IMG/VR virus record: IMGVR_UViG_3300027712_000017
DNA from: a virus
Lineage: Duplodnaviria; Heunggongvirae; Uroviricota; Caudoviricetes
Reading direction: 5' to 3' (one strand)
DNA length: 64,000 nucleotides
Shown: positions 1 to 64,000 of the stretch, piece by piece
How the letters are laid out: the number at the start of each line of letters is the position of its first letter
Numbering within the stretch: position 1 is the stretch's first letter
Notes under the pieces: model-generated
What the model was told of the DNA's origin: nothing
What the model saw: only the letters and a program-made list of their open reading frames with translations
The model's database searches: none
Position numbers and translations under genes: made by a program

Positions 1-29
1 CACGGGTTCGAACCCCGTTATCCGCTCCA
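1..29 (+). tRNA. 3' end of a tRNA truncated by the window edge (T-arm GGGTTCGAACCCCG, acceptor ...CCGCTCCA)
   Basis: T-loop-like GTTCGAA flanked by ACGGG/CCCGT stem and terminal CCA; closely resembles 3' end of tRNA-Gly at 1613..1687. Confidence 0.5.
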
Positions 30-31
30 AT

Positions 32-105
32 GTCGGTGAAGTGTTATGGTAGCACGGCGGTCTCCAAAACCGCAAGCCAGAGTTCGACTCTCTGCACCCT
101 CGCCA
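32..105 (+). tRNA. tRNA-like, anticodon loop CTCCAAA (anticodon CCA, Trp-type); acceptor stem has 2 mismatches
   Basis: D-arm GTGT/TATGGTA/GCAC, anticodon stem GCGGT/ACCGC, T-arm CAGAG-TTCGACT-CTCTG, 3' CCA; acceptor pairing imperfect. Confidence 0.4.
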
Positions 106-111
106 AATTAT

Positions 112-186
112 GCCCGGTTAGCTCAGAGGTAGAGCGCTTCCTTTACACGGAAGATGTCATCTGTTCGATCCAGATACTGGGTACCA
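112..186 (+). tRNA. tRNA-Val (anticodon TAC)
   Basis: cloverleaf: acceptor GCCCGGT/ACTGGGT (2 GU), D-arm GCTC-AGAGGTA-GAGC, anticodon loop TTTACAC, T-arm ATCTG-TTCGATC-CAGAT, CCA. Confidence 0.75.
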
Positions 187-196
187 TTCAAGGAGG

Positions 197-397
197 TTGT
201 TATATGTCAATGCGTCAAGCGTCAAGGTTGTTTTAACTTACTGGTATGATATTCGAAAGACTATCCCAGTAGATTGGAACAACAAAGAGTCTATAAACCG
301 CTTCAAAGAAGCAAGTGATAAATATGCTAAGACCTGGTCGAAACTGAGTAGTGAAGATCAAGGATTAGTATGCGAATATATCTCAGGGGTATTGTAA
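197..397 (+). CDS. hypothetical small protein (TTG start directly after SD; start uncertain)
   Basis: ORF track 66 aa; strong SD AAGGAGG at 190-196; first in-frame ATG absent; low confidence. Confidence 0.25.
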   Translation: MLYVNASSVKVVLTYWYDIRKTIPVDWNNKESINRFKEASDKYAKTWSKLSSEDQGLVCEYISGVL

Positions 398-537
398 TGA
401 TTACAGTAAAGTATAAAGATTTGACTGCAACATATGATGAACAGACCGCAAAAGATTTAAAAGATGCACACGGTATAGACATTGAAAAAGAGTTGTTAGA
501 AACTATGAAATGTCTATACAAAGAACAAAAAGAATAA
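397..537 (+). CDS. hypothetical small protein (46 aa)
   Basis: ATG overlapping upstream TAA (TAATG), ends TAA 2 nt before next tRNA; lysine/glutamate rich. Confidence 0.4.
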   Translation: MITVKYKDLTATYDEQTAKDLKDAHGIDIEKELLETMKCLYKEQKE

Positions 538-538
538 T

Positions 539-614
539 GCCTCGGTGGTGAAATGGTAAACACACCGGTCTTAGAAGCCGTAAGCTGAGAGTTCGAGTCT
601 CTCCCGGGGCACCA
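539..614 (+). tRNA. tRNA, anticodon loop CTTAGAA (anticodon TAG, Leu-type anticodon on a class-I-length tRNA)
   Basis: acceptor GCCTCGG/CCGGGGC, T-arm GAGAG-TTCGAGT-CTCTC, discriminator A, CCA; anticodon stem 4 bp with 27-43 mismatch. Confidence 0.55.
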
Positions 615-631
615 ATAAATAGGAGGACTAT

Positions 632-847
632 ATGCGTGATCGTGCGTTTCGTCGTTTCCAGGAAATCAAAAAGAAGAAATGGGTCGTTAAGATCTTTTCT
701 CGATGGCGACCTCTTGATGAATCTTCGATAGGACAATTAGCGCATACTCCACACAATTGTTCTTGTCATATGTGCGGTAATCCTCGCAAGCACTGGAAAA
801 ACAAGACGATGCAAGAAAAACGCATCGACCAATACGAATACGAATAA
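632..847 (+). CDS. small Cys/His-rich protein (possible zinc-binding), embedded in tRNA cluster
   Basis: strong SD ATAGGAGGACTAT-ATG; motif HNCSCHMCGNPRKH; 71 aa. Confidence 0.55.
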   Translation: MRDRAFRRFQEIKKKKWVVKIFSRWRPLDESSIGQLAHTPHNCSCHMCGNPRKHWKNKTMQEKRIDQYEYE

Positions 848-848
848 C

Positions 849-922
849 GCTGCTATCGTCTAGTGGTAATACACATCCTTGGTACGGATGAGATGGAAGT
901 TCGATTCTTCCTAGCAGCACCA
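849..922 (+). tRNA. tRNA-Thr (anticodon GGT)
   Basis: perfect acceptor GCTGCTA/TAGCAGC, anticodon stem CATCC/GGATG loop TTGGTAC, T-arm GGAAG-TTCGATT-CTTCC, CCA. Confidence 0.7.
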
Positions 923-926
923 ATTT

Positions 927-1002
927 GGGTCTAGAGCATGAACGGTGTATGCAGTCGCCTCTAAAACGAACAATCTGGGCTCGAGTCCCAGTAGGCCCAC
1001 CA
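927..1002 (+). tRNA. atypical tRNA-like gene; anticodon arm irregular (3-bp stem, loop CCTCTAAAA; possible anticodon CTA)
   Basis: good acceptor GGGTCTA/TAGGCCC, D-arm GCAT-GAACGGTGT-ATGC, T-arm CTGGG-CTCGAGT-CCCAG, CCA; anticodon arm does not fold canonically. Confidence 0.45.
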
Positions 1003-1106
1003 ACATTAACATGGAGAACTACAATGAGCGATAACTCGTAGATTACTGGTCCACCCTAAATTGAACTTTCAGTATAAACAACTTGAAATCAATTTAGGAG
1101 AATAAA

Positions 1107-1565
1107 ATGTCTGTAGAACTTAAAGTAAAATCTAAACACCTTTCTGAAGAAGCTCGTATCATTCGTTTTGAAGAGCGTAAACAACTCAAACAATATCAGT
1201 GGGGATTGAAACAATGGCATGCTGCTGGAAACAACGGTATGTATCCTCGTTGGGATGATAAAGCGTTCGGTGATTACTATTCATTAAAACATCACCGTAC
1301 ATGGGATGTTCGCAATGAGAATCGTGCCACGTTTCTTGCTCGTGCTTACATTGCTGGTGTGCCTTATGCATCAGTCGAACAAAAGCGTAAGCCTGAAAAA
1401 GAGAGTTACTTCCAGGTAATGGTCTTGCCCCGTGTATGGGCTATGGTTATCAAGTATGGTAAGTGCGAAGACAGCGATAGGGTCTGGGATCGTCAAAAAG
1501 GTAAATACGAAGCAACTGCTGTTTTAAAACAAAAAATTCAGCAATGGGCAACATTGCCTGCATAA
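1107..1565 (+). CDS. hypothetical protein
   Basis: 152-aa ORF with SD AGGAGAATAAA-ATG. Confidence 0.6.
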   Translation: MSVELKVKSKHLSEEARIIRFEERKQLKQYQWGLKQWHAAGNNGMYPRWDDKAFGDYYSLKHHRTWDVRNENRATFLARAYIAGVPYASVEQKRKPEKESYFQVMVLPRVWAMVIKYGKCEDSDRVWDRQKGKYEATAVLKQKIQQWATLPA

Positions 1566-1573
1566 ATAAAACG
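1562..1573 (+). promoter_or_regulatory. T4-late-promoter-like motif CATAAATAAAACG
   Basis: one of five intergenic (T/A)ATAAATAAA(A/G)(C/G) motifs; T4 late consensus is TATAAATA. Confidence 0.3.
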
Positions 1574-1612
1574 AAGGTTTGCCAGTTTCCTTAATAACTG
1601 GACCATATTCAT

Positions 1613-1687
1613 GCGGGTGTAGCTCAGCGGTAGAGCGCTATCCTTCCAAGTTAGATGTCGTGGGTTCGACCCCCATCTCCCGCTCCA
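1613..1687 (+). tRNA. tRNA-Gly (anticodon TCC)
   Basis: D-arm GCTC-AGCGGTA-GAGC, anticodon loop CTTCCAA, T-arm GTGGG-TTCGACC-CCCAT, CCA; one acceptor mismatch. Confidence 0.65.
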
Positions 1688-1691
1688 ATAT

Positions 1692-1767
1692 GCTGTCATA
1701 GCTCATCCGGTAGAGCAGTTGCCTTGTAAGCATCAGGTGCGGGGTTCAAGTCCTCGTGGCAGCACCA
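1692..1767 (+). tRNA. tRNA-Thr (anticodon TGT)
   Basis: perfect acceptor GCTGTCA/TGGCAGC, D-arm GCTC-ATCCGGTA-GAGC, anticodon loop CTTGTAA, T-loop TTCAAGT, CCA. Confidence 0.65.
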
Positions 1768-1802
1768 TTTAAACACATAAATAATTCAAAAGGAGTTATT
1801 TT

Positions 1803-2354
1803 ATGCTGTCATTTTCTACCTTCCTAAATGAACATATCTTGTCTATCGGATTCAACAAAGCCCATGAAGGTTTGCGTGAAAAACATAGACAAGAAATTCA
1901 CGACATGATCCGTAAGTCATATGAATCTGAAAATGGCTACGGCGGGCACGCTTCAGGATCAGAAGATGAATCTAAAGAAATCCATGACGCTATATCTAAA
2001 TCTAATATCAAAGCGGTAAGACGCGATGGTAAAATTACGGCGGTCAACTTGTATAAGGATCAGCATGGACGCAAGTCAATTGCATCTGCACAAAATGGCA
2101 CACCACAAGGTAAGAAAGATTGGTATAAGTTAAAACATGAAGATCATACTCAGAAAAGAGCTTGGGGTGAAGTCTCGCATAAAGTCCTACACATCCAAAA
2201 TAAAATGGGTGTACCAAAGATACCTTCTTCGAGAGCTAAAGAATTACTTGGAAAAGATGTGACACCTACACCCGGTGACGAGCATGAATATTCACGCAAA
2301 ATTGGCAAAGAAGTTTATCAAAAAACTATGATGGGTCACCCAAAAACCTCTTGA
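1803..2354 (+). CDS. hypothetical basic protein
   Basis: 183-aa ORF, SD AAAGGAG upstream; stop TGA lies inside downstream -35 box (TCTTGACA). Confidence 0.55.
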   Translation: MLSFSTFLNEHILSIGFNKAHEGLREKHRQEIHDMIRKSYESENGYGGHASGSEDESKEIHDAISKSNIKAVRRDGKITAVNLYKDQHGRKSIASAQNGTPQGKKDWYKLKHEDHTQKRAWGEVSHKVLHIQNKMGVPKIPSSRAKELLGKDVTPTPGDEHEYSRKIGKEVYQKTMMGHPKTS

Positions 2355-2378
2355 CATCTTTTGCAATTAATCGTATAT
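2350..2378 (+). promoter_or_regulatory. sigma70-type early promoter TTGACATCTTTTGCAATTAATCG-TATATT (same family as the cassette promoters)
   Basis: TTGACA, 17-nt spacer, TATATT; shares TTGACATCTTTT core with 43.9-58 kb cassettes. Confidence 0.5.
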
Positions 2379-2400
2379 TCATTATGAAGGAGTGATAAAC

Positions 2401-2916
2401 ATGAAGAAGATTGTAGTATACTTTCACGGATATGGTTCGTCGGCACAGACTGACAAGGTTCAACAATTGCGTGACGCTGAAATTGAAACCTATTCGTGGG
2501 ACATTAATGTAGATCCTGATGTGTCAATTGAAGTCTTGATGAAAAATATTGATGACATGTTGATGGATGAGATGCACGAACCTGCTCGTGTCTTTTTCGT
2601 AGGCACTTCACTCGGTGCGTGGTATGCTTCTTTGTTGGGTAATCTTTATGGTATCAAAACTATTCTGATCAATCCATCATACAATCCTAAAGAATCGCTT
2701 GCAAAGTATGGTGTTGATCGTAGTATCCTTGAGAACTATATGATCGGTGTTGACTTTGATCCTACTCAAAAAGTATTCATCGGGACTGCAGACGAAGTAA
2801 TCGACTTCAGCGATGTTGACTTTAACGGTGCAGATATAACTTATATTGAAGGTGGCGATCATCGGTTCAATAAAGAGTTTCATCATGTGATTAACTATAT
2901 TAAGGATTTTAAATGA
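2401..2916 (+). CDS. alpha/beta-hydrolase fold esterase-like protein
   Basis: SD AAGGAG; motifs VVYFHGYGSS and GTSLGAWYA (GxSxG nucleophile elbow). Confidence 0.6.
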   Translation: MKKIVVYFHGYGSSAQTDKVQQLRDAEIETYSWDINVDPDVSIEVLMKNIDDMLMDEMHEPARVFFVGTSLGAWYASLLGNLYGIKTILINPSYNPKESLAKYGVDRSILENYMIGVDFDPTQKVFIGTADEVIDFSDVDFNGADITYIEGGDHRFNKEFHHVINYIKDFK

Positions 2917-3326
2917 AGATAGGATTTACTTGTTCAACCTTTGATTTGTTTCATGCAGGTCATGTTGCAATGCTTGAAGAAGCTAAACAGCAATGTGATT
3001 GGTTGATTGCAGGTATTCAAATTGATCCTTCGCTTGATAGAACTGAAAAGAAAAAACCAGTTCAATCGCTAATCGAAAGACAAATTCAAGTTCGTGGATG
3101 TAGATATGTTGATGAAACAATTGTATATGGATCAGAAAATGATTTGTATGATTTACTAACGACAGTTCCTATTGATATTCGAATACTCGGTGAAGAGTAT
3201 TACAATAAAAAATTCACTGGAGATGATCTTCACATGGAATTTTACTTCAACAAAAGACGCCATAAATTCAGTAGCACTGAATTGAGGCAACGTGTTCATA
3301 AAGCTAATGGAGAAATAAAGGTGTAA
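2913..3326 (+). CDS. cytidylyltransferase-like nucleotidyltransferase (HxGH family)
   Basis: N-terminal CSTFDLFHAGH (HxGH motif); ATGA overlap with upstream gene. Confidence 0.6.
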   Translation: MKIGFTCSTFDLFHAGHVAMLEEAKQQCDWLIAGIQIDPSLDRTEKKKPVQSLIERQIQVRGCRYVDETIVYGSENDLYDLLTTVPIDIRILGEEYYNKKFTGDDLHMEFYFNKRRHKFSSTELRQRVHKANGEIKV

Positions 3327-3328
3327 CT

Positions 3329-3814
3329 ATGTTTACTCAGAGACAAATCGAAGAAATAGTCGACTTGCTAATCACTCTTGACACATCAACCAAAGTATAT
3401 CTAGGTTGTGACTCAGTGAGATTCATGAGAGAAGGTCGCTGGCACGCAAGATACGCAACAGTTGCTATCATCCACAAAAATGGCAAGAATGGTTGCAGAA
3501 TCTTCAGCAATGTTTCTATCGAAGCAGATTACGATCTGAAGAAGAACCGTCCGAAGATGCGTATGATGAATGAAGTCTCTAAAGTATGTTCACTTTACAC
3601 ACAACTAGCTCCGTTCATTGATGAATATGACATTGAAATTCATCTTGACATTAACACCGACCCAAAGCATGGATCAAACTGCGCTGCAAACGAAGCAGCA
3701 GGTTTTGTTCTAGGTATGACTGGTATCGAACCAAAACTGAAACCAGATTCATGGGCAGCATCATTCGGTGCTGACGGCGTTGCTCACGGCAGAGGATATA
3801 AAGCAGTTGCCTAA
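3329..3814 (+). CDS. hypothetical protein, possibly RNase H-fold DUF458/YkuK-like
   Basis: motifs LGCDS and IEIHLDINTDPKHGS reminiscent of DUF458; inference only. Confidence 0.45.
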   Translation: MFTQRQIEEIVDLLITLDTSTKVYLGCDSVRFMREGRWHARYATVAIIHKNGKNGCRIFSNVSIEADYDLKKNRPKMRMMNEVSKVCSLYTQLAPFIDEYDIEIHLDINTDPKHGSNCAANEAAGFVLGMTGIEPKLKPDSWAASFGADGVAHGRGYKAVA

Positions 3815-3869
3815 AAAATCAATCTACAGGGGTGCAGGTAACCTCAATATGAAGGGTAAAAAGACTATG

Positions 3870-3900
3870 CGTATGCGCTGTGGGTGTTGCAGCGCATACG
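3870..3900 (+). other. strong intergenic hairpin (11-bp stem CGTATGCGCTG/CAGCGCATACG, 9-nt loop), no U-tract
   Basis: perfect inverted repeat read directly from sequence between ORF 3329..3814 and tRNA-Ser. Confidence 0.5.
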
Positions 3901-3943
3901 ACTTTCGTGATGATGAGTTGAAGAAAGAGCACAAAAAAGAAAT

Positions 3944-4035
3944 GGATCATTGGGTGAGTGGCTTAAACCAGCGGTTTGCTAAACCGTCGAACCTGTAATA
4001 GGGTTCCGCGAGTTCGAATCTCGCATGATCCGCCA
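3944..4035 (+). tRNA. tRNA-Ser (anticodon GCT), type II
   Basis: acceptor GGATCAT/ATGATCC, anticodon loop TTGCTAA, long variable arm, T-arm GCGAG-TTCGAAT-CTCGC, discriminator G, CCA. Confidence 0.75.
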
Positions 4036-4053
4036 TATCTAATAGGATTTGTG

Positions 4054-4326
4054 ATGCAAAGCATATATTATGACCCCCTCATGAGATCATCATGGTCTGA
4101 TGAACAACTGAATTTAATTCGTGATTTGCGTAAGATTAAAGCACAGCAAGAAGGTAATCCTTTGCTGTCTAAAATTCATCGCAAAGAACATCAAAGTTTT
4201 GTTAAAGCTTGCACTATTTTAATTGAGTATTTTTATGGTACAGGAAGATTTGCTGAACGCAGTTCATATACTGATTTTCCTGAAGAACTTGAACCTTATA
4301 TGTACTATGCTCTGAGTTTGCTTTAA
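4054..4326 (+). CDS. hypothetical protein (90 aa)
   Basis: first ATG after tRNA-Ser with SD AGGA; longer track ORF would overlap the tRNA. Confidence 0.5.
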   Translation: MQSIYYDPLMRSSWSDEQLNLIRDLRKIKAQQEGNPLLSKIHRKEHQSFVKACTILIEYFYGTGRFAERSSYTDFPEELEPYMYYALSLL

Positions 4327-4337
4327 TAAATAAAACG
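4326..4337 (+). promoter_or_regulatory. T4-late-promoter-like motif AATAAATAAAACG upstream of hsp20
   Basis: motif family (see 1562, 10571, 16135, 20571). Confidence 0.3.
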
Positions 4338-4391
4338 TCTATGCCAAATGGGTAGATACACAACAACCTTGCTTTTAAGAAGGAAACTAAC

Positions 4392-4841
4392 ATGACAAAC
4401 ACCGTATTTGATACGTTTTTTAAGCAATTCCCAACCACAGTCGGTTTTGATGTAATGGTGAAACAACTAGACGATATGCAAAAATCATTTGCAAAAACTG
4501 TCACGTATCCCCCATATAATGTAAAGAAGATTGACGAAAACAAGTATGTCATTGAATTGGCAGTTGCTGGTTTCGGCAAACAAGATATTGAAGTTGAACT
4601 GAAGGAAAAGGTCCTCAGCATCAAGGGCAATGTCAATTCGGATGAAAAAGACGATCCGTTCTATCTTTACAAAGGTATCGCCAATCGTGCGTTTACTCGC
4701 CAATTCACAATCGCAGACACAGTTGAAATTCAGAATGCTGAACTCATGAATGGTATGCTAAAGATTTGGCTAGAGAATATGACTCCTGCTCCTAAGTCTC
4801 GTAAAATCGAAGTCACAGAACAGAAGGAACGCAACCTATGA
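4392..4841 (+). CDS. small heat-shock protein, Hsp20/alpha-crystallin family (IbpA-like)
   Basis: SD AAGAAGGAAACTAAC-ATG; alpha-crystallin core AVAGFGKQDIEVELKEKVLSIKGN. Confidence 0.8.
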   Translation: MTNTVFDTFFKQFPTTVGFDVMVKQLDDMQKSFAKTVTYPPYNVKKIDENKYVIELAVAGFGKQDIEVELKEKVLSIKGNVNSDEKDDPFYLYKGIANRAFTRQFTIADTVEIQNAELMNGMLKIWLENMTPAPKSRKIEVTEQKERNL

Positions 4842-4990
4842 TTGGTAGATTATTTTTGTTAATGAGACAAATTTTCCATCGCAGATCTGAATATGAACAG
4901 ATGGAAGAATATTTAAGTCAAGCAGAAAACAATGTCCATCTTGAAATTTTACAAAAGAAATGGGACTTGGGCTATAGACCATAATAAAGA

Positions 4991-5014
4991 AAGGGAGCTT
5001 CGGCTCCCTTTTTG
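4991..5014 (+). terminator. rho-independent terminator (GGGAGC-TTCG-GCTCCC + T5)
   Basis: UUCG tetraloop hairpin followed by TTTTTGC. Confidence 0.7.
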
Positions 5015-5023
5015 CATTTCTGC

Positions 5024-5052
5024 TTGACATAATTACATTATCGTCGTATAAT
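5024..5052 (+). promoter_or_regulatory. sigma70 consensus promoter TTGACA-17-TATAAT upstream of DNA polymerase
   Basis: TTGACATAATTACATTATCGTCGTATAAT. Confidence 0.65.
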
Positions 5053-5077
5053 GTAAGTGTAACCTATTGGAGATAAC

Positions 5078-7591
5078 ATGAAGTTCTATACCTCAGTAAA
5101 CCTTGTTCGCAACAATATCCTTCTTCGTGGATACGACGATGGCAAGCGTGTTCAAGAATCTATTCCATATGAACCATTTTTGTTTATTTCATCACAAAAG
5201 AATAATGTAAAATATAAAACACTCGATGGTGATCCAGTTGATCGTATTGACTTCGGTTCACCTTCTGAAGCACGAGAGTTTCTTAAGACATATAAAGATG
5301 TGAATGGTATGACTGTTTATGGTTTCGACCGTTTTCAGTATTCATATATCTATGAAGCATACCCAGGTGAAATTCAATACGATCCTGATTTAATCAATGT
5401 TCTGAATATCGACATTGAAACGCCGACCGATCAGGGGTTCCCTGATATGCAGAAGGCAGAAGTTCCCGTCACTGCAATCACTATGAAGTGTCGAGACGAG
5501 TATATCGTTCTCGGGTTGCAAGAGTATGAGTCGAAAGATCCTAAAGTAAAATATATTCTATGCAAGGATGAGTATGCGTTGCTGTCGAATTTCATCAAGG
5601 TATGGAATATGCCTTCATGGAATCCCGACATCGTGACAGGTTGGAACATTGAGTTCTTCGACATCCCATACCTTGTCAATCGTATCACGAAACTATTTGG
5701 TGAGCGTGAAGCAAAGAAGTTGTCTCCTTGGGGTATCCTAGAAGAACATGAAATTGAGAACCGTGGTCGTAAGCAGCAGGCATTCCGTCCTATGGGTGTT
5801 GCTGTGCTTGACTATGTGCAACTATATAAGAAGCACACATATGTAAAGCAAGAGACATATAAACTTGATTACATCGCACAAGTCGAACTAGGTGAACAGA
5901 AACTCGACTATAGCGAGTATGATTCTTTATATGATCTGTATATCAAAAACCATACCAAGTTCATTGACTATAACATTCATGATGTTAAACTAGTGTCGAT
6001 GCTTGATGATAAGTTGAAGTTGTTTGAACTTGTATATGCGCTTGCATATGATGCAAAGGTCAACTATGAAGATACATTTGCATCGGTTAAACCATGGGAT
6101 GTGATCATACATAATTATCTACTAGAAGATAAAATCGTCATTCCTCAGTTTGATATGCGGGCACCTGATCGTGATCTTGCTGGTGGATATGTCAAGGAAC
6201 CTAAACCTGGGTTGTATAAGTGGGTTGTGTCTTTCGACTTGAACTCGCTATATCCTCACTTGATCATGCAGTATAACATCTCGCCAGATACTTTCGTGAC
6301 TCGTTTGATGCACAACTTCTCTGTTGACGAGTTGTTGAATGGTGCACTGGATGATATTCGAGATGAGTTTGAATCTCGTAATTGTGCAATCACAGCGAAC
6401 CTGTGCTTGTATGATAAAAAAAAGAAGGGTTTCCTTCCTAAACTCATGCAGAAAATGTATGATGACCGGGTTGTTTACAAGAAGAAAATGATCGAGTCAA
6501 AGAAGGAATACGAGGCAACTAAATCTGTGCAAGCGTCAAAGGATGTTGCTCGTTACCATAATATGCAACAGGCAAAGAAGATTCAGTTGAACTCAGCTTA
6601 TGGTGCACTCGGCAATCAATACTTCCGCTGGTTTGATATGAACCACGCAGAAGCAATCACGCTATCAGGTCAGTTGTCTATTCGCTGGATGGCAAACAAG
6701 ATGAATGGTTATCTGAATAAACTATTCAAAACACAAGGAGAAGATTATGTCATTGCTTGCGATACGGACTCGATGTATGTTAATTTTGATAAATTGGTGC
6801 AGTTGGTTTTTGCTGGAAGAAGTGAAGCTCCGAGTGATCTTGAAATCACCCGATACATGGACAAGGTATGTAAGGAGAAGATTGAGCCTTTCATTGATAG
6901 TTGTTACCAAGAGCTTTCTGTATATGTTAATGCATTTGATCAGAAGATGACAATGAAGCGGGAAGCAATCTCGAATAAGGGAGTGTGGACCGCAAAGAAA
7001 CGATATATTCTAAATGTGTATAACCTTGAAGGTGTCGAGTATGCAACTCCCAAACTCAAGATGCAAGGTATCGAAGCAGTTCGTTCTTCAACACCATCAG
7101 TTGTGCGAACTGCAATTCATGATGCACTTGAAATTATCATGAATAAAGATGAAAAGGCATTGCATAAATTCATTGATGACTTTCGTGACAAGTTCAAAAC
7201 ATTGCCATTCGATGAAGTCGCATTCCCTCGTGGGTGTAATGGATTGAGTAAATACAAAGATGCAACGCTAATTTATAAGAAGGGAACACCTATTCAAGTT
7301 AAGGGTGCGCTTTTATTCAATGACTTCCTAGAGAAGAAAGGATTGTCAAAGAAATATTCGCCGATCTATGAGGGTGATAAAATCAAGTTCGCTTATTTGA
7401 AAATGCCCAACCCGTTGCATAATCCTGTCGTGTCGGTTCCTGATGAACTACCCAAGCAATTAGGTCTACATAATTACGTTGACTATAATATGCAGTTTGA
7501 AAAATCATTCCTTGATCCCATTCAAACAATTCTAGATGCAATTGGTTGGCATTCAGAAGAAACAGTGACAATTGAAGATTTCTTTTCATGA
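5078..7591 (+). CDS. 43: family B DNA polymerase, T4 gp43 type
   Basis: 837 aa; motifs TGWNIEFFDIPYL (exo), SFDLNSLYPHLI (motif A), NSAYGALGN, CDTDS (motif C), KKRY. Confidence 0.95.
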   Translation: MKFYTSVNLVRNNILLRGYDDGKRVQESIPYEPFLFISSQKNNVKYKTLDGDPVDRIDFGSPSEAREFLKTYKDVNGMTVYGFDRFQYSYIYEAYPGEIQYDPDLINVLNIDIETPTDQGFPDMQKAEVPVTAITMKCRDEYIVLGLQEYESKDPKVKYILCKDEYALLSNFIKVWNMPSWNPDIVTGWNIEFFDIPYLVNRITKLFGEREAKKLSPWGILEEHEIENRGRKQQAFRPMGVAVLDYVQLYKKHTYVKQETYKLDYIAQVELGEQKLDYSEYDSLYDLYIKNHTKFIDYNIHDVKLVSMLDDKLKLFELVYALAYDAKVNYEDTFASVKPWDVIIHNYLLEDKIVIPQFDMRAPDRDLAGGYVKEPKPGLYKWVVSFDLNSLYPHLIMQYNISPDTFVTRLMHNFSVDELLNGALDDIRDEFESRNCAITANLCLYDKKKKGFLPKLMQKMYDDRVVYKKKMIESKKEYEATKSVQASKDVARYHNMQQAKKIQLNSAYGALGNQYFRWFDMNHAEAITLSGQLSIRWMANKMNGYLNKLFKTQGEDYVIACDTDSMYVNFDKLVQLVFAGRSEAPSDLEITRYMDKVCKEKIEPFIDSCYQELSVYVNAFDQKMTMKREAISNKGVWTAKKRYILNVYNLEGVEYATPKLKMQGIEAVRSSTPSVVRTAIHDALEIIMNKDEKALHKFIDDFRDKFKTLPFDEVAFPRGCNGLSKYKDATLIYKKGTPIQVKGALLFNDFLEKKGLSKKYSPIYEGDKIKFAYLKMPNPLHNPVVSVPDELPKQLGLHNYVDYNMQFEKSFLDPIQTILDAIGWHSEETVTIEDFFS

Positions 7592-7598
7592 GGAAACA

Positions 7599-7823
7599 AT
7601 GACAGATTATATACCAAAACTAAACGAAGATGACTTCGGGTTTTCGTTCACAAGTGCTGAAGAGATAGCACCCACAGACAAAGTGCAGGGGATTTACAAT
7701 ATGATTCTTCCCCTGCTAAACAACCTACAAGCAAATCCTGAAAAGGAAATGATACACTGGCCCGACCGTGTGAAAAAAATTGAAGCATTCAAAGCAAAAC
7801 TGAAAAAATATATTGATCAATGA
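7599..7823 (+). CDS. hypothetical protein (74 aa)
   Basis: SD GAGGAAACA-ATG just after gp43 stop. Confidence 0.45.
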   Translation: MTDYIPKLNEDDFGFSFTSAEEIAPTDKVQGIYNMILPLLNNLQANPEKEMIHWPDRVKKIEAFKAKLKKYIDQ

Positions 7824-7840
7824 AAAATATGTGTTATACT
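7813..7840 (+). promoter_or_regulatory. putative promoter TTGATC-16-TATACT upstream of uvsX
   Basis: read from sequence; weaker match. Confidence 0.35.
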
Positions 7841-7864
7841 AAATAATACAACACAGGAGGCATA

Positions 7865-8935
7865 ATGTCATCACTACGAGAAAAATTAATTAGAAACAGC
7901 ACAATCGCGTTCACTGCTACTTTAGAAGATAGCAAGATTTACACGAAGAAGGATATGATCCCGACTCATATTCCTATGATTAACGTTGCACTATCAGGTT
8001 CAGTTGATGGCGGGATTACACCCGGCATTACAATGCTTGCAGGTCCATCGAAACACTTCAAGACAGGTTTCGCATTGTTATTGGGATCTGCATTTCTAAA
8101 GAAGTATAAGGATGGTATGATTCTATTCTATGACAGTGAATTTGGCACACCGCAAGAATATTTCAAGTCATACGGTATTCCATTTGATTCTGTCATTCAT
8201 TCACCACTCACTGATATTGAAGAACTAAAGTTCGACATCATGCAGCAATTGAAAGAATTGAAACGTGATGATCACGTTATGATTATCATTGACTCAATTG
8301 GCAATATCGCTTCAAAGAAAGAAGTCGAAGATGCGCTTGATGGTAAATCAGTTGCGGATATGTCTCGTGCAAAGCAATTGAAGTCATTGTTCCGTATGAT
8401 CACGCCACACATGACTTTGAAGGACATCCCGTTAGTTGCAATCAACCATACCTATAAGGAAATTGGTTTGTATCCTAAAGACATCGTGTCGGGTGGTACA
8501 GGTTCATATTACGGCGCTGACAATATATGGATCATTGGACGTCAACAAGACAAGGAATCAAGCGGTGAAATTTCAGGTTATCACTTTGTGATTAATATCG
8601 AGAAGTCACGCTATGTCCGTGAGAAGTCAAAGATTCCGATCACTATTTCGTTTGACGGCGGCATCAATCGCTGGTCGGGATTGTTCGACCTTGCACTTGA
8701 AGGTGGTTATCTCACAAAGACAAAGCAAGGTTGGTATGCACTTGTTGACAAGACAACCGGTGAAGTAGAAGAAAAGAATATGCGTGCCGGCGATATTGCA
8801 GAAAACAAAGATCTATGGTTGAAGATGTTTAAGGAAACAGATTTCGCTGCATGGATCAAGAGTCACTATTCGTTATCTTCGGGTAGTTTAGTATCAGCAG
8901 ATGATTTTGAGGTAGAAGTAGGAAATGCGGATTGA
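7865..8935 (+). CDS. uvsX: UvsX RecA-like recombinase
   Basis: close alignment to T4 UvsX: IPMINVALSG..., LAGPSKHFKT (Walker A), FYDSEFG, IDSIGNIASKKE, AINHTY. Confidence 0.9.
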   Translation: MSSLREKLIRNSTIAFTATLEDSKIYTKKDMIPTHIPMINVALSGSVDGGITPGITMLAGPSKHFKTGFALLLGSAFLKKYKDGMILFYDSEFGTPQEYFKSYGIPFDSVIHSPLTDIEELKFDIMQQLKELKRDDHVMIIIDSIGNIASKKEVEDALDGKSVADMSRAKQLKSLFRMITPHMTLKDIPLVAINHTYKEIGLYPKDIVSGGTGSYYGADNIWIIGRQQDKESSGEISGYHFVINIEKSRYVREKSKIPITISFDGGINRWSGLFDLALEGGYLTKTKQGWYALVDKTTGEVEEKNMRAGDIAENKDLWLKMFKETDFAAWIKSHYSLSSGSLVSADDFEVEVGNAD

Positions 8936-10355
8936 AACAACTATTCTTTCACATCTCGTTTATAACGAAGAATTTGCAAGAAAGACAATCCCATTCCTGA
9001 AGTCAGATTACTTTTCTGATCCTACTGAAAGAGTAATCTATGAAGAAATAGATACTTACATCAAGAAATACAACGCCTTCCCATCAAAGGAGGCGTTGAC
9101 TATTGATCTATCAGCGCGTGATAACTTGTCCGAAGATCAGTTTGTAGCAACTCAACGTTATGTTGACGCGCTGCATCCTGATGCGGATACGCAGAATGAA
9201 TGGTTGTTTGACCAGACAGAGAAGTTTTGTCAGGATAAAGCAATCTATAATGCAATCATGAAAAGCATTGGGATTCTCGACAACAAAAGCGGGGAAGTAT
9301 CTAAAGGCTCTATCCCGCAAATTCTTTCAGATGCACTAGCAGTATCATTTGATACGAGTATTGGTCACGACTTCCTGGATGATTATATACCTCGTTATGA
9401 GTTCTATCACATGAAAGAATCTCGTATTCCTTTTGACTTAGAATTCATGAACAAGATCACAAAGGGCGGATTGCCTAATAAGACACTTAATATCGCACTT
9501 GCAGGCACTGGTGTGGGTAAGTCATTGTTCATGTGTCATTGTGCGGCAGGCAATTTGTTGCAAGGCATAAATGTTCTGTATATCACAATGGAAATGTCAG
9601 AAGAACGTATTGCAGAACGTATTGACGCAAACATGCTTAATACACCTATTGACGAATTAGAACTCATGCCTAAAGATGTGTATGAGAAGAAGATTCTAAA
9701 GTTGCAATCAAAGACAACCGGTAAGTTGATCATCAAGGAATACCCGACTGCATCAGCAGGATCTGCAAACTTTCGTCACCTGTTGAATGAATTGAAGATC
9801 AAAAAGAACTTCAAACCTCAGATCATTTATATCGACTATTTGAATATTTGCGCTTCATCAAGAATCAAGATGAGTTCAAGTATCAATTCATATACTTACA
9901 TCAAAGCAATCGCAGAAGAATTGCGAGGACTTGCAGTTGAGTTCAATGTTCCTATTGTATCAGCAACGCAAACTACTCGTTCAGGTTATGGTTCATCTGA
10001 CGTTGATCTAACTGATACATCAGAATCATTTGGTTTGCCTGCAACTGCTGACTTGATGTTCGCTTTGATCTCTACTGAACAACTGCAGGATCTAAATCAG
10101 ATCATGATCAAACAGTTGAAGAATCGTTATAATGATCCATCTATGTTCAAAAGGTTCGTAGTAGGGGTTGACAGAAGTAGAATGAGGTTGTATGATGTAG
10201 AACAGTCTAGTCAAGATGATTTGCTAGATAGTGGCGTAATGGATAAAACTGAGTTCGGGCAACGAGATTCTGCAGAGGGTTTCGAGGAAGAAACAAAGTT
10301 TATCTCTAACTTCAAAAAGAAACTGAACACGGATAAATTCAAAGGATTTAAATAG
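8925..10355 (+). CDS. 41: DnaB-family replicative helicase, T4 gp41 type
   Basis: Walker A GTGVGKS, DnaB-like motifs; directly follows uvsX as in T4. Confidence 0.9.
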   Translation: MRIETTILSHLVYNEEFARKTIPFLKSDYFSDPTERVIYEEIDTYIKKYNAFPSKEALTIDLSARDNLSEDQFVATQRYVDALHPDADTQNEWLFDQTEKFCQDKAIYNAIMKSIGILDNKSGEVSKGSIPQILSDALAVSFDTSIGHDFLDDYIPRYEFYHMKESRIPFDLEFMNKITKGGLPNKTLNIALAGTGVGKSLFMCHCAAGNLLQGINVLYITMEMSEERIAERIDANMLNTPIDELELMPKDVYEKKILKLQSKTTGKLIIKEYPTASAGSANFRHLLNELKIKKNFKPQIIYIDYLNICASSRIKMSSSINSYTYIKAIAEELRGLAVEFNVPIVSATQTTRSGYGSSDVDLTDTSESFGLPATADLMFALISTEQLQDLNQIMIKQLKNRYNDPSMFKRFVVGVDRSRMRLYDVEQSSQDDLLDSGVMDKTEFGQRDSAEGFEEETKFISNFKKKLNTDKFKGFK

Positions 10356-10356
10356 A

Positions 10357-10575
10357 ATGGGCTACAAGGTTGTGCAAACTGCTATTCTGCAAACTGGTGA
10401 AGTTACTCCTGCATGGGAGATCGTTGAAAAGCGTCCAGCCTTCGGAGAGGATGTGACGATTAAAGTGTTGCAAGATGAAGACACAGCAAAAAAAATGTCA
10501 CGAAATTTAAATTTTGGGCATGGATTTGATGGTTGGACGCCAAATTTCTTCAACTTACAATACAATGTTGTATAA
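10357..10575 (+). CDS. hypothetical protein (72 aa)
   Basis: ATG 1 nt after gp41 stop. Confidence 0.45.
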   Translation: MGYKVVQTAILQTGEVTPAWEIVEKRPAFGEDVTIKVLQDEDTAKKMSRNLNFGHGFDGWTPNFFNLQYNVV

Positions 10576-10578
10576 ATA
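10571..10578 (+). promoter_or_regulatory. perfect T4-type late promoter box TATAAATA
   Basis: exact match to T4 gp55-dependent late -10 consensus. Confidence 0.35.
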
Positions 10579-10720
10579 AAGCATTGATTGATCATGGTGA
10601 TCAGTCCACAACCATCTGACACTTTGCGTTTATCGCAAGAGGCAAGAGTGCTAATTCAGCATGAAGGAATAGTTGAGGTCGCCCATAGGGGCTAGTGGGG
10701 TTCTACTTAACAGTGTCACA

Positions 10721-10747
10721 GGGGTCCTTCGGGACCCCTTTTTTTTG
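10721..10747 (+). terminator. rho-independent terminator GGGGTCC-TTCG-GGACCCC + T9
   Basis: 7-bp GC stem, UUCG loop, long U-tract. Confidence 0.85.
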
Positions 10748-10748
10748 G

Positions 10749-10777
10749 TTGACAAAATTGTTTCTTTATCATATAAA
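10749..10777 (+). promoter_or_regulatory. sigma70-type promoter TTGACA-17-TATAAA
   Basis: TTGACAAAATTGTTTCTTTATCATATAAA. Confidence 0.6.
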
Positions 10778-10801
10778 TGTCATGTAATCAATGAGGATCC
10801 C

Positions 10802-11329
10802 ATGAACATTTTCTATATCTCCCATGACCCTATTCAAGCAGCACAATGGATGGTTGACAAGCATGTTGTCAAAATGATCCTCGAGTCAGCACAGCTTTTG
10901 TCAACAGCACACCGAGTGCTTGATGGCAAAGAGTGGGTTGATGCATCGTCCGGTCGTCGTATCAAGCGCTGGGAATTGGGTGATGGTCGTGAGTCAGTCA
11001 TGTATAAGGCGACCCATATCAACCATCCGTCAGCAGTATGGTGCCGTCAATCAGTTGAAAACTACCTGTGGCTTGTCGAGCATTTCCATGCATTGCTTGA
11101 CGAATACACCTATCGCTACAACAAGAAACATAAGTGTCATGAGATGTTGTATCTTTTGCAATCGCCGCCCCTGAACCTCAAGGAATGGGATGCTACTCTT
11201 ATGCCATGCGCTATGCCTGACGAGTATCAAACTTCAGCTGATCCCGTCGAGAATTATCGCAACTATTATCGTGTAGGTAAGGCTCGTATGCACAAATGGA
11301 CTGGGCGCTCCGCACCCGATTGGATTTGA
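10802..11329 (+). CDS. hypothetical protein (175 aa)
   Basis: ATG with SD GAGGAT; longer track ORF would span terminator and promoter. Confidence 0.5.
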   Translation: MNIFYISHDPIQAAQWMVDKHVVKMILESAQLLSTAHRVLDGKEWVDASSGRRIKRWELGDGRESVMYKATHINHPSAVWCRQSVENYLWLVEHFHALLDEYTYRYNKKHKCHEMLYLLQSPPLNLKEWDATLMPCAMPDEYQTSADPVENYRNYYRVGKARMHKWTGRSAPDWI

Positions 11330-11364
11330 TAAATACATCAAACAATCAACACATGGAGTATTTA

Positions 11365-12543
11365 ATGCTTAGTTTTATCGGATTTTTAACTGAAGCTGCT
11401 GATGGAATGGTGGGAACTATTGGCTCAGATGGAAAAGGTAAAAGACATACAAAGAATTATGTTATGGATTATCTTTCTGCCGAAGGCCGCAAAAAGACCG
11501 CACAAAGTTTTGCACAGCATGGCGGTATGGGTGATGTAGGAACAGGTAATGGGAGTCTTCACACAGGCGAAGCTACACACATACTAAAAACTGCACAAAA
11601 CGGTCATCCCGCAGGCACAAAAGTTAAAATAACCCATGCAACTGCAGATGACAAAGGTGCAATCACCATACACACCCAAGATCATGGTTCATTCTCACAA
11701 GCAGCGTTAATGAAGCCAAAAGAATTGCAAAAATCTTCTAGAACTCAATCAGGTTTTGACGTTGAAGGTAAGATTGCAAGTAACCTCGGCACTGAAGCAG
11801 CAGGATCAACTAAGCATGGATATGATTATCAGTATAGCTCAGGTCGTGGCCATGTCCGCGGTAAAGTAAAAGAAGTCGGTGCAGCTCCTGATATTCGCGG
11901 CGAATCTAAACTTGATAAAGGTAAAATGGGTCAATCAGTATTCAAGCATGATCCAGAAAAAGGTTGGCATTTCACCAATTCTCCTATTGGCAATCACTTT
12001 GAAAAAGCAAGAATCAAAGGATCTGATGGCGTCGAAAGAGGTTTGATTGACCATTTCAATCATTTCCATAGCAATGGAAAAATCGACAAAAGTTATTCAA
12101 TTGATGTTCCTAAGGGTGCAACAAGAAATTATTTGAATACTAGCAACGTAAATTCATTGCACTTGCATAATAAAGCAACGAATAAGGGAACTACCTTTAC
12201 AATCGGCGATACAGATCTAAAAGGTAGAACTAAATTAGGACATTTGAGCGATGAACACTTAGATGCACTAGATGGTAAATTGGTGATTGAAAAAACTTCA
12301 ACTGGAAGTACTCAAGCAATACATCGTCCTAAAGCCACTGTTATGAAACAATATGCAAACTTGTCAACAACTGATTCTGCAAATCACCGCGATTTGACTA
12401 ATGAAGATCATGCAAAAGAATTTAGAACTCATGTTGATGCAATGTCAAATGCAGGCGGAACGTCAGCTCCTGCTGCAGCTAAGCCTGCTAGAAATAAAAA
12501 ACCATCATTAGCAGAAGCGATATTCAACGTAGTGAGACAGTAA
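11365..12543 (+). CDS. hypothetical His/Lys/Gly-rich protein
   Basis: ATG preceded by GGAG; 392 aa. Confidence 0.5.
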   Translation: MLSFIGFLTEAADGMVGTIGSDGKGKRHTKNYVMDYLSAEGRKKTAQSFAQHGGMGDVGTGNGSLHTGEATHILKTAQNGHPAGTKVKITHATADDKGAITIHTQDHGSFSQAALMKPKELQKSSRTQSGFDVEGKIASNLGTEAAGSTKHGYDYQYSSGRGHVRGKVKEVGAAPDIRGESKLDKGKMGQSVFKHDPEKGWHFTNSPIGNHFEKARIKGSDGVERGLIDHFNHFHSNGKIDKSYSIDVPKGATRNYLNTSNVNSLHLHNKATNKGTTFTIGDTDLKGRTKLGHLSDEHLDALDGKLVIEKTSTGSTQAIHRPKATVMKQYANLSTTDSANHRDLTNEDHAKEFRTHVDAMSNAGGTSAPAAAKPARNKKPSLAEAIFNVVRQ

Positions 12544-12546
12544 GAT

Positions 12547-13755
12547 ATGATCAGTTTCAGAACATTTATAACTGAACAAGTCGTGAGTCAACTTAAACAC
12601 TTGACTCACGTTGAAGATCATCCTATTGATTCTGGCGCTGCAGGATTTGAACACGCAAAAAATACTTTAAATTCACTGCATAGTCATTTGTCGGGTGAAG
12701 GATCAGATAACGGCATTAAAGTTACTGAAAAGTTTGACGGCGCTCCGTCAGTTGTTTTCGGTCGTCATCCGGGAACTGGTAGATTTTTTGTTGCATCGAA
12801 ATCAGCATTCAATAAGAATCCTAAGATCAATTACACACCAGAAGATATAGAAACGAATCATGGACATGCTCCTGGTCTTGTTGAGAAGCTAAAAACAGCA
12901 TTACATGAACTCCCTAAGATAGCACCAAAAACAGGTGTCTATCAGGGAGATATGCTATTTAGTAAGCCTGATGTGAAGAAGGAACAAGGATTAACGCATT
13001 TTACTCCGAACACTATTACATATTCTGCGCCGACTAATTCAGAAGAAGGTAAGAAAATCGGTTCAGCTAAAATGGGTATTGTTGTTCACACAAAATATCA
13101 TCCTACTGATAGCGGCAAATTAGAAGATATGCATGCTGGATTTGATGTTGATCATGGCAGTTTCAATCATCATAGTGATGTTTATAATACATCTCCTGAA
13201 ATTCATTTTCAAGGACATTATCCAAAAGAAAGCCAAAATCTTTATAGATCACATATGCAAAAAGCACAAGCACATCATGATGCAATGCTTAAAAACGGTG
13301 CATATGGACACATGGCAGGGCATGATGTTCATCTCAATACTTATATCAATTCGACTGTGAGAAATAATTCAAAACCATCTACACAAGGTTATAAGAATTT
13401 CTTGCAAGAAAGACAAACCAAAGATGTTGCATCAGTAAAAACTGATAAATCAAAACAACAAAAACATCAAGCAATGCAATCAATGGTTGACTCTGTTGAA
13501 AACCATAGAGACTCATTTGATCATGCTTTTGCTATGCATCATCATTTGCAACAAGCTAAAAATGTATTGACATCTGCACTTGAAACCCACAATCGCGGAT
13601 TGCAATATAGCATTGCAGGTGAACAATCAAAGCCTGAAGGTTTTGTTGCTACTTTAAAGAATAAAAAAGGCGAGTCGATGCCTAGTAAGTTTGTAAATCG
13701 TGCAGAGTTTTCTCGTGCGAACTTCTCATCAGGTAAACCTGGGGATAAAAAATGA
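12547..13755 (+). CDS. putative nucleotidyltransferase of the ligase superfamily (RNA-ligase-like), tentative
   Basis: motif I-like EKFDGAPSVVFGRH (KxDG); C-terminal EGFVATLKNKKG resembling ligase motifs IV/V; inference. Confidence 0.4.
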   Translation: MISFRTFITEQVVSQLKHLTHVEDHPIDSGAAGFEHAKNTLNSLHSHLSGEGSDNGIKVTEKFDGAPSVVFGRHPGTGRFFVASKSAFNKNPKINYTPEDIETNHGHAPGLVEKLKTALHELPKIAPKTGVYQGDMLFSKPDVKKEQGLTHFTPNTITYSAPTNSEEGKKIGSAKMGIVVHTKYHPTDSGKLEDMHAGFDVDHGSFNHHSDVYNTSPEIHFQGHYPKESQNLYRSHMQKAQAHHDAMLKNGAYGHMAGHDVHLNTYINSTVRNNSKPSTQGYKNFLQERQTKDVASVKTDKSKQQKHQAMQSMVDSVENHRDSFDHAFAMHHHLQQAKNVLTSALETHNRGLQYSIAGEQSKPEGFVATLKNKKGESMPSKFVNRAEFSRANFSSGKPGDKK

Positions 13756-14366
13756 TTAAAAGATTCTTATCCTTCATATTAGAAAATGCTAGCTTTAAAG
13801 AGAATCATGTTGTTTCATTTGTTAGAATGAACCCAGTGCATGAAGGTCACCGAGAAGTTGTTGATGCAGTTACTGACGAAGCAAAAAAACAAAATGCTTC
13901 ACATAGTATAGTACTATCACAAACTCATGACGCAGCAAAAAATCCACTGACACCTCAACAAAAACTGAAGCATGCTAAAATTGCGTTCCCAGGAGCTAAC
14001 ATTGAGACTGCGACAAAAGAAAGCCCTACATTACTGCATCACCTATCACATCTGCATGATAAGGGTGTCCGTAATATAACTGTAGTCGGCGGTTCTGATA
14101 GAGATACATTTAATGATCTTGCTAAACAATATAACGGCGTAAAGGGTCGCCATGGCTATTACAAATTTGACAGCATCAAATTCAAACAAGCCGGCGCTGA
14201 AAGAAGTGATTCTGCAGAAGGTAAAGCAAGCTATTCAGCATCTAAAATGCGCGAAGCTGCAAAAAGTAATGACAGAAAATCATTCCATGCAATGGCTCCT
14301 GCAAACATGACACCCGCACAAAAAGATGATATGATGAATGACGTTCAAAAAGGTATGAAAAAATGA
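13752..14366 (+). CDS. HxGH / ISxSxxR nucleotidyltransferase (NMN/NaMN adenylyltransferase-like)
   Basis: VRMNPVHEGH (HxGH) and SASKMRE (SxSxxR) motifs. Confidence 0.5.
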   Translation: MIKRFLSFILENASFKENHVVSFVRMNPVHEGHREVVDAVTDEAKKQNASHSIVLSQTHDAAKNPLTPQQKLKHAKIAFPGANIETATKESPTLLHHLSHLHDKGVRNITVVGGSDRDTFNDLAKQYNGVKGRHGYYKFDSIKFKQAGAERSDSAEGKASYSASKMREAAKSNDRKSFHAMAPANMTPAQKDDMMNDVQKGMKK

Positions 14367-14983
14367 AAACGTTCAACGAGTTCTTCTTAAATGAAAGTAA
14401 TAGCATTCACTATTTTGATGTGGATGATACATTGATGAAAACAAGCAATGCAAATACCAAGGTTCATGTAAAAGATGAAAATGGAAAACGTGTTGCAAGT
14501 TTAAATTCAGGTGAATACAATTCACATAAGTTGCAACCCGGGCACTCATATGATTATTCAGAATTTAAATCATCAGACAACTTTGCTAAAAATGCAAAAC
14601 CTATTCGCAAGGTTCTTGCAAAGATGAAAGCGATCCATAAGAACGGCGGCAAGACAGAGATTCTGACCGCCCGTTCTGATTTTGATGACAAAGATAAATT
14701 TGCAAAGAAATGGAAAAGTTACGGCGTCGATATTAGCCCGGGTAATACTCATGTTCGTCGTGCAGGTAATATTGCACTTCCTACACACGAAGCAAAAGCA
14801 AAAATCATTTCTGATGCTATCAAAAAGAATGGTCATAAAGAAGTTCATTTATATGACGATCACAAGCCAAACATTGACGCGATGCTTGCATTGAAGAAAG
14901 ACCATCCCGATGTGACATTTCATGGGCACCATGTCATACATAATGATGACGGTTCCGTAACAATGAAACATTATAAGGCATAA
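14363..14983 (+). CDS. HAD-superfamily phosphatase
   Basis: motif I FDVDDTLM (DxDxT), motif II ILTARS, motif III K...YDDHKPNIDA. Confidence 0.6.
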   Translation: MKTFNEFFLNESNSIHYFDVDDTLMKTSNANTKVHVKDENGKRVASLNSGEYNSHKLQPGHSYDYSEFKSSDNFAKNAKPIRKVLAKMKAIHKNGGKTEILTARSDFDDKDKFAKKWKSYGVDISPGNTHVRRAGNIALPTHEAKAKIISDAIKKNGHKEVHLYDDHKPNIDAMLALKKDHPDVTFHGHHVIHNDDGSVTMKHYKA

Positions 14984-14985
14984 AC

Positions 14986-15825
14986 ATGGCACAGTTTAGA
15001 AAAGATACCCAATCATATTTAAGTGACGGGAAAACTATTTTTGAAGTCGGAATGATGGCTGTTTCAAATGGGTCTGTAGTTAGTAATGCAAACCCATTCC
15101 CTGTATCTACAATAGGTGGAAGTGCTCAGGGTAAGTTATGGTCATTGCAAATAACACAGGGATTAATTGCTGGATATACAACAGAAAAAATTACAGGATA
15201 CAATCCTGCTACGTCAGCAGGCGATGCTGTGTGGTCAGCTGCCACGCCGTATCCATGGAGTAGTTTAGTTACAGCACAAACTCTGTATCTAAAAAGTTCA
15301 ACTAACAATGCTACTGATAGAAGTATGCCGATTTTAATTGACGGGTTAGATGCTAACTATGCCAATCAAACAGAAGTAGTGACATTAGACGCTGCAAACT
15401 CAACAACAGCAGTTACATCAACCAAGCAATTTTTGCGTATTCATAGTATAATGTGTAATGGCGCAAACACTAATGCGGGTGATATTACCACCTATGTCAC
15501 ATCAGGCACAGGCACTATAGTCTCTAAAATGTCGGCAGGCAGAGGTATTGCGAAAGCGGGTGTATATACTATTCCTGCAGGTTATACTGGATATTTGTTT
15601 AAGGGTGATGCGTCTTCAACAGCAGCAACTGTGGTAAACTTTATGGGTCGATATTTTGGCAAAGCCTTTATGGTTCTTCACGTAGCCATTGTGGACAATA
15701 GCACATACATTTACGACTTCCCATTCCCATTAGAATTACCTGCAAAAACTGATATATATACTGTGATCGAAGCAGGTTCAGGTAAGACAGCTGTGAATTA
15801 TGAAATTTTATTAGTAGCTAACTGA
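14986..15825 (+). CDS. hypothetical protein, possibly virion structural (Ser/Thr/Gly/Ala rich)
   Basis: 279-aa ORF; composition typical of fibre/tail proteins. Confidence 0.45.
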   Translation: MAQFRKDTQSYLSDGKTIFEVGMMAVSNGSVVSNANPFPVSTIGGSAQGKLWSLQITQGLIAGYTTEKITGYNPATSAGDAVWSAATPYPWSSLVTAQTLYLKSSTNNATDRSMPILIDGLDANYANQTEVVTLDAANSTTAVTSTKQFLRIHSIMCNGANTNAGDITTYVTSGTGTIVSKMSAGRGIAKAGVYTIPAGYTGYLFKGDASSTAATVVNFMGRYFGKAFMVLHVAIVDNSTYIYDFPFPLELPAKTDIYTVIEAGSGKTAVNYEILLVAN

Positions 15826-15886
15826 AATATGTAAACACAGATATGCAATAACAACATAGCTCTTTTAAATAAATAACATTATAATG

Positions 15887-15919
15887 ATCGTCGCCACTAT
15901 AATGTGTGCGGCGATTTTT
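15887..15919 (+). terminator. rho-independent terminator (ATCGTCGC/GCGGCGAT stem + T5)
   Basis: 8-bp stem with one GU, followed by TTTTTG. Confidence 0.55.
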
Positions 15920-15940
15920 GTATGTAAAAGAGGAAAAAAA

Positions 15941-16117
15941 ATGTATGTAATAGATAAACCAAGAGAAAATAACCTAGTAAAGCTTTATCGTATTGAGTTC
16001 TCTAAGGATTACAATATGGCAGTTAAAAATAATCTAGAAATTACTGATGCCACAGTTCGTGCAATTCTTAATATGCCTGAAGAACCTAAGCGCAAAAAGA
16101 TTTTCGGTATATTTTAA
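15941..16117 (+). CDS. hypothetical small protein (58 aa)
   Basis: SD AGAGGAAAAAAAA-ATG downstream of terminator. Confidence 0.4.
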   Translation: MYVIDKPRENNLVKLYRIEFSKDYNMAVKNNLEITDATVRAILNMPEEPKRKKIFGIF

Positions 16118-16134
16118 AGTCAACAATCAATTTG

Positions 16135-16142
16135 TATAAATA
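16135..16142 (+). promoter_or_regulatory. perfect T4-type late promoter box TATAAATA
   Basis: exact TATAAATA followed by AAACG as in other copies. Confidence 0.4.
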
Positions 16143-16244
16143 AAACGTCTGATCAGGGCACGCCAACCTCAGATCGGATTCTTGTTGTTTTTAGCTACGA
16201 CAAGAATCTGCATAATTTTTCGGATCAGTCTAAGGAAAACTCCG

Positions 16245-17636
16245 TTGCAAATTGATAAAGAATCTAAAAGACCTAAAGCGGTTGCAAACGCAAATAGCAA
16301 AGCAATCAAATCTGTTATTAACACCAATCCTCAGCTCCCTGGTGTCGTTGAAAACGGTCCTGTCGTAGCTAAATCTCCTCTTGCGGAGAAAATTCTTTCG
16401 CTATCAGCACGCAAAAAACGTGACATTGAAATGCGTGAAGAACAATCTAAAATCAGAACATTAGAGCCAGTTGTAGAACTTGCTCCTGCTGACAAAATGA
16501 AGTTGCGTGCCGAATCAATGGCACGCAACGCTTTACGTCAGCGCTTCTCTAACAACGATTACTATATGATGAACGAGGCAAATAGAACTCGTGTTGACAT
16601 GATTGTTGAGAGCAAACCAGAATTAATCCAGTCAGTTGCAAAACGTTTAATGCCTAAGATTCGTGAAAGCGAACTTCAGCGCATGAATAAGCCATTGATT
16701 GAAGCACACATATTTGAGTCATTGATTGACGCAATGTTGACTGAAGCCCTTGATGCAAAGATTGAGAAATTAATTCGCATCGGGTTGGGTGATAGAAATC
16801 AATTAAACAAAGTTCGTCAAGCATTAAGCAATCCCGCAGCAGCTGCAAATACAGTTGTATTGCGTAAGTATATTATTGACACATTAAACACATTAATGAA
16901 ACTTGTCACAGATGATGCTGTTGTATATCAGCGCATAGTTGCAACATTAATGAAGAAACGCAATTTGAAAGAATCTGCAGTTACAGTTGCACTCAGAAGA
17001 AAATCAGAAAAATCAGGTTACGACTTCGAAACACTTGCAGAAGTGTATATTCGTGGTGTGCAATCATGGGATGAAAGTTCATTGGCAGAACCAACTCAAC
17101 ACGCTTTCAATCGGGTCAACTCATTCGTGAGTGGCGGCAAAGCAATGCGTCTTGATGAAGATTTGGTTACAACTAATCGTGCTGATAGAAAAGGTGTGAT
17201 TAGTCGTGATAAAAATGGTCGGGCTATAACTGTTAAATCAGGACAAGGTGAAATTAAAATAAATGAAGCAGATCCTGTTATTGATACAACTCCCACCATT
17301 AAAAATAAAACTGTTAAGCGTGAAATTTCCGCAATAGTTAGAAGATCGCCTGATCCACTAGCAGAGAAGTTTGAAACAGCAGAAAAGCAATCAAAGAATT
17401 CTGCAAATTCTTCATCAAGATTTGATGGTACTACTTCTGTAAAAAATATATACACCAAAGATACTCCCGGGCAAGGCCTTGCGAAAAAATTTAAAAAGAT
17501 CGCAGAAACAACTACCGGCGGATTCAACGGCAAAAAAATAAATATCAAAAATGTTCCTGTTCGTCTAGCTAATGGTAAAATTAAAAGTTTGCCTCCAGGC
17601 AAGAGCAGCAGTTCAAAGGGGGGAGACGGAGAATGA
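16245..17636 (+). CDS. hypothetical protein (possible TTG start after SD AAGGAAAA)
   Basis: long ORF (track starts 16182 with TTG); no early ATG; start uncertain. Confidence 0.45.
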   Translation: MQIDKESKRPKAVANANSKAIKSVINTNPQLPGVVENGPVVAKSPLAEKILSLSARKKRDIEMREEQSKIRTLEPVVELAPADKMKLRAESMARNALRQRFSNNDYYMMNEANRTRVDMIVESKPELIQSVAKRLMPKIRESELQRMNKPLIEAHIFESLIDAMLTEALDAKIEKLIRIGLGDRNQLNKVRQALSNPAAAANTVVLRKYIIDTLNTLMKLVTDDAVVYQRIVATLMKKRNLKESAVTVALRRKSEKSGYDFETLAEVYIRGVQSWDESSLAEPTQHAFNRVNSFVSGGKAMRLDEDLVTTNRADRKGVISRDKNGRAITVKSGQGEIKINEADPVIDTTPTIKNKTVKREISAIVRRSPDPLAEKFETAEKQSKNSANSSSRFDGTTSVKNIYTKDTPGQGLAKKFKKIAETTTGGFNGKKINIKNVPVRLANGKIKSLPPGKSSSSKGGDGE

Positions 17637-18286
17637 TTACTTTTAAGCAACTACGAGAAGCAGCAGCTAAAAAGGACGACCATGAATATGGTTATGAAGG
17701 TGAGATGGTTATGTCTCAACTTAAATCAATGATGCGTAATGCAAAAGAATTGCTTAGCATGATTGAACCTAACACTGACTTCCCTGAATGGGTTCAAGCA
17801 AAGATCACTCTTGCTCAAGATTATATTCAAACAGCTGCTGATTATATGGCAACTGAAATGAGTGAAGAAACTATTGCAGAAAAAAGAGGTCTTTGGGATA
17901 ACATTCACGCGAAGCAAGAAAGAATCAAGAATGGTTCTAAAGAGCATATGCGTAAACCAGGATCAAAGGGTGCGCCAACTAAGCAAGATTTTGTCAATTC
18001 ACAAACTGAAGAAGTAGCTGCTTGGCAACGCAAAGAAGGTAAAAATCCCGAGGGAGGTCTCAATAAAGCAGGTGTGGATTCATACCGCAGAGAACACCCA
18101 GGATCACATCTTCAAACCGCTGTAACTACTAAACCATCTAAATTGAAAAAAGGTTCTAAAGCAGCAAATAGACGTAAATCATTCTGTGCTAGAATGAGTG
18201 GCATGAAGAAGCGATTAACATCTAGTGAAACTGCAAACGATCCCAATTCCCGTATCAACAAATCATTAAGAAAATGGAACTGCTAA
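17633..18286 (+). CDS. hypothetical protein
   Basis: 217-aa ORF, ATGA overlap with upstream. Confidence 0.55.
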   Translation: MITFKQLREAAAKKDDHEYGYEGEMVMSQLKSMMRNAKELLSMIEPNTDFPEWVQAKITLAQDYIQTAADYMATEMSEETIAEKRGLWDNIHAKQERIKNGSKEHMRKPGSKGAPTKQDFVNSQTEEVAAWQRKEGKNPEGGLNKAGVDSYRREHPGSHLQTAVTTKPSKLKKGSKAANRRKSFCARMSGMKKRLTSSETANDPNSRINKSLRKWNC

Positions 18287-18287
18287 A

Positions 18288-18725
18288 ATGGAAGATTTTA
18301 TTGAACAAATGAAGGTATGTCAAGCAAGCGTATTTGCTCTCTACCTTAAAGCACATTACTTTCACTGGAATGTAGAAGGTCCTAGCTTTCCACAATACCA
18401 TGAATTCTTCGGTGACTTCTATCAAGATGTGTGGGAATCTGTTGACACAATCGCAGAGCATACTCGCACACTAGATGTATATGTCCCAGGTTCATTAGGT
18501 CGTTTCCGTGAACTATCAGTCATTGCTGACGAGAATGCAATTCCAGATGCTCATGGCATGTTCTCAAAGCTGGGTGATGATAACAAGCGTATTGTTGACG
18601 AGTTGAAAAAAGCACAAGCACAAGCAGAGAAACTAGGTTATTCTGGCATTGCAAACTTCTTCCAGGATCGTATCGCAGCACATGATAAGCATGGCTGGAT
18701 GATCCGTTCTATATTAAAGAGCTAA
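18288..18725 (+). CDS. dps: Dps-like ferritin (DNA protection during starvation family)
   Basis: ferroxidase-site context YLKAHYFHWNVEGPSFPQYHEFFGDFYQD...DTIAEHTRTL. Confidence 0.7.
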   Translation: MEDFIEQMKVCQASVFALYLKAHYFHWNVEGPSFPQYHEFFGDFYQDVWESVDTIAEHTRTLDVYVPGSLGRFRELSVIADENAIPDAHGMFSKLGDDNKRIVDELKKAQAQAEKLGYSGIANFFQDRIAAHDKHGWMIRSILKS

Positions 18726-18727
18726 TT

Positions 18728-20281
18728 ATGGACAACGGATTACCACAAGACAAACCAGTTACGCTTAAGGATATTGAACAAATCAATAAACTAAAGCACC
18801 ACAAAAATATGCAAAATAAAATGCACAGAATAGATGACAGCTATCAAATTCCAGGAGAAAAACAAATGTCAACTGCCGACAAACCAACATCAAAGTTTAT
18901 GGATGCCATGCAGCAAGTTCTTGCGAATGAAGCTGAGATTATGGAAAAGAAGAAAATGACACAGGGTGACATTGCTGCGCTTGCAGGAGACCCTAAAAAG
19001 ATTGATGCAGACGATTTTGCTGCACTTCGTGCTAAAAAGCATTTGAAGAAAGAAGAGACTACTGAACCAAGACCCGGAACTTTAGCAAAAATTATAGCGA
19101 CACCCGGTCATCCTTTGAGATCTTCTGCTAGAAAAGAGTTGAAAGACAGAGAAAAAGAAGCGGCGGAGATGAAGAAAGAAGAAGTAGAATCACTTGATGA
19201 AATTTCACAAAAGACTGCGACTAGTGCATACGCTGATGCAACAACCGGGAGTTTTTATCATCCAAAAGCTGGTGCAATTTTAGACAAAATTAAAAAGAAG
19301 TTCGGCGATAAAGCAGCTGATAACGCTGAAACACATTCGCATGTCAATAATTATGGACGTAGAAACACATCTCAAAAAGATGATCTATTGACCAATTTTG
19401 CGAGCAGAACTAAGACAGGTCCGGTAAATACAAGTGGTGTTATTTACAAAGGAACTCAAAAAGCAAATGCTAATAGAATCAAAAGTCGCTTAGGATCACA
19501 CACAAAACCTAATCTTCCAGAAGAAGTTGAAATGAACGAAGCAGCAACTGTTCTTCTTCGTAAGGGCGGCGCAACTAAGCGTATGCGTTATAACCCTGCG
19601 TCAATTGAGAGATTGAAAAGAGAAGGTTGGGTTGTTGCATCAGAAGCATTCGTTGACAAAGTAAGAACAATGTTTGACATTGCAGAAGATATTTCATTCG
19701 AAGATGCACTTTCACTTGTTGAAGCGGTTGCTATATTTAAGGAAGAAGAAGCAGCACAGGCGCCTGGCGGTCTGCCCAAGCCTCGCGGTCGCGGTCGTCC
19801 TAGGAACCCACCCGATCCTGACGCAGCTCCAAAAAGAATATGGACACCAGGTAGCAGAGGTCGTAAGCCTAACAATTGGCAGGAACTCTCAAAAGTGACA
19901 ACTTCTAGCTCTAAAACAGCAGCGATGGCATCACCTGAACCCAAAGCAGCAGACGATGCAACTGATACAGGACATATCCTTGACCACCTACGCAAGGCAA
20001 TTTCAACCAATGGCACCAATTCATTCCGTCAAAAGAATGGATCAATGGCAAAGGTTTCTCAATCTGCTGCAATTGCATTGTTGACTCATCACGACAAGTT
20101 GCCAAAAGCATCTGATCGTTTTGCTATGCAACAGCACCTTGCAAAGTCACCCGAGCATCTACAAAATGCAATCAAGAATGTTAATGCAGGCAAGCCATAC
20201 AATGCTGGTTATGAAAAAGCAAAACCAAAAGCAATTTCATTAGCACCTGGCGGAAATCCTGATTGGTATAAGAAGAAGTAA
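18728..20281 (+). CDS. hypothetical protein with AT-hook motif (PKPRGRGRPRNPP)
   Basis: 517-aa ORF; GRGRP AT-hook; Lys/Ala rich. Confidence 0.55.
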   Translation: MDNGLPQDKPVTLKDIEQINKLKHHKNMQNKMHRIDDSYQIPGEKQMSTADKPTSKFMDAMQQVLANEAEIMEKKKMTQGDIAALAGDPKKIDADDFAALRAKKHLKKEETTEPRPGTLAKIIATPGHPLRSSARKELKDREKEAAEMKKEEVESLDEISQKTATSAYADATTGSFYHPKAGAILDKIKKKFGDKAADNAETHSHVNNYGRRNTSQKDDLLTNFASRTKTGPVNTSGVIYKGTQKANANRIKSRLGSHTKPNLPEEVEMNEAATVLLRKGGATKRMRYNPASIERLKREGWVVASEAFVDKVRTMFDIAEDISFEDALSLVEAVAIFKEEEAAQAPGGLPKPRGRGRPRNPPDPDAAPKRIWTPGSRGRKPNNWQELSKVTTSSSKTAAMASPEPKAADDATDTGHILDHLRKAISTNGTNSFRQKNGSMAKVSQSAAIALLTHHDKLPKASDRFAMQQHLAKSPEHLQNAIKNVNAGKPYNAGYEKAKPKAISLAPGGNPDWYKKK

Positions 20282-20283
20282 TA

Positions 20284-20574
20284 ATGGCTATTATTGTGAA
20301 AAATGGTATAAAGGTTGGCGTGCAAACGCCAACTCCTCAAGTTCAACCTGAACCTGTTGTATTGACAAAAAGAAATAATATTATAAAAAAATCTGAACCT
20401 AAACCTGAAAATGAACCAACAAGACAAGTATTGAATAGAAGATTCGTTATTGAACCAAAGAAAATAAACGGTGTTGCCTCACAAGACACAACTTTAGTTG
20501 TCAATGGCAAACAAAAGAGTATCGGCAGGAAGTCACACTATCTGCTTGATATGTTGACATTAGACGACGAATAA
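20284..20574 (+). CDS. hypothetical protein (96 aa)
   Basis: ORF immediately after upstream stop. Confidence 0.45.
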   Translation: MAIIVKNGIKVGVQTPTPQVQPEPVVLTKRNNIIKKSEPKPENEPTRQVLNRRFVIEPKKINGVASQDTTLVVNGKQKSIGRKSHYLLDMLTLDDE

Positions 20575-20581
20575 ATAAAAG
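20571..20581 (+). promoter_or_regulatory. T4-late-promoter-like motif AATAAATAAAAG upstream of fibre-like gene
   Basis: motif family member; followed by SD AGGAGGG. Confidence 0.3.
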
Positions 20582-20608
20582 AAAATTGTCCTTAGGAGGG
20601 AAAATAAA

Positions 20609-21691
20609 ATGCCACAATGGGGTAAAAATGACGTTAACACAAATTCTGTTTTCTGGTCACCTGACCTTTTAAAAGTCAGAGCAAATACAGCAAATAGAAA
20701 TGCTTTATATGAAAATACGACACCGAGCGCATTCATACCAGGTGAAACAACTGGTGTTTTTGCAGTTGATGCTACTGAACAAAATGTTACTAATGGTTCT
20801 ATCATTTCATATACTATTACCAATAATGGTTCTGGTTACACTGCAAATGCTGCTGTAACTGTTTCAGGTAACGGAACAGCAAACGCAACAGCAAATTCTA
20901 TCGGTCGTATTTCAGTCGTAAACGCTAATACGGGCGGCAATAATTACACAGGTACTAAACCAACAGTAACTATTGCTGCACCTGCTGCACAAACATTCAA
21001 CTCAAATACTGCAGTTTACAAAGATGCGACATTCAACGCAAATACTGGCGTGAACGGAACAACTGAATTTATCACTACTGGCGCGTCACATGGATTCTCA
21101 AACGGCGACCTAGTCACATATATCTTGGCTACAGGTAATACCACTGTAACAGGATTAACAAGCGGAAATACATATTATGTCCGTTATGCGAACTCAACAA
21201 CTGGACTTGCATTGTCGGCAACTGCAACTGGCGCAAACGTTGATTTGACTGCAACTGCTGTGTCTGAAACTGGTCATACACTTCGTCGTGTAGGTCAAGG
21301 TTTCATTTCAATCGGAACTAACGTTCTACAGAACGGCGATTATGTGACATACACAGTCGGAACAGGCAACACTGCGTTGACGGGGTTGACTTCAGGATCA
21401 AGATATTATGTTGTAGGTTCAAACACAACTGGCGTTAAATTGTCGGCAACAAGCGGCGGAAATGCCATCGTATTGACTCCTGGTGTTTCAGAAACAGGCC
21501 ACTCACTAACTGGTGAAACTGCAACTGCAGCAGCGGTTCTTTCATATACTGGTCACGCTGCAACACATGCTGGTTGGGTTCTACGCACTGTAGGAACTGG
21601 TGGACGTGCTGGTCGTGTTCAATACGAGACACTGGTTGCGATGGGTTCAATCACTGGCGACTCTGACGATACCGTATTTAAGGACGCATAA
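20609..21691 (+). CDS. fibre-like structural protein (Thr/Asn/Gly/Ser-rich repeats)
   Basis: SD TTAGGAGGGAAAATAAA-ATG; repetitive GNTxxTGLTSG motifs. Confidence 0.55.
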   Translation: MPQWGKNDVNTNSVFWSPDLLKVRANTANRNALYENTTPSAFIPGETTGVFAVDATEQNVTNGSIISYTITNNGSGYTANAAVTVSGNGTANATANSIGRISVVNANTGGNNYTGTKPTVTIAAPAAQTFNSNTAVYKDATFNANTGVNGTTEFITTGASHGFSNGDLVTYILATGNTTVTGLTSGNTYYVRYANSTTGLALSATATGANVDLTATAVSETGHTLRRVGQGFISIGTNVLQNGDYVTYTVGTGNTALTGLTSGSRYYVVGSNTTGVKLSATSGGNAIVLTPGVSETGHSLTGETATAAAVLSYTGHAATHAGWVLRTVGTGGRAGRVQYETLVAMGSITGDSDDTVFKDA

Positions 21692-21694
21692 TAG

Positions 21695-22207
21695 ATGACC
21701 GATAGAGCGAAGAAAATAAGTGAACTAACTACGACTACATCTGTTGCAAATACAGATAAAATCGTAGTATTAAAGGATGCGGCTAATTCATCCCTAGCAG
21801 CTACCCGCGCAATGACTATGACAAATTTTGCAAACTCTATCGGTCCTCTTATAAGATTTGATTTGCCAAATAGCACTGTCACTTCGAATACAGTGACAAG
21901 ACAATCAAACGGGACATCATCGGTTGCATTCTTCACTTTTGCAAATAATGACGCAGGTCATGTAGATTTCCATGCAAAAGACGAAACAACCGGTGATATT
22001 ACTGCAGGCCATTTTACATTAGTATCAAACAATACAGTAGCTAATTTATCTTTAGGACAAGGAACTACTAGTGTCGGACCGAATCAAATTTTGTTCGACA
22101 ATGCACCGACAATAAACGTTTCTACTAGTGTTGTTACATTGTATTTCAGAAGACAATCAGCGGCTACTTCAAACGTTATTATTAAATACCACGCGACACT
22201 ATATTAA
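21695..22207 (+). CDS. hypothetical structural-like protein
   Basis: 170-aa ORF, Thr/Ser/Asn rich. Confidence 0.5.
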   Translation: MTDRAKKISELTTTTSVANTDKIVVLKDAANSSLAATRAMTMTNFANSIGPLIRFDLPNSTVTSNTVTRQSNGTSSVAFFTFANNDAGHVDFHAKDETTGDITAGHFTLVSNNTVANLSLGQGTTSVGPNQILFDNAPTINVSTSVVTLYFRRQSAATSNVIIKYHATLY

Positions 22208-22210
22208 TCC

Positions 22211-22603
22211 ATGAATGATTATATTGATGATTCCAATTTTTTGTTATTCTGCGCTAAACATTATGACAATGCTCAATGTCATGATACTGAAGAATTTTAT
22301 GAGGATTTGAGACGTATTAAATACATTAAGAAGTTAATAACACGTTACATCATTACTGGTGATTTAAAAGAACGACTTATACTAAATCATATAATAATCT
22401 TACAAAATGTTTTTGGCCCTGATGCATTATGTAAAATTATTTTTTTGAAGATGGATAAACAATTAAAATATATCAAACCATTTTTAGTGATGTTAAATAT
22501 ATTACCTGAAAGAATATATCATGTTGGTAAAGAAGGCAATATTCACATAACTGATGACATTGAGATGGATGTAGCAATAATAGAGGCTCTCAGAAAAATA
22601 TGA
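22211..22603 (+). CDS. hypothetical protein
   Basis: 130-aa ORF. Confidence 0.45.
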   Translation: MNDYIDDSNFLLFCAKHYDNAQCHDTEEFYEDLRRIKYIKKLITRYIITGDLKERLILNHIIILQNVFGPDALCKIIFLKMDKQLKYIKPFLVMLNILPERIYHVGKEGNIHITDDIEMDVAIIEALRKI

Positions 22604-22760
22604 AAAAAATATTAGAAGACGGCGAAGGTATTGCAATGGCACCAACTAATAACACTACTAATTCCGCTGCTATGAATCCCAATGACCCTCGCAACCCTCC
22701 AGTTTTTAAAAAACGCAAACCACAACTATTAAAAAATATATTAAAAAGAAGAGGCCCGAA

Positions 22761-23234
22761 ATGAGCGAATTAACTGAACTTTCTAGAGAAGTTGCTATAC
22801 TTAAAACTGATATGGCTCAAGTTAGCGGTTTAATTGATCGTTTAGATTTGACTATCGCAAAATTGACCGAAGTTTCAACAACAGTATCACAATTACTTGC
22901 AGTGCAAGGTAATAGATTAGAACAACAGGAAAAGTCAGCTTATCAATTTTCAACATTGCTTGAAAAAAGAAGGGACGAAGCAGCGGAGAGTAATGACATT
23001 ATGCATAAAAGAATCTCTTCTGCAGAAAAAGAATTTCAAACAGAAATTGGAAAATTGAATGACAAAATTTTAGATGAAATGAAATCTATGCGTGCTGAGT
23101 CAAAGCAGCAGCATGATGAGTTGTCAAGTAAAATGTCAAAACTTGAGAAGTGGGTATGGGTCGTGTCGGGCGGCGGCGCGGTCGTAGGATTCCTGTTGTC
23201 TCACGTTGTAAACTTGGACAAATTTTTCAATTGA
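22761..23234 (+). CDS. coiled-coil protein with C-terminal transmembrane segment
   Basis: WVWVVSGGGAVVGFLLSHVV hydrophobic tail; SD AGAGGCCCGAA-ATG. Confidence 0.5.
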   Translation: MSELTELSREVAILKTDMAQVSGLIDRLDLTIAKLTEVSTTVSQLLAVQGNRLEQQEKSAYQFSTLLEKRRDEAAESNDIMHKRISSAEKEFQTEIGKLNDKILDEMKSMRAESKQQHDELSSKMSKLEKWVWVVSGGGAVVGFLLSHVVNLDKFFN

Positions 23235-23258
23235 CATTTTGAAGCGCTCGTGTATAAT
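23231..23258 (+). promoter_or_regulatory. sigma70 promoter TTGACA-16-TGTATAAT (extended -10) upstream of primase
   Basis: TTGACATTTTGAAGCGCTCGTGTATAAT. Confidence 0.6.
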
Positions 23259-23293
23259 CATCAATGATGATGTGAAATACAATAGAGAACAAT

Positions 23294-24361
23294 ATGTCCT
23301 GGTTAGAACAAAAGTATATCAATCTACTATCAGGTAGGTTGTCAAAGTTTAAACGTAAAAACCAAAACCTATGGAATTTCCGCTGTCCTATTTGTGGCGA
23401 TTCCGACACGAACAAATCAAAAGCTCGTGGCTACATATATGCACAGAAGGGTGAATACATCTTTCACTGCCATAATTGTAATGATACTAAATCCATTAAA
23501 AATTTCATCAAGGTCCTAGATCTCAATCTTTATAACGAATATGTTATGGAGAAATTGAAGGAGACAGGTCAGTATAAACATGATGAAGTTGCAAACTTTG
23601 ATGTGAAAATGGATGCACCTAAATTTCGTAAGGCAGATGATCCTCTAAAACAATTAAAGAAAATTTCGTCGCTTGTAAATCATCCTGCAAAGAGATATGT
23701 AACTCAAAGACAAATCCCAACTCCCTTTCATGCTAAGTTATTTTACTGCGCCAAATTCAAAGCGTGGGTCAATACATTCATGCCTGATAAGTTTGATGAC
23801 GTAAGATTTGATGAACCTCGACTGATTATTCCCTTCATGAATGACAAGGGTGATATGATAGGATTGCAAGGCAGATCGTTCAATCCCGATGCTAAACTTC
23901 GATATATAACACTCATGGTTGATGAAACCCACCCTAGATTGTATGGAGTCGATGCTATGGACACAAGAGATATGATTTATGTGTTCGAAGGACCAATTGA
24001 CTCGATGTTTATCCCGAATAGCATTGCTAGTGCGGGTGGTGATATTATTTCAGAATTGCCACGATTAGGGCTTGACAAGACACAATATGTTGTGATATAC
24101 GATAATGAGCCACGCAACCCACATACAATCAAGAAAATGGAGAAGGCAATAGATGCAGGATATTCAGTTTGTATCTGGCCTGACACTATATTACAGAAAG
24201 ATGTCAATGATATGATAAAAAATGAGATCATAGATACATCATTCACTAACACAGAACTCATAAATCGTATTGCGACCCGTCTGAGAAAGGTCATTGATCA
24301 GAATTCTCATAACGGTTTGGCAGCAAAATTGAAATTAACAGCATGGAGAAAATGTCAATGA
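23294..24361 (+). CDS. 61: DNA primase, T4 gp61 type
   Basis: zinc ribbon CPICGDS...HCHNCN; EGPIDSMFIPNSIASAGG; DNEPRNP, all aligning to T4 gp61. Confidence 0.85.
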   Translation: MSWLEQKYINLLSGRLSKFKRKNQNLWNFRCPICGDSDTNKSKARGYIYAQKGEYIFHCHNCNDTKSIKNFIKVLDLNLYNEYVMEKLKETGQYKHDEVANFDVKMDAPKFRKADDPLKQLKKISSLVNHPAKRYVTQRQIPTPFHAKLFYCAKFKAWVNTFMPDKFDDVRFDEPRLIIPFMNDKGDMIGLQGRSFNPDAKLRYITLMVDETHPRLYGVDAMDTRDMIYVFEGPIDSMFIPNSIASAGGDIISELPRLGLDKTQYVVIYDNEPRNPHTIKKMEKAIDAGYSVCIWPDTILQKDVNDMIKNEIIDTSFTNTELINRIATRLRKVIDQNSHNGLAAKLKLTAWRKCQ

Positions 24362-25044
24362 AAGTGACACTATTTGGATATACACAACCTGATAAAGATA
24401 TTGACATTGAAGGACTAGAGGATATTCAGGATCTAATCGTATATTGCGCTAAGGTTTCTAATCCACAATTCCAAAATAACTTTGATACATCAGAACGACT
24501 ATTAACATATCTTGCAGAACATTCGCATTGGTCGCCATTTGAAATGGTCAGTGCGACACTTGAGATTGAAACAACTCGTGATATTGCAAGACAGATGTTG
24601 CGCCATCGTTCATTTTCATTCCAGGAATTTAGTCAGCGTTACAAAGAAGTTGACGCGCTAAAAGAATATTACATTATTCGTTCAGCAAGGTTGCAACACC
24701 CAACCAATCGTCAAGATTCAATTGCACTTGATATGAGAGATCCTGCACAGCGTGAACTTGCAGGACAATGGGTTACTCGTCAAGAACAACTTATCATGTA
24801 TGCAAAGGAGCAATATGATTGGGCTCTGAGCAAAGGTATCGCAAAGGAAGTTGCAAGAGCTGTTTTACCAGAAGGTAATACAGTATCTCGTTTGTATATG
24901 CAAGGTTCTATTCGTTCATGGATTCATTATATACAACTAAGGTCAGGTAACGGGACTCAAAAAGAACATATGGAAATTGCTGTTGAAGTGGCAAAAGCAA
25001 TCCATAAGATCTTCCCGCTGGTTGACAGATTTATCAGTAATTAA
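24343..25044 (+). CDS. thyX: flavin-dependent thymidylate synthase ThyX
   Basis: ThyX motif RHRSFSFQEFSQRY. Confidence 0.85.
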   Translation: MEKMSMKVTLFGYTQPDKDIDIEGLEDIQDLIVYCAKVSNPQFQNNFDTSERLLTYLAEHSHWSPFEMVSATLEIETTRDIARQMLRHRSFSFQEFSQRYKEVDALKEYYIIRSARLQHPTNRQDSIALDMRDPAQRELAGQWVTRQEQLIMYAKEQYDWALSKGIAKEVARAVLPEGNTVSRLYMQGSIRSWIHYIQLRSGNGTQKEHMEIAVEVAKAIHKIFPLVDRFISN

Positions 25045-25054
25045 GAGGTACTAA

Positions 25055-26029
25055 ATGCTATTCGAAGAACAAATTTCACGAAAGCCAGATCAATATCCAT
25101 GGACCAAAGAGTTCATTGATGCAATCTGGAGTGGTTTTTGGACTCCTGATGAGTTCAATTTCCGTGCAGATTATTCACAATTCAAATCAGAGTTATCACC
25201 TGCAGAACAACAAGTAATTGTTCGCGCACTATCAGCAATCGGACAAATTGAAGTTGCAGTCAAAACATTTTGGTCAAATATTGGCGACAAAATGCCACAT
25301 CCGTCAATTCGTGACCTAGGGTATGCTATGGCAAACTCAGAAGTTATTCACAATATGGCATATGAAAAACTATTAGATGTTTTGCATCTGACCCATATCT
25401 TTGAAGAAAATATGAACGAAGCAGTAATCAAAGGTCGTGTTGATTATCTTCGTAAATATTTAAACAAAGTTTACAAGAACGATAACAAGAAGCAATACAT
25501 TTATTCAATTATTCTATTTACATTGTTTGTTGAAAATGTTTCATTGTTCTCTCAATTCTATATCATCATGCACTTTAATCGTAATCGTGCAGTATTGAAA
25601 GATTGTGCTCAACAAGTTCAGTATACTCGCAATGAAGAAATGCTTCATGCTCAAGTAGGTATTAAGTTGATCAATACAATGCGTGAAGAATATCCTGAAT
25701 TGTTTGATGAAGAACTTGAAGCACGTATTGCAGCAGAATGTATTGACTCACTTAAAGCAGAAAGCAAAGTCATTGACTGGATCATGACTGACTACAACAT
25801 TCCAGGATTGAATGCAGAGATTCTTAAATCATTTATTGCAAAGCGCATGAAAGATTCTATTGATCAAATTGGATTTGATTCTAGCAAGATTTATTACAAC
25901 CCCCAACACATTGAACAGACCTATTGGTTTGATGAAGAACTTCTCGGCGCAAATATGACTGACTTCTTTCAAAAGCGTCCTGTTGAATATGCAAAAGGTT
26001 TGGGTATTACAGCAGACGATTTATTTTAA
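25055..26029 (+). CDS. nrdB: ribonucleotide reductase class I small (beta) subunit
   Basis: di-iron ligand context EVIHNMAYEKLLD; 324 aa; adjacent to alpha subunit. Confidence 0.8.
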   Translation: MLFEEQISRKPDQYPWTKEFIDAIWSGFWTPDEFNFRADYSQFKSELSPAEQQVIVRALSAIGQIEVAVKTFWSNIGDKMPHPSIRDLGYAMANSEVIHNMAYEKLLDVLHLTHIFEENMNEAVIKGRVDYLRKYLNKVYKNDNKKQYIYSIILFTLFVENVSLFSQFYIIMHFNRNRAVLKDCAQQVQYTRNEEMLHAQVGIKLINTMREEYPELFDEELEARIAAECIDSLKAESKVIDWIMTDYNIPGLNAEILKSFIAKRMKDSIDQIGFDSSKIYYNPQHIEQTYWFDEELLGANMTDFFQKRPVEYAKGLGITADDLF

Positions 26030-26038
26030 GGAGACGAC

Positions 26039-27682
26039 ATGGCATTCGAATGGGCAAATGAAGATTCACGCACCTTCCTATCTAGAGGTTATATTGACGG
26101 CAATATGACTGTCGAGGAAAGAGTTCGTGAAATCGCAAAGACAGCAGAGAAAATTCTTGACAAAGATGGATTTGCTGATAAATTCTATGACTACATGAGC
26201 AGGGGGTTCTATTCCCTCTCCTCGCCCGTGTGGTCAAATTTCGGCACAAAGAAGGGACTTCCCATCTCGTGCAATGGCGTTTATGTTGAAGATTCTATTG
26301 AAAGTATGCTCGATAAACTAGGTGAAGTTAGTATTCAATCAAAACATGGTTCAGGCACTTCTGTTTATTTGAGCAAGATTCGTCCTCGTGGCACCCCTAT
26401 CAAGACAGGCGGTAAAGCAAACGGACCTGCATACTATGCATCATTGTTTGAAACTGCTGTTGACATTATCAGTCAAGGCAATGTAAGACGTGGCTCATGC
26501 GCTGCATATCTAGACATTGAACATCCAGATATTATGGAATTCCTAGAGATGCGTGAAGTAGGAAGTTCAATTCAGAACTTGTCTATGGGCGTTTGTATCG
26601 GTGATGCATGGATGGAATCTATGATTGCTGGTGATAAAGACAAGCGTGACATTTGGGCAAGAATTCTGCGTAAGCGTAAAGAATCAGGTTATCCTTATTT
26701 GTTTTTCACTGATACTGTCAATAATAACCGTCCACAGGTTTTGAAAGATAAAAATATCAAAATCTATGCGTCAAATCTTTGCTCTGAAATTGCATTGCCT
26801 TCGTCAAAGGAATGGTCATTCGTATGCAACCTAGCATCAATGAATTGCTTGACATTTGACGAATGGGTTAATACTGATGCAGTTGAAACAATGATCTGGT
26901 TCCTTGATGCTGTCATGGAAGAATATATTGAGAAAACTTCAAAGATCAAATATATGGAAGCATCAAATAACTTTGCTCGTACTTGGCGTGCATTGGGATT
27001 AGGACAACTAGGTTGGCATTCGTATTTGCAATCAAAGATGATTCCGTTCGAATCTTTTGATGCACACATGATGGCAATTAAAATCAGCAAATTTATTGAT
27101 GATCGTTCACTAATTGCATCAAAAGAACTTGCAGAAGAATATGGCGAACCAGAAGGACTATTGGGATATGGTGTTAGAAATCTTACACGCACTGCTATTG
27201 CCCCTACTACTTCTAGCAGTTTTATTCTCGGTCAAGTATCTCCAGCGATTGAACCTCTTGCGTCGAACTACTTCACAAAGGACCTTGCAAAAGGTAAATT
27301 CACTTACAAGAATCCTTATCTTACAAAAGTTCTCGAAGCGTATGGCAAAGATACATTTGAAGTTTGGGAAACCATTCTAATTCGTGGCGGATCAGTTCAG
27401 CATCTAGATTTCTTGACACAAACTGAAAGAGATGTATTCAAGACATTCAGCGAAATTGCACCTATCAGTATTGTGCAACAAGCTGCTGCAAGACAACCTT
27501 ACATTGATCAAGCGCAATCACTTAACATTATGATTGCACCTGAAGTGCCTATAAAGGATGTAAATGCGCTTATCATTGAAGGTTGGCGTTTGGGTGTAAA
27601 GACGTTTTACTATCAACGTTCAGCAAATCCTGCACAGCAACTTGTGAGAGATATTATGACCTGCGCCGTATGTGAGGCCTAA
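26039..27682 (+). CDS. nrdA: ribonucleotide reductase class I large (alpha) subunit, short form lacking N-terminal ATP-cone
   Basis: SLSSPVWSNFGT, NLCSEI active-site motif, C-terminal CAVCEA cysteine pair; 547 aa. Confidence 0.85.
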   Translation: MAFEWANEDSRTFLSRGYIDGNMTVEERVREIAKTAEKILDKDGFADKFYDYMSRGFYSLSSPVWSNFGTKKGLPISCNGVYVEDSIESMLDKLGEVSIQSKHGSGTSVYLSKIRPRGTPIKTGGKANGPAYYASLFETAVDIISQGNVRRGSCAAYLDIEHPDIMEFLEMREVGSSIQNLSMGVCIGDAWMESMIAGDKDKRDIWARILRKRKESGYPYLFFTDTVNNNRPQVLKDKNIKIYASNLCSEIALPSSKEWSFVCNLASMNCLTFDEWVNTDAVETMIWFLDAVMEEYIEKTSKIKYMEASNNFARTWRALGLGQLGWHSYLQSKMIPFESFDAHMMAIKISKFIDDRSLIASKELAEEYGEPEGLLGYGVRNLTRTAIAPTTSSSFILGQVSPAIEPLASNYFTKDLAKGKFTYKNPYLTKVLEAYGKDTFEVWETILIRGGSVQHLDFLTQTERDVFKTFSEIAPISIVQQAAARQPYIDQAQSLNIMIAPEVPIKDVNALIIEGWRLGVKTFYYQRSANPAQQLVRDIMTCAVCEA

Positions 27683-27873
27683 CATGATAACTCAACTGAA
27701 TCCTCCGATTCCTTTGCAGACCCCAAAAGGGTCTGCGCTGGCACACTTCTTAATTGATTATGGACCAGAATCACATCTATATTGGGTGTGTTTTAATGAT
27801 GAAGATGGACAATGTTGGACCTGGTCGAATCCAAATATAAGAGCACAAAAAAACACATCACTGGATAGACCAA

Positions 27874-28527
27874 ATGTCGATAATATTAGATGATATAACT
27901 GCATGGCATAAATTTCCCAGAAGTCGTTGGATGTTGAATAAACTATATGTTCAACAAAAATTAGGAAATGAATGTGGACCTGTTGGTGTCACCCCAACTG
28001 CATATCCAGTATGGGTTAAACCCGTAATCAATGTTCATGGTTTAGGTATAGGATCTAAAAAAGTCGAATCTCGTCATCTGATGCATTATGAGCCAGGTAT
28101 GATGTGGATGCCATTTTATGAGGGTGAACATATTAGTTATGACATAAAATGGGAAGCAGGCAGTGATATGGAAGTATATGCTGCAAAGGGTTTGAATGGA
28201 CCCAACTTCAATGAATGGCAGATCGAAAAGATTGAACCTGATAATAAACTTAAATTTCTTGTTTATAAATTAACAGTAGCAGGTGAATTGCCTACATATT
28301 TTAATATTGAAACTATTGGTGGTAATCTTATTGAATGTCACCCTAGATGGTCTGCAGAATTTGTAGATTATTACGATAGATGTCCATTTACTCAAAAAGT
28401 ATTATGGTCAGATAATATCCATGAACCCACACCTGAATCATGGATTGATTGCAGAAATGATCCTTGCAATCAATGGACTGGTGAAATGAAAAGAATAGCT
28501 TACACTTATCAATTTAAGGAGAAATAA
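27874..28527 (+). CDS. hypothetical protein
   Basis: 217-aa ORF. Confidence 0.5.
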   Translation: MSIILDDITAWHKFPRSRWMLNKLYVQQKLGNECGPVGVTPTAYPVWVKPVINVHGLGIGSKKVESRHLMHYEPGMMWMPFYEGEHISYDIKWEAGSDMEVYAAKGLNGPNFNEWQIEKIEPDNKLKFLVYKLTVAGELPTYFNIETIGGNLIECHPRWSAEFVDYYDRCPFTQKVLWSDNIHEPTPESWIDCRNDPCNQWTGEMKRIAYTYQFKEK

Positions 28528-28528
28528 T

Positions 28529-28759
28529 ATGGGATGGAGCAGTGGCTCGAGAGTAGCAGATGATCTTATCAAAGCGTTGTCAGAAACAGTTGATGATGAC
28601 TATGTAAGAGAATCATTTTACAAAAAGATGATTGAAATTTTTGAAGATCATGATTGTGATACACTAGACGAATGTGTCGGTGTTGATGCAGCATTTGATT
28701 CTGCATTTGAAGAATTTACTGATACAGTTGAAGATGACTGGGCAGATGACGAAGAATAA
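28529..28759 (+). CDS. hypothetical acidic protein
   Basis: 76 aa, Asp/Glu-rich C-terminus. Confidence 0.45.
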   Translation: MGWSSGSRVADDLIKALSETVDDDYVRESFYKKMIEIFEDHDCDTLDECVGVDAAFDSAFEEFTDTVEDDWADDEE

Positions 28760-28769
28760 CTAACAATAA

Positions 28770-28800
28770 CCCTCATATATAATTAAAATGTATGAGGGTG
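28770..28800 (+). other. hairpin CCCTCATA...TATGAGGG enclosing TATATAATTAAAATG (possible terminator/promoter element before GIY-YIG gene)
   Basis: 8-bp inverted repeat read from sequence. Confidence 0.4.
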
Positions 28801-28803
28801 ACT

Positions 28804-29238
28804 ATGACTTGGTATCTGAACAGTGAAGAATTTACTTCAGAAAAAATCGGTGATTCTATCGGATTTGTGTATAGAATCACCAACAAAACTAACGACATGA
28901 AATATATAGGCAAGAAACTATTCGTGTCAACAAATCGCTTGCCACCTCTTAAAGGTAAGACACGCAAAAGAATCGTGAAGAAAGAGTCTGATTGGAAGAC
29001 CTACTTCGGTTCATCAGAAGAAGTCAAGATGCTCGTTGAACAGCTAGGCGCTGATGCGTTCCATCGTGAAATCTTGTATGTCTGTAAGAGCAAGGGCGAA
29101 ATGTCATACATAGAAGCTAAACTACAGTTCCAATATGATGTGCTGTTGCGGGATGACTACTACAACGGTATCATCCAGTGCAAAATTCATCGAACTCATG
29201 CGAAAAGTTTGAAATTTATGCTTGACAATATTGTTTGA
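28804..29238 (+). CDS. GIY-YIG homing endonuclease (Seg/I-TevI-like)
   Basis: GFVYRITNKTNDMKYIGKK (GIY...YIG); located next to nrd genes as in T4. Confidence 0.75.
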   Translation: MTWYLNSEEFTSEKIGDSIGFVYRITNKTNDMKYIGKKLFVSTNRLPPLKGKTRKRIVKKESDWKTYFGSSEEVKMLVEQLGADAFHREILYVCKSKGEMSYIEAKLQFQYDVLLRDDYYNGIIQCKIHRTHAKSLKFMLDNIV

Positions 29239-29274
29239 TAATGCTATAACATAAATGAGGCAACAAAACATGGA

Positions 29275-29463
29275 ATGAAAATGGACAACCTGGTAGTAGA
29301 CGAAATCGCTCGTATCAACGCATATCATGTTCAAAGTGAGTTCGAGAAGGATATTCGTAAAACCATTATCGAATGGGTCTTATCCTCACCTGACAATACT
29401 TTTACCAAAGGTGCGGTAATGGAAAACGCAATCGAAATGTTCTGGGATGAAAGGTTGAACTGA
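29275..29463 (+). CDS. hypothetical protein (62 aa)
   Basis: ORF with ATG. Confidence 0.4.
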   Translation: MKMDNLVVDEIARINAYHVQSEFEKDIRKTIIEWVLSSPDNTFTKGAVMENAIEMFWDERLN

Positions 29464-29660
29464 TGGCTGATAAAACTGTGAGTGTGCAAGTAGGACCAGG
29501 ATTTTTGGGTTTGTTGACCCTGATCTTTATCACCCTTAAATTGACTGGGTATATCGCTTGGTCATGGGTTTGGGTTCTTTCTCCGTTGTGGATTGGATTT
29601 GCAATTTTTGCGAGTTTACTTGCAATTTTTGTTATTGCTGTCCTACTATTCGATAAATAA
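29463..29660 (+). CDS. small membrane protein (2 TM)
   Basis: hydrophobic 65-aa ORF, ATGA overlap. Confidence 0.45.
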   Translation: MADKTVSVQVGPGFLGLLTLIFITLKLTGYIAWSWVWVLSPLWIGFAIFASLLAIFVIAVLLFDK

Positions 29661-29667
29661 GAATAAT

Positions 29668-29743
29668 GCCCGTGTAGTCCAAAGGTAGAGACAGCAGACT
29701 TAAAATCTGTCCAGCGTCGGTTCGACCCCGACCACGGGTACCA
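29668..29743 (+). tRNA. tRNA, anticodon loop CTTAAAA (anticodon TAA, Leu-type) but class-I length (76 nt)
   Basis: acceptor GCCCGTG/CACGGGT, anticodon stem GCAGA/TCTGT, T-arm GTCGG-TTCGACC-CCGAC, discriminator A, CCA. Confidence 0.6.
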
Positions 29744-29758
29744 ATTTAAGGATATAAC

Positions 29759-30001
29759 ATGAAGATTACACTTGAAGATGTCATTGAGATGGCAAAGGAA
29801 GCAGAGAAAGAGAATCCTCTTTTGTGGGAACATCTCAATCTAAATCAAGACATGGCATATCGTGTAATCGCTTCTGAAACCTTTGAAATGCTTAATGAGA
29901 TCGAAGATGCAAATGAACGGCAATTGACTTTGCTTGTTGCGTTTGTATTGTCACAGATGGAGAACTATGTTCTCAATGTCAAATTAGGTCTAATGAATTG
30001 A
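29759..30001 (+). CDS. hypothetical protein (80 aa)
   Basis: SD AAGGATATAAC-ATG. Confidence 0.45.
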   Translation: MKITLEDVIEMAKEAEKENPLLWEHLNLNQDMAYRVIASETFEMLNEIEDANERQLTLLVAFVLSQMENYVLNVKLGLMN

Positions 30002-30006
30002 TTTAT

Positions 30007-30083
30007 GGGCCTGTAGCTCAATTGGTCAGAGCTGAGCGCTCATAACGCTTAGGTTGGGGGTTCGAGTCCCTCCGGGCCTACCA
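30007..30083 (+). tRNA. tRNA with anticodon CAT (elongator Met or lysidine-Ile2)
   Basis: acceptor GGGCCTG/CGGGCCT, D-arm GCTC-AATTGGTCA-GAGC, anticodon loop CTCATAA, T-arm GGGGG-TTCGAGT-CCCTC, CCA. Confidence 0.75.
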
Positions 30084-30100
30084 TCAACAAAGAGGTAACT

Positions 30101-30253
30101 ATGTCTAAATCTAGTCTAGAATATACTGAAATGGCGGGATTAACACAAGCGATGGTAAAACTACGATGTATCCCTATTACGGATCAAGACGAAGATTGGG
30201 TTGTTATTACTGAATGGATGAATAAACGTATTGACGAATTAGCAAAGAAATAA
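30101..30253 (+). CDS. hypothetical small protein (50 aa) between two tRNAs
   Basis: SD AAAGAGGTAACT-ATG; stop 1 nt before next tRNA. Confidence 0.35.
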   Translation: MSKSSLEYTEMAGLTQAMVKLRCIPITDQDEDWVVITEWMNKRIDELAKK

Positions 30254-30254
30254 T

Positions 30255-30346
30255 GGAAGTGAGACTGGGTAGTCAGAGAGGACTTATAAACCTTTTAGCG
30301 CCTGATTAGCGTTCTTGACTGGGTTCGAGTCCCAGCACTTCTACCA
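30255..30346 (+). tRNA. type II (long variable arm) tRNA with unusual anticodon loop CTTATAA (anticodon TAT?)
   Basis: acceptor GGAAGTG/CACTTCT, 3-bp D-stem, 5-bp variable-arm stem, T-arm CTGGG-TTCGAGT-CCCAG, discriminator A, CCA. Confidence 0.55.
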
Positions 30347-30390
30347 TAAACTCTTATGTTATAAATAATAACACACAATAGGGGAATCAT

Positions 30391-30876
30391 ATGTCAATCA
30401 AAGCAATTCATAAAGATATAATGTCGCATGTAAAAACCGCTGATAATGGTAGGGGCTTTAAATCTAACGAAAATGTTGAGCATCTTGCAGATGATGGTCA
30501 TACACATCAATATACTTATAGTAGTGGCCAAGGACATGCTGCAAATCTAATGTCCCATTTGAAATCTAAAGGTTGGACTATTAGTAACCATAAGACATAT
30601 GAAGGTGCTTTGACATACGAAGGTGAATATCCAGGTAAAACTCATCGTTATACTGCGACTAAAGGTGATGCAAAAATTCATGTTAATCACGCTGAAGGAG
30701 AACATGATGATGATACTGCAGGACATTATCACGAACTTCAAGTTTCTGATATGCCGCACCATCCAATTGAACATATGAGAAGTATTCCTACCTTCGGACA
30801 ATTCTTACAATCGACTGGCAAAGACAAAGAATTAGCACACGCTGCAGGATTAGTTCCTAAAAATAAGATGAATTAA
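30391..30876 (+). CDS. hypothetical His-rich protein
   Basis: SD AGGGGAATCAT-ATG; 161 aa with many His. Confidence 0.5.
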   Translation: MSIKAIHKDIMSHVKTADNGRGFKSNENVEHLADDGHTHQYTYSSGQGHAANLMSHLKSKGWTISNHKTYEGALTYEGEYPGKTHRYTATKGDAKIHVNHAEGEHDDDTAGHYHELQVSDMPHHPIEHMRSIPTFGQFLQSTGKDKELAHAAGLVPKNKMN

Positions 30877-30894
30877 TCTAGAAGGAGAATACAC

Positions 30895-31095
30895 ATGACT
30901 AAATATGCAATTGAAAGAGATAATGCTATTGTGAATCATATTGTATTCGTAGGTAAAGGATTGTATCGCAAAACTGATGTAATCCCACTTGTATTGAATA
31001 CAACTAAGAAAGCGCAAGAGATCGCAGAAGTTCTTGATGGAACAGTAGTTGACTACGATGCTTACATGACAGAAGATTTTGCGATTGCTGCGTAA
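30895..31095 (+). CDS. hypothetical protein (66 aa)
   Basis: SD GAAGGAGAATACAC-ATG. Confidence 0.45.
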   Translation: MTKYAIERDNAIVNHIVFVGKGLYRKTDVIPLVLNTTKKAQEIAEVLDGTVVDYDAYMTEDFAIAA

Positions 31096-31101
31096 TACTG
31101 G

Positions 31102-31130
31102 TTGACAATATTACTACAATATACTATATA
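31102..31130 (+). promoter_or_regulatory. sigma70-type promoter TTGACA-17-TATATA upstream of tRNA-Leu
   Basis: TTGACAATATTACTACAATATACTATATA. Confidence 0.55.
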
Positions 31131-31138
31131 ATAACAAT

Positions 31139-31225
31139 GCCCCTATGGTGGAACTGGTAGACACGGTGGATTCAAACTCCGCTCGAAGATAGTAGGTGCA
31201 GGTTCGAGTCCTGCTAGGGGCACCA
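31139..31225 (+). tRNA. tRNA-Leu (anticodon CAA), type II
   Basis: perfect acceptor GCCCCTA/TAGGGGC, anticodon stem GTGGA/TCCGC loop TTCAAAC, long variable arm, T-loop TTCGAGT, CCA. Confidence 0.75.
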
Positions 31226-31244
31226 ATAATCATGAGGATGTGAA

Positions 31245-31445
31245 ATGACTAAAATCTACCTAAAGGCTGTATTCTTTGTTGCAGTTACGGTTGCAACATT
31301 CTGCCTTATTCTTCCCTTCCTATTTTCTGCACGAGATGACTCCCTAGTACTTGCAGGGATCGTTGTGCTTGCTGCCTATCCTGTATTTGCATGGCATTAC
31401 GGGATCAATGTTCTTAATCAAATCAAACAAAAGGTTTCTAAATAA
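31245..31445 (+). CDS. small membrane protein
   Basis: 66-aa hydrophobic ORF. Confidence 0.45.
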   Translation: MTKIYLKAVFFVAVTVATFCLILPFLFSARDDSLVLAGIVVLAAYPVFAWHYGINVLNQIKQKVSK

Positions 31446-32305
31446 TGAAGTTTCGTAATGTAGCTCTTGCTGTGTTGATGTTGGGTTCTGTCGCTGCTTG
31501 TTCAACTGTTCCTGCAGGTCATGTTGGCGTGAAAGTATTCCTGTTGGGCGGTGACAAGGGTGTTGATTCTGAGGAATTGGGTGTAGGTCGTTATTGGATT
31601 GGTCCTAACGAACAACTATACATCTTCCCAACTTTTATGCAAAACTATGTGTGGACGAAAGATGTAAATGAAGGTTCGCCTAATGACGAATCTATTTCGT
31701 TTCAAACTGCAGACGGCATGACTGCAAATGCGGATGTAGGTATTTCTTATTCAATTGATCCTTCTAAAGTAACGACAATCTTCCAGACCTATCGTCGTGG
31801 CGTTGATGAGATTACTGACACCTTCCTGCGTAATATGGTTCGTGATGCACTCGTAAAAGAAGCGTCAAGTAAACCTATTGAATATGTTTACGGTGCAGGT
31901 AAAGCAGAGTTGATGGCATCTGTGCAAAAAGATGTTTCAGATCAGGTTGCAGCAATCGGTATTAAGATCGACAAAATTTACTGGATTGGTGAAATTCGTT
32001 TGCCGCAAACTGTGATTGAATCTATCAACAACAAGAATGCTGCAACTCAAATGGCGCAACAACGCCAAAACGAAGTTGCACAAGCAACTGCTGAAGCACA
32101 AAAGCGTGTTGCTGAGGCAAAAGGTGAAGCAGATTCTATTCTGTTGAAAGCAGAAGCACAAGCTCAAGCAAACAAGATCCTTGCTCAATCACTTACTGCA
32201 GAATTTGTGCAATATGAAGCTCTGCAAAAATGGGATGGTAAGTTGCCTACTATGACGGGTTCGAGCGCGATTCCGTTTGTCAATGTCACTAATGGAGGTC
32301 AGTAA
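31445..32305 (+). CDS. SPFH/band-7 (prohibitin-like) lipoprotein
   Basis: lipobox LGSVAAC in signal peptide; SPFH-type sequence with C-terminal coiled coil. Confidence 0.7.
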   Translation: MKFRNVALAVLMLGSVAACSTVPAGHVGVKVFLLGGDKGVDSEELGVGRYWIGPNEQLYIFPTFMQNYVWTKDVNEGSPNDESISFQTADGMTANADVGISYSIDPSKVTTIFQTYRRGVDEITDTFLRNMVRDALVKEASSKPIEYVYGAGKAELMASVQKDVSDQVAAIGIKIDKIYWIGEIRLPQTVIESINNKNAATQMAQQRQNEVAQATAEAQKRVAEAKGEADSILLKAEAQAQANKILAQSLTAEFVQYEALQKWDGKLPTMTGSSAIPFVNVTNGGQ

Positions 32306-32496
32306 TGGCTAAGAAAAAAGTAAAAGGTGAAGTATCTGAAATTCAAATTCAATTCATGGACAATGGATATAATGTAAATTATTCCGGTCGTGATGACAGC
32401 GGTGATTGGGTCTCAATTCGTCTAGTTATGAATGATCTTAATGCAGTAATCGAACATCTAAAGTTTGTAGATGCGGGCTTGAAAGAAGGACTCTAA
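32305..32496 (+). CDS. hypothetical protein (63 aa)
   Basis: ATGG overlap with upstream stop. Confidence 0.4.
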   Translation: MAKKKVKGEVSEIQIQFMDNGYNVNYSGRDDSGDWVSIRLVMNDLNAVIEHLKFVDAGLKEGL

Positions 32497-32497
32497 T

Positions 32498-32914
32498 ATG
32501 GCTGCTAAATGGGCTGAACCAGCATGCGGTTGCGAAGTAAGCAACTTTGATCGTGTTATTGATTTTATGAAAACATTCGGGCAGGAGGTTAAAGACTCCC
32601 CCGAGTTCCCCAAACCTGAGGTTGTTAGCCTTCGACAAGATCTTATTATCGAAGAATACAATGAGTTGCGTGATGCTATTATAGCAAAAGACATTGTAGA
32701 AGTTGCAGATGCTCTTACTGATCTTCTATATGTTATCTATGGTGCAGGTGTTGCATTCGGTATTGATCTTGACGCTTGCTTTCAAGAAGTTCATGCAAGC
32801 AATATGTCGAAGTTGATGCCTGATGGGACTATCTTGCGCCGTGAAGATGGTAAGGTTCTAAAAGGTCCAAATTATTTTGTGCCTGACCTGAAAAAAGTGC
32901 TTGACATTAAATAA
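32498..32914 (+). CDS. mazG: MazG-like nucleoside triphosphate pyrophosphohydrolase
   Basis: EEYNELRDAI ... EVADALTDLLYVIYG MazG signature. Confidence 0.75.
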   Translation: MAAKWAEPACGCEVSNFDRVIDFMKTFGQEVKDSPEFPKPEVVSLRQDLIIEEYNELRDAIIAKDIVEVADALTDLLYVIYGAGVAFGIDLDACFQEVHASNMSKLMPDGTILRREDGKVLKGPNYFVPDLKKVLDIK

Positions 32915-32951
32915 GTAATCGTGTACTGTGATTATATGGTAATGGAGATAG

Positions 32952-33179
32952 ATGATGGCTTATGTGAATGTTGACGTTGATATTGATCTCAGTGAGTTTG
33001 ATGATCAAGAATTGATTGATGAACTAGAAGATCGTGGTTGGTTTGTCGGACCTGAAAAGGAATGGGAACCTACTGAAGATCTTGAACACGACGAAATTAC
33101 TGCAATTCTAGAACTATTCCAGATGTCACTTCCAGGTAGCATTGGATATAACATCTACGAAAAACTACGAAAACGATGA
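32952..33179 (+). CDS. hypothetical acidic protein (75 aa)
   Basis: ORF with ATG. Confidence 0.4.
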   Translation: MMAYVNVDVDIDLSEFDDQELIDELEDRGWFVGPEKEWEPTEDLEHDEITAILELFQMSLPGSIGYNIYEKLRKR

Positions 33180-33334
33180 TAGAACTAAACGACCGTAATT
33201 ACGAAGAATTTAAGAAGCAGTTTTGGGAATGGTTTGATACCTTAACCCTAGCTGAAAAAATGAGATTCTGGTATTATGGTGCGGATATGGCAGAGTTGAA
33301 CTTTTATAACAGAGTTTACTCTAAACGTAATTAG
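33176..33334 (+). CDS. hypothetical small protein (52 aa)
   Basis: ATGA overlap with upstream gene. Confidence 0.3.
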   Translation: MIELNDRNYEEFKKQFWEWFDTLTLAEKMRFWYYGADMAELNFYNRVYSKRN

Positions 33335-33339
33335 GGATG

Positions 33340-33725
33340 ATTACAGCAACCTCTTATCATAAAAAGATCCTCCGGGATCATGCACAGCTCGACTTAAATC
33401 CTTCGGGATCGAGCAAAACGCCAGAGTTAATTCTGGATATTGCATGAGAATACATGATATTGTCAGTAGAAACTGAATATAGCATAGGTGAAACCAATGT
33501 CGCGGCAGATGAGTTTTAAAAGGTCTGCAAACGATAGTAAAATTAATTACGTCTCGCCCATCCCGTAGACTTTTAGGTTACCTACAGCAAACCTTACACG
33601 CCATGGTGGCAATTTTTTTATCAAAAAACCTAACGGTTCGATTCCGTAAATGCGTAACCTGCTGAATTTAGATTCAGTTCCGCCTACAATAGCTCGATAA
33701 GCAAACCCTATGAATCTGTGAAAAG
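33340..33725 (+). ncRNA. candidate Y RNA-like structured non-coding RNA upstream of Ro60/Rsr gene
   Basis: 390-bp ORF-free gap; UUCG hairpins GATCC-tccg-GGATC and ATCC-ttcg-GGAT; tRNA-like T-arm AACGG-TTCGATT-CCGT; extra hairpin CTGAAT-ttag-ATTCAG. Confidence 0.35.
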
Positions 33726-33734
33726 GAAAATATA

Positions 33735-35177
33735 ATGAACTCTTTTGTGAATGCCGTTAAAAATCAAGACGCTCGTACCGCAAATGGTATGAAGTCTCGT
33801 AAGTCGTCTTCTTCTGCTGCAGTTGATCTGTTCTTCAAGATCGGTGCGTCTCGTGGTAAGAACATTACCCCTGACTTTACTGCAGCATTCGTGGAAAACC
33901 GTGATTATGCAATTCGTATTGCTCAATGGGCGCGTGACGCTCGTGAGGGTGCTGGTGAGCGTAAGATCTTCCGCGATGTGTTGATTGACCTTGAGGTTCG
34001 TGATACTGACACCGCAAAGTCTCTTGCCCGTAAGGTCCCAGAGATCGGTCGTTGGGATGACATCCTCGTATTCAAGACTGCAGAAATGCAAGCATTTGCA
34101 TTTGACCTTGTAAAGGCAGCGCTTGACGCTGGCAATGGTCTATGTGCAAAGTGGATGCCTCGTAAGGGTGCAGTATCACTTGCATTGCGCGCTCACTTGG
34201 GCTGGTCACCTAAGTTTTATCGCAAGCGTCTTGTTGAATTGACTAAGGTCGTTGAGCAAGATATGTGCGCTAACAAGTGGGATGAAATCAATTTCAACCA
34301 CGTCCCTTCTGTGGCGTCTGCACGCTATAAGAAGGCGTTTACTCGTCATACTGACGCATATAAGGAATGGGCTGCAAAGCTTGTTTCTACTGATCCTGAA
34401 GTCACAAAGACCGTAAAGGTCAATGCCGGTGCGGTTTATCCGTATGACGTATTGAAGGGTTTGATCAGACCTGCGGGTTATGGTTCTGTAAAGTATGATA
34501 AGGCAAACTTGAACCACATCGTTGCACAATGGGAGGCTATGCCTAACTTTGTTGGTGATGCGAACATTTTGCCTATTGTGGACGTATCGGGCTCTATGAC
34601 TTGCAAAGCAGGTGGTTATGGTTCTAAATCAGAAACTACTTGTCTTGATGTGTCGGTTTCTTTGGGTCTGTATCTTGCAGATAAGAACAAGGGTAAGTTC
34701 AAGGATACCTTCTTGACTTTCTCTGGCAATCCAGAACTTGTTCATCTTAAGGGTAATGTTGTTGAGAAGATTGATCAAATGGTCAAAGTTTCTTGGCAAA
34801 TGAATACCAACCTCAATGCAGCGATCCAAAAGATCCTTGATGTTGCAGTTAATGGTAAAGTCCCTGCAGAAGAAATGCCATCAATGCTGTTGATCCTTTC
34901 GGATATGCAATTTGATTCTTGCGCTCGTTACGACGATTCCGCACAAGAGATGATTGCACGGAAGTATGAAGCAGCAGGTTATAAGATGCCTCAAATCGTA
35001 TACTGGAACCTAAATGCTGCGGACAATGTCCCAGTGAAGATGGATGCGCGAGGTGTCGCCATGGTATCAGGTTTCAGCCCTTCTATTGTTAAAAGCGTTC
35101 TGTCTGCGAACATGGATGAGTTTACTCCAGAAGGTATCATGCGAAAGACCATCATGGCTGCTCGATACGATTACTAA
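33735..35177 (+). CDS. rsr: Ro60/Rsr orthologue (TROVE domain + C-terminal vWA domain with MIDAS)
   Basis: SD AAAGGAAAATATA-ATG; GWSPKFYRKRL region like Ro60 GWSHKDLLRL; MIDAS LPIVDVSGSMT like Ro60 LAVDVSASM. Confidence 0.7.
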   Translation: MNSFVNAVKNQDARTANGMKSRKSSSSAAVDLFFKIGASRGKNITPDFTAAFVENRDYAIRIAQWARDAREGAGERKIFRDVLIDLEVRDTDTAKSLARKVPEIGRWDDILVFKTAEMQAFAFDLVKAALDAGNGLCAKWMPRKGAVSLALRAHLGWSPKFYRKRLVELTKVVEQDMCANKWDEINFNHVPSVASARYKKAFTRHTDAYKEWAAKLVSTDPEVTKTVKVNAGAVYPYDVLKGLIRPAGYGSVKYDKANLNHIVAQWEAMPNFVGDANILPIVDVSGSMTCKAGGYGSKSETTCLDVSVSLGLYLADKNKGKFKDTFLTFSGNPELVHLKGNVVEKIDQMVKVSWQMNTNLNAAIQKILDVAVNGKVPAEEMPSMLLILSDMQFDSCARYDDSAQEMIARKYEAAGYKMPQIVYWNLNAADNVPVKMDARGVAMVSGFSPSIVKSVLSANMDEFTPEGIMRKTIMAARYDY

Positions 35178-35259
35178 AAACAAGGGGGAGCGAAAGTTCC
35201 CCCTTGACATATTTTAACGTATATGCGATAAATGATTATGATGAAAAATAGGTGATGCG

Positions 35260-35808
35260 ATGACAAAGAACATCTGGGTGATCTCTGATACCCATTTCAA
35301 CCATGCCAACATTCTGAAGTTCGAAGATCGTGTAGGTAAAGCAGTTCGTGGTCAATTCAGTTCTGTCGAAGAAATGAATGAACACATGATCCAGCGTTGG
35401 AATGAAGTTGTTAAACCTGGCGATAAAGTATATCATCTGGGCGATGTTGTTTTCGGTGACAACAAAGTAGAATGGATGGATAAACACATGCCACGCATGA
35501 ATGGTTCAAAGCGTCTGATCTTTGGTAACCACGATGAACCATCACACTTTGTTGGTAAAGGTCATTTCCAAAAGACATCGCTGTGGCGTGTATTCAAAGA
35601 GTTTAACATTCTGTTGACTCACGTTCCAGTGCATGAATCTACAGTAATGGAAGGTCGCGGCGGTTCAATTCGTCCTATGCTGAATGTTCACGGGCATATT
35701 CACCAAAACGAATCTCCTTCACAATTCCATCATTGCGTCAGCGTAGAACATACTGACTATTACCCTGTCAATATCGAAGATCTGGCAAAAATTGCAAATA
35801 AACTTTAA
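35260..35808 (+). CDS. calcineurin-like metallophosphoesterase
   Basis: VISDTHFNH, GDVVFG, FGNHD, HGHIH metallophosphatase motifs. Confidence 0.75.
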   Translation: MTKNIWVISDTHFNHANILKFEDRVGKAVRGQFSSVEEMNEHMIQRWNEVVKPGDKVYHLGDVVFGDNKVEWMDKHMPRMNGSKRLIFGNHDEPSHFVGKGHFQKTSLWRVFKEFNILLTHVPVHESTVMEGRGGSIRPMLNVHGHIHQNESPSQFHHCVSVEHTDYYPVNIEDLAKIANKL

Positions 35809-35849
35809 GGGCGGTTGACATTGCCCTTGATATATAATACAATGGTGAT

Positions 35850-36077
35850 ATGATGAGTAATCAACGACCAGGTAAAACACACCGCGCTGCTCTCGGTGAT
35901 GATATGAAAGAGATGAAATTGAAAATCTTCTTTCGTACTTGCAAAGAACTTTTAGAATCTGCGGATGAACCTGCATCATTTGCTGCATTCTATTTTGAGC
36001 AGCTCCAAGAACATATTGAAGCGGGTAATACCCTTCCACAAGACAAGCGTGAAATTCAACGTTTGCTTGGCATCTAA
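35850..36077 (+). CDS. hypothetical protein (75 aa)
   Basis: ORF downstream of TTGACA...TATATAAT region. Confidence 0.4.
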   Translation: MMSNQRPGKTHRAALGDDMKEMKLKIFFRTCKELLESADEPASFAAFYFEQLQEHIEAGNTLPQDKREIQRLLGI

Positions 36078-36079
36078 AT

Positions 36080-36155
36080 GCTTCCGTAGCTCAATGGATA
36101 GAGTCACGAGTTTCTACCTCGCAGGTTGGGGGTTCGAGTCCCTCCGGGAGCACCA
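36080..36155 (+). tRNA. tRNA-Arg (anticodon TCT)
   Basis: acceptor GCTTCCG/CGGGAGC, D-arm GCTC-AATGGATA-GAGT, anticodon loop TTTCTAC, T-arm GGGGG-TTCGAGT-CCCTC, CCA. Confidence 0.75.
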
Positions 36156-36184
36156 TTCTTCTTTCATAAACATAAGGTGATAAA

Positions 36185-36448
36185 TTGGCTAAGAAATCTT
36201 CTGGTAAAACCTACACCTCTAAAGGTGAGCGTATGTCTTCAATTAAGACTCCGAATACCGATGGGGGTCAGCGTTTGCTTAACCAGATTAAGGCGCTTAA
36301 GCAAGGCAAGAACATTGTATGGTCTCTGCCCAATGTAAGCAAAGATGGCACTAAAGTGCATTCTTCTACTCGTATTGCTGTTAATGGCAAAGATTATATT
36401 ACGAACCTCAAGCACATGAGTAAAGGGCAAAAAGAGGTCGAGGCATGA
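36185..36448 (+). CDS. hypothetical protein (TTG start at 36185 or ATG at 36233)
   Basis: SD AAGGTGA before TTG; alternative SD+ATG 48 nt downstream. Confidence 0.45.
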   Translation: MAKKSSGKTYTSKGERMSSIKTPNTDGGQRLLNQIKALKQGKNIVWSLPNVSKDGTKVHSSTRIAVNGKDYITNLKHMSKGQKEVEA

Positions 36449-36675
36449 TTGAAATCTATACTAAAGAGCAATGCATCTATTGTGCAATGGCAAAATCACA
36501 ACTACAACTTCGTGGTGTTGCATATGTAGAACGTAAATTGCATGAAGATTTTGATCGTGAATTTGTTCTAGAAAAATTTGCACCTCAAACGACATTTCCG
36601 TTTATTGTTATTGACAATATGTTGATTGGGGGTTATACTGATCTCATGGAACATTACAAAAAGGAAACAGCATGA
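36445..36675 (+). CDS. glutaredoxin/NrdH-like redoxin
   Basis: CIYC active-site motif near N-terminus, 76 aa. Confidence 0.7.
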   Translation: MIEIYTKEQCIYCAMAKSQLQLRGVAYVERKLHEDFDREFVLEKFAPQTTFPFIVIDNMLIGGYTDLMEHYKKETA

Positions 36676-36959
36676 CACTAGAAGAATTTAAAGAATCAAA
36701 AAGCGCGTACCATACTTTTCTGAAGGGCAATGTTGCTCGTGTTAAATTCAAAAAAGTAAATGGCGATATTCGTGATATGCTTTGCACATTGCGTGAAGAT
36801 TTGATTCCTGCGGTAGTAAGCGAACCTACAACTTTAGTTAAACGTCAGCATGAAGGTAATGATGAAGTCGTTGCTGTATATGACATTGAGTCAGAAGGTT
36901 GGCGTTCATTCCGCATTGACAATGTAATTGAGATGACTCTTGTGTCGGAGTATTTGTAA
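36672..36959 (+). CDS. hypothetical protein (95 aa)
   Basis: ATGA overlap with upstream gene. Confidence 0.45.
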   Translation: MTLEEFKESKSAYHTFLKGNVARVKFKKVNGDIRDMLCTLREDLIPAVVSEPTTLVKRQHEGNDEVVAVYDIESEGWRSFRIDNVIEMTLVSEYL

Positions 36960-37948
36960 TGCCAATTGCAATTGATAAATTTTCAGGATCTGCAAAGGGC
37001 GGAACTGAGTTGATGAAAGAGAAACTTGCAAAAGCAATTCCGACAGAGTTGTTAGACAAGTTTCAAATCTTTGTGTCAAGAGTGCATGAAGAACTCTCTG
37101 ACAAGCATGTGCGTGTTCTATGGTTGCATGATCTTCCGGGTGATCCTGAATCAGAACATCTTGCTAATAGCGGATGGTCACGTTTCCATAAACTTGTATT
37201 TACTTCTAATTGGCAGATGCGTGGATATATTGAACGTTATAACATTCCATGGTCAAAGTGTATTGTTGTTCGCAATGGAATTGAACCCATCGAATGGAAA
37301 GAGAAAGATCGTTCAAAGATCAAACTCGTATATACACCAACACCGCATCGTGGTTTGAATATTCTTTATCCTGTTTTTGCTAAACTAGCAGAAGAATATG
37401 ACAACATTGAACTTGACGTTTATTCGTCATTTAAATTATATGGATGGGATGATCGTGATAAACCATTCAAGGACTTGTTTAAAGCGTTAGAAGATCATCC
37501 TAAGATCAACTATCACGGAACAGTTTCTAATGATGAATTGCGTAGATCATTACAAGATTCGCATATTTTTGCATATCCGTCAACTTGGGCAGAAACTTCT
37601 TGTATATGCCTAATGGAAGCAATGAGTGCAGGACTTGTATGCGTTCATTCGAATTTTGGTGCATTGTCTGAAACTGCCGCCAATTGGACACATATGTATC
37701 AGTTTCAAGATACCCCGCAAGATCATGCAAATATTTTCTATACAGTCCTGAAAGCTACTATTGAAGAAGTTAAAGGAATGGACGAGAAAAGTTATAATAG
37801 CAAAATTTTAACCCAAAAAGCATACGCTGATGTATTCTACAATTGGGAAATGCTACAGCAACAATGGTTAGCATTGCTAAATTCGTTGCAGGATTACTCG
37901 ACAGAAATTGTAAAAACTTCAGGGCAGATGTTTGAATATAGAACATAA
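36959..37948 (+). CDS. glycosyltransferase family 1 (GT-B)
   Basis: C-terminal motif ICLMEAMSAGLVCVHSNFGALSE (E-x7-E GT1 signature). Confidence 0.65.
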   Translation: MPIAIDKFSGSAKGGTELMKEKLAKAIPTELLDKFQIFVSRVHEELSDKHVRVLWLHDLPGDPESEHLANSGWSRFHKLVFTSNWQMRGYIERYNIPWSKCIVVRNGIEPIEWKEKDRSKIKLVYTPTPHRGLNILYPVFAKLAEEYDNIELDVYSSFKLYGWDDRDKPFKDLFKALEDHPKINYHGTVSNDELRRSLQDSHIFAYPSTWAETSCICLMEAMSAGLVCVHSNFGALSETAANWTHMYQFQDTPQDHANIFYTVLKATIEEVKGMDEKSYNSKILTQKAYADVFYNWEMLQQQWLALLNSLQDYSTEIVKTSGQMFEYRT

Positions 37949-37980
37949 TGCAAAAGAATTTTTTTGATAAAATTTACATA

Positions 37981-38011
37981 GGACCGGAGAACACACACTC
38001 CGGTCCTTTTT
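37981..38011 (+). terminator. rho-independent terminator GGACCGGAG...CTCCGGTCC + T5
   Basis: 9-bp perfect stem followed by TTTTTACC. Confidence 0.8.
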
Positions 38012-38101
38012 ACCATAAGCAAAATTTGCCTGTTAATACATCAGTTTGGATATATAATGCAAAAGAATTAAAAGCTGTTTCTAACAGCGGAAAGGTTTCC
38101 T

Positions 38102-38470
38102 TTGAGTAACGTAGTTCAGTTCCCAAAAGAAAAAAGAGGCAGTCCTCCTCAATCATTGGATGAAGTGCATGACAATCTAGAAAATGTCAGACATGTCCAT
38201 GTTGATGAGACAATGGCTATTATTGCAGAAGTCATATTTGACAATTTAGCAATATCTGGATTTAACTTCACACCAGAAGATGGATCCTATGTCAAAGATG
38301 TTGCGCTAGCATTCGAGGCAATAGCATCCATGCTGTATAAATATCATTCGATGGATTATCCCTTACAGGTCGTGGCAGATCAATTATTTACTTTACAAGA
38401 CGATGGAACTGTGATATTTTCAGGTGTGGGCGACGAAAATGATGATGAAACAACAGAGGAACAGGTTTGA
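38102..38470 (+). CDS. hypothetical acidic protein (TTG start)
   Basis: SD GGAAAGG 6 nt before TTG; no in-frame early ATG. Confidence 0.4.
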   Translation: MSNVVQFPKEKRGSPPQSLDEVHDNLENVRHVHVDETMAIIAEVIFDNLAISGFNFTPEDGSYVKDVALAFEAIASMLYKYHSMDYPLQVVADQLFTLQDDGTVIFSGVGDENDDETTEEQV

Positions 38471-38485
38471 ATACCTGATTTTGAA

Positions 38486-39340
38486 ATGATTATTCTTGAC
38501 CTAAATCAAGTGATGCTGTCGAACCTTATGATGAGTCTAGGTTCACATACCAATACCAAAATTGAACCGGATTTGATTCGTCACATGGTATTGAATTCCA
38601 TTAGAATGTATATGACGAAGTTCAAAGAAGATTTCGGCGAACTCGTCATTGCTTGCGACAATAAACGCTATTGGCGCCGAGATATCTTCCCCTATTACAA
38701 AGCAAGTCGCAAAAAAGATCGTGAGAAATCAGATCTTGATTGGAAAGCTGTATTCGAATGTCTGCATATGATCCGTGCAGAATTGACTGAATACTTTCCC
38801 TATCGCATTATTGATGTTGATGGTGCAGAAGCGGATGATGTTATTGGTTCGCTTGTTCAACACTTCGGCAATAACATGATGGAGCCTATTCTGATTCTTT
38901 CAGCAGATAAGGACTTCATTCAACTACAGCAATTCCTAAATGTAAAACAATTCGATCCTATTCGGAAGAAATATGTTTCGCACAATAATCCAGCCCAATA
39001 TACTAAAGAGCATATCTTGCGTGGTGACGCAGGTGATGGTGTTCCTAATGTATTGTCACCCGATAATTGCTTTGTAATTGGGACTAGACAGAAACCTGTT
39101 ACCACAAAGAAACTTGAACAGTGGTTGCAGATGCTACCTGAAGCATTTGGTGATGATAACTTGTTGCGTAATTATAAGCGCAATCAGCAATTGATTGATC
39201 TCAACTTCATTCCAGAAGAGATCAAAAAGAATATCATAAATCAATATGAGACCCAATCAGGCAAGGGTCGCAGTAAACTGTTTAACTATTTTGTGCAATT
39301 CAAGTTGCGAAACTTAATGGAATCAATTGGAGAATTCTAA
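38486..39340 (+). CDS. rnh: RNase H / 5'-3' exonuclease (FEN family), T4 rnh type
   Basis: alignable to T4 RNase H: IACDNKRYWRRDIFPYYKASRK, EADDVIG, SADKDFIQL. Confidence 0.85.
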   Translation: MIILDLNQVMLSNLMMSLGSHTNTKIEPDLIRHMVLNSIRMYMTKFKEDFGELVIACDNKRYWRRDIFPYYKASRKKDREKSDLDWKAVFECLHMIRAELTEYFPYRIIDVDGAEADDVIGSLVQHFGNNMMEPILILSADKDFIQLQQFLNVKQFDPIRKKYVSHNNPAQYTKEHILRGDAGDGVPNVLSPDNCFVIGTRQKPVTTKKLEQWLQMLPEAFGDDNLLRNYKRNQQLIDLNFIPEEIKKNIINQYETQSGKGRSKLFNYFVQFKLRNLMESIGEF

Positions 39341-39750
39341 TGCGTTTAGGCATTGCAGAAGTTCTGAAAATGGTATCAGAACAAAAAACTAAAGAAGAAA
39401 AAATCAACGTCTTTCGTAAGAATGACTCGTCGGCATTGCGAACTGTTTTGAAATATGCGCTTGATCCCGCAGTCAAATGGGCATTGCCGCCAGGAGCACC
39501 CCCCTATAAACCAGCTCCATATCTAGATCAGCAGTCAATGTTGTATCATGAAGCTCGCCGTCTATATTTATTTATTGAAGGTGGCAATCCCGCTCTAACA
39601 CCACTAAAGCGAGAAACACTTTTCATCGGATTGCTAGAATCAATTGATCCTCATGATGCTAATTTACTAGTAACAATAAAAGACAAAAAGTTACCAGTCA
39701 AAGGTATTACTACTGCAATCGTTAATGAGGCATTTCCGGGTCTAATCTAA
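39340..39750 (+). CDS. hypothetical protein (136 aa)
   Basis: TAATG overlap with rnh. Confidence 0.5.
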   Translation: MRLGIAEVLKMVSEQKTKEEKINVFRKNDSSALRTVLKYALDPAVKWALPPGAPPYKPAPYLDQQSMLYHEARRLYLFIEGGNPALTPLKRETLFIGLLESIDPHDANLLVTIKDKKLPVKGITTAIVNEAFPGLI

Positions 39751-39926
39751 TGGGTAAATCTAAACAAAGCAAGTGGTTTGATGATAGTTATGAAGATGAG
39801 CGTAGCCGTCTTAATACATGGGAGCAGCGCCGTGCTGCTAAGCGCATTGCATGGGAACAAAAGAACGTCACAATAGACGAATCTGCTGAAACCGATACTA
39901 GAGCCTCGAGAAGGGATTATGACTAG
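39750..39926 (+). CDS. hypothetical small basic protein (58 aa)
   Basis: TAATG overlap. Confidence 0.35.
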   Translation: MGKSKQSKWFDDSYEDERSRLNTWEQRRAAKRIAWEQKNVTIDESAETDTRASRRDYD

Positions 39927-40177
39927 TGCCAACTTATCTTTTTAAGAATAAAGACACGGGCGAGCAATGGGAAGAATTCATGGGTATTTCCGCAGCGGAT
40001 AAATATCTCGTGGAAAACCCGCATATAGAAAGAATGGTGAATGGGTTTCCTGGAATGGCTAGTTCAGCAATGGGTGCGTCAAAAACAAAACCTGATGATG
40101 GATTTAGAGACGTTCTTCGAGAAATTAAAAAGAAATCACAACGGGGGATCTCACGTAGTACTATCAATACTTTCTAA
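39926..40177 (+). CDS. hypothetical protein (GTG start)
   Basis: SD AAGGGA upstream; GTG overlapping TAG. Confidence 0.4.
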   Translation: MPTYLFKNKDTGEQWEEFMGISAADKYLVENPHIERMVNGFPGMASSAMGASKTKPDDGFRDVLREIKKKSQRGISRSTINTF

Positions 40178-40205
40178 ATGCAATAACAATAAAAAAGAAG
40201 AAAGA

Positions 40206-40964
40206 ATGGATCAACAAACATTACAGCAGAAACGCTTGACCCGCAAACAAAAAAGAATGATGCAACAGATGGGTGTAGAAATACCCGAAACTGAAGTAAG
40301 ATATTCTTTAACACTAGATGACTTTAGACCTTTGACTGAAAATCAAAAGAATGCCTATCGTTCATATAAAGCAGGTAATAACCTACTTCTACATGGATTG
40401 CCAGGAACAGGTAAAACTTATCTAGGAATGCACTTTGCGATTAAGGATGTGCTATCGTCTGAAACACCTTATGAGAAGGTTTATATCATACGATCAACAG
40501 TGCCAACAAGAAATCAAGGTTTCTTGCCTGGTAAAAAGCAAGATAAAGAAGCAGTTTATGAAGCACCCTATATTAGAAACGCTTCGAAGATGTTTAGAAC
40601 TGCAAATGCTTATGCACAATTAAAGCAAAAGGGAGTTGTTGAATTTCTATCTACTTCTTATTTGCGTGGCGAGACATTTGAAAATTGCATTATGGTTGTT
40701 GATGAAATTAATAACATGACTGGTCACGAACTAGATTCAGTTATTACTAGAGCAGGTGAGAATTGTCGTGTAATCTTCTGTGGTGACGGACGTCAAACAG
40801 ATTTTACTCGTGGTGAAGATAAAGAAGGTTTGAGAAATTTCATGAGAATACTTGACAATATGGATTCTTTCGATTATGTTGAATTTGAAGTAGAGGATAT
40901 TGTCCGTTCAGGACTGGTGAAGGAATACATTATTGCTAAGCACAAACTTGGAATCACGACATAA
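40206..40964 (+). CDS. phoH: PhoH-like ATPase
   Basis: Walker A GLPGTGKT, Walker B IMVVDEINN; start at first Met after upstream gene. Confidence 0.8.
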   Translation: MDQQTLQQKRLTRKQKRMMQQMGVEIPETEVRYSLTLDDFRPLTENQKNAYRSYKAGNNLLLHGLPGTGKTYLGMHFAIKDVLSSETPYEKVYIIRSTVPTRNQGFLPGKKQDKEAVYEAPYIRNASKMFRTANAYAQLKQKGVVEFLSTSYLRGETFENCIMVVDEINNMTGHELDSVITRAGENCRVIFCGDGRQTDFTRGEDKEGLRNFMRILDNMDSFDYVEFEVEDIVRSGLVKEYIIAKHKLGITT

Positions 40965-41619
40965 ACTTTTTAATCATAAGTTTATTGATAAAATAGAACT
41001 AGAAGCTAACTATGAGACGGGACAAAGGCGCTATCTATTACCAGATGGTTCTCTTGTTCCGTCTGTCACTACAGTGCTTTCATCACTCGACAAAGGTCAT
41101 CTAGACGAATGGCGTAAAAGAATTGGTGAAGCAGAAGCAAATAAAATCACAACTCAAGCAAGTAATCGCGGAACAGCGATCCATCAACTTGCCGAAGATT
41201 ATTTAATGAATAAGGAGGACTATCATGTTGGAGCGATGCCAATCAATCTTTATGACTTCCGGAATAACATCAAACCATATCTTGATAGCCGAGTTGATAA
41301 CATACTTGGCATTGAATACCCTCTATTTTCAAAGCGTCTAAAGACAGCAGGTCGCACCGATCTTATTGCAGATTGGGATGGCAGCCCTGCTATCATTGAC
41401 TTTAAGACATCACGAAAACCAAAGAAGCAAGAATGGATCAAGAATTATTTTTTGCAAGCGACTTGTTATTCTCTTATGTTACAAGAGCGAACTGGTATTG
41501 TGTGTCCGGATATTGTCATTCTAATCTCAGTAGATGACCACGAACCGCAAGTGTTTCATAAGAAGCGCAAGGACTACCTCGAGGAGGTTGTTCGCATCTT
41601 CACGAATTATTCTGCTTGA
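40933..41619 (+). CDS. PD-(D/E)xK-family nuclease (phage exonuclease-like)
   Basis: motif D...AIIDFKTS (D-x-K) and N-terminal LPDGSLVPSVTTVL. Confidence 0.5.
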   Translation: MLSTNLESRHKLFNHKFIDKIELEANYETGQRRYLLPDGSLVPSVTTVLSSLDKGHLDEWRKRIGEAEANKITTQASNRGTAIHQLAEDYLMNKEDYHVGAMPINLYDFRNNIKPYLDSRVDNILGIEYPLFSKRLKTAGRTDLIADWDGSPAIIDFKTSRKPKKQEWIKNYFLQATCYSLMLQERTGIVCPDIVILISVDDHEPQVFHKKRKDYLEEVVRIFTNYSA

Positions 41620-41644
41620 CATATTTTTCAATATGCTGTATAAT
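41616..41644 (+). promoter_or_regulatory. sigma70 consensus promoter TTGACA-17-TATAAT
   Basis: TTGACATATTTTTCAATATGCTGTATAAT. Confidence 0.65.
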
Positions 41645-41664
41645 AAATTGTGATCAAGGAGAAC

Positions 41665-41814
41665 ATGATGAAACAGTATGTTATCGCTATCTACGAAGGG
41701 CTATTGAAGATTGGTCAGAAAATCGAGTATGACGCAAAGATCGCTGGATATATTGCTGATTGGTATCAAAGTCAAGGATATGAGACACAGGTGTTTGAAT
41801 ATGAGGTGAACTAA
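41665..41814 (+). CDS. hypothetical small protein (49 aa)
   Basis: SD AAGGAGAAC-ATG downstream of promoter. Confidence 0.4.
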   Translation: MMKQYVIAIYEGLLKIGQKIEYDAKIAGYIADWYQSQGYETQVFEYEVN

Positions 41815-42254
41815 TGGAACCAGAAACTAAATGGTATTTAACTGACCCGCCAAAACAAATCAACATTACTTGGAAATATGCACAAAAGGAAGATGACATG
41901 AACGAATTGTATGAAATTAAACTCGGCTCTGAAACCGCTTATGGTTATAAGTTGGCAATGAACTCTGAAAACAAACTTGTTATGGAGATCAAAGGCACTG
42001 GCAATATTGTCGTTGTCTCTCCTGATGATGTAAAAGAGATTATGCCTTATACCATCAGTGTGACTTCTTTCAGTGGTGATGCTCAACGCAGCTATACTAT
42101 TGAAAATGGCAAAGTTGCAGTCAATGATATTGTGTTGCATATGCCTAAAGGTTCAAAGACAGTGGGTCTCGGTGTTGTAACTGCACTTGATACCAAAGTC
42201 AAGGGTGCTGCTCAATTCACCGGTTCTAAACTAGTTGCAGAACACATTGTGTAA
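41814..42254 (+). CDS. hypothetical protein (146 aa)
   Basis: TAATG overlap. Confidence 0.5.
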   Translation: MEPETKWYLTDPPKQINITWKYAQKEDDMNELYEIKLGSETAYGYKLAMNSENKLVMEIKGTGNIVVVSPDDVKEIMPYTISVTSFSGDAQRSYTIENGKVAVNDIVLHMPKGSKTVGLGVVTALDTKVKGAAQFTGSKLVAEHIV

Positions 42255-42262
42255 TAATTGAC

Positions 42263-42284
42263 GAGGGGGAGTTGCATCCCCCTC
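42263..42284 (+). terminator. GC-rich hairpin GAGGGGGA-gttgca-TCCCCCTC (terminator-like, no clean U-tract)
   Basis: 8-bp perfect stem. Confidence 0.45.
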
Positions 42285-42306
42285 TAACCTCAATAGGAGA
42301 TATAAG

Positions 42307-42882
42307 ATGGATCAATACAATAAGATGCCGCCTGCCGTTCAAGAAGTATTCGATTCTCTTGTCGGCGATAAAATGCTGTTCGGATCTCGCTCAATGGCGG
42401 CACGCTGGGCATCTGAAACTTTTAATCCTGCAGTTAAAATCGGTTGTAAGATTGCCGCTGACACCGATTGGGATATTGCAGCAGAATTTAACGCAGAAAA
42501 CATTGTAGCATTACGGAATGCTGGTTTTACTTCTAGAGAAGGCGATGAGTTGTATGCAAAAGATGATCTAACCCAAATCATCTTTTCGAAAAATATTGTT
42601 GATGATCCTGGCGATATTTTTGCTCAAATTGTGCCTATTCATGTTATTTTGCGTAAAAGAAACTCTTTCTTCATGACTGTATGGGATAACATTGACGCAG
42701 AATATTACTACAATCACTTGTGGAAGCGTGGTCCTAAATTTACAAACACTCGATATAAAGGTCACAGAGACTTAGTTAAAAAGGAAATTCGTGACGCAAT
42801 GAACCAGTTGTATGCGTCTGCCGAGTTTAATGAATTTAGTGGTAACCCAGTCAAGGCTCATATTTATGCTTTACACTCCTAA
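42307..42882 (+). CDS. hypothetical protein (191 aa)
   Basis: SD AGGAGATATAAG-ATG. Confidence 0.5.
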   Translation: MDQYNKMPPAVQEVFDSLVGDKMLFGSRSMAARWASETFNPAVKIGCKIAADTDWDIAAEFNAENIVALRNAGFTSREGDELYAKDDLTQIIFSKNIVDDPGDIFAQIVPIHVILRKRNSFFMTVWDNIDAEYYYNHLWKRGPKFTNTRYKGHRDLVKKEIRDAMNQLYASAEFNEFSGNPVKAHIYALHS

Positions 42883-43093
42883 AGAATATAATCCGTTCTT
42901 AGATTGCACAGTTGAAAAGAATGAAGATACGGGTCGATTCCGTATTTCATCTAAATATTGGACAGTTGATGTTCCGAGTAAACCTGCTGGGATGCGAATT
43001 GTAGAAATCATTCAAGCAGCTTACAGGAATGGTGTCGCTGATAATCAAAAAGCAATCAAAGAAGTATTAGGAATAAAAGATGTCGTTGATTGA
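42866..43093 (+). CDS. hypothetical protein (75 aa; internal Met of track ORF)
   Basis: overlaps upstream by 17 nt. Confidence 0.35.
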   Translation: MLYTPKEYNPFLDCTVEKNEDTGRFRISSKYWTVDVPSKPAGMRIVEIIQAAYRNGVADNQKAIKEVLGIKDVVD

Positions 43094-43361
43094 CGCAGAA
43101 ACTAATAAAAAATACGCTAAGTTTGTACTCAATGAGATTAAACCTAGAGCCGACAAATTGAATAAATCTATGGCGGATTATATTCCAGCAACAGCAGCGT
43201 ATTATATCTTCATGCTAGAAAAAATGGGTAAAACGTTTCGAAAACAAACTAGAGAAGCATTGGATTTTCTTATGGACCCATCTGATAAGAGTCCTGATAA
43301 AACAACTATGATGATTATTGATTCTATCTTTCTAATGGGTAAAGCAGAGGAGTTGCAATAA
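43080..43361 (+). CDS. hypothetical protein (93 aa)
   Basis: ORF. Confidence 0.45.
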   Translation: MSLIDAETNKKYAKFVLNEIKPRADKLNKSMADYIPATAAYYIFMLEKMGKTFRKQTREALDFLMDPSDKSPDKTTMMIIDSIFLMGKAEELQ

Positions 43362-43772
43362 ATGGCACTGACTAAAAATGATCTAGTAATCGGTAATATC
43401 GTCTATCGTATGGTTGTAAATAATAATGCGTATAGCCGTAAGAAAATTAAGATGGTAGATGATGCAGGATTAGAATGGTTTCGCTACGATATATCTCAAT
43501 GGACTTTTCGTGTAACTCCATTGAAAATTTGTGGAACAATTAAACAAGTAGTTCTTGGAATTATTAATGATGATTGTATAGAAGAAGATCAATATCATAT
43601 GCAATATCTCGCAGATGAAGATGGAAAAGCGGAAGGTAAAATGAACTATTGGGAAGAAACTGTATTGCTAGAAACATTTCGAGAATCAACTTATAATTGT
43701 GAGTTTTTTAGCAATGAAGATAATGCAATTGCTCTTGGTGAAAGCATTTGCGCTAATAATAACCAAGTCTAA
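43362..43772 (+). CDS. hypothetical protein (136 aa)
   Basis: ATG 1 nt after upstream stop. Confidence 0.5.
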   Translation: MALTKNDLVIGNIVYRMVVNNNAYSRKKIKMVDDAGLEWFRYDISQWTFRVTPLKICGTIKQVVLGIINDDCIEEDQYHMQYLADEDGKAEGKMNYWEETVLLETFRESTYNCEFFSNEDNAIALGESICANNNQV

Positions 43773-43802
43773 TTGCTTAAAATATCGCTTAAAATATGTC
43801 AA

Positions 43803-43831
43803 CCCTGCATCTTGTGGTGCAGGGTTTTTTC
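43803..43831 (+). terminator. rho-independent terminator CCCTGCA...TGCAGGG + T6; boundary between AT-rich core and GC-rich cassette array
   Basis: 7-bp stem, TTTTTT. Confidence 0.75.
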
Positions 43832-43846
43832 ATACAAGATCTCGTC

Positions 43847-43869
43847 TTGACATTTCTTAGGTCGATAAC
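43847..43869 (+). repeat. degenerate (6-nt deleted) copy of promoter cassette TTGACATTTCTTAGGTCGATAAC
   Basis: TTGACA and GATAAC present but spacer only 11 nt. Confidence 0.4.
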
Positions 43870-43898
43870 CCATTGAGAACCCACCAAAATTTTCGTGG

Positions 43899-43927
43899 TT
43901 GACATCTTTTTTGGAATATTCGATAAA
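43899..43927 (+). promoter_or_regulatory. cassette promoter copy 1 (TTGACATCTTTTTTGGAATATTC-GATAAA)
   Basis: member of repeated promoter-leader family. Confidence 0.55.
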
Positions 43928-43957
43928 CAAAGCATGGAAACGAAGGGAACGAAGAAA

Positions 43958-44206
43958 ATGGCAAAGTTTGATACCGCGACCGTGACCCGCTGGGCGAAAA
44001 TGGCAGAAATGTTTTTGCTGCGACTGGAGGGCGTCACCGGCACCACGAAGGACATCCATCTCGGTGTCGAGGCATGGACCATTGCTCACTTGTCGGGCAT
44101 CACCAGTGAGGCCTATGACGACCGGTCGGTCACGGACGCGCATATTAAAACCGCCCTCGAGAAAATCTTCCCCAATGCGAATTTCAAGGATCGCTACTCC
44201 TACTAG
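43958..44206 (+). CDS. hypothetical protein (82 aa), cassette gene
   Basis: GC-rich ORF; ATG after leader AACGAAGAAA. Confidence 0.5.
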   Translation: MAKFDTATVTRWAKMAEMFLLRLEGVTGTTKDIHLGVEAWTIAHLSGITSEAYDDRSVTDAHIKTALEKIFPNANFKDRYSY

Positions 44207-44210
44207 GGGT

Positions 44211-44239
44211 TGACATCTTTTCTATTTAATTCGATAACA
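44211..44239 (+). promoter_or_regulatory. cassette promoter copy 2
   Basis: TTGACATCTTTTCTATTTAATTCGATAAC. Confidence 0.55.
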
Positions 44240-44264
44240 CAATAGAAGAAACAGGGAGAACGCC

Positions 44265-44438
44265 ATGGATTACCAATCTGCTGAAGCAATTGCTATTCGT
44301 CTCGAAGGCATCCGCCGCCGTGCTGATCTGTTCGGTCAGGACCGTGACAGCGTGCTGAGCGAGATCGAGTTCCTCGCTCAGGACTTCCGCAAGTGGGCTG
44401 CGAAGATCGAGGAAGAGATGGTCGCACAAACCGCTTGA
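44265..44438 (+). CDS. hypothetical protein (57 aa), cassette gene; stop TGA inside next -35
   Basis: not in ORF track (<60 aa); SD GGGAGAACGCC-ATG. Confidence 0.45.
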   Translation: MDYQSAEAIAIRLEGIRRRADLFGQDRDSVLSEIEFLAQDFRKWAAKIEEEMVAQTA

Positions 44439-44463
44439 CATCTTTTCTGGAATATTCGATAAC
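44435..44463 (+). promoter_or_regulatory. cassette promoter copy 3
   Basis: TTGACATCTTTTCTGGAATATTCGATAAC. Confidence 0.55.
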
Positions 44464-44491
44464 ACAATAGTAGAAACGAAAAGGACACAAG

Positions 44492-44740
44492 ATGAACGGC
44501 TGGAAGAATCACGCGACCTGGAACATGAACCTGTGGTATGGCGATGTCTTCGCCGATCTCGCCGAGAATGGCATGGAGATCACCGGCGACTCGCTGCTTG
44601 AGTATGTCTATGACACCGAAGGGCTAAACGCTATGCCTGTGGGGTTCACCCGCGACGCCGCCATGCTGACCTTCAACTCGGTCGACTGGGACGAGATCGC
44701 ATCTCACTATGTCTTGCCCGAAGACGAAGAAGACGCTTGA
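44492..44740 (+). CDS. hypothetical acidic protein (82 aa), cassette gene
   Basis: SD AAAAGGACACAAG-ATG. Confidence 0.5.
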   Translation: MNGWKNHATWNMNLWYGDVFADLAENGMEITGDSLLEYVYDTEGLNAMPVGFTRDAAMLTFNSVDWDEIASHYVLPEDEEDA

Positions 44741-44746
44741 CATCTT

Positions 44747-44775
44747 TTCTCGAATATTCGATAACACAATAGAAA
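44747..44775 (+). promoter_or_regulatory. cassette promoter copy 4
   Basis: TTGACATCTTTTCTCGAATATTCGATAAC. Confidence 0.55.
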
Positions 44776-44795
44776 AAACGCGAAGGAGAAACGCG

Positions 44796-45125
44796 ATGGG
44801 TTTTGAAGATCTGATGTGGAAAGTGAGCGAAGCGGTCGAGGCCTTCTTGAGTGAAGCACGGGAGGTGTCCGCCTCGGAGCTTGGCCTCGACCAGCGTGCT
44901 GCATGGGGTAAAGTTTGCGTCACTCCCGAGTGCCTGGCAGTGCTTGCTGATAGCGAAGGCAGTCTCCGCTACTATGGCGGTTTCGAGTATGTTAGCAAGG
45001 AATACCGGGTTGGCATGGGCGAGTGGGTTTTCTACCTCGCCGAGGACGACCGTGTCCGCGAGCATCTTGCCCATGTCTTCCCTGAACTGCGCGATGGCGA
45101 GTGGGACGAAGAAGATGCCGCTTGA
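44796..45125 (+). CDS. hypothetical protein (109 aa), cassette gene
   Basis: SD GAAGGAGAAACGCG-ATG. Confidence 0.5.
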   Translation: MGFEDLMWKVSEAVEAFLSEAREVSASELGLDQRAAWGKVCVTPECLAVLADSEGSLRYYGGFEYVSKEYRVGMGEWVFYLAEDDRVREHLAHVFPELRDGEWDEEDAA

Positions 45126-45150
45126 CATCTTTTCTAGAATATTCGATAAC
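45122..45150 (+). promoter_or_regulatory. cassette promoter copy 5
   Basis: TTGACATCTTTTCTAGAATATTCGATAAC. Confidence 0.55.
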
Positions 45151-45180
45151 ACAATAGAAGAAACAAAAAGGAAGACACAG

Positions 45181-45375
45181 ATGTCCATGACTAAGCAAGA
45201 GCTGGTGACCGCCATCAGCAGCAACTTCTTCGGCGAGCGTGACACCCTGCAGGAGGCCTTCGACTATGCCTTCGCTGTCGCAAAAGCGACTGGGGATAAT
45301 GCCGCAGTGATCACCGCACTGATGGTCGTTGCCAACACCATCGCCAAGGAGATCAAAACCCTCGCCGATGCGTGA
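45181..45375 (+). CDS. hypothetical protein (64 aa), cassette gene
   Basis: SD AAAGGAAGACACAG-ATG. Confidence 0.5.
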   Translation: MSMTKQELVTAISSNFFGERDTLQEAFDYAFAVAKATGDNAAVITALMVVANTIAKEIKTLADA

Positions 45376-45379
45376 GGGG

Positions 45380-45408
45380 TTGACATCTTTTCGCTTTAAT
45401 TCGATAAC
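45380..45408 (+). promoter_or_regulatory. cassette promoter copy 6
   Basis: TTGACATCTTTTCGCTTTAATTCGATAAC. Confidence 0.55.
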
Positions 45409-45434
45409 ACAATAGAAGAAGAGGGAGATCGAAG

Positions 45435-45647
45435 ATAGCAGTCAAGTTTGTCGAAGGGTATAAAGACCCAGCATGGCCCGAAGTCAAAGAGGCGTTCTAT
45501 CGCAATTTCAACCCCGACGACTGGGATAGCATCACCATCGCCAAGACCCGTGCGACCGTGAAGCGTCACGCTGAGCAGCGTCTGGTGTGCGACTACGCTA
45601 TAAAGAAAGTAGGCGACGACTGGTGGGCTGTCAATTATCACTCTTGA
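45435..45647 (+). pseudogene. cassette ORF without an ATG start (ATA at the position where paralogous leader at 49148 has ATG); possible pseudogene or non-canonical start
   Basis: 70-codon open frame from TAA in -10 box to TGA in next -35; contains no Met codon. Confidence 0.35.
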
Positions 45648-45672
45648 CATCTTTTCTGGAATATTCGATAAC
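45644..45672 (+). promoter_or_regulatory. cassette promoter copy 7
   Basis: TTGACATCTTTTCTGGAATATTCGATAAC. Confidence 0.55.
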
Positions 45673-45701
45673 ACAATAGAAGAAACGGGAAGGAACCCAA
45701 C

Positions 45702-45914
45702 ATGACTGATCTGCACGCTAAAACCGCCGAATCTGTGACCGATGCCTTCTGCCAACTGCTGATCGCCAAGCACGGGCACGCCTATGCTGCGGGCTATATC
45801 TCCTCGCTGCTGCTGTCGCTTGTGTCATATACTTTGACCGGCGAACAGCAAGCAGAATTCGCCGCTGACATCTCGAAGCGCCTGTCCGATGAAGTTCGCA
45901 AGATGTCCGCCTAG
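45702..45914 (+). CDS. hypothetical protein (70 aa), cassette gene
   Basis: SD GGGAAGGAACCCAAC-ATG. Confidence 0.5.
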   Translation: MTDLHAKTAESVTDAFCQLLIAKHGHAYAAGYISSLLLSLVSYTLTGEQQAEFAADISKRLSDEVRKMSA

Positions 45915-45919
45915 GGTGG

Positions 45920-45948
45920 TTGACATCTTTTCTAGAATATTCGATAAC
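45920..45948 (+). promoter_or_regulatory. cassette promoter copy 8
   Basis: TTGACATCTTTTCTAGAATATTCGATAAC. Confidence 0.55.
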
Positions 45949-45969
45949 ACAAGAATGGAAACAAAGGAA

Positions 45970-46140
45970 ATGACCATGACACTCCACAAGATGCTTGCTA
46001 ACCTGATCGCTAATGCTGAAGCCGCTGCTGTCGCGGATGACCACGCTCGCCGTGAGGCCTGCGTTGCTGTTGCAGGCAAAGTGATGGATATGATCCACGC
46101 TGGCAATGGCAACCTGAAACTGGAGGTTGCCCATGTCTAA
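45970..46140 (+). CDS. hypothetical protein (56 aa), cassette gene
   Basis: SD AAAGGAA-ATGACC-ATG; stop overlaps next start (ATGTCTAA). Confidence 0.45.
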   Translation: MTMTLHKMLANLIANAEAAAVADDHARREACVAVAGKVMDMIHAGNGNLKLEVAHV

Positions 46141-46438
46141 TTATAGCGAAGGCGCGAATTGGAGTAATGAAGCGACCAAAATTGTAAATATCTGGTTTGA
46201 CGATCTTTTTGAGATGTGTGCTTTATACCCGATTGACGAAGAAACCGGCGAGATGGACGAGATAGATGCTGGATATTTCAAAGCTCTTGTCTGTGACTCC
46301 ATGGACTTTGATACCATAAACAATGGGTTTCTGATGGCTGTTGCTTATAAGGTTCTTGACCAGGTCAACTGGGAAGAGCTTGCAGCCTTTTGGGCTGGGG
46401 TTCAGGCCGCTGAACTTGTGCAGCAAAAAGCCGCTTGA
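46133..46438 (+). CDS. hypothetical acidic protein (101 aa), translationally coupled
   Basis: ATG within ATGTCTAA overlap; no separate promoter. Confidence 0.5.
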   Translation: MSNYSEGANWSNEATKIVNIWFDDLFEMCALYPIDEETGEMDEIDAGYFKALVCDSMDFDTINNGFLMAVAYKVLDQVNWEELAAFWAGVQAAELVQQKAA

Positions 46439-46463
46439 CATCTTTTCGCTTTAATTCGATAAC
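46435..46463 (+). promoter_or_regulatory. cassette promoter copy 9
   Basis: TTGACATCTTTTCGCTTTAATTCGATAAC. Confidence 0.55.
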
Positions 46464-46493
46464 ACAATAGAAGAAACAAAAAGGAAGACAAGA

Positions 46494-46880
46494 ATGGGTA
46501 CTCGCAGCATGATCGGCATGGTCGAAGCAGACAACTCGGTGTCGGCGATCTATTGCCATTGGGATGGTTATCTGTCGCATAACGGCGACCTCCTGGACAA
46601 GCACTATGACTCGGATGTCAAGGTCGCTGAATTGCTCGCCATGGGCGATCTGTCAACCCTCGGCGCGACCCTGCAAGAGCCCGACACTCGCGTGCTGAGC
46701 GGCGGCGCTGCTGCTGTGCGCTTCGAATCCATCGCCGCTTACCGCGAAGCCCTGGGGGAAAGCGGCGATCAGTTTCGCTACCTCTGGGATTCTGCAGCAT
46801 GGTTCTATATCGGCGGCGGTCGCACGGTCTGGGACGATGTCCGTGAGGGTCTGAAAGACGTCCGTGGCGTGACTGCCTAA
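46494..46880 (+). CDS. hypothetical protein (128 aa), cassette gene
   Basis: SD AAAGGAAGACAAGA-ATG. Confidence 0.55.
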   Translation: MGTRSMIGMVEADNSVSAIYCHWDGYLSHNGDLLDKHYDSDVKVAELLAMGDLSTLGATLQEPDTRVLSGGAAAVRFESIAAYREALGESGDQFRYLWDSAAWFYIGGGRTVWDDVREGLKDVRGVTA

Positions 46881-46886
46881 CGTCTT

Positions 46887-46940
46887 GAGAACGCAGCACA
46901 ATTCCGACCCAGGTGCTGCGTTCTCGATAAATTGTTTTTC
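46887..46940 (+). terminator. rho-independent terminator (13-bp stem GAGAACGCAGCAC/GTGCTGCGTTCTC, then TTGTTTTTC)
   Basis: perfect 13-bp inverted repeat read from sequence. Confidence 0.75.
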
Positions 46941-47049
46941 AGCATTGTCTATAGTTTTCAATAGTTTACACCAAAAACACTTTCAGTCGCGTCTTGTTCT
47001 TGTGCTATCATGCCTCGAACAAGGCGCTGCTGCGCGTCCACAAGGGTGG

Positions 47050-47078
47050 TTGACATCTTTTCCATTTAATTCGATAAC
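47050..47078 (+). promoter_or_regulatory. cassette promoter copy 10
   Basis: TTGACATCTTTTCCATTTAATTCGATAAC. Confidence 0.55.
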
Positions 47079-47107
47079 ACAATAGAAGAAACGGGAAGGA
47101 ACCCAAG

Positions 47108-47893
47108 ATGATCTATGACCTGTCGAAGTTGTCGGACGAAGTGCGCGCCCAGATCGAGGGCACCGCGAAGTATCGCAAACTGTTCAGCGAGAAGCCCAAG
47201 CGCCTGCTTGCTATTGATGGCAATGCCAAAACTGTCAAAGGCCGCGCTGCTGGGTTCATGACCGCTATCTTGTATCTTACACCTGCTTCGGCCTCGGGCG
47301 AGAACGTCTGTCCGATGGCAGCAATTGCTGCTTGCGATGAACCGTGCTTGAACACCGCTGGTCGTGGTGCGATGGGTTCGGTGCAATTGGCGCGTCTTCG
47401 TAAGACGCTGTTCTATATTCAATACCGCGAAGAATTCATGGCGCAGATCAAGAAAGAGATCGCTGCTGCCGTGCTCAAGATCAAGAAGAAGGGCTTCACG
47501 CCTTTGGTCCGCTTGAACGGCACGTCTGATCTGCGCTGGGAGAATTTCGGCATTCCCCAGGCATTCCCGGATGTCCAGTTTTACGACTACACCAAGATCC
47601 TGAACCGCAAGAACATCCCTGCCAATTATGACTTGACGTTCTCCTACTCGGGCGTTGCTGCTTTCAAGCCCTTTGCTATGAAGGCAATTGCTGCTGGTAT
47701 GCGCTTGGCGGTCGTGTTCCGTTCTCGCGCCGTGGTCGAAGGCATGCTTGCTGCTCAGGAGTCGTTCTTGGGGATGCCCGTGGTAGATGGTGACAATACA
47801 GACATCCGTCATATTGACCCGCAAGGCGCTGCTGTCGCGCTTTATGCCAAGGGCAAGGCAAAAACCGACCGCAGCGGGTTCGTGGTGGGTTGA
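47108..47893 (+). CDS. conserved hypothetical protein with Cys motif (CP...C...C), possibly GP88-family-like
   Basis: 261 aa; LAIDGNAKTVKG...LTPASASGENVCPMAAIAACDEPCLNTAGRG; family assignment from memory only. Confidence 0.55.
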   Translation: MIYDLSKLSDEVRAQIEGTAKYRKLFSEKPKRLLAIDGNAKTVKGRAAGFMTAILYLTPASASGENVCPMAAIAACDEPCLNTAGRGAMGSVQLARLRKTLFYIQYREEFMAQIKKEIAAAVLKIKKKGFTPLVRLNGTSDLRWENFGIPQAFPDVQFYDYTKILNRKNIPANYDLTFSYSGVAAFKPFAMKAIAAGMRLAVVFRSRAVVEGMLAAQESFLGMPVVDGDNTDIRHIDPQGAAVALYAKGKAKTDRSGFVVG

Positions 47894-47918
47894 CATCTTT
47901 TCCGTTTAATTCGATAAC
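47890..47918 (+). promoter_or_regulatory. cassette promoter copy 11
   Basis: TTGACATCTTTTCCGTTTAATTCGATAAC. Confidence 0.55.
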
Positions 47919-47947
47919 ACAATAGAAGAAACGCGAAGGGAAACAAG

Positions 47948-48127
47948 ATGATCGAATATGAATTTAGCGCCTACGGCAAGACCATGTGGATTTGGGTCGA
48001 TACGGTCGGTGAGGCGATGCACGAAGCAAACCTCGTGCTGATCTGGCCCGAGGAAGGCAAGCCCGGCGCCTGGTTCGAAACCACTGAGACGAAGTTCCGC
48101 TGGGTCGAAGGGAACTTCTCCGACTAA
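47948..48127 (+). CDS. hypothetical protein (59 aa), cassette gene
   Basis: not in track (<60 aa); SD GAAGGGAAACAAG-ATG. Confidence 0.45.
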   Translation: MIEYEFSAYGKTMWIWVDTVGEAMHEANLVLIWPEEGKPGAWFETTETKFRWVEGNFSD

Positions 48128-48134
48128 TCTGTGG

Positions 48135-48163
48135 TTGACATCTTTTCTAGAATATTCGATAAC
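48135..48163 (+). promoter_or_regulatory. cassette promoter copy 12
   Basis: TTGACATCTTTTCTAGAATATTCGATAAC. Confidence 0.55.
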
Positions 48164-48192
48164 ACAATAGTAGAAACAAAAAGGAAGACAAG

Positions 48193-49071
48193 ATGCCTCG
48201 TGGTGTTCCCGCTAACGGTTTTCGCATGACTAAGAACGCAGTTGTCCGCACTGGCGGCGCTGCCATCCTGGACAAGATCGTCCCCGTTGCTGCCGTGCAG
48301 CACGAAACTGACGCTGAGATTGACGCTCGTCTGCGTGACCGCTTCGAGATCATGGATACCCTGACCCAGGCAGCCCTGTTCGGTGATGCCCGCTCGGTAA
48401 TCATCTCGGGTCCTGCAGGTCTCGGCAAATCTTTTAACGTCGAGAAAGAATTGACCAACTGGGATCCTGACGCAATTAACCACACTATCGTCAAGGGCTT
48501 TTTGCGTACTACTGGTCTTTATAAGCTCTTGTTCCAATACCGTGAGCGTGGTCAGGTCATTGTTTTTGACGATGCTGACGCGATCTTTTATGACGATAAC
48601 TCGCTTAATTTGCTCAAGGCAGTATGTGATACTACCGATGTCCGCAAAGTTTCTTGGTTGGCAGAGACTAATATGGTTGACGAAGAGTCTGCCGTTAAAA
48701 TCCCTCGCCAATTCGAGTTCAATGGTACCATCGTTTTTATCACTAACCTCGACTTTGACTCGTTAATCGAGAAAGGTCATAAACTCGCTCCGCATCTTCA
48801 GGCGCTTGTTTCTCGCTCGCATTATATCGACTTGGCGATGAAAACCAAGCGCGACTATCTTGTGCGTATTAAGCAGGTAGTTGATGCGGGTATGTTAAAA
48901 GATCAAGGTCTCAATGCAGATCAAGAAAAGGCGGTCGTTGACTATATTACGACTAACCAGAACAAGTTGCGCGAATTGTCGCTCCGTATGGCTGTTAAAA
49001 TCGGCAACCTGGTTAAGATGAAAGCAGACTGGAAGCGTTTGGCAAATGTGACCTGCTGCAAGAATCAGTAA
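48193..49071 (+). CDS. AAA-family P-loop ATPase
   Basis: Walker A GPAGLGKS, Walker B VIVFDDAD, sensor-1 TIVFITN. Confidence 0.7.
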   Translation: MPRGVPANGFRMTKNAVVRTGGAAILDKIVPVAAVQHETDAEIDARLRDRFEIMDTLTQAALFGDARSVIISGPAGLGKSFNVEKELTNWDPDAINHTIVKGFLRTTGLYKLLFQYRERGQVIVFDDADAIFYDDNSLNLLKAVCDTTDVRKVSWLAETNMVDEESAVKIPRQFEFNGTIVFITNLDFDSLIEKGHKLAPHLQALVSRSHYIDLAMKTKRDYLVRIKQVVDAGMLKDQGLNADQEKAVVDYITTNQNKLRELSLRMAVKIGNLVKMKADWKRLANVTCCKNQ

Positions 49072-49078
49072 CGCAGGG

Positions 49079-49094
49079 GGCAGCAATGCCCCTT
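49079..49094 (+). other. hairpin GGGGCA-gcaa-TGCCCC immediately upstream of cassette promoter
   Basis: 6-bp GC stem, GNRA-like loop. Confidence 0.4.
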
Positions 49095-49121
49095 GACATC
49101 TTTTCCGGAATATTCGATAAC
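49093..49121 (+). promoter_or_regulatory. cassette promoter copy 13
   Basis: TTGACATCTTTTCCGGAATATTCGATAAC. Confidence 0.55.
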
Positions 49122-49147
49122 ATAATAGAAGAAGAGGGAGATCGAAG

Positions 49148-49318
49148 ATGTCTTATGTCTATGCTGTCACTATTAACGACCATGCTGTCCGTGTCTTCAC
49201 GCAGCGCGCAGACGCCGAGACGTTCATTGCTACTTGTGAAGACACGGACGACCGGACCTGCTGGAGCTATGATATTGAGAAGATCGAACTGGATGGCGAT
49301 CCCAGGGGGACGATTTAG
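49148..49318 (+). CDS. hypothetical protein (56 aa), cassette gene
   Basis: leader GAAGAGGGAGATCGAAG-ATG identical to leader of startless ORF at 45435. Confidence 0.45.
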   Translation: MSYVYAVTINDHAVRVFTQRADAETFIATCEDTDDRTCWSYDIEKIELDGDPRGTI

Positions 49319-49321
49319 GGC

Positions 49322-49350
49322 TTGACATCTTTTCCGTTTAATTCGATAAC
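49322..49350 (+). promoter_or_regulatory. cassette promoter copy 14
   Basis: TTGACATCTTTTCCGTTTAATTCGATAAC. Confidence 0.55.
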
Positions 49351-49380
49351 ACAATAGAAGAAACGCGAAGGAGAGACGCG

Positions 49381-49602
49381 ATGAAATACCAGGACCTGAC
49401 GCTCGACCAAATCCGCCATGCCATTCCGTTTATCGTTGCCAATGCGAAGGCAGCAGCACGCGCTGACGCCCTTGATCTAGCTGCTATGCTGCAGGATCGG
49501 GCTGAGTCAATGTGGGACGAATTGGTGCGGCGCATCCGCGCTGAGGACCCTCACACCACCGAGGCAGACATCCGTTATTTCGAAGGGATCCAACTATGCT
49601 AA
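49381..49602 (+). CDS. hypothetical protein (73 aa), last GC-rich cassette gene before AT-rich sub-island
   Basis: SD GAAGGAGAGACGCG-ATG. Confidence 0.5.
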   Translation: MKYQDLTLDQIRHAIPFIVANAKAAARADALDLAAMLQDRAESMWDELVRRIRAEDPHTTEADIRYFEGIQLC

Positions 49603-49823
49603 CTTACACTATCAAACTTAAAAGCGCAGAAGCTCTTATGGCATTGCGTGCTGAGAATGAAGCAATTATGGATTTGGAATCGTGTAAAACTCACGGCGAT
49701 AAAATCTATTCTAATGCTGTGCTGAATGAAGATAGTTATGCCTTTCCGGGTTCTTATTCAATCAGCGGTTTTATGTCGGGTCTGTTCTTGCCAGAAGAAA
49801 TTGAATGGGTAAAGGAGAACTAA
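49596..49823 (+). CDS. hypothetical protein (75 aa), AT-rich
   Basis: ORF overlapping upstream by 7 nt. Confidence 0.45.
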   Translation: MLTYTIKLKSAEALMALRAENEAIMDLESCKTHGDKIYSNAVLNEDSYAFPGSYSISGFMSGLFLPEEIEWVKEN

Positions 49824-49825
49824 AA

Positions 49826-50107
49826 ATGGCTAAGGCAACTGTTAAACTGAAAGAGATCAACCCTATTGAGTCGGTCACTATTACTATTAACCAATACGAA
49901 CTAGACACTCTTATGGTCATTCTAGCGCGAATTGGCGGATGTCCAGATAAATCCCCGCGAAAGCATTCTGCCAACATTTTAATGGCACTGCAACGAGCAA
50001 CTAAGGATATTCGTGGTCGATTTGAATTGTATGAAACTTCTGTATTGATTGACGATTCTGGCAAATATGCTGCCATCTATTTTAACGACTATCCCGAGGA
50101 GGAATAA
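49826..50107 (+). CDS. hypothetical protein (93 aa)
   Basis: SD AAGGAGAACTAAAA-ATG. Confidence 0.45.
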   Translation: MAKATVKLKEINPIESVTITINQYELDTLMVILARIGGCPDKSPRKHSANILMALQRATKDIRGRFELYETSVLIDDSGKYAAIYFNDYPEEE

Positions 50108-50108
50108 A

Positions 50109-50249
50109 ATGATGTATGTTTTAATTCTAATTCAATGGAATTCTGGCTCTATGACAACTGCTGAGTTTAATTCACTACAGAATTGTCAATACGCTATTGA
50201 GCAAGTTGAAAAACATTTAATGGTAGATGGGATATGCGTGCCAAAATGA
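50109..50249 (+). CDS. hypothetical small protein (46 aa)
   Basis: SD GAGGAGGAATAAA-ATG. Confidence 0.4.
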   Translation: MMYVLILIQWNSGSMTTAEFNSLQNCQYAIEQVEKHLMVDGICVPK

Positions 50250-50458
50250 ATAAAATAGTAGAAGCAATCACTTTATACTCAACCTTCTTTGTTATTGCTG
50301 CATTTATATTCTTGTTTCTTCCATTCGGATATTGTTTTATCACATGGGACTGGCATTATGCAACAATTCAAAATGTGCTGGAATTGCTACGATTAGATGC
50401 TATTGTAAGCGCAATTCTGTTATTCTTATTCTATATAAATCAAATGGAAGCAAACTGA
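50234..50458 (+). CDS. small membrane protein (74 aa)
   Basis: hydrophobic ORF. Confidence 0.4.
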   Translation: MRAKMNKIVEAITLYSTFFVIAAFIFLFLPFGYCFITWDWHYATIQNVLELLRLDAIVSAILLFLFYINQMEAN

Positions 50459-50613
50459 TGCAGGCATATATTAACTATAAGACATGGTGGATGACTGTGC
50501 AAAGACAGCGATATATTACGGCTGACGAGTGGCGGGTTCAAGATGATTTCCGTGACCATATTAACGAGTTCACACTTCACGAATTGCTCGAAAGACTAAT
50601 CGACTGGAGTTAA
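50458..50613 (+). CDS. hypothetical small protein (51 aa)
   Basis: TGATG coupling with upstream. Confidence 0.35.
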   Translation: MQAYINYKTWWMTVQRQRYITADEWRVQDDFRDHINEFTLHELLERLIDWS

Positions 50614-50614
50614 A

Positions 50615-50773
50615 ATGACTGTCTCAACAGAAGTAAAACTCTGGTGGTTACATCGTCAACCTGATTCTTATTTTATGCAAAAGAATCCTCCTATCACGGA
50701 CGACTTCCAAGAGTTTATTAAGAACATTCCCAATCACGAACTAAGAAAGATAATTGAGAAGATATATGATTGA
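50615..50773 (+). CDS. hypothetical small protein (52 aa)
   Basis: ATG 1 nt after upstream TAA. Confidence 0.35.
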   Translation: MTVSTEVKLWWLHRQPDSYFMQKNPPITDDFQEFIKNIPNHELRKIIEKIYD

Positions 50774-51017
50774 CTTAGATGACATACAGAATCGCTTTCA
50801 TGAAATTGATTATTGGGAAAAATACCACTCGGATATTATTCTCACAGTCAACATATTATTAACTGAACTCGCTTGTCCATTAGCAACTATTCGATTTGAA
50901 TCTCCTGATCGGGCAGGGATGGATATTATCGCTCAATGCTATGGTGATACAATAGAAGAAGCAATTCAAAAAGTAATAGAAGAAGCATTCAACACACTCA
51001 AAGGAAATGCCAAATGA
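50766..51017 (+). CDS. hypothetical protein (83 aa)
   Basis: ATGATTGA overlap. Confidence 0.4.
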   Translation: MIDLDDIQNRFHEIDYWEKYHSDIILTVNILLTELACPLATIRFESPDRAGMDIIAQCYGDTIEEAIQKVIEEAFNTLKGNAK

Positions 51018-51211
51018 ATAAAAAAGCGCTCACAATAGCTCTAGCAATAACAACTACAGCATCAGCAGTAATAGCAGCAATAGTCGCGGCAATGATCTAT
51101 TTCCCGATCATTTCATTCTATATTCTCTTTGCTGCTATATTCGCAATAACATTCGTCGGAATAACAACTGTGATATACCAATTCATAACTAAAGAATTTG
51201 ATATACTCTAG
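51014..51211 (+). CDS. small membrane protein (65 aa, 2 TM)
   Basis: ATGA overlap; Ala/Ile-rich hydrophobic. Confidence 0.45.
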   Translation: MNKKALTIALAITTTASAVIAAIVAAMIYFPIISFYILFAAIFAITFVGITTVIYQFITKEFDIL

Positions 51212-51339
51212 TCACGGATTGATAGTTGCAATAGATGAACTACATTCATAATAGCTTAAATGATTATGAATTAATTTAATAATGGTATTTAACCAAATAA
51301 TTTGCGCGAATGAAGACACACAAAATGAAGAAAAAAGAC

Positions 51340-51395
51340 TACAAATTGTGCGGTAAAATGTGCAAAAAATTGTGCAAAATGTATTGCACCTACGT
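51340..51395. repeat. direct repeats of AAATTGTGC/AAATGTGCAAAA (3 copies) in non-coding hub
   Basis: aaattgtgcggtaaaatgtgcaaaaaattgtgcaaaatgtattgcac. Confidence 0.5.
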
Positions 51396-51412
51396 CAAAT
51401 TGATCGGAATCA

Positions 51413-51513
51413 CCGTGAGGTGCCGAGTCGTGCCGTGTCTTTGAAATCACTCCGCGTGATGTCTGTGCAGCGCCTGTGCATCCTCGCCGTGAGAATCTGT
51501 GTGCTCCCGTGAC
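51413..51513. repeat. iteron-like short direct repeats: CCGTGAG (x2-3) and CTGTGC (x3)
   Basis: CCGTGAG at 51413 and 51487, CCCGTGAC at 51506; CTGTGC at 51463, 51474, 51497. Confidence 0.5.
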
Positions 51514-51559
51514 TCCTCCCCCCGACCGAATCACTTTCCGATCAAATATCTATACTGCA

Positions 51560-51590
51560 ATTACTCGGAAATCTTGTCAACCATTATCTG
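51560..51590 (-). promoter_or_regulatory. inverted (minus-strand) copy of cassette promoter GGTTGACAAGATTTCCGAGTAATTG; no convincing ORF downstream
   Basis: reverse complement of tcggaaatcttgtcaacc; near-identical to minus-strand promoter at 51930. Confidence 0.45.
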
Positions 51591-51595
51591 TGTCC

Positions 51596-51607
51596 ACAAG
51601 ATCTTGT
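51596..51607. repeat. perfect 12-bp palindrome ACAAGATCTTGT (second near-copy CAAGATCTTG at 51681..51690)
   Basis: read directly; contains AGATCT. Confidence 0.6.
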
Positions 51608-51615
51608 CCGCCTCC

Positions 51616-51652
51616 CCCCGATTTCTCCCGAATTGATCCCGATTTCCCCCGG
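51616..51652. repeat. direct repeat CCCCGATTTC(T/C)CCC x2
   Basis: cccccgatttctcccgaattgatcccgatttcccccgg. Confidence 0.5.
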
Positions 51653-51692
51653 AAAAGACATCTGATCCGCGACCCCACCACAAGATCTTGAT

Positions 51693-51905
51693 TTAATCAA
51701 ACTCGACCCCGCCGCACTCGCTGACATAAAACTTACCGCGCTCGAAAAGATTTGCCGCATTCTGCGCGAACTGTTCCGTCTTGTAACAATGCCGATCCAT
51801 CACCGCGCCGTCCGCGAGAAAAGTGACCTCCCACGCCCAATCTTCGATCTTGCGACCATTCCGCTTGACTTCGCCCCACTCCTTCGACACCACCGCTTCG
51901 CGCAT
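51693..51905 (-). CDS. hypothetical protein (70 aa) on minus strand, driven by inverted cassette promoter
   Basis: minus-strand SD AAAGGAGATCGGG-ATG and promoter GGTTGACATATTTTCCGAGTAAATC-CATAAG at 51930..51960; GC-rich codon usage. Confidence 0.55.
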   Translation of the reverse strand: MREAVVSKEWGEVKRNGRKIEDWAWEVTFLADGAVMDRHCYKTEQFAQNAANLFERGKFYVSECGGVEFD

Positions 51906-51929
51906 CCCGATCTCCTTTTGCTACTATTC

Positions 51930-51960
51930 ACTTATGGATTTACTCGGAAAATATGTCAAC
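51930..51960 (-). promoter_or_regulatory. minus-strand cassette-type promoter for ORF 51693..51905
   Basis: reverse complement GGTTGACATATTTTCCGAGTAAATCCATAAG. Confidence 0.5.
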
Positions 51961-52009
51961 CACAGATTTCCGCCCCCTGCCCCCCACAAAATTTTGTTTT
52001 TTTCGTCAA

Positions 52010-52300
52010 TTAAACAATATTCGCAAAATAATGTCAACCCCCAAAAATGCCCAGAATTCCCCGAGGCCATGCCCCTATCGCGTCGACTATCGTCTGTGCG
52101 GTTTATGATACGTTTAAACAATATTCGCAAAATAATGTCAACCCCCAAACGACGCTGCGCTCCCCTTCGATAGCGGTCCATTCATGTTATCGCATTTATT
52201 CGAAATAATGTCAACCCCTCGCGTTGGCTGTTCGTAGCATGCGCTCGATGTAGTCTATTGTGGCTCGTGAGCGCATATATTATTTCGAAAATAATGTCAA
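52010..52300. repeat. four copies of TATTCG(C/A)AAA(A)TAATGTCAACCCC (reverse-complement promoter-like elements) in non-coding region
   Basis: copies near 52017, 52115, 52195, 52275; reverse complement reads GGGGTTGACATTATTTTGCGAATA. Confidence 0.55.
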
Positions 52301-52313
52301 ACGAATTTTGTTG

Positions 52314-52342
52314 TTGACATATTTTCGATTTAATTCGATAAC
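52314..52342 (+). promoter_or_regulatory. cassette promoter variant TTGACATATTTTCGATTTAATTCGATAAC
   Basis: family member. Confidence 0.55.
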
Positions 52343-52375
52343 GTATATTCGATAAAACGCGAAAAAGGATACGCG

Positions 52376-52636
52376 ATGAAATATGACATGAATGCGGACA
52401 CAGCGACGATTTTGATGCGCGGTTTGATTTACGCGATGGAAGATGAAGAAGCAACAGAATATGCGAAAGCAGAATTTCAAATCGAATGGTATCTGATCGG
52501 TGAGGCATTCGATTTGTTGGACGAAGATCAAATCGAAGAAATGGATTCTGTTATTGATGATATGCAACAAATCAAAGCAGAAATCGAATTTGAATTGGGG
52601 TATCAAAGATCGTCGATCACGATAAAAGAGGGTTGA
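52376..52636 (+). CDS. hypothetical acidic protein (86 aa)
   Basis: SD AAAAAGGATACGCG-ATG. Confidence 0.5.
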   Translation: MKYDMNADTATILMRGLIYAMEDEEATEYAKAEFQIEWYLIGEAFDLLDEDQIEEMDSVIDDMQQIKAEIEFELGYQRSSITIKEG

Positions 52637-52661
52637 CAACATTTTTGCAATAATGCATAAA
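52633..52661 (+). promoter_or_regulatory. weaker promoter variant TTGACAACATTTTTGCAATAATGCATAAA
   Basis: TTGACA + 17 + CATAAA. Confidence 0.35.
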
Positions 52662-52697
52662 TGTAAAATGACGAAAACGCGAATGAGGAGACATCGC

Positions 52698-52874
52698 ATG
52701 ACGTTCGAAATTATCAAAAAAGAAGTCAACGCAATTCAGAAGGATTGTTTTGATTTGACGATAATCAATCATGACACAAATGAAATTGTCGTGTTTGATT
52801 GCGTTAAAATCTGGGACGAAGATCAAGAATCATTAGAAGATATGTTTTATTATGACGAATCGTTAGACGCATAA
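52698..52874 (+). CDS. hypothetical acidic protein (58 aa)
   Basis: SD GAGGAGACATCGC-ATG. Confidence 0.45.
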   Translation: MTFEIIKKEVNAIQKDCFDLTIINHDTNEIVVFDCVKIWDEDQESLEDMFYYDESLDA

Positions 52875-52898
52875 TATCGCGTTTTACAATTCGTTAAA

Positions 52899-52933
52899 AT
52901 CAGGCGATTCAATTCGTTAAAATCGCCTGATTT
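52899..52933 (+). other. 12-bp perfect hairpin AATCAGGCGATT...AATCGCCTGATT (terminator-like) with flanking TTCGTTAAAATC direct repeat
   Basis: read directly. Confidence 0.5.
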
Positions 52934-52987
52934 AATTCTTAAAAGATCGTGGCTGCGCCCTCGGGCTGGCTGCCAATCAGGACCCGG

Positions 52988-53016
52988 TTGACATCTTTTC
53001 CCGAATATTCGATAAG
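52988..53016 (+). promoter_or_regulatory. cassette promoter variant TTGACATCTTTTCCCGAATATTCGATAAG
   Basis: family member. Confidence 0.55.
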
Positions 53017-53051
53017 TGATCATGAAGAAACGCGATGAAGGAGATCACGCG

Positions 53052-53264
53052 ATGCAAGTCACGATCCGGTTCAAAGACTATGTCTCTATGAACGCCATGG
53101 CTGTTGTGGGCAGCATTCTGACCAACGAGGAGCTAGCTACCATGCACGGGCTGCGCGGTGGCTTCTGGTATACGACCGATGTCTCGCCGATGGTCGTGCT
53201 CGCTGCCTTCGAATCGGAGGGAATCGAGTATCAGGACTTCGAGTCGATCTCCTTCGAACCGTGA
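53052..53264 (+). CDS. hypothetical protein (70 aa)
   Basis: SD GAAGGAGATCACGCG-ATG; leader with GTGATC...GATCAC inverted repeat. Confidence 0.5.
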   Translation: MQVTIRFKDYVSMNAMAVVGSILTNEELATMHGLRGGFWYTTDVSPMVVLAAFESEGIEYQDFESISFEP

Positions 53265-53272
53265 GATCCTGG

Positions 53273-53301
53273 TTGACATATTTTCGATTTAATTCGATAA
53301 A
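53273..53301 (+). promoter_or_regulatory. cassette promoter variant TTGACATATTTTCGATTTAATTCGATAAA
   Basis: family member. Confidence 0.55.
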
Positions 53302-53313
53302 TGATCATGAAGT

Positions 53314-53333
53314 AGGGCGGAAGGGTTCCGCCT
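53314..53333 (+). other. conserved 5'-UTR hairpin GGGCGGAAGGGTTCCGCCTC (copy 1 of 2)
   Basis: identical apart from 1 nt to 57644..57663. Confidence 0.55.
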
Positions 53334-53357
53334 CAACGCGATGCAGGAGACCACGCG

Positions 53358-53525
53358 ATGCTGAAAGAGATGTCCAAGATGACCGCCAAGCAGATGGAGC
53401 TGGTCAAGTCCCTCACCCTCGCCGCTTACGCTGACGGCAAGATGAAGGCGTCCGAGAAAGACGCGATCTTCGCAACCATGAAGCAGGTGCTGATCGCTCG
53501 CATCCAGGCGAAAAAAGCCGCTTGA
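53358..53525 (+). CDS. hypothetical protein (55 aa)
   Basis: SD GCAGGAGACCACGCG-ATG; stop TGA in next -35. Confidence 0.45.
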   Translation: MLKEMSKMTAKQMELVKSLTLAAYADGKMKASEKDAIFATMKQVLIARIQAKKAA

Positions 53526-53550
53526 CATATTTTCGATTTAATTCGATAAC
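53522..53550 (+). promoter_or_regulatory. cassette promoter variant TTGACATATTTTCGATTTAATTCGATAAC
   Basis: family member. Confidence 0.55.
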
Positions 53551-53578
53551 ATAATAGTAGAAAAAGGGAGATGACAAG

Positions 53579-53710
53579 ATGATCACTGCTGAGATGATGA
53601 CTGGCTGGATGAACGAGGCTGTGGTCTCGCTGTTCGCCGCTGTGGATGGTATGACGGAAGACGACTACGTCATGACTCGCCTGGTTTCTTTCTCTGTTAA
53701 CGAGGTCTAA
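53579..53710 (+). CDS. hypothetical small protein (43 aa)
   Basis: SD AAAGGGAG; Met-rich N-terminus. Confidence 0.35.
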   Translation: MITAEMMTGWMNEAVVSLFAAVDGMTEDDYVMTRLVSFSVNEV

Positions 53711-53711
53711 G

Positions 53712-53879
53712 ATGGCTAAACGGTTCGTTCTCACTTCGTCCGCTCGGCTGGAAGCGCTGTCCTTCGAGACTGTCGCCGACGCTGAGGCCTTCTTGGCATC
53801 GCGGAAGATCTCGCAAGAGAACATCTGCCTCGCCGACAAGATCAAGGACGAGGTCATATTCATCCGCAACTATTATTGA
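53712..53879 (+). CDS. hypothetical protein (55 aa)
   Basis: ATG 1 nt after upstream TAA. Confidence 0.4.
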   Translation: MAKRFVLTSSARLEALSFETVADAEAFLASRKISQENICLADKIKDEVIFIRNYY

Positions 53880-53889
53880 GGAGACCCCT

Positions 53890-54000
53890 ATGAAATACCG
53901 CATCCGTGACTTCCTAGAAGATCTTGCCTCTGTGGTCATGCTGTTCGCTATGATCCCCCTATTCCCCTACGCCATCGCAATTGTAAAGGCTCTGATATGA
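53890..54000 (+). CDS. small hydrophobic peptide (36 aa)
   Basis: SD GAGGAGACCCCT-ATG. Confidence 0.3.
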   Translation: MKYRIRDFLEDLASVVMLFAMIPLFPYAIAIVKALI

Positions 54001-54242
54001 CCCCCTTCCTGAAAACCATCACTACCCATACCGTCCAAGAAGCCATTAACGAGCATGGTCCTATGCTCTGTCTGATGTCTGTGGTCCCGCAATTCCGCCT
54101 CGATGGCAAGGTTACCTCTATTGACTTGGTGATCGGTGCTGACTACACTAAACGCTGCGCTTCTGCTTTCAGTAAGAGGGGCGTGCTAGAACTCGCGGCG
54201 CTCCTGGCTGAGATCGGCGCTGCGATGGATGAACCCCAGTAA
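53997..54242 (+). CDS. hypothetical protein (81 aa)
   Basis: ATGA overlap. Confidence 0.45.
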   Translation: MTPFLKTITTHTVQEAINEHGPMLCLMSVVPQFRLDGKVTSIDLVIGADYTKRCASAFSKRGVLELAALLAEIGAAMDEPQ

Positions 54243-54269
54243 CCCTCCTATGCCCCCTGCGTCCTACTT

Positions 54270-54318
54270 GACCCGCGTAGCGCGCCTTCTCCTGGGCAGG
54301 CTGCGTGGGTCTTTTTTT
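54270..54318 (+). terminator. rho-independent terminator (GACCCGCGTAGC...GCTGCGTGGGTC + T7)
   Basis: imperfect 12-bp stem followed by TTTTTTT. Confidence 0.65.
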
Positions 54319-54341
54319 CGGACAGGAGGGCAAAATCCCTC

Positions 54342-54370
54342 TTGACAACATTTCGATTTAATTCGATAAA
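54342..54370 (+). promoter_or_regulatory. cassette promoter variant TTGACAACATTTCGATTTAATTCGATAAA
   Basis: family member. Confidence 0.5.
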
Positions 54371-54405
54371 TGATCATGAAGAAACGCGATGAAGGAGATC
54401 ACGCG

Positions 54406-54585
54406 ATGGCTAGCACTGTGGTGAGACTCAAGACGAAGATCGAGGTGGGCTCGGTCGTGGCGACGGCGTTCAAGCGCTCGCGCGCTGAGGTCCTCGGGTT
54501 CGTGGACGAAAAAACCATGACCGTCCGCTGGGAGGCATCGGGCGAAGTCGCCGATGTTCTTCGCGTCGCTTTTATTCTGGCTTAA
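54406..54585 (+). CDS. hypothetical protein (59 aa)
   Basis: same leader as 53052 gene (GATCATGAAGAAACGCGATGAAGGAGATCACGCG-ATG). Confidence 0.45.
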   Translation: MASTVVRLKTKIEVGSVVATAFKRSRAEVLGFVDEKTMTVRWEASGEVADVLRVAFILA

Positions 54586-54595
54586 GGAGACCGTT

Positions 54596-54760
54596 ATGGA
54601 AAAGATCGCCGCCCTTTTGAGTGATGACCGGTTTGAATCCAAGGACTGGAAACACGCCGACGCCGCAGGCCGTATTGAATGGCTGATCGCCATGCTTGAG
54701 CAAAAAACCAAAGAAGTAAATATGTGGGTTGATTTGATCAACGCCATCAAGGATAACTGA
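54596..54760 (+). CDS. hypothetical protein (54 aa)
   Basis: SD AAGGAGACCGTT-ATG. Confidence 0.4.
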   Translation: MEKIAALLSDDRFESKDWKHADAAGRIEWLIAMLEQKTKEVNMWVDLINAIKDN

Positions 54761-54761
54761 G

Positions 54762-54965
54762 ATGACCGGATGGGTTATGAAGACAGTGTTCGTGACAACG
54801 ACCCCCCTCGAGCATGGGAACTGGTCGGCTGTCGAATTTGAAACCGCTGAAGAGGCTTGGGCTTGGTGGGACGCCGTTGCGACCAGGTCAGTGCACCCCC
54901 GTCAGATGACCGTGGCTGATCCATCGGGGCGGGTTTGGGCTTCGCGGTTCGTGCCAGTAAAGTAG
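54762..54965 (+). CDS. hypothetical Trp-rich protein (67 aa)
   Basis: TGAGATG coupling. Confidence 0.45.
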   Translation: MTGWVMKTVFVTTTPLEHGNWSAVEFETAEEAWAWWDAVATRSVHPRQMTVADPSGRVWASRFVPVK

Positions 54966-54975
54966 GAGTGCAGGG

Positions 54976-55191
54976 ATGACTTATATCATACAGGACCTAG
55001 CAGACGCCATAGTCAATATGGATGAAAATGTGCTAGTTGACTCGCGGGATCTTTACTTGCTCCTGAACCGGGCTGTAGGGGCTATTGATAGCAGGGACCG
55101 CGAGATCAAAAGACTACAGATAGCAATTATGCGGGGCGGTGATTTACTCGCAGAAGAAATTAAAAGAATAGGGATAGATGACTTTGAGTGA
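54976..55191 (+). CDS. hypothetical protein (71 aa)
   Basis: ORF with ATG after AGGAGTGCAGGG. Confidence 0.45.
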   Translation: MTYIIQDLADAIVNMDENVLVDSRDLYLLLNRAVGAIDSRDREIKRLQIAIMRGGDLLAEEIKRIGIDDFE

Positions 55192-55201
55192 GGAGACCGC
55201 T

Positions 55202-55402
55202 ATGACCCCCCGTTACTATGCCCGTAGTGCTAGTGACCGCACCGACGACTGGCCTTGGTGGTTTGTCGCCGACAGTAAGCGCGGGGGTCTCAATGTCACT
55301 ATGGAAATCTGTAAACTTTTAAACCGTCCTCCGGTGCATGGGGCTACACTATGTGCCAGGGAGTATGCTGAACATCTAGCTGAGGAGGCTAACAAGCTAT
55401 GA
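55202..55402 (+). CDS. hypothetical protein (66 aa)
   Basis: SD GAGGAGACCGCT-ATG. Confidence 0.45.
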   Translation: MTPRYYARSASDRTDDWPWWFVADSKRGGLNVTMEICKLLNRPPVHGATLCAREYAEHLAEEANKL

Positions 55403-55599
55403 GTACCTCTTATGAATACTGGGACGAGCTCTGTGAGCGGGTCAAGAAGCTGCGGGACCAAGGCTACACCGTCCTACAGATCGAGGATGAGACCGGGATA
55501 GACTACGAGGATATTCTGTGGGCTATTCATCAAGAGGTCCTCCTACAAGAAATGAAAGAAGCATTGGAGAAACGGAATGAGACTTATATCGAAGAATGA
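55399..55599 (+). CDS. hypothetical acidic protein (66 aa)
   Basis: ATGA overlap. Confidence 0.45.
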   Translation: MSTSYEYWDELCERVKKLRDQGYTVLQIEDETGIDYEDILWAIHQEVLLQEMKEALEKRNETYIEE

Positions 55600-55777
55600 A
55601 AGCCTACCCCTGACGCTATGGGAGGACCTTGATGGCAAGACCGTAGAGGAGGTGCTGGCTATGCTGGAGGCCTATCCTGCGGGGGCTGTCATAGACGCCA
55701 GGACGAGATGGGCAAAGCCAGATCAGCTGTGGGGCGGTCCCGAAGAAGACTATTTTGTTATTACATGGGAGGATTGA
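55577..55777 (+). CDS. hypothetical protein (66 aa)
   Basis: SD GGAGAAACGGA-ATG; 23-nt overlap with upstream. Confidence 0.4.
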   Translation: MRLISKNESLPLTLWEDLDGKTVEEVLAMLEAYPAGAVIDARTRWAKPDQLWGGPEEDYFVITWED

Positions 55778-55780
55778 GTG

Positions 55781-55978
55781 ATGGACTTAGTAGATAGAAA
55801 AGCGGTGATAGAGGCTATCCGCCTTGGTATGACAGTGACCCAGATAGAGCGGGAGGTTATGGCGATCCCGCAAGTCACTTTAGATGAAGTGATGGCTGAA
55901 AGATTCCGTCAGCACAATGAAGATAGGGGTGATGTACCAGGACGGTTCGGCTACTGGAAGCGTAAATGGCAGGAATAG
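55781..55978 (+). CDS. hypothetical protein (65 aa)
   Basis: SD GGGAGGATTGAGTG-ATG. Confidence 0.45.
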   Translation: MDLVDRKAVIEAIRLGMTVTQIEREVMAIPQVTLDEVMAERFRQHNEDRGDVPGRFGYWKRKWQE

Positions 55979-56194
55979 ATGAAGACCATCATCCATGTTA
56001 ATCAGCACGTAGTAAAGCGCAACAGTAAGACCGGGGAGCGAGAACCCTGCCTTACAGTGAAGCAGGGGCCTCTTAATACCTACGTTCATGAAGTAGAGAT
56101 CGCCGGTCCCTCTAGAGTGGTGTATAGACCCGACAAGCCTCTTAGCTGTGGCGCTAAGGTCTGCCTCTTAGCTGTGGCGCTAAGGTCTGGATAG
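55979..56194 (+). CDS. hypothetical protein (71 aa); C-terminus altered by a 26-bp tandem duplication
   Basis: TAGATG coupling; duplication units at 56138..56163 and 56164..56189. Confidence 0.45.
   Translation: MKTIIHVNQHVVKRNSKTGEREPCLTVKQGPLNTYVHEVEIAGPSRVVYRPDKPLSCGAKVCLLAVALRSG
56138..56189 (+). repeat. 26-bp perfect tandem duplication CCTCTTAGCTGTGGCGCTAAGGTCTG x2
   Basis: read directly from sequence. Confidence 0.8.
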
Positions 56195-56257
56195 AAACCG
56201 AAAGTGAAGTAACTCTAATAGGACCGGTGAAAGTAATGGGAAGGGCTAATAATGCTC

Positions 56258-56286
56258 TTGACAACATTTCCAAATAATTCTATAAC
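56258..56286 (+). promoter_or_regulatory. cassette promoter variant TTGACAACATTTCCAAATAATTCTATAAC
   Basis: family member. Confidence 0.5.
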
Positions 56287-56313
56287 TAAAAAGTAATTTG
56301 AAAGGAAACGACA

Positions 56314-56565
56314 ATGTATAAATTTCTCTTAGTGACCGGTTACCAGCTTTGGATGGTCCAGAAGAAGAACGACTTCACCGATCATGGTGGTGGCGAGCTT
56401 TACCACAAAGGTGAGCTAGTGGGCTATATGGAGGAGACCGACCGTGACGAGGACCGTATCTGGTACGACCACTTTGTCCGGGAAGATTTCTATCCTCACG
56501 AGATGGTGCAGGCGGAGAAAGAACGCCTCGAGAAACTATATAAAGGATTGAAGAAAAATGAGTGA
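56314..56565 (+). CDS. hypothetical protein (83 aa)
   Basis: SD GAAAGGAAACGACA-ATG. Confidence 0.5.
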   Translation: MYKFLLVTGYQLWMVQKKNDFTDHGGGELYHKGELVGYMEETDRDEDRIWYDHFVREDFYPHEMVQAEKERLEKLYKGLKKNE

Positions 56566-56743
56566 AGTTAAACTTAAGCCTATCGAAACCGAAGACGACG
56601 ATGGCATCATTTACATCAGCTTTACCGAAGATCACACCGTTCGGGATATTATCCGCTACCTACTGTCAACAGGTGTGAATGCAGAGGAATTGATTTACCA
56701 TATCAACGATCCGCATTTGCTGGAGAAACCAAATGACATTTAA
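56558..56743 (+). CDS. hypothetical acidic protein (61 aa)
   Basis: overlapping start. Confidence 0.4.
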   Translation: MSEVKLKPIETEDDDGIIYISFTEDHTVRDIIRYLLSTGVNAEELIYHINDPHLLEKPNDI

Positions 56744-56897
56744 AAATAACATGGAAGAAATTCGTTCATACTTTATCGAGATTTTTATTCGCCTAAATGA
56801 TATTGAGCAAGAAATTGGAAAGCAACGTAAAGAACAACACACCGACCGACTTTATGGTGACGAGCGGTATACTGACCATGGAAGGATTGAAGAATGA
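56733..56897 (+). CDS. hypothetical small protein (54 aa)
   Basis: not in track; 11-nt overlap with upstream. Confidence 0.3.
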   Translation: MTFKNNMEEIRSYFIEIFIRLNDIEQEIGKQRKEQHTDRLYGDERYTDHGRIEE

Positions 56898-57250
56898 CTA
56901 TGCATATGATTAGGGGCGTCATGGCTCCCGGTTCGGGCAAAAAGAAGCCCAAAGTGAAGACTGCTTCGATCCTCGCTGCTGAGAAAGCACTACGGGACAC
57001 TCTAGCACGGGTCGGATATAAGGGACCCCTTACCACAAGTAAACGCGCTTACAAGCATGACCTCGGCGTGGTTCGTGATGCTACCCGCACTCACAGCATT
57101 CCCGGTAACGGCACCAAGAAGGATGCCAATGTCTATACGGGTGACGAGATCTGCGGTATCGCAACCATGCACAAGAGCAACGCCGTTCCTATTCGGCGGG
57201 ATAACAAACAAGCAGCAGTAGACGTAGCAAACATGAGGACAGGCGGATGA
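56894..57250 (+). CDS. hypothetical basic protein (118 aa)
   Basis: ATGA overlap. Confidence 0.45.
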   Translation: MTMHMIRGVMAPGSGKKKPKVKTASILAAEKALRDTLARVGYKGPLTTSKRAYKHDLGVVRDATRTHSIPGNGTKKDANVYTGDEICGIATMHKSNAVPIRRDNKQAAVDVANMRTGG

Positions 57251-57438
57251 CTAAAGGTGATGTAGAAGTATTGGATATTGAAGATCAAGAGGATGGTAGC
57301 TCTATTATCACCTTCGACTTGTCGCAAGAAGCAACTAAGAGCATGGCGCAGTATGGGTTGAAGTTCGTGCTTTTCTGTGCCGCTTATGACGTAACCATTG
57401 ACGAAGGCTTTAACCGTATCGCAGGGAGAACAAAATAA
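57247..57438 (+). CDS. hypothetical acidic protein (63 aa)
   Basis: ATGA overlap. Confidence 0.45.
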   Translation: MTKGDVEVLDIEDQEDGSSIITFDLSQEATKSMAQYGLKFVLFCAAYDVTIDEGFNRIAGRTK

Positions 57439-57596
57439 TGATGACAGTAGCAATGCTCATTGAGCGTCTTAAGTCGTATCCGCAAGACGCTAAGATTATC
57501 ATTGATGCTCACAACTTCAACGTGGCGCATGATATGAAGCAACTCTACTGGTGTGAAGGTCGAGATGACAAAGATGAAGGTGTCTACTTCGAATAG
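57438..57596 (+). CDS. hypothetical small protein (52 aa)
   Basis: TAATG overlap; not in track. Confidence 0.35.
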   Translation: MMTVAMLIERLKSYPQDAKIIIDAHNFNVAHDMKQLYWCEGRDDKDEGVYFE

Positions 57597-57599
57597 CGG

Positions 57600-57628
57600 T
57601 TGACATCTTTTTTCATTAATTCTATAAA
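57600..57628 (+). promoter_or_regulatory. cassette promoter variant TTGACATCTTTTTTCATTAATTCTATAAA
   Basis: family member. Confidence 0.5.
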
Positions 57629-57643
57629 CAAAGAGTAATGAAA

Positions 57644-57663
57644 GGGCGGAGGGGTTCCGCCTC
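57644..57663 (+). other. conserved 5'-UTR hairpin GGGCGGAGGGGTTCCGCCTC (copy 2 of 2)
   Basis: matches 53314..53333. Confidence 0.55.
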
Positions 57664-57676
57664 GAAAGGAAACGAC

Positions 57677-57940
57677 ATGGCTGCGAATAACAACGGCAAA
57701 TCTGAGTTCAAAACTGAAAAACTGACTCGTGAAGATGTGATGGCTCGTTATGACGCACTTCCCAAGGAATATCGGGATGTGCTGAAAGATACAGTCATGA
57801 ACATAATCTGTTCTGATCCTAAAACTATCAAGCGCACTTTTCCCACGGCTCGTCACATGAAGTCGTGGGTTCGTCAAAAGGACCTTTTAGGTACTCGTGA
57901 TACCTATGGACGTCAACATCCGGCGGTATCTTACAAATAA
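57677..57940 (+). CDS. hypothetical protein (87 aa)
   Basis: SD AAAGGAAACGAC-ATG after UTR hairpin. Confidence 0.5.
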   Translation: MAANNNGKSEFKTEKLTREDVMARYDALPKEYRDVLKDTVMNIICSDPKTIKRTFPTARHMKSWVRQKDLLGTRDTYGRQHPAVSYK

Positions 57941-57949
57941 AGGTGTAAA

Positions 57950-58303
57950 ATGAAGCTAGATTTCCCCCTCGTAATCAACGAAGAACCACTTTCCGACGAT
58001 TTCTTACACTACCCAGGCAAGATGGCGAAGGTTGCTTACGAGGTTGCTCACTGGCAATGGCTCAGATGTCGCCTTTCCGAAGCGCAAAACTGGAAATGTT
58101 GCTGGTGTGGTGTAAAAACGACCGATCTCCGCAAGGTTCGGCACGCTTCTACTGTCGAGCATGTCCTACCAAAGTCACTGGGCGGCTCGAATGAGTGGGA
58201 AAATCTTGCTATGTCTTGTGAAAAGTGCAATAACGCCCGTGGAAACATGACGGCGGATGAGTTTATGGAAAAATTAACCGGCTCGTCCACGCCTTCAGCG
58301 TGA
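57950..58303 (+). CDS. HNH endonuclease
   Basis: CCWCG...HASTVEHVLPKSLGGSNEWENLAMSCEKCNNARGN (zinc-finger HNH motif). Confidence 0.8.
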   Translation: MKLDFPLVINEEPLSDDFLHYPGKMAKVAYEVAHWQWLRCRLSEAQNWKCCWCGVKTTDLRKVRHASTVEHVLPKSLGGSNEWENLAMSCEKCNNARGNMTADEFMEKLTGSSTPSA

Positions 58304-58343
58304 GTATGTAGTCCCAAATAAATAATCTCTTTAATGGAGGTAC

Positions 58344-58494
58344 TATGTCTTTAGTTGATGAACTTAAAGAATTGATAGAGAGAACAGGTTCTTATAACGA
58401 CCGCGATCTTCTTGTGCGTATTTTGTATGAAATGGAGAAAGAATCCAAAAATCACTGGGGTTCTGAGGAAATGTATTATAGGAACAGAAAATGA
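58344..58494 (+). CDS. hypothetical small protein (49 aa)
   Basis: SD ATGGAGGTACT-ATG. Confidence 0.35.
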
Positions 58495-58700
58495 CTTTAA
58501 AATGGATAGAGAACCCAAATCATAAACAGTTCGTTGCTGTGTCAGAATCACAACTTAACGGAACGTTCCGTGTCTTCTATGATGATGTGATGTATTGGCC
58601 TTCTTGGTCACCCGACTGCACACAGGACTTAGATGCTCTTAAACAAGAAGCGCAAGACATTCATGACCAATGGATTAGGCTTTCAACGCTGTCCAGTTAA
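58491..58700 (+). CDS. hypothetical protein (69 aa)
   Basis: ATGA overlap. Confidence 0.45.
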   Translation: MTLKWIENPNHKQFVAVSESQLNGTFRVFYDDVMYWPSWSPDCTQDLDALKQEAQDIHDQWIRLSTLSS

Positions 58701-58890
58701 CACAATACCAGTCTCTTGGTTCATAATCTTCAAACTTGAGTGCTAGGGTTCCTGATCCTAGCACTTTTTTTATTGATTGTTCACAAACTTCCTGATTTGA
58801 AAACATAGCATTAGGAGAAACAGTAAAGCATGATCCTATGTCTTTACCTTCAGTATGTAAAGCACACATTAGAATAAGAGCAGTAAACAT
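58675..58890 (-). CDS. small secreted/lipoprotein-like protein on minus strand (71 aa)
   Basis: minus-strand SD AAGGAA-CATTT-ATG; N-terminal signal-like MFTALILMCALHTEGK; a plus-strand terminator hairpin lies inside this ORF, so real status uncertain. Confidence 0.35.
   Translation of the reverse strand: MFTALILMCALHTEGKDIGSCFTVSPNAMFSNQEVCEQSIKKVLGSGTLALKFEDYEPRDWYCVNWTALKA
58740..58771 (+). terminator. rho-independent terminator GTGCTAGG...CCTAGCAC + T7
   Basis: 8-bp perfect stem followed by TTTTTTT. Confidence 0.7.
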
Positions 58891-58921
58891 GAAAATGTTC
58901 CTTAAAGAAAAGTATTTATGG

Positions 58922-58950
58922 TTGACATGTTTTTAGAATAATGTGATATT
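58922..58950 (+). promoter_or_regulatory. promoter TTGACATGTTTTTAGAATAATGTGATATT (cassette-related)
   Basis: TTGACATGTTTTT core. Confidence 0.45.
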
Positions 58951-58974
58951 GAATCATAGGAAAGGAGAACTGAC

Positions 58975-59187
58975 ATGACTGTAAAGTATCGCATCAACTG
59001 CTCCGCATCTGAACGAGGATGGGGGCGTGAATATTGGAGTGAAGATTATGACACCTATGAAGAAGCCCGAAAGCGTATCTACGAAATCAACAGCAAGAAC
59101 ACCTCGCTTACAGCCCCCGACTACTACGAGCAAGCCGAACTTAGAATCGAAGCAGTCGACACCTCAATCGTTGCACAAAGGCATTGA
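58975..59187 (+). CDS. hypothetical protein (70 aa)
   Basis: SD GGAAAGGAGAACTGAC-ATG. Confidence 0.5.
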   Translation: MTVKYRINCSASERGWGREYWSEDYDTYEEARKRIYEINSKNTSLTAPDYYEQAELRIEAVDTSIVAQRH

Positions 59188-59188
59188 A

Positions 59189-59341
59189 ATGTATATCTTG
59201 AAATTTCTTATGTTTGTCCTTGCTATCAACCTATTAACCGTCTTGTTGGTCCATGCGTTGGTTGCATCGTTCAATCCATCGCTGTATGGTAAGTATCTGC
59301 AGACAATGGATGACTCTCGCTATGCATATGTAGATCCATGA
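59189..59341 (+). CDS. small membrane protein (50 aa)
   Basis: hydrophobic ORF MYILKFLMFVLAINLLTVLLV. Confidence 0.35.
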   Translation: MYILKFLMFVLAINLLTVLLVHALVASFNPSLYGKYLQTMDDSRYAYVDP

Positions 59342-59380
59342 GTGAACTAACAAAACATCAAAACTAAAATATTGACAGAA

Positions 59381-59405
59381 ACACGCCTTCGGGCGTGTTT
59401 TTTTA
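59381..59405 (+). terminator. rho-independent terminator ACACGCC-TTCG-GGCGTGT + T7
   Basis: UUCG hairpin + U-tract. Confidence 0.8.
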
Positions 59406-59434
59406 TTGACAAAATATCTCCAATATTGTATAAG
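59406..59434 (+). promoter_or_regulatory. sigma70 promoter TTGACA-17-TATAAG
   Basis: TTGACAAAATATCTCCAATATTGTATAAG. Confidence 0.6.
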
Positions 59435-59461
59435 TAATAATAATGAAAAAAGGAGGATACC

Positions 59462-59665
59462 ATGTACTACAAAGTCGTCACCGGTCGTCTGACTGATACT
59501 TACGGTCACGAGAAGATTCACTTTCAATCACGCAATGTCGAGGACTGCTTTCAGTTCGTCGCTGCCCGTGCTAATTCTAAGATGAAGACCGTCCGTCTTA
59601 CTACTAAGGGTATGAAGGTTGTGGATGCCTTCGGAGATGTTGTCAAGCTGAAAAAGAACGCTTGA
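59462..59665 (+). CDS. hypothetical protein (67 aa)
   Basis: SD AAAAAGGAGGATACC-ATG. Confidence 0.5.
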   Translation: MYYKVVTGRLTDTYGHEKIHFQSRNVEDCFQFVAARANSKMKTVRLTTKGMKVVDAFGDVVKLKKNA

Positions 59666-59690
59666 CATTATTTAAAAAATAAACGATAAA
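59662..59690 (+). promoter_or_regulatory. promoter TTGACA-17-GATAAA (stop of upstream gene in -35: GCTTGACA)
   Basis: TTGACATTATTTAAAAAATAAACGATAAA. Confidence 0.45.
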
Positions 59691-59726
59691 CAATCATACG
59701 AAAACAAACACACAAGGAACTACATC

Positions 59727-60680
59727 ATGGCACATCAAGTTGAAACTATGGCTTACGCTGGCGAAACCCCTTGGCACGGATTAGGCATTCCCGTCAGTGC
59801 TGATCTGACCCCCGATCAGATGCTCGTCAAGGCTGATCTGAATTGGGATGTTGATAAGGTCCCTGCTTTTGTCGACTACAAAGGCGAAGTGATCAATACC
59901 GGCAAACACGCGCTGGTTCGCTCGACTGACTCTCGCGTTCTTACTATGATCTCAGACGACTGGGAACCTGTTCAGAATATCGAAGCATTTGAGTTCTTCA
60001 ATGACTTCGTTATGGCAGGTGACATGGAGATGCACACTGCTGGCTCGTTGCGTGAAGGCAATATGGTATGGGCACTCGCAAAGGTCAAAGAGTCCTTCTC
60101 GTTGTTCAAAGGCAAAGATACTGTCGAGTCGTATCTGTTGTTCTCGAACCCACACGAATATGGCAAGTCGATTGATATTCGCTTCACGCCGATCCGGGTT
60201 GTCTGCAATAACACCTTGACTCTTTCTTTGTCACAGAAATCCGATATGATGATGAAGATGAACCATCGTCGTAAGTTCGATGCTGAAATGGTTAAAAAGA
60301 CCATGGGTATCGCAAAGGACAAGCTGGGTCAATACAAGGAGATGGCAGAGTTCCTGTCGGTCAAGCGTTACACTGACGAAACCGTCTCGAACTACTTGCA
60401 GGAAGTGTTTCCGCTTGTTACGACCAAAGAGAAGGTCGAAGGCGAACCTTTGAAGATGTCTCGTCCTGCAGCGCTAGCATACGACATCATGGGCACACAG
60501 CCCGGCGCTGAGATGGGTGAAGGCACCTTCTGGCAAGCGTTTAACGCTGTCACCTACTCGATTGATCACTTGCTCGGACACTCGGCAGAGACTCGCTTGA
60601 ACTCTTCTTGGTATGGCACCAATCGTAATAAAAAGATTCAAGCACTCGAAAAAGCGGTCGAATACGCTAACGTTGCTTAA
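59727..60680 (+). CDS. DUF932 / phage-plasmid-like protein (TIGR03299-type)
   Basis: N-terminus MAHQVETMAYAGETPWHGLG characteristic of DUF932 proteins of ICEs and phages; from memory. Confidence 0.55.
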   Translation: MAHQVETMAYAGETPWHGLGIPVSADLTPDQMLVKADLNWDVDKVPAFVDYKGEVINTGKHALVRSTDSRVLTMISDDWEPVQNIEAFEFFNDFVMAGDMEMHTAGSLREGNMVWALAKVKESFSLFKGKDTVESYLLFSNPHEYGKSIDIRFTPIRVVCNNTLTLSLSQKSDMMMKMNHRRKFDAEMVKKTMGIAKDKLGQYKEMAEFLSVKRYTDETVSNYLQEVFPLVTTKEKVEGEPLKMSRPAALAYDIMGTQPGAEMGEGTFWQAFNAVTYSIDHLLGHSAETRLNSSWYGTNRNKKIQALEKAVEYANVA

Positions 60681-60714
60681 TGAAAAGAGTTGAGGGGAGT
60701 CACACGATTCCCCT

Positions 60715-60743
60715 TGACAACCTCAATAACCACCTGTATAATA
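60715..60743 (+). promoter_or_regulatory. perfect sigma70 consensus promoter TTGACA-17-TATAAT
   Basis: TTGACAACCTCAATAACCACCTGTATAAT, preceded by hairpin GGGGA...TCCCC. Confidence 0.65.
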
Positions 60744-60774
60744 GCTAATGTAGCTCTGAAAATAAAAGGAATAT

Positions 60775-61383
60775 ATGATGATTGACTTCACCAAAGAGAT
60801 CAAAGGTATCACTTCGTGGACTGTTCTAGGTGAAATGCCCACGGGTAAAGGTCCTATCGTGCGAGCTTTAAAAGAACAATATAACACCGAAGGTCATGGT
60901 GTGTATCAATTGATCGAAGCTAGCCATATTTCAAAAAATATCGACAACAAAAGTTTTGTTGATCCTGATATTGGTTATACTGGTATGAGTGCTAACATTT
61001 TCAATAGGGCAGGTCAAATCAAGACCGGCGCCCACAATGCTGGTAAGATGGTTTACCAGAAATTCAAAAGCCCGTTGACAGAAGTTTATATTCGGTATAT
61101 TTTTTGTGAACCTTCGAAAGAGAAATTGATTGAAGATTCCATTCACAAAGAGTCACTCATCAAATACAAATACAAGTTTAAATGGCGTGAGGCTAGTGGC
61201 GGTATTGATGGTATTTCTACTCGCATTCAAGCAGATCTTGATAAAGTAGAAAATCCTGCTGAAATCATCAACATCATCAAAAAAGCAGAAGAACGTTGGG
61301 CTGAAATCACTCTTTCAGCAGCTAAAAGTGGCACCACTTCATTTCGAGACCTTGTAGATGAATACTTCACCGAAGACGAGTAA
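60775..61383 (+). CDS. hypothetical protein (202 aa)
   Basis: SD AAAGGAATAT-ATG. Confidence 0.5.
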   Translation: MMIDFTKEIKGITSWTVLGEMPTGKGPIVRALKEQYNTEGHGVYQLIEASHISKNIDNKSFVDPDIGYTGMSANIFNRAGQIKTGAHNAGKMVYQKFKSPLTEVYIRYIFCEPSKEKLIEDSIHKESLIKYKYKFKWREASGGIDGISTRIQADLDKVENPAEIINIIKKAEERWAEITLSAAKSGTTSFRDLVDEYFTEDE

Positions 61384-61443
61384 TATGTGTCCCCCATGTA
61401 ATCACGACTGTAATCAGGGCAGAGATTGTCCGGCGAGGAAGAA

Positions 61444-61914
61444 ATGAACATCAAACATCATCCACACTTCAACACTATGATCATCAGCAAACACTTCTCT
61501 CAGAAGGATGATGTTCCTCTCGAATATGTTTGCACTTCTGCACCAAACAAAAACGCAGATTATGCTGCAGATATCTTCTATCGTGATACACCTCATCCTG
61601 ACTATGGTAATCGCTACCTTGGCGTTTATCGCAATGGCGACAATCAAGTTATGATCACAAACTGTGATACGATTGAAGATCTTACATTCAGTATGATTGA
61701 AGGACCTGATGGATGGGAATACTCACAGCATCGTCATGATTATCGTCAAGTAGGTCGAACTGCTATTGATGGTGGTCGTTCATATGTTAGATTGATCGGT
61801 GATATTCACGCTAAGGTTAAGGTCATGAAAGTCAAAAACGGGGTGTTTGAGGAAAGCAGGGAATATAAAGTCATCGGCACCACAGAAGTAGGTGGAGTAA
61901 CCATTGAGTCTTGA
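61444..61914 (+). CDS. hypothetical protein (156 aa)
   Basis: SD GAGGAAGAA-ATG. Confidence 0.5.
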   Translation: MNIKHHPHFNTMIISKHFSQKDDVPLEYVCTSAPNKNADYAADIFYRDTPHPDYGNRYLGVYRNGDNQVMITNCDTIEDLTFSMIEGPDGWEYSQHRHDYRQVGRTAIDGGRSYVRLIGDIHAKVKVMKVKNGVFEESREYKVIGTTEVGGVTIES

Positions 61915-61934
61915 AAAAACTGGAGAATTAATAG

Positions 61935-62159
61935 ATGTCAGCTCTACCTAAAGAATATATGGAACAACTCAAACGCACGATGGCTCCTATTGATCGTCAT
62001 ATCATGCTATGTGACAATGAAGAAGAGATTCTCATGTTCGGGACTGTCATGTTGTCAAAAGCAAAAACTATTCTTCAGTGTCAACTAGGTAAGGATGCAA
62101 CTGCTGACATTCTTTTATCTCTTTCTAAGAAGGTTCGAGAAGAAAAAGATGAGCGTTGA
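61935..62159 (+). CDS. hypothetical protein (74 aa)
   Basis: ORF with ATG. Confidence 0.45.
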   Translation: MSALPKEYMEQLKRTMAPIDRHIMLCDNEEEILMFGTVMLSKAKTILQCQLGKDATADILLSLSKKVREEKDER

Positions 62160-62460
62160 AGATTTCTATGAAGAAGAAAGTGTTCTTGCAGTAACGAGGA
62201 TTCCTCAAGAGATTGAAGTGTGGCGACGGATTAAATTGTCCGTCGCTGCATATGCTTACGAGTTCTGTGACAACTCAATCATGACTGATGCAGAATTTGA
62301 CGAGATGTGTAAATCAATCAATCCGTTGATCAAAACAGGTAATAAATTGATGGATAAGTTCTTCAAAGAGAAGTTTGATCCTTCAACTGGTCAATGGATT
62401 CATCAACATCCAGAACTAGATAAGATCAAATATCTTTATGAAACCTATTACAATAAATAA
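62149..62460 (+). CDS. hypothetical protein (103 aa)
   Basis: internal Met of track ORF, 11-nt overlap with upstream. Confidence 0.45.
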   Translation: MSVEDFYEEESVLAVTRIPQEIEVWRRIKLSVAAYAYEFCDNSIMTDAEFDEMCKSINPLIKTGNKLMDKFFKEKFDPSTGQWIHQHPELDKIKYLYETYYNK

Positions 62461-62484
62461 TAGGTAATTTGAAAGGAGACTACA

Positions 62485-62691
62485 ATGTTCCTACAATACT
62501 GGATGCTAGGTATTCTTATTATCCTTACAGGTCTTTGGGCAGAATACAGAAATCGTGTAGGTTTTAGATCAGGAGTCTCTGTAGGTATGGAAAAAACCTT
62601 ATGGACCCTAAAAGAAAAAAATATTATTGATATTGATTCTAAAGGGAAAATCTTACCTAAATTTAAGCAGGAGATATTGGATGTCAGATAA
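62485..62691 (+). CDS. small membrane protein (68 aa)
   Basis: SD GAAAGGAGACTACA-ATG; N-terminal TM. Confidence 0.45.
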   Translation: MFLQYWMLGILIILTGLWAEYRNRVGFRSGVSVGMEKTLWTLKEKNIIDIDSKGKILPKFKQEILDVR

Positions 62692-62863
62692 CCCAGCAAA
62701 CACCATTACCGTTGAATCTACTTATACCCAATTGCCATGGGATCAATCTAAGTACTCACAACGAGAATGGGATAGGGTTGTTGGTATCGGGTCTGTTCCT
62801 GCAGAATATAAGAAGAAAAAATACACGATACATGATCTAGTAAGATTGTATGATCGCGGCTGA
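62681..62863 (+). CDS. hypothetical protein (60 aa)
   Basis: SD CAGGAGATATTGG-ATG. Confidence 0.4.
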   Translation: MSDNPANTITVESTYTQLPWDQSKYSQREWDRVVGIGSVPAEYKKKKYTIHDLVRLYDRG

Positions 62864-62884
62864 ATAATTTTAAATGGAGATATA

Positions 62885-63520
62885 ATGACTATAGAATTAG
62901 AACTTAGAGATTGTGGATTTGAAAACGTTGAAAAACTTTACTGGATTAAAGGTGATACTGGCGCATGGTCAGGACCCCTTGATGATTGGAATGAAGGTAT
63001 TGAAGATTTCTTATCTCATGTGAGCAATTTTGGGACTGTTGTGCAAGCAGGCGGATGTTGCGGAATGTATCCTCGATTCTATAAGAATCACTTTAATAAA
63101 GTAATTACATTCGAACCGAACAAAGACAATTATATTTGTTTGTCGAAGAATTGTGAGAACACTGATATTGTTCATTACAATAAAGCATTAGGTTCAGAAA
63201 TCACTACAGCAACGATGAGTTATGCTCGTCCGGGTGGCGATAATATGAATGTCGGAATGCATCGTGTAAACGAATCCGTTCCAGGAGAAATCGAAGTTAC
63301 GACTGTCGATAGTTTAAAACTTAAATCCCTCGATCTATTACATCTTGATCTTGAAGGATCTGAAGAAGATGCACTGATGGGTGCCATTCAAACTATTACT
63401 CGCTATTGGCCTGTTATTATCACTGAACGAGCAAATGGTGACAGTTTGCTAAAACTTTTAGGATATGAATGCGTCAAGACAATGCGTATGGATAGCATCT
63501 TCGTGAAAAAGTTTTGGTGA
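62885..63520 (+). CDS. FkbM-family SAM-dependent methyltransferase
   Basis: VVQAGGCCGMYP (SAM-binding Gly motif), ITFEPN, LDLLHLDLEGSEEDAL (FkbM hallmark). Confidence 0.65.
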   Translation: MTIELELRDCGFENVEKLYWIKGDTGAWSGPLDDWNEGIEDFLSHVSNFGTVVQAGGCCGMYPRFYKNHFNKVITFEPNKDNYICLSKNCENTDIVHYNKALGSEITTATMSYARPGGDNMNVGMHRVNESVPGEIEVTTVDSLKLKSLDLLHLDLEGSEEDALMGAIQTITRYWPVIITERANGDSLLKLLGYECVKTMRMDSIFVKKFW

Positions 63521-63901
63521 TACGACACAATAGTTATTGACATTATGTGTATCAGATGATATACATATAGATGTAGTGATGATATTCACTGAACACGTTC
63601 TGGACTCGGGGGCGGTACCCGACGACTCCACCACAGATACATTGGTCACCATAGTCGGAACAAATATGGTGTAATAGGTTTCTCCGAACACCCAATGTAT
63701 CTTTGCTGGGGTCGAAATAGGATCGACAGGCGTACTAGGCAGGATGGAGCTACCCGGCGAAAGCTCGGTTAACGCAATAAAATCAAGAAATGCAAATGAA
63801 AATTTCGCACCGGTAGCTTACGCTCTAGCAGCATAATCTACCTGGGTATGGGCTCCACCTAGAAACAGAACGGGCCTTCACACGTAACATAATAGGATGA
63901 A

Positions 63902-64000
63902 ATGATGAAAACTTTTCTTTTGACTGCTACTGCAGTTTTGGCACTTACTGCTGGTTCAGCTTTTGCAGTTGACCTAGGCAAGAGCAACTTTCAGTTTAAT
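63902..64000 (+). CDS. 5' end of a secreted protein gene (signal peptide MMKTFLLTATAVLALTAGSAFA), truncated by window
   Basis: N-terminal signal peptide with AFA-V cleavage site. Confidence 0.4.
   Translation, partial: MMKTFLLTATAVLALTAGSAFAVDLGKSNFQFN

Follow-up and report, generated by a model that had tools for sequence, protein, structure and literature searches.

A GC-rich block of small accessory genes behind promoter-like cassettes in an uncultured T4-like myophage

Introduction

In an otherwise AT-rich, T4-like phage genome (IMG/VR record IMGVR_UViG_3300027712_000017; the window is the stretch of 64,000 nucleotides analysed here) a block of GC-rich genes raises the question whether it was imported or belongs to the phage. 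An earlier sequence-only reading took it for a module of different compositional origin, either acquired horizontally or evolving separately. The backbone encodes T4-like gp43, UvsX, gp41 and NrdA proteins; the nearest gp43 in GenBank, from cyanomyoviruses, shares only 52% identity. With a probability of about 0.6, we consider the block a rapidly reshuffled set of small accessory genes native to the phage and not a recent foreign import.

Composition and limits of the block

Sliding GC profiles and likelihood change-points place the left step at about 43.9-44.0 kb (GC 0.373 to 0.519, LRT 148). Further change-points lie at 49.58 kb (0.510 to 0.372), 52.95 kb (0.393 to 0.532), 56.19 kb (0.523 to 0.433) and 58.3 kb (0.474 to 0.389), in agreement with the coordinates 43890, 49596 and 58320 of the sequence-only reading. 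Island A (43890-49600) has a GC content of 0.512, or 0.540 without the cassettes described below, while 5.7-kb windows of the backbone reach 0.391 +/- 0.010 (maximum 0.416; z=11.9 for island A). GC3 is about 0.3 outside the block and 0.6-0.8 within it; individual genes range from 0.21 to 0.48 in the backbone and from 0.54 to 0.77 in island A (0.47-0.77 in one listing of island A), and GC1 and GC2 are higher too. The GC-normalised tetranucleotide signature of size-matched backbone chunks correlates with r=0.82 +/- 0.04, that of island A with r=0.70 (z=-3.2) and that of island B, the most deviant part, with r=0.48 (z=-9.4). The GC-rich block described by the earlier reading is thus confirmed.

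The strong terminators said to bound the block (at 43803 and 58740) were located as predicted hairpins (Table 1), and the first cassette begins 73 nt downstream of the left one. The left edge is sharp. On the right the transition is gradual and patchy, with the GC-rich DUF932 gene beyond it. Further right, backbone composition and phage genes are found again.

Table 1. Features in and around the GC-rich block and the phage tRNA genes (positions in the window).
Feature	Position	Strand	Observation
Bidirectional hairpin terminator, strong (predicted), left edge	43801..43826	.	11-bp stem, 6 GC pairs, T-run; minus strand scored too
Cassette array, 14 near-identical 58-nt copies	43899..49379	+	Repeat families D1-D5, PWM
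Island A, ~15 small GC-rich genes, mostly ORFans	43958..49602	+	Four-fold A 0.07
phrog_1987 protein, function unknown, semi-conserved in module	46494..46880	+	E=8e-23
GP88-like protein (PF17338 / phrog_1617)	47108..47893	+	Family matches
P-loop ATPase, T4 NrdC.10 homologue (phrog_1250), conserved module anchor	48193..49071	+	Family match
AT-rich sub-island, six small genes, two apparently membrane-spanning	49596..51211	+	GC 0.367
Hub, putative divergent transcription zone	51211..52330	-	Minus-strand read, PWM hits, GC skew -0.24
Two AT-rich small genes (52376-52636, 52653-52874) behind cassettes/promoters	52314..52874	+	GC3 0.41, 0.39
Island B, ~22 small genes, nearly all ORFans	52988..58303	+	GC 0.52, falling to 0.46 beyond 56.2 kb
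HNH endonuclease, right end of island B	57950..58303	+	PF14279 E=1e-11; PF01844 E=4e-10
Strong intrinsic terminator (predicted), close to right edge	58738..58766	+	13-bp stem, then TTTTTTT
Promoter-like site and DUF932 gene (59727-60680), conserved module member outside the block	59662..60680	+	GC3 0.58
tRNA Val-UAC (U34)	112-186	+	GTA 0.25 in backbone, 0.05 in island A
tRNA Leu-UAG (U34)	539-614	+	CTA 0.17 in backbone, 0.03 in island A
tRNA Gly-UCC (U34)	1613-1687	+	GGA 0.23 in backbone, 0.07 in island A
tRNA Thr-UGU (U34)	1692-1767	+	ACA 0.37 in backbone, 0.03 in island A
tRNA Leu-UAA (U34)	29668-29743	+	TTA 0.16 in backbone, 0.03 in island A
tRNA Arg-UCU (U34)	36080-36155	+	AGA 0.27 in backbone, 0.01 in island A

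The cassette array

The main structural feature of the block, absent from the sequence-only reading, is an array of near-identical promoter-like cassettes. In total a 58-nt cassette stands about 21 times (PWM scores 34-50 bits) in front of small genes on the plus strand, most of which are ORFans. Fourteen of them form the array of island A (39-50 bits), with TTGACA starting at 43899, 44210, 44435, 44737, 45122, 45380, 45644, 45920, 46435, 47050, 47890, 48135, 49093 and 49322; six diverged copies follow in island B (52988, 53273, 53522, 54342, 56258, 57600). Twenty shuffles yielded no hit above 12 bits, so none is expected by chance. The layout is (hairpin) TTGACATCTTTTC-N6-ATTCGATAAC-ACAATAGAAGAAAC-N-AAGGA-N-ATG, that is an upstream hairpin, TTGACA-N17-GATAAC, a conserved 5'UTR, a Shine-Dalgarno site and the start codon. 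In six cases (genes ending at 44438, 44740, 45125, 46438, 47893 and 53525) the TGA within the TTGACA box is the stop codon of the upstream gene. In roughly half of the cassettes the hairpin runs into the -35 box and is followed by TCTTTTC; the upstream minimum folding energy is -12.3 kcal/mol as compared to -9.1 in controls (p=0.001). Promoter and terminator activity are predicted from these elements.

That the hairpin occurs in only about half of the cassettes, and that the -10 element is GATAAC and not TATAAT, was counted against the explanation proposed below. The same promoter type is also present in the backbone, and a strong promoter-like site goes together with higher GC3 in genes outside the island as well (0.43 vs 0.32, p=4e-4).

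Gene content

Most island A genes match no PHROG or Pfam family. The HNH endonuclease, the GP88-like gene and the P-loop ATPase, all named by the sequence-only reading, were recovered by family matches, and no integrase or transposase was found among the block genes in PHROG and Pfam family searches.

The AT-rich sub-island has backbone-like codon usage and follows the cassette at 49322 without a cassette or promoter of its own; none of its genes has a homologue in any of 80 related loci. The two AT-rich genes in front of island B do not follow the association of cassettes with GC-rich genes. The presence of both sets of AT-rich genes within the block counts against the explanation preferred here.

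The hub between the islands had been described as non-coding, which is correct only in part. Its minus strand carries cassette-like promoter elements (TTGACA at about 52300, 52214, 52141, 52037, 51959, 51580 and 51397) and an ORF of 70 aa (51905-51693) with island-type codons (GC3 0.69, four-fold A 0.03). A short segment of the hub aligns with L004, a relative described below; no Rfam family was found in the hub and its fold is not unusual.

Comparison with related loci

We compared the block with 80 fetched loci, 78 of which contain the ATPase, a gene found in more than 1,300 T4-like records. In one relative (L003, backbone 95-97% identical) three single-gene indels were found, all with crossovers inside the cassette core TTGACATCTTTTC, and in L004 (backbone 73% identical) the gene order is shuffled. 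Both possess island A homologues of similar GC3. More distant relatives have cassette families of their own; L016, for example, contains nine cassette-driven ORFs (GC3 0.72-0.87, four-fold A 0.09), the NrdC.10 orthologue among them. For island B, homologues exist in related loci only for 54762-54965, 56894-57250 and 57247-57438 (L002/L004, L080, L005).

The compositional offset extends over the clade. GC3 of the ATPase exceeds the local background in 60/66 related loci (mean +0.20, p=5e-12), that of DUF932, which has homologues in 38 loci, in 36/37, and that of the phrog_1987 protein in 11 of the 13 loci with a homologue. Marine relatives of about 30% GC show no excess. In at least 35 relatives the ATPase has the same backbone neighbours, and its divergence keeps pace with that of the backbone.

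Codon usage and tRNA genes

The reported switch to GCC, CTG, GAC and CGC is borne out for all four codons, the fractions of which rise from backbone to island A (GCC 0.04 to 0.25, CTG 0.09 to 0.34, GAC 0.31 to 0.59, CGC 0.16 to 0.59), and relative synonymous codon usage of island A and backbone is uncorrelated (RSCU r=-0.01). At four-fold sites A drops 5-fold, from 0.35 to 0.07, whereas T drops only 1.4-fold, from 0.42 to 0.30. This asymmetry exists at all GC levels: A/(A+T) is 0.11-0.29 in ATPase and DUF932 orthologues compared with 0.25-0.41 in other long ORFs. The offset goes beyond synonymous sites, as amino-acid usage moves too, towards more Ala and Arg and less Lys, Asn and Ile; this was counted against the explanation proposed below.

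The six most depleted island codons are those read by the U34 tRNAs of the phage (Table 1). The tRNA genes are linked to the island by function and not physically. Replication genes, which are early or middle in T4, follow the AT-rich regime here, again a point against that explanation.

Origin of the block

One alternative to a native cluster is a steady influx from a GC-richer accessory gene pool, in which case the composition would reflect the gene source and not selection in place. Genes could enter by cassette-mediated exchange (mini-circles or recombination during co-infection) with phages of the same host that match its GC. Most island B genes and several of island A are ORFans for which even the 73% relative offers no homologue, and to this may be added the deviant tetranucleotide signature of island B, the unit 44208-44467, which is 88.8% identical to L004 as compared to 73% for the backbone, the patchy spread of the GP88-like protein over unrelated phages, and the shifts in amino-acid usage and non-coding GC. 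However, the vertically inherited, syntenic ATPase and DUF932 genes share the offset clade-wide, the GP88 homologue of Limnohabitans phage DC31 is itself AT-rich (GC3 0.26) in an AT-rich phage, neither DNA nor protein searches found a GC-rich donor, and the four-fold asymmetry holds at every GC level. As the general account we find influx unlikely. A foreign origin is possible for individual ORFans, especially those of island B and the AT-rich sub-island that lack homologues in the 80 related loci.

Even less probable is a regional cause at the DNA level, either GC-biased gene conversion caused by frequent recombination among the repeated cassettes or selection on GC content; as a speculation, the first-transcribed DNA might so escape silencing by AT-binding nucleoid or xenogeneic-silencing proteins of the host. 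The raised GC1 and GC2, the demonstrable recombination in the region and a non-coding GC of 0.49 outside promoter cores, as compared to 0.35 in the backbone, would fit. But a symmetric W-to-S bias does not predict the unequal loss of A and T, non-coding DNA comes in short stretches made up mainly of Shine-Dalgarno sites and hairpins, and AT-rich genes remain within the region. Because of the non-coding difference a regional or gene-pool component may nevertheless exist.

The main proposal of the sequence-only reading, a single recent acquisition of the module from a phage or host of higher GC, is very improbable. The sharp left boundary at a terminator, the distinct GC, codon usage and tetranucleotide signature, and an HNH endonuclease at one end speak for it. 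It is contradicted by the orthologue GC3 test and by synteny: in dozens of relatives of 48-77% identity the module occupies the corresponding place with respect to the backbone and shows the offset there as well. Moreover, the ATPase is a gene of the T4 superfamily, the promoter type is shared with the backbone, and both an integrase or transposase and a donor are missing from the search results. Recent horizontal acquisition is therefore not supported for the conserved core, while a separately evolving module is an apt description in the sense of a compositional and codon regime of its own, maintained for long. An assembly chimera with a GC-rich fragment of another organism, for which the composition step alone would speak, can practically be dismissed, as independent contigs from other samples (L003; L001, L002, L004) cross the backbone-island junction contiguously, the cassette promoter type occurs in the backbone and phage sequence resumes on the right.

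Relation to known systems

The cassettes are of the type of the PeSLs (promoter-early stem-loop) described from hyperplastic regions of T4-type phages such as RB49/phi1, PST/T4 and nt-1/KVP40 (Arbiol et al. 2010, PMC2839356; Comeau et al. 2014, PMC4122927). Shared features are a composite intergenic element with a sigma-70-like promoter (TTGACA-N17), a stem-loop/terminator, a Shine-Dalgarno site and ATG, dense clustering where small ORFans make up a variable region, insertion, deletion and rearrangement of single genes between close relatives with junctions inside the element, and a lineage-specific element sequence; promoter, terminator and mini-circle activity are putative here. In contrast to PeSLs, the cassettes vary less among themselves (over about 45 nt, 5'UTR included, 14 copies are almost identical), have GATAAC as -10 element, carry the hairpin in about half of the copies only, within the end of the upstream ORF, and use the TGA of the -35 box as upstream stop in six cases. 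The region also differs by its separate codon and GC regime; in the text covered by a term search, the 2010 paper (PMC2839356) mentions neither 'GC content' nor 'G+C'.

The nrdC-mobD-rI region of T4 (nrdC.1 to nrdC.11) is similar in being non-essential, with the ATPase homologue nrdC.10 among small accessory ORFs and with HNH (mob) homing endonucleases. However, GC and GC3 are not raised there (nrdC.10 GC3 0.28, neighbours 0.16-0.38). This lack of an offset in T4, as well as the only weak offset in PA5oct despite a host of 66% GC, counts against the explanation proposed below.

Early and late genes of T4 reportedly differ in codon usage, as Cowe and Sharp are said to have described in 1991. 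Such differences are known from phages (Mioduser et al. 2017, PMC5683454), and here too codon usage differs between presumed temporal classes. T4-like cyanomyoviruses combine a low-GC genome with U34 tRNAs (Limor-Waisberg et al. 2011, PMC3152331), and the low-GC backbone studied here carries their core tRNA set (Leu-UAA, Thr-UGU, Arg-UCU, Val-UAC). Unlike in these systems, both strategies occur in one genome in physically separate blocks, and the contrast in RSCU and four-fold A is very large; a limited literature search found no report of a comparably sharp codon block. The Melnitz / pelagimyophage group (Buchholz et al. 2022, PMC9004378), to which the low-GC marine relatives L053 and L055-L059 may belong, also consists of aquatic T4-like myophages with tRNAs, and shares a tmRNA of the two-piece alphaproteobacterial type, located shortly downstream of an early-type promoter. 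The tmRNA type is no reliable host marker, and a term search of PMC9004378 gave no match for 'GC content'.

A model for the block

We thus favour a native block: in this uncultured T4-like myophage from an aquatic habitat it would represent a hyperplastic region of accessory genes, the transcription of which probably starts as soon as the cell is infected. Nearly every small gene follows a cassette made of an optional GC hairpin with T-tract (a putative terminator), a predicted sigma-70-type promoter, the 5'UTR, the Shine-Dalgarno site and ATG. Homologous recombination between cassettes would delete, insert and reorder single-gene units, which would explain why gene content differs even among near-identical phages. 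The block has kept a second codon regime over long times, using C- and T-ending codons with A-ending ones nearly gone, while the rest of the genome relies heavily on A-ending codons and has its own U34 tRNAs for reading them. As cause we infer early timing together with translational selection: most likely, immediate-early genes would have to be decodable by host tRNAs alone, before the tRNAs of the phage accumulate.

Genome and compositional step

By its gene content the virus is a T4-type myophage, as gp43 polymerase, UvsX, gp41 helicase and NrdA were found among its backbone genes with the PHROG profiles. Its gp43 matches 2,674 T4-like records, the best of them at 52% identity, and in GenBank marine cyanomyoviruses come closest, with gp43 identities of only about 52%. 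Megablast of both backbone and island gave no DNA-level relative among the GenBank phages, and by this measure no close cultured relative appears to exist. Within IMG/VR one locus is closely related (L003, 95-97% identity over 33-43 kb), three others (L001, L002 and L004) share about 73% identity with the window, and about 75 further loci encode the ATPase of the GC-rich block at 48-70% identity.

The sequence-only reading had proposed a sharp GC-rich island between about 43.9 and 58.3 kb. Sliding-window GC and likelihood change-points indeed place steps near these coordinates, and also between them: GC rises at about 43.9-44.0 kb (0.373 to 0.519), falls at 49.58 kb (0.510 to 0.372), rises again at 52.95 kb (0.393 to 0.532) and falls at 56.19 kb (0.523 to 0.433) and 58.3 kb (0.474 to 0.389). 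The left GC-rich part (island A) has a GC content of 0.512 versus 0.391 +/- 0.010 in equal-sized backbone windows (z=11.9), and GC3 per gene goes from about 0.2-0.45 in the backbone to 0.55-0.77 in the island. The RSCU values of island A compare with those of the backbone at r=-0.01 and with those of the right GC-rich part (island B) at r=0.73. The proposed tetranucleotide comparison, GC-normalised and made against size-matched backbone chunks, finds both parts deviating from the rest of the genome (island A z=-3.2, island B z=-9.4). The step in composition is genuine, and it is a large one.

Other parts of that reading fared equally well: the switch in the named codons is seen in the codon table, both bounding terminators were found, and the GP88-like, P-loop ATPase and HNH genes were all identified. 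Of the proposed limits the left one, near 43.9 kb, stands; the right edge is patchy and gradual, and a GC-rich DUF932 gene lies beyond it. The hub does interrupt the island, as had been said, but it is not purely non-coding, having a minus-strand ORF and cassette-like promoters.

There are seven of these minus-strand promoters in the hub, each with a G-run before it, and the GC skew is -0.24. Because of the minus-strand promoter-like elements and the ORF, the hub is predicted to be a divergent transcription zone. Two of the promoter-like sites enclose a minus-strand segment of about 65 nt, which the window and L004 share at about 88% conservation, compared with about 73% for the backbones. The segment matches no Rfam family, recurs nowhere else in IMG/VR and is not predicted to fold in any unusual way; a small RNA is unsupported here.

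Coordinates of the features discussed (window positions unless a locus is named)
Feature	Position	Strand	Remarks
tRNA-like match	927-999		5' tRNA cluster; Rfam, 41 bits; no ARAGORN call
Island A	43890-49600
Spacer palindrome (example)	44750-44761		over the -10 element
Indel against L003			extra 274 nt in L003
Indel against L003	45137-45394		extra 258 nt in window
Indel against L003	46125-46432		about 300 extra nt in window
ATA in place of ATG	45433-45438; L003 about 13545		gene behind 45380 cassette
GP88-like gene	47108-47893
ATPase gene	48193-49071
Clear cassette hairpins (examples)	49074-49095; 53505-53524; one upstream of 54342
AT-rich sub-island	49596-51211		six small genes, backbone-style codons, without cassettes or homologues
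Hub	51211-52330
70-aa ORF	51905-51693	minus	SD site, island-type codon usage
Conserved hub segment	52036-52112; L004 14372-14450	minus
Island B	52988-58303
26-nt tandem duplication	56137-56188		GCCTCTTAGCTGTGGCGCTAAGGTCT x2, in 3' end of gene 55979-56194
HNH gene	57950-58303
DUF932 gene	59727-60680		GC-rich; right of the proposed island boundary
Two-piece tmRNA	63533-63927		alpha-type, tag ANENFAPVAYALAA
Promoter-like site	63538		TTGACA-N17-TATACA, directly upstream of tmRNA
CUA tRNA	L005 2567-2642		tRNA cluster of a 195-kb relative
Long 12-nt tandem-repeat arrays	L022 10.8-13.1 kb; L046 4.0-5.1, 11.2-13.1 kb; L048 3.9-5.4, 8.1, 11.1 kb
Isolated GC-rich genes	PA5oct (L201) 5098-6213; 9100-10284		GC 0.53 and 0.48, in a 32% GC stretch

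A repeated promoter-like cassette

Small genes of the block are preceded by a repeated 58-nt element, present in 14 near-identical copies at 43.9-49.4 kb and in 6 or 7 diverged ones at 52.3-57.6 kb, with several additional copies on the minus strand of the hub. Its layout is TTGACATCTTTTC-N6-ATTCGATAAC (-35 box, 17-nt spacer and -10 box), followed by the conserved 5'UTR ACAATAGAAGAAAC, AAGGA/GGAG and ATG. On the plus strand the succession of TTGACA-N17-GATAAC, AAGGA/GGAG and ATG occurs 21 times, where shuffled sequences let us expect none, and strong copies are restricted to 43.9-57.6 kb. Judged by this layout the cassette is a putative repeated sigma-70-like promoter ending in a Shine-Dalgarno (SD) sequence and a start codon; the first and sixth positions of its -10 box differ from TATAAT. 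Four plus-strand matches to the late-promoter motif of T4, TATAAATA, all lie in the backbone; this number is near chance by our estimate and carries no information.

In roughly half of the copies the upstream gene ends in a GC hairpin that directly adjoins the -35 box, and a TCTTTTC tract follows in the spacer. The whole cassette set folds at -12.3 kcal/mol versus -9.1 in controls (p=0.001), some copies being without a hairpin. The hairpin next to the -35 box, together with the TCTTTTC tract, suggests a composite terminator-promoter. In six cases the TGA within TTGACA is the stop codon of the upstream gene. The genes behind the cassettes are mostly ORFans, and most island genes could be assigned to neither a PHROG nor a Pfam family and lack homologues among the 80 related loci.

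The promoter spacers carry a palindrome that extends over the -10 element, with the sequence GAATATTC in many copies and TCGAATATTCGA in one; it could be the operator of a dimeric regulator. The gene behind the cassette at 45380 has ATA where L003 has an ATG start (GAAGATAGCAG versus GAAGATGGCAG) and was probably inactivated freshly in the phage of the window. In island B a perfect 26-nt tandem duplication has a CTTAGC/GCTAAG inverted repeat in each copy and, since 26 is not a multiple of three, shifts the C-terminal reading frame of its gene.

Gene shuffling and similarity to PeSL elements

Within 3 kb the window and L003 differ by three single-gene indels, and in all three the crossover lies within the shared TTGACATCTTTTC core. 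In L004 the genes common with the window stand in a different order, and more distant relatives (L016, L022 and L010) possess their own cassette families of identical layout. Such cassettes, variable ORFan regions and element-bounded indels are the defining properties of the promoter-early stem-loop (PeSL) elements and of T4-type hyperplastic regions (PMC2839356, PMC4122927), for which promoter and terminator activity as well as mini-circles were assayed with reporter fusions and inverse PCR in infected cells (PMC2839356). The window shares with these systems the T4-type genome, the sigma-70-like promoter, the variable region of small ORFans and the element-bounded indels; the stem-loop component is clear in roughly half of its cassettes. 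Having most of the sequence-level properties, the region would work like a PeSL-type hyperplastic region. We hold the architecture of cassettes and shuffling with high confidence.

Origin of the block

It had been suggested that the island was horizontally acquired. For the conserved core of the module this is not borne out. The ATPase is a homologue of T4 NrdC.10, contained in more than 1,300 T4-like records, and in at least 35 relatives the same backbone genes are found no more than 10 kb away from it: a glycosyltransferase, an exonuclease, PhoH and a PD-(D/E)XK exonuclease. It has diverged as its neighbours have (77 vs 78%, 62 vs 58-59% and 54-55 vs 55-57%). In 60 of 66 loci its GC3 is higher than in the long ORFs around it (mean +0.20, maximum +0.46, p=5e-12), and a GC3 excess is also seen for DUF932 (36 of 37 loci) and phrog_1987 (11/13), while the offset is absent from marine relatives of about 30% GC. 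GP88 homologues follow the composition of the resident genome, as in the 37% GC Limnohabitans phage DC31 (GC3 0.26).

Atypical composition is the one property of a genomic island that the block shows. A recent gain does not agree with a core which is syntenic and equally offset clade-wide, and signatures of mobility or insertion are missing: Pfam and PHROG scans of the tested island proteins, in which about a dozen small ORFs were compared with one library or neither, gave no integrase or transposase, and the HNH endonuclease is the sole mobility-type gene among the scanned proteins. The search for a donor lineage of matching composition was likewise negative: the GenBank phages gave no DNA match, and the best-matching GP88 gene is AT-rich and comes from a phage that is AT-rich as well. 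On account of its AT-rich genome, Limnohabitans phage DC31 was dismissed as a donor or gene pool. No solved-structure relatives of the ATPase, GP88-like and DUF932 proteins were found.

The synteny of the ATPase, the matched divergence and the clade-wide GC3 excess, with neither donor nor integrase found, therefore indicate an offset that was maintained in place for a long time, and we are highly confident that the core of the block is no recent horizontal acquisition. Individual ORFans, which vary among relatives, may well be imports, especially those of island B, where the signature is most deviant, and of the AT-rich sub-island; for these candidates the 80 related loci contain no homologue. 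Before a sharp compositional island in a phage genome is taken for horizontal transfer, its orthologues should be tested.

tRNAs, tmRNA and host

Eleven tRNAs of the window were called by ARAGORN and one more by Rfam only; several relatives have large tRNA arrays and two-piece tmRNAs. A tRNA of L005 has a CUA anticodon (amber-reading suppressor, labelled tRNA-Pyl by ARAGORN), a possible sign that this phage reads through or recodes TAG. In several relatives, although not in the window, 12-nt tandem-repeat arrays (e.g. GAATCAAGTCTG) adjoin the ATPase; they probably encode tetrapeptide-repeat proteins.

The window encodes a two-piece (permuted) tmRNA, and similar ones with different tags occur in L046, L054 and L061. 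Members of the aquatic Melnitz/pelagimyophage group commonly have two-piece tmRNAs (PMC9004378). Among the matches listed, the tag motif AN[D/E]NFAPVA turns up often in Alphaproteobacteria, including Bradyrhizobium and Methylobacterium, and the nearest tmRNA sequences, over short stretches only, come from low-GC uncultured Alphaproteobacteria MAGs. As the tmRNA of Melnitz does not match the class of its host (PMC9004378), so that a phage with an alpha-type tmRNA may infect a host outside the Alphaproteobacteria, we did not take the tmRNA type as a host marker; with the nearest tmRNAs coming from low-GC MAGs, Alphaproteobacteria were set aside as no more than a loose pointer. The -10 element of the cassette resembles the Caulobacter RpoD consensus GCtANAWC, which serves as a lead only.

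Two codon regimes in one genome

At four-fold sites the backbone has A 0.35, T 0.42, G 0.11 and C 0.12, compared with A 0.07, T 0.30, G 0.23 and C 0.39 in island A. The offset is codon-specific: A-ending codons are almost gone from the island and T-ending codons are kept. The most depleted codons (AGA, ACA, TTA, GTA, CTA and GGA) are those read by the U34 tRNAs of the phage, with fractions of 0.16-0.37 in the backbone versus 0.01-0.07 in island A. This U34 set is also that of low-GC cyanomyoviruses infecting higher-GC hosts (PMC3152331). The orthologues of ATPase and DUF932 shun A-ending codons clade-wide and at every GC level, and outside the island genes with strong promoter-like sites have higher GC3. 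From these sequence features, the offset would fit genes which are translated by host tRNAs alone, right after infection.

However, several observations run counter to this reading. Amino-acid usage of the island shifts too, and its non-coding DNA outside the promoter cores has a GC content of 0.49 versus 0.35 in the non-coding backbone, so that a regional or gene-pool component may exist. Moreover, AT-rich genes occur within or behind cassette-driven units, those at 49596-51211 and 52376-52874 being the exceptions to the avoidance of A-ending codons. T4 has no comparable GC or GC3 block or offset, and Pseudomonas phage PA5oct shows a weak offset only and no block; its two isolated GC-rich genes are single-gene outliers, unlike the block of the window. 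Because of these counter-indications we hold translational selection as the cause of the offset with moderate confidence.

A more far-reaching reading, to which we give only about one chance in four, is that the two codon "dialects" form a translational timer, in which expression of the phage tRNAs gates the passage from takeover to replication and assembly. Immediate-early genes would use only codons read by host G34-type tRNAs, and the A-ending codons of the remaining genome would become efficiently readable only after the U34 tRNAs are made. New genes would enter the early dialect by way of the PeSL-like cassettes, and the timer would be conserved over a widespread uncultured clade of aquatic T4-like phages. 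Early expression of the island genes is here suggested by promoter-like sequence only.

Codon differences between early and late phage genes are already known (PMC5683454), and a low-GC, tRNA-bearing backbone is a known strategy of T4-like aquatic myoviruses (PMC3152331). In the literature searched we found no description of a sharp, block-wise and clade-conserved second codon regime confined to a PeSL region; a term search for "GC content" gave no mention in the 2010 PeSL paper (PMC2839356) or the Melnitz paper (PMC9004378).

PeSL-type shuffling, so far reported from enterobacterial, Yersinia and Vibrio T4-like phages, would be extended to an uncultured aquatic clade, with cassettes that are unusually uniform. 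One genome holds tRNA-dependent and tRNA-independent codon regimes in separate blocks, and the contrast between island and backbone scales over the relatives, from absent in the marine members of about 30% GC up to +0.46 GC3 elsewhere. This offers a natural high-contrast system for the old questions of what tRNA genes are for in large phages and of a possible split of codon usage by the time of expression.
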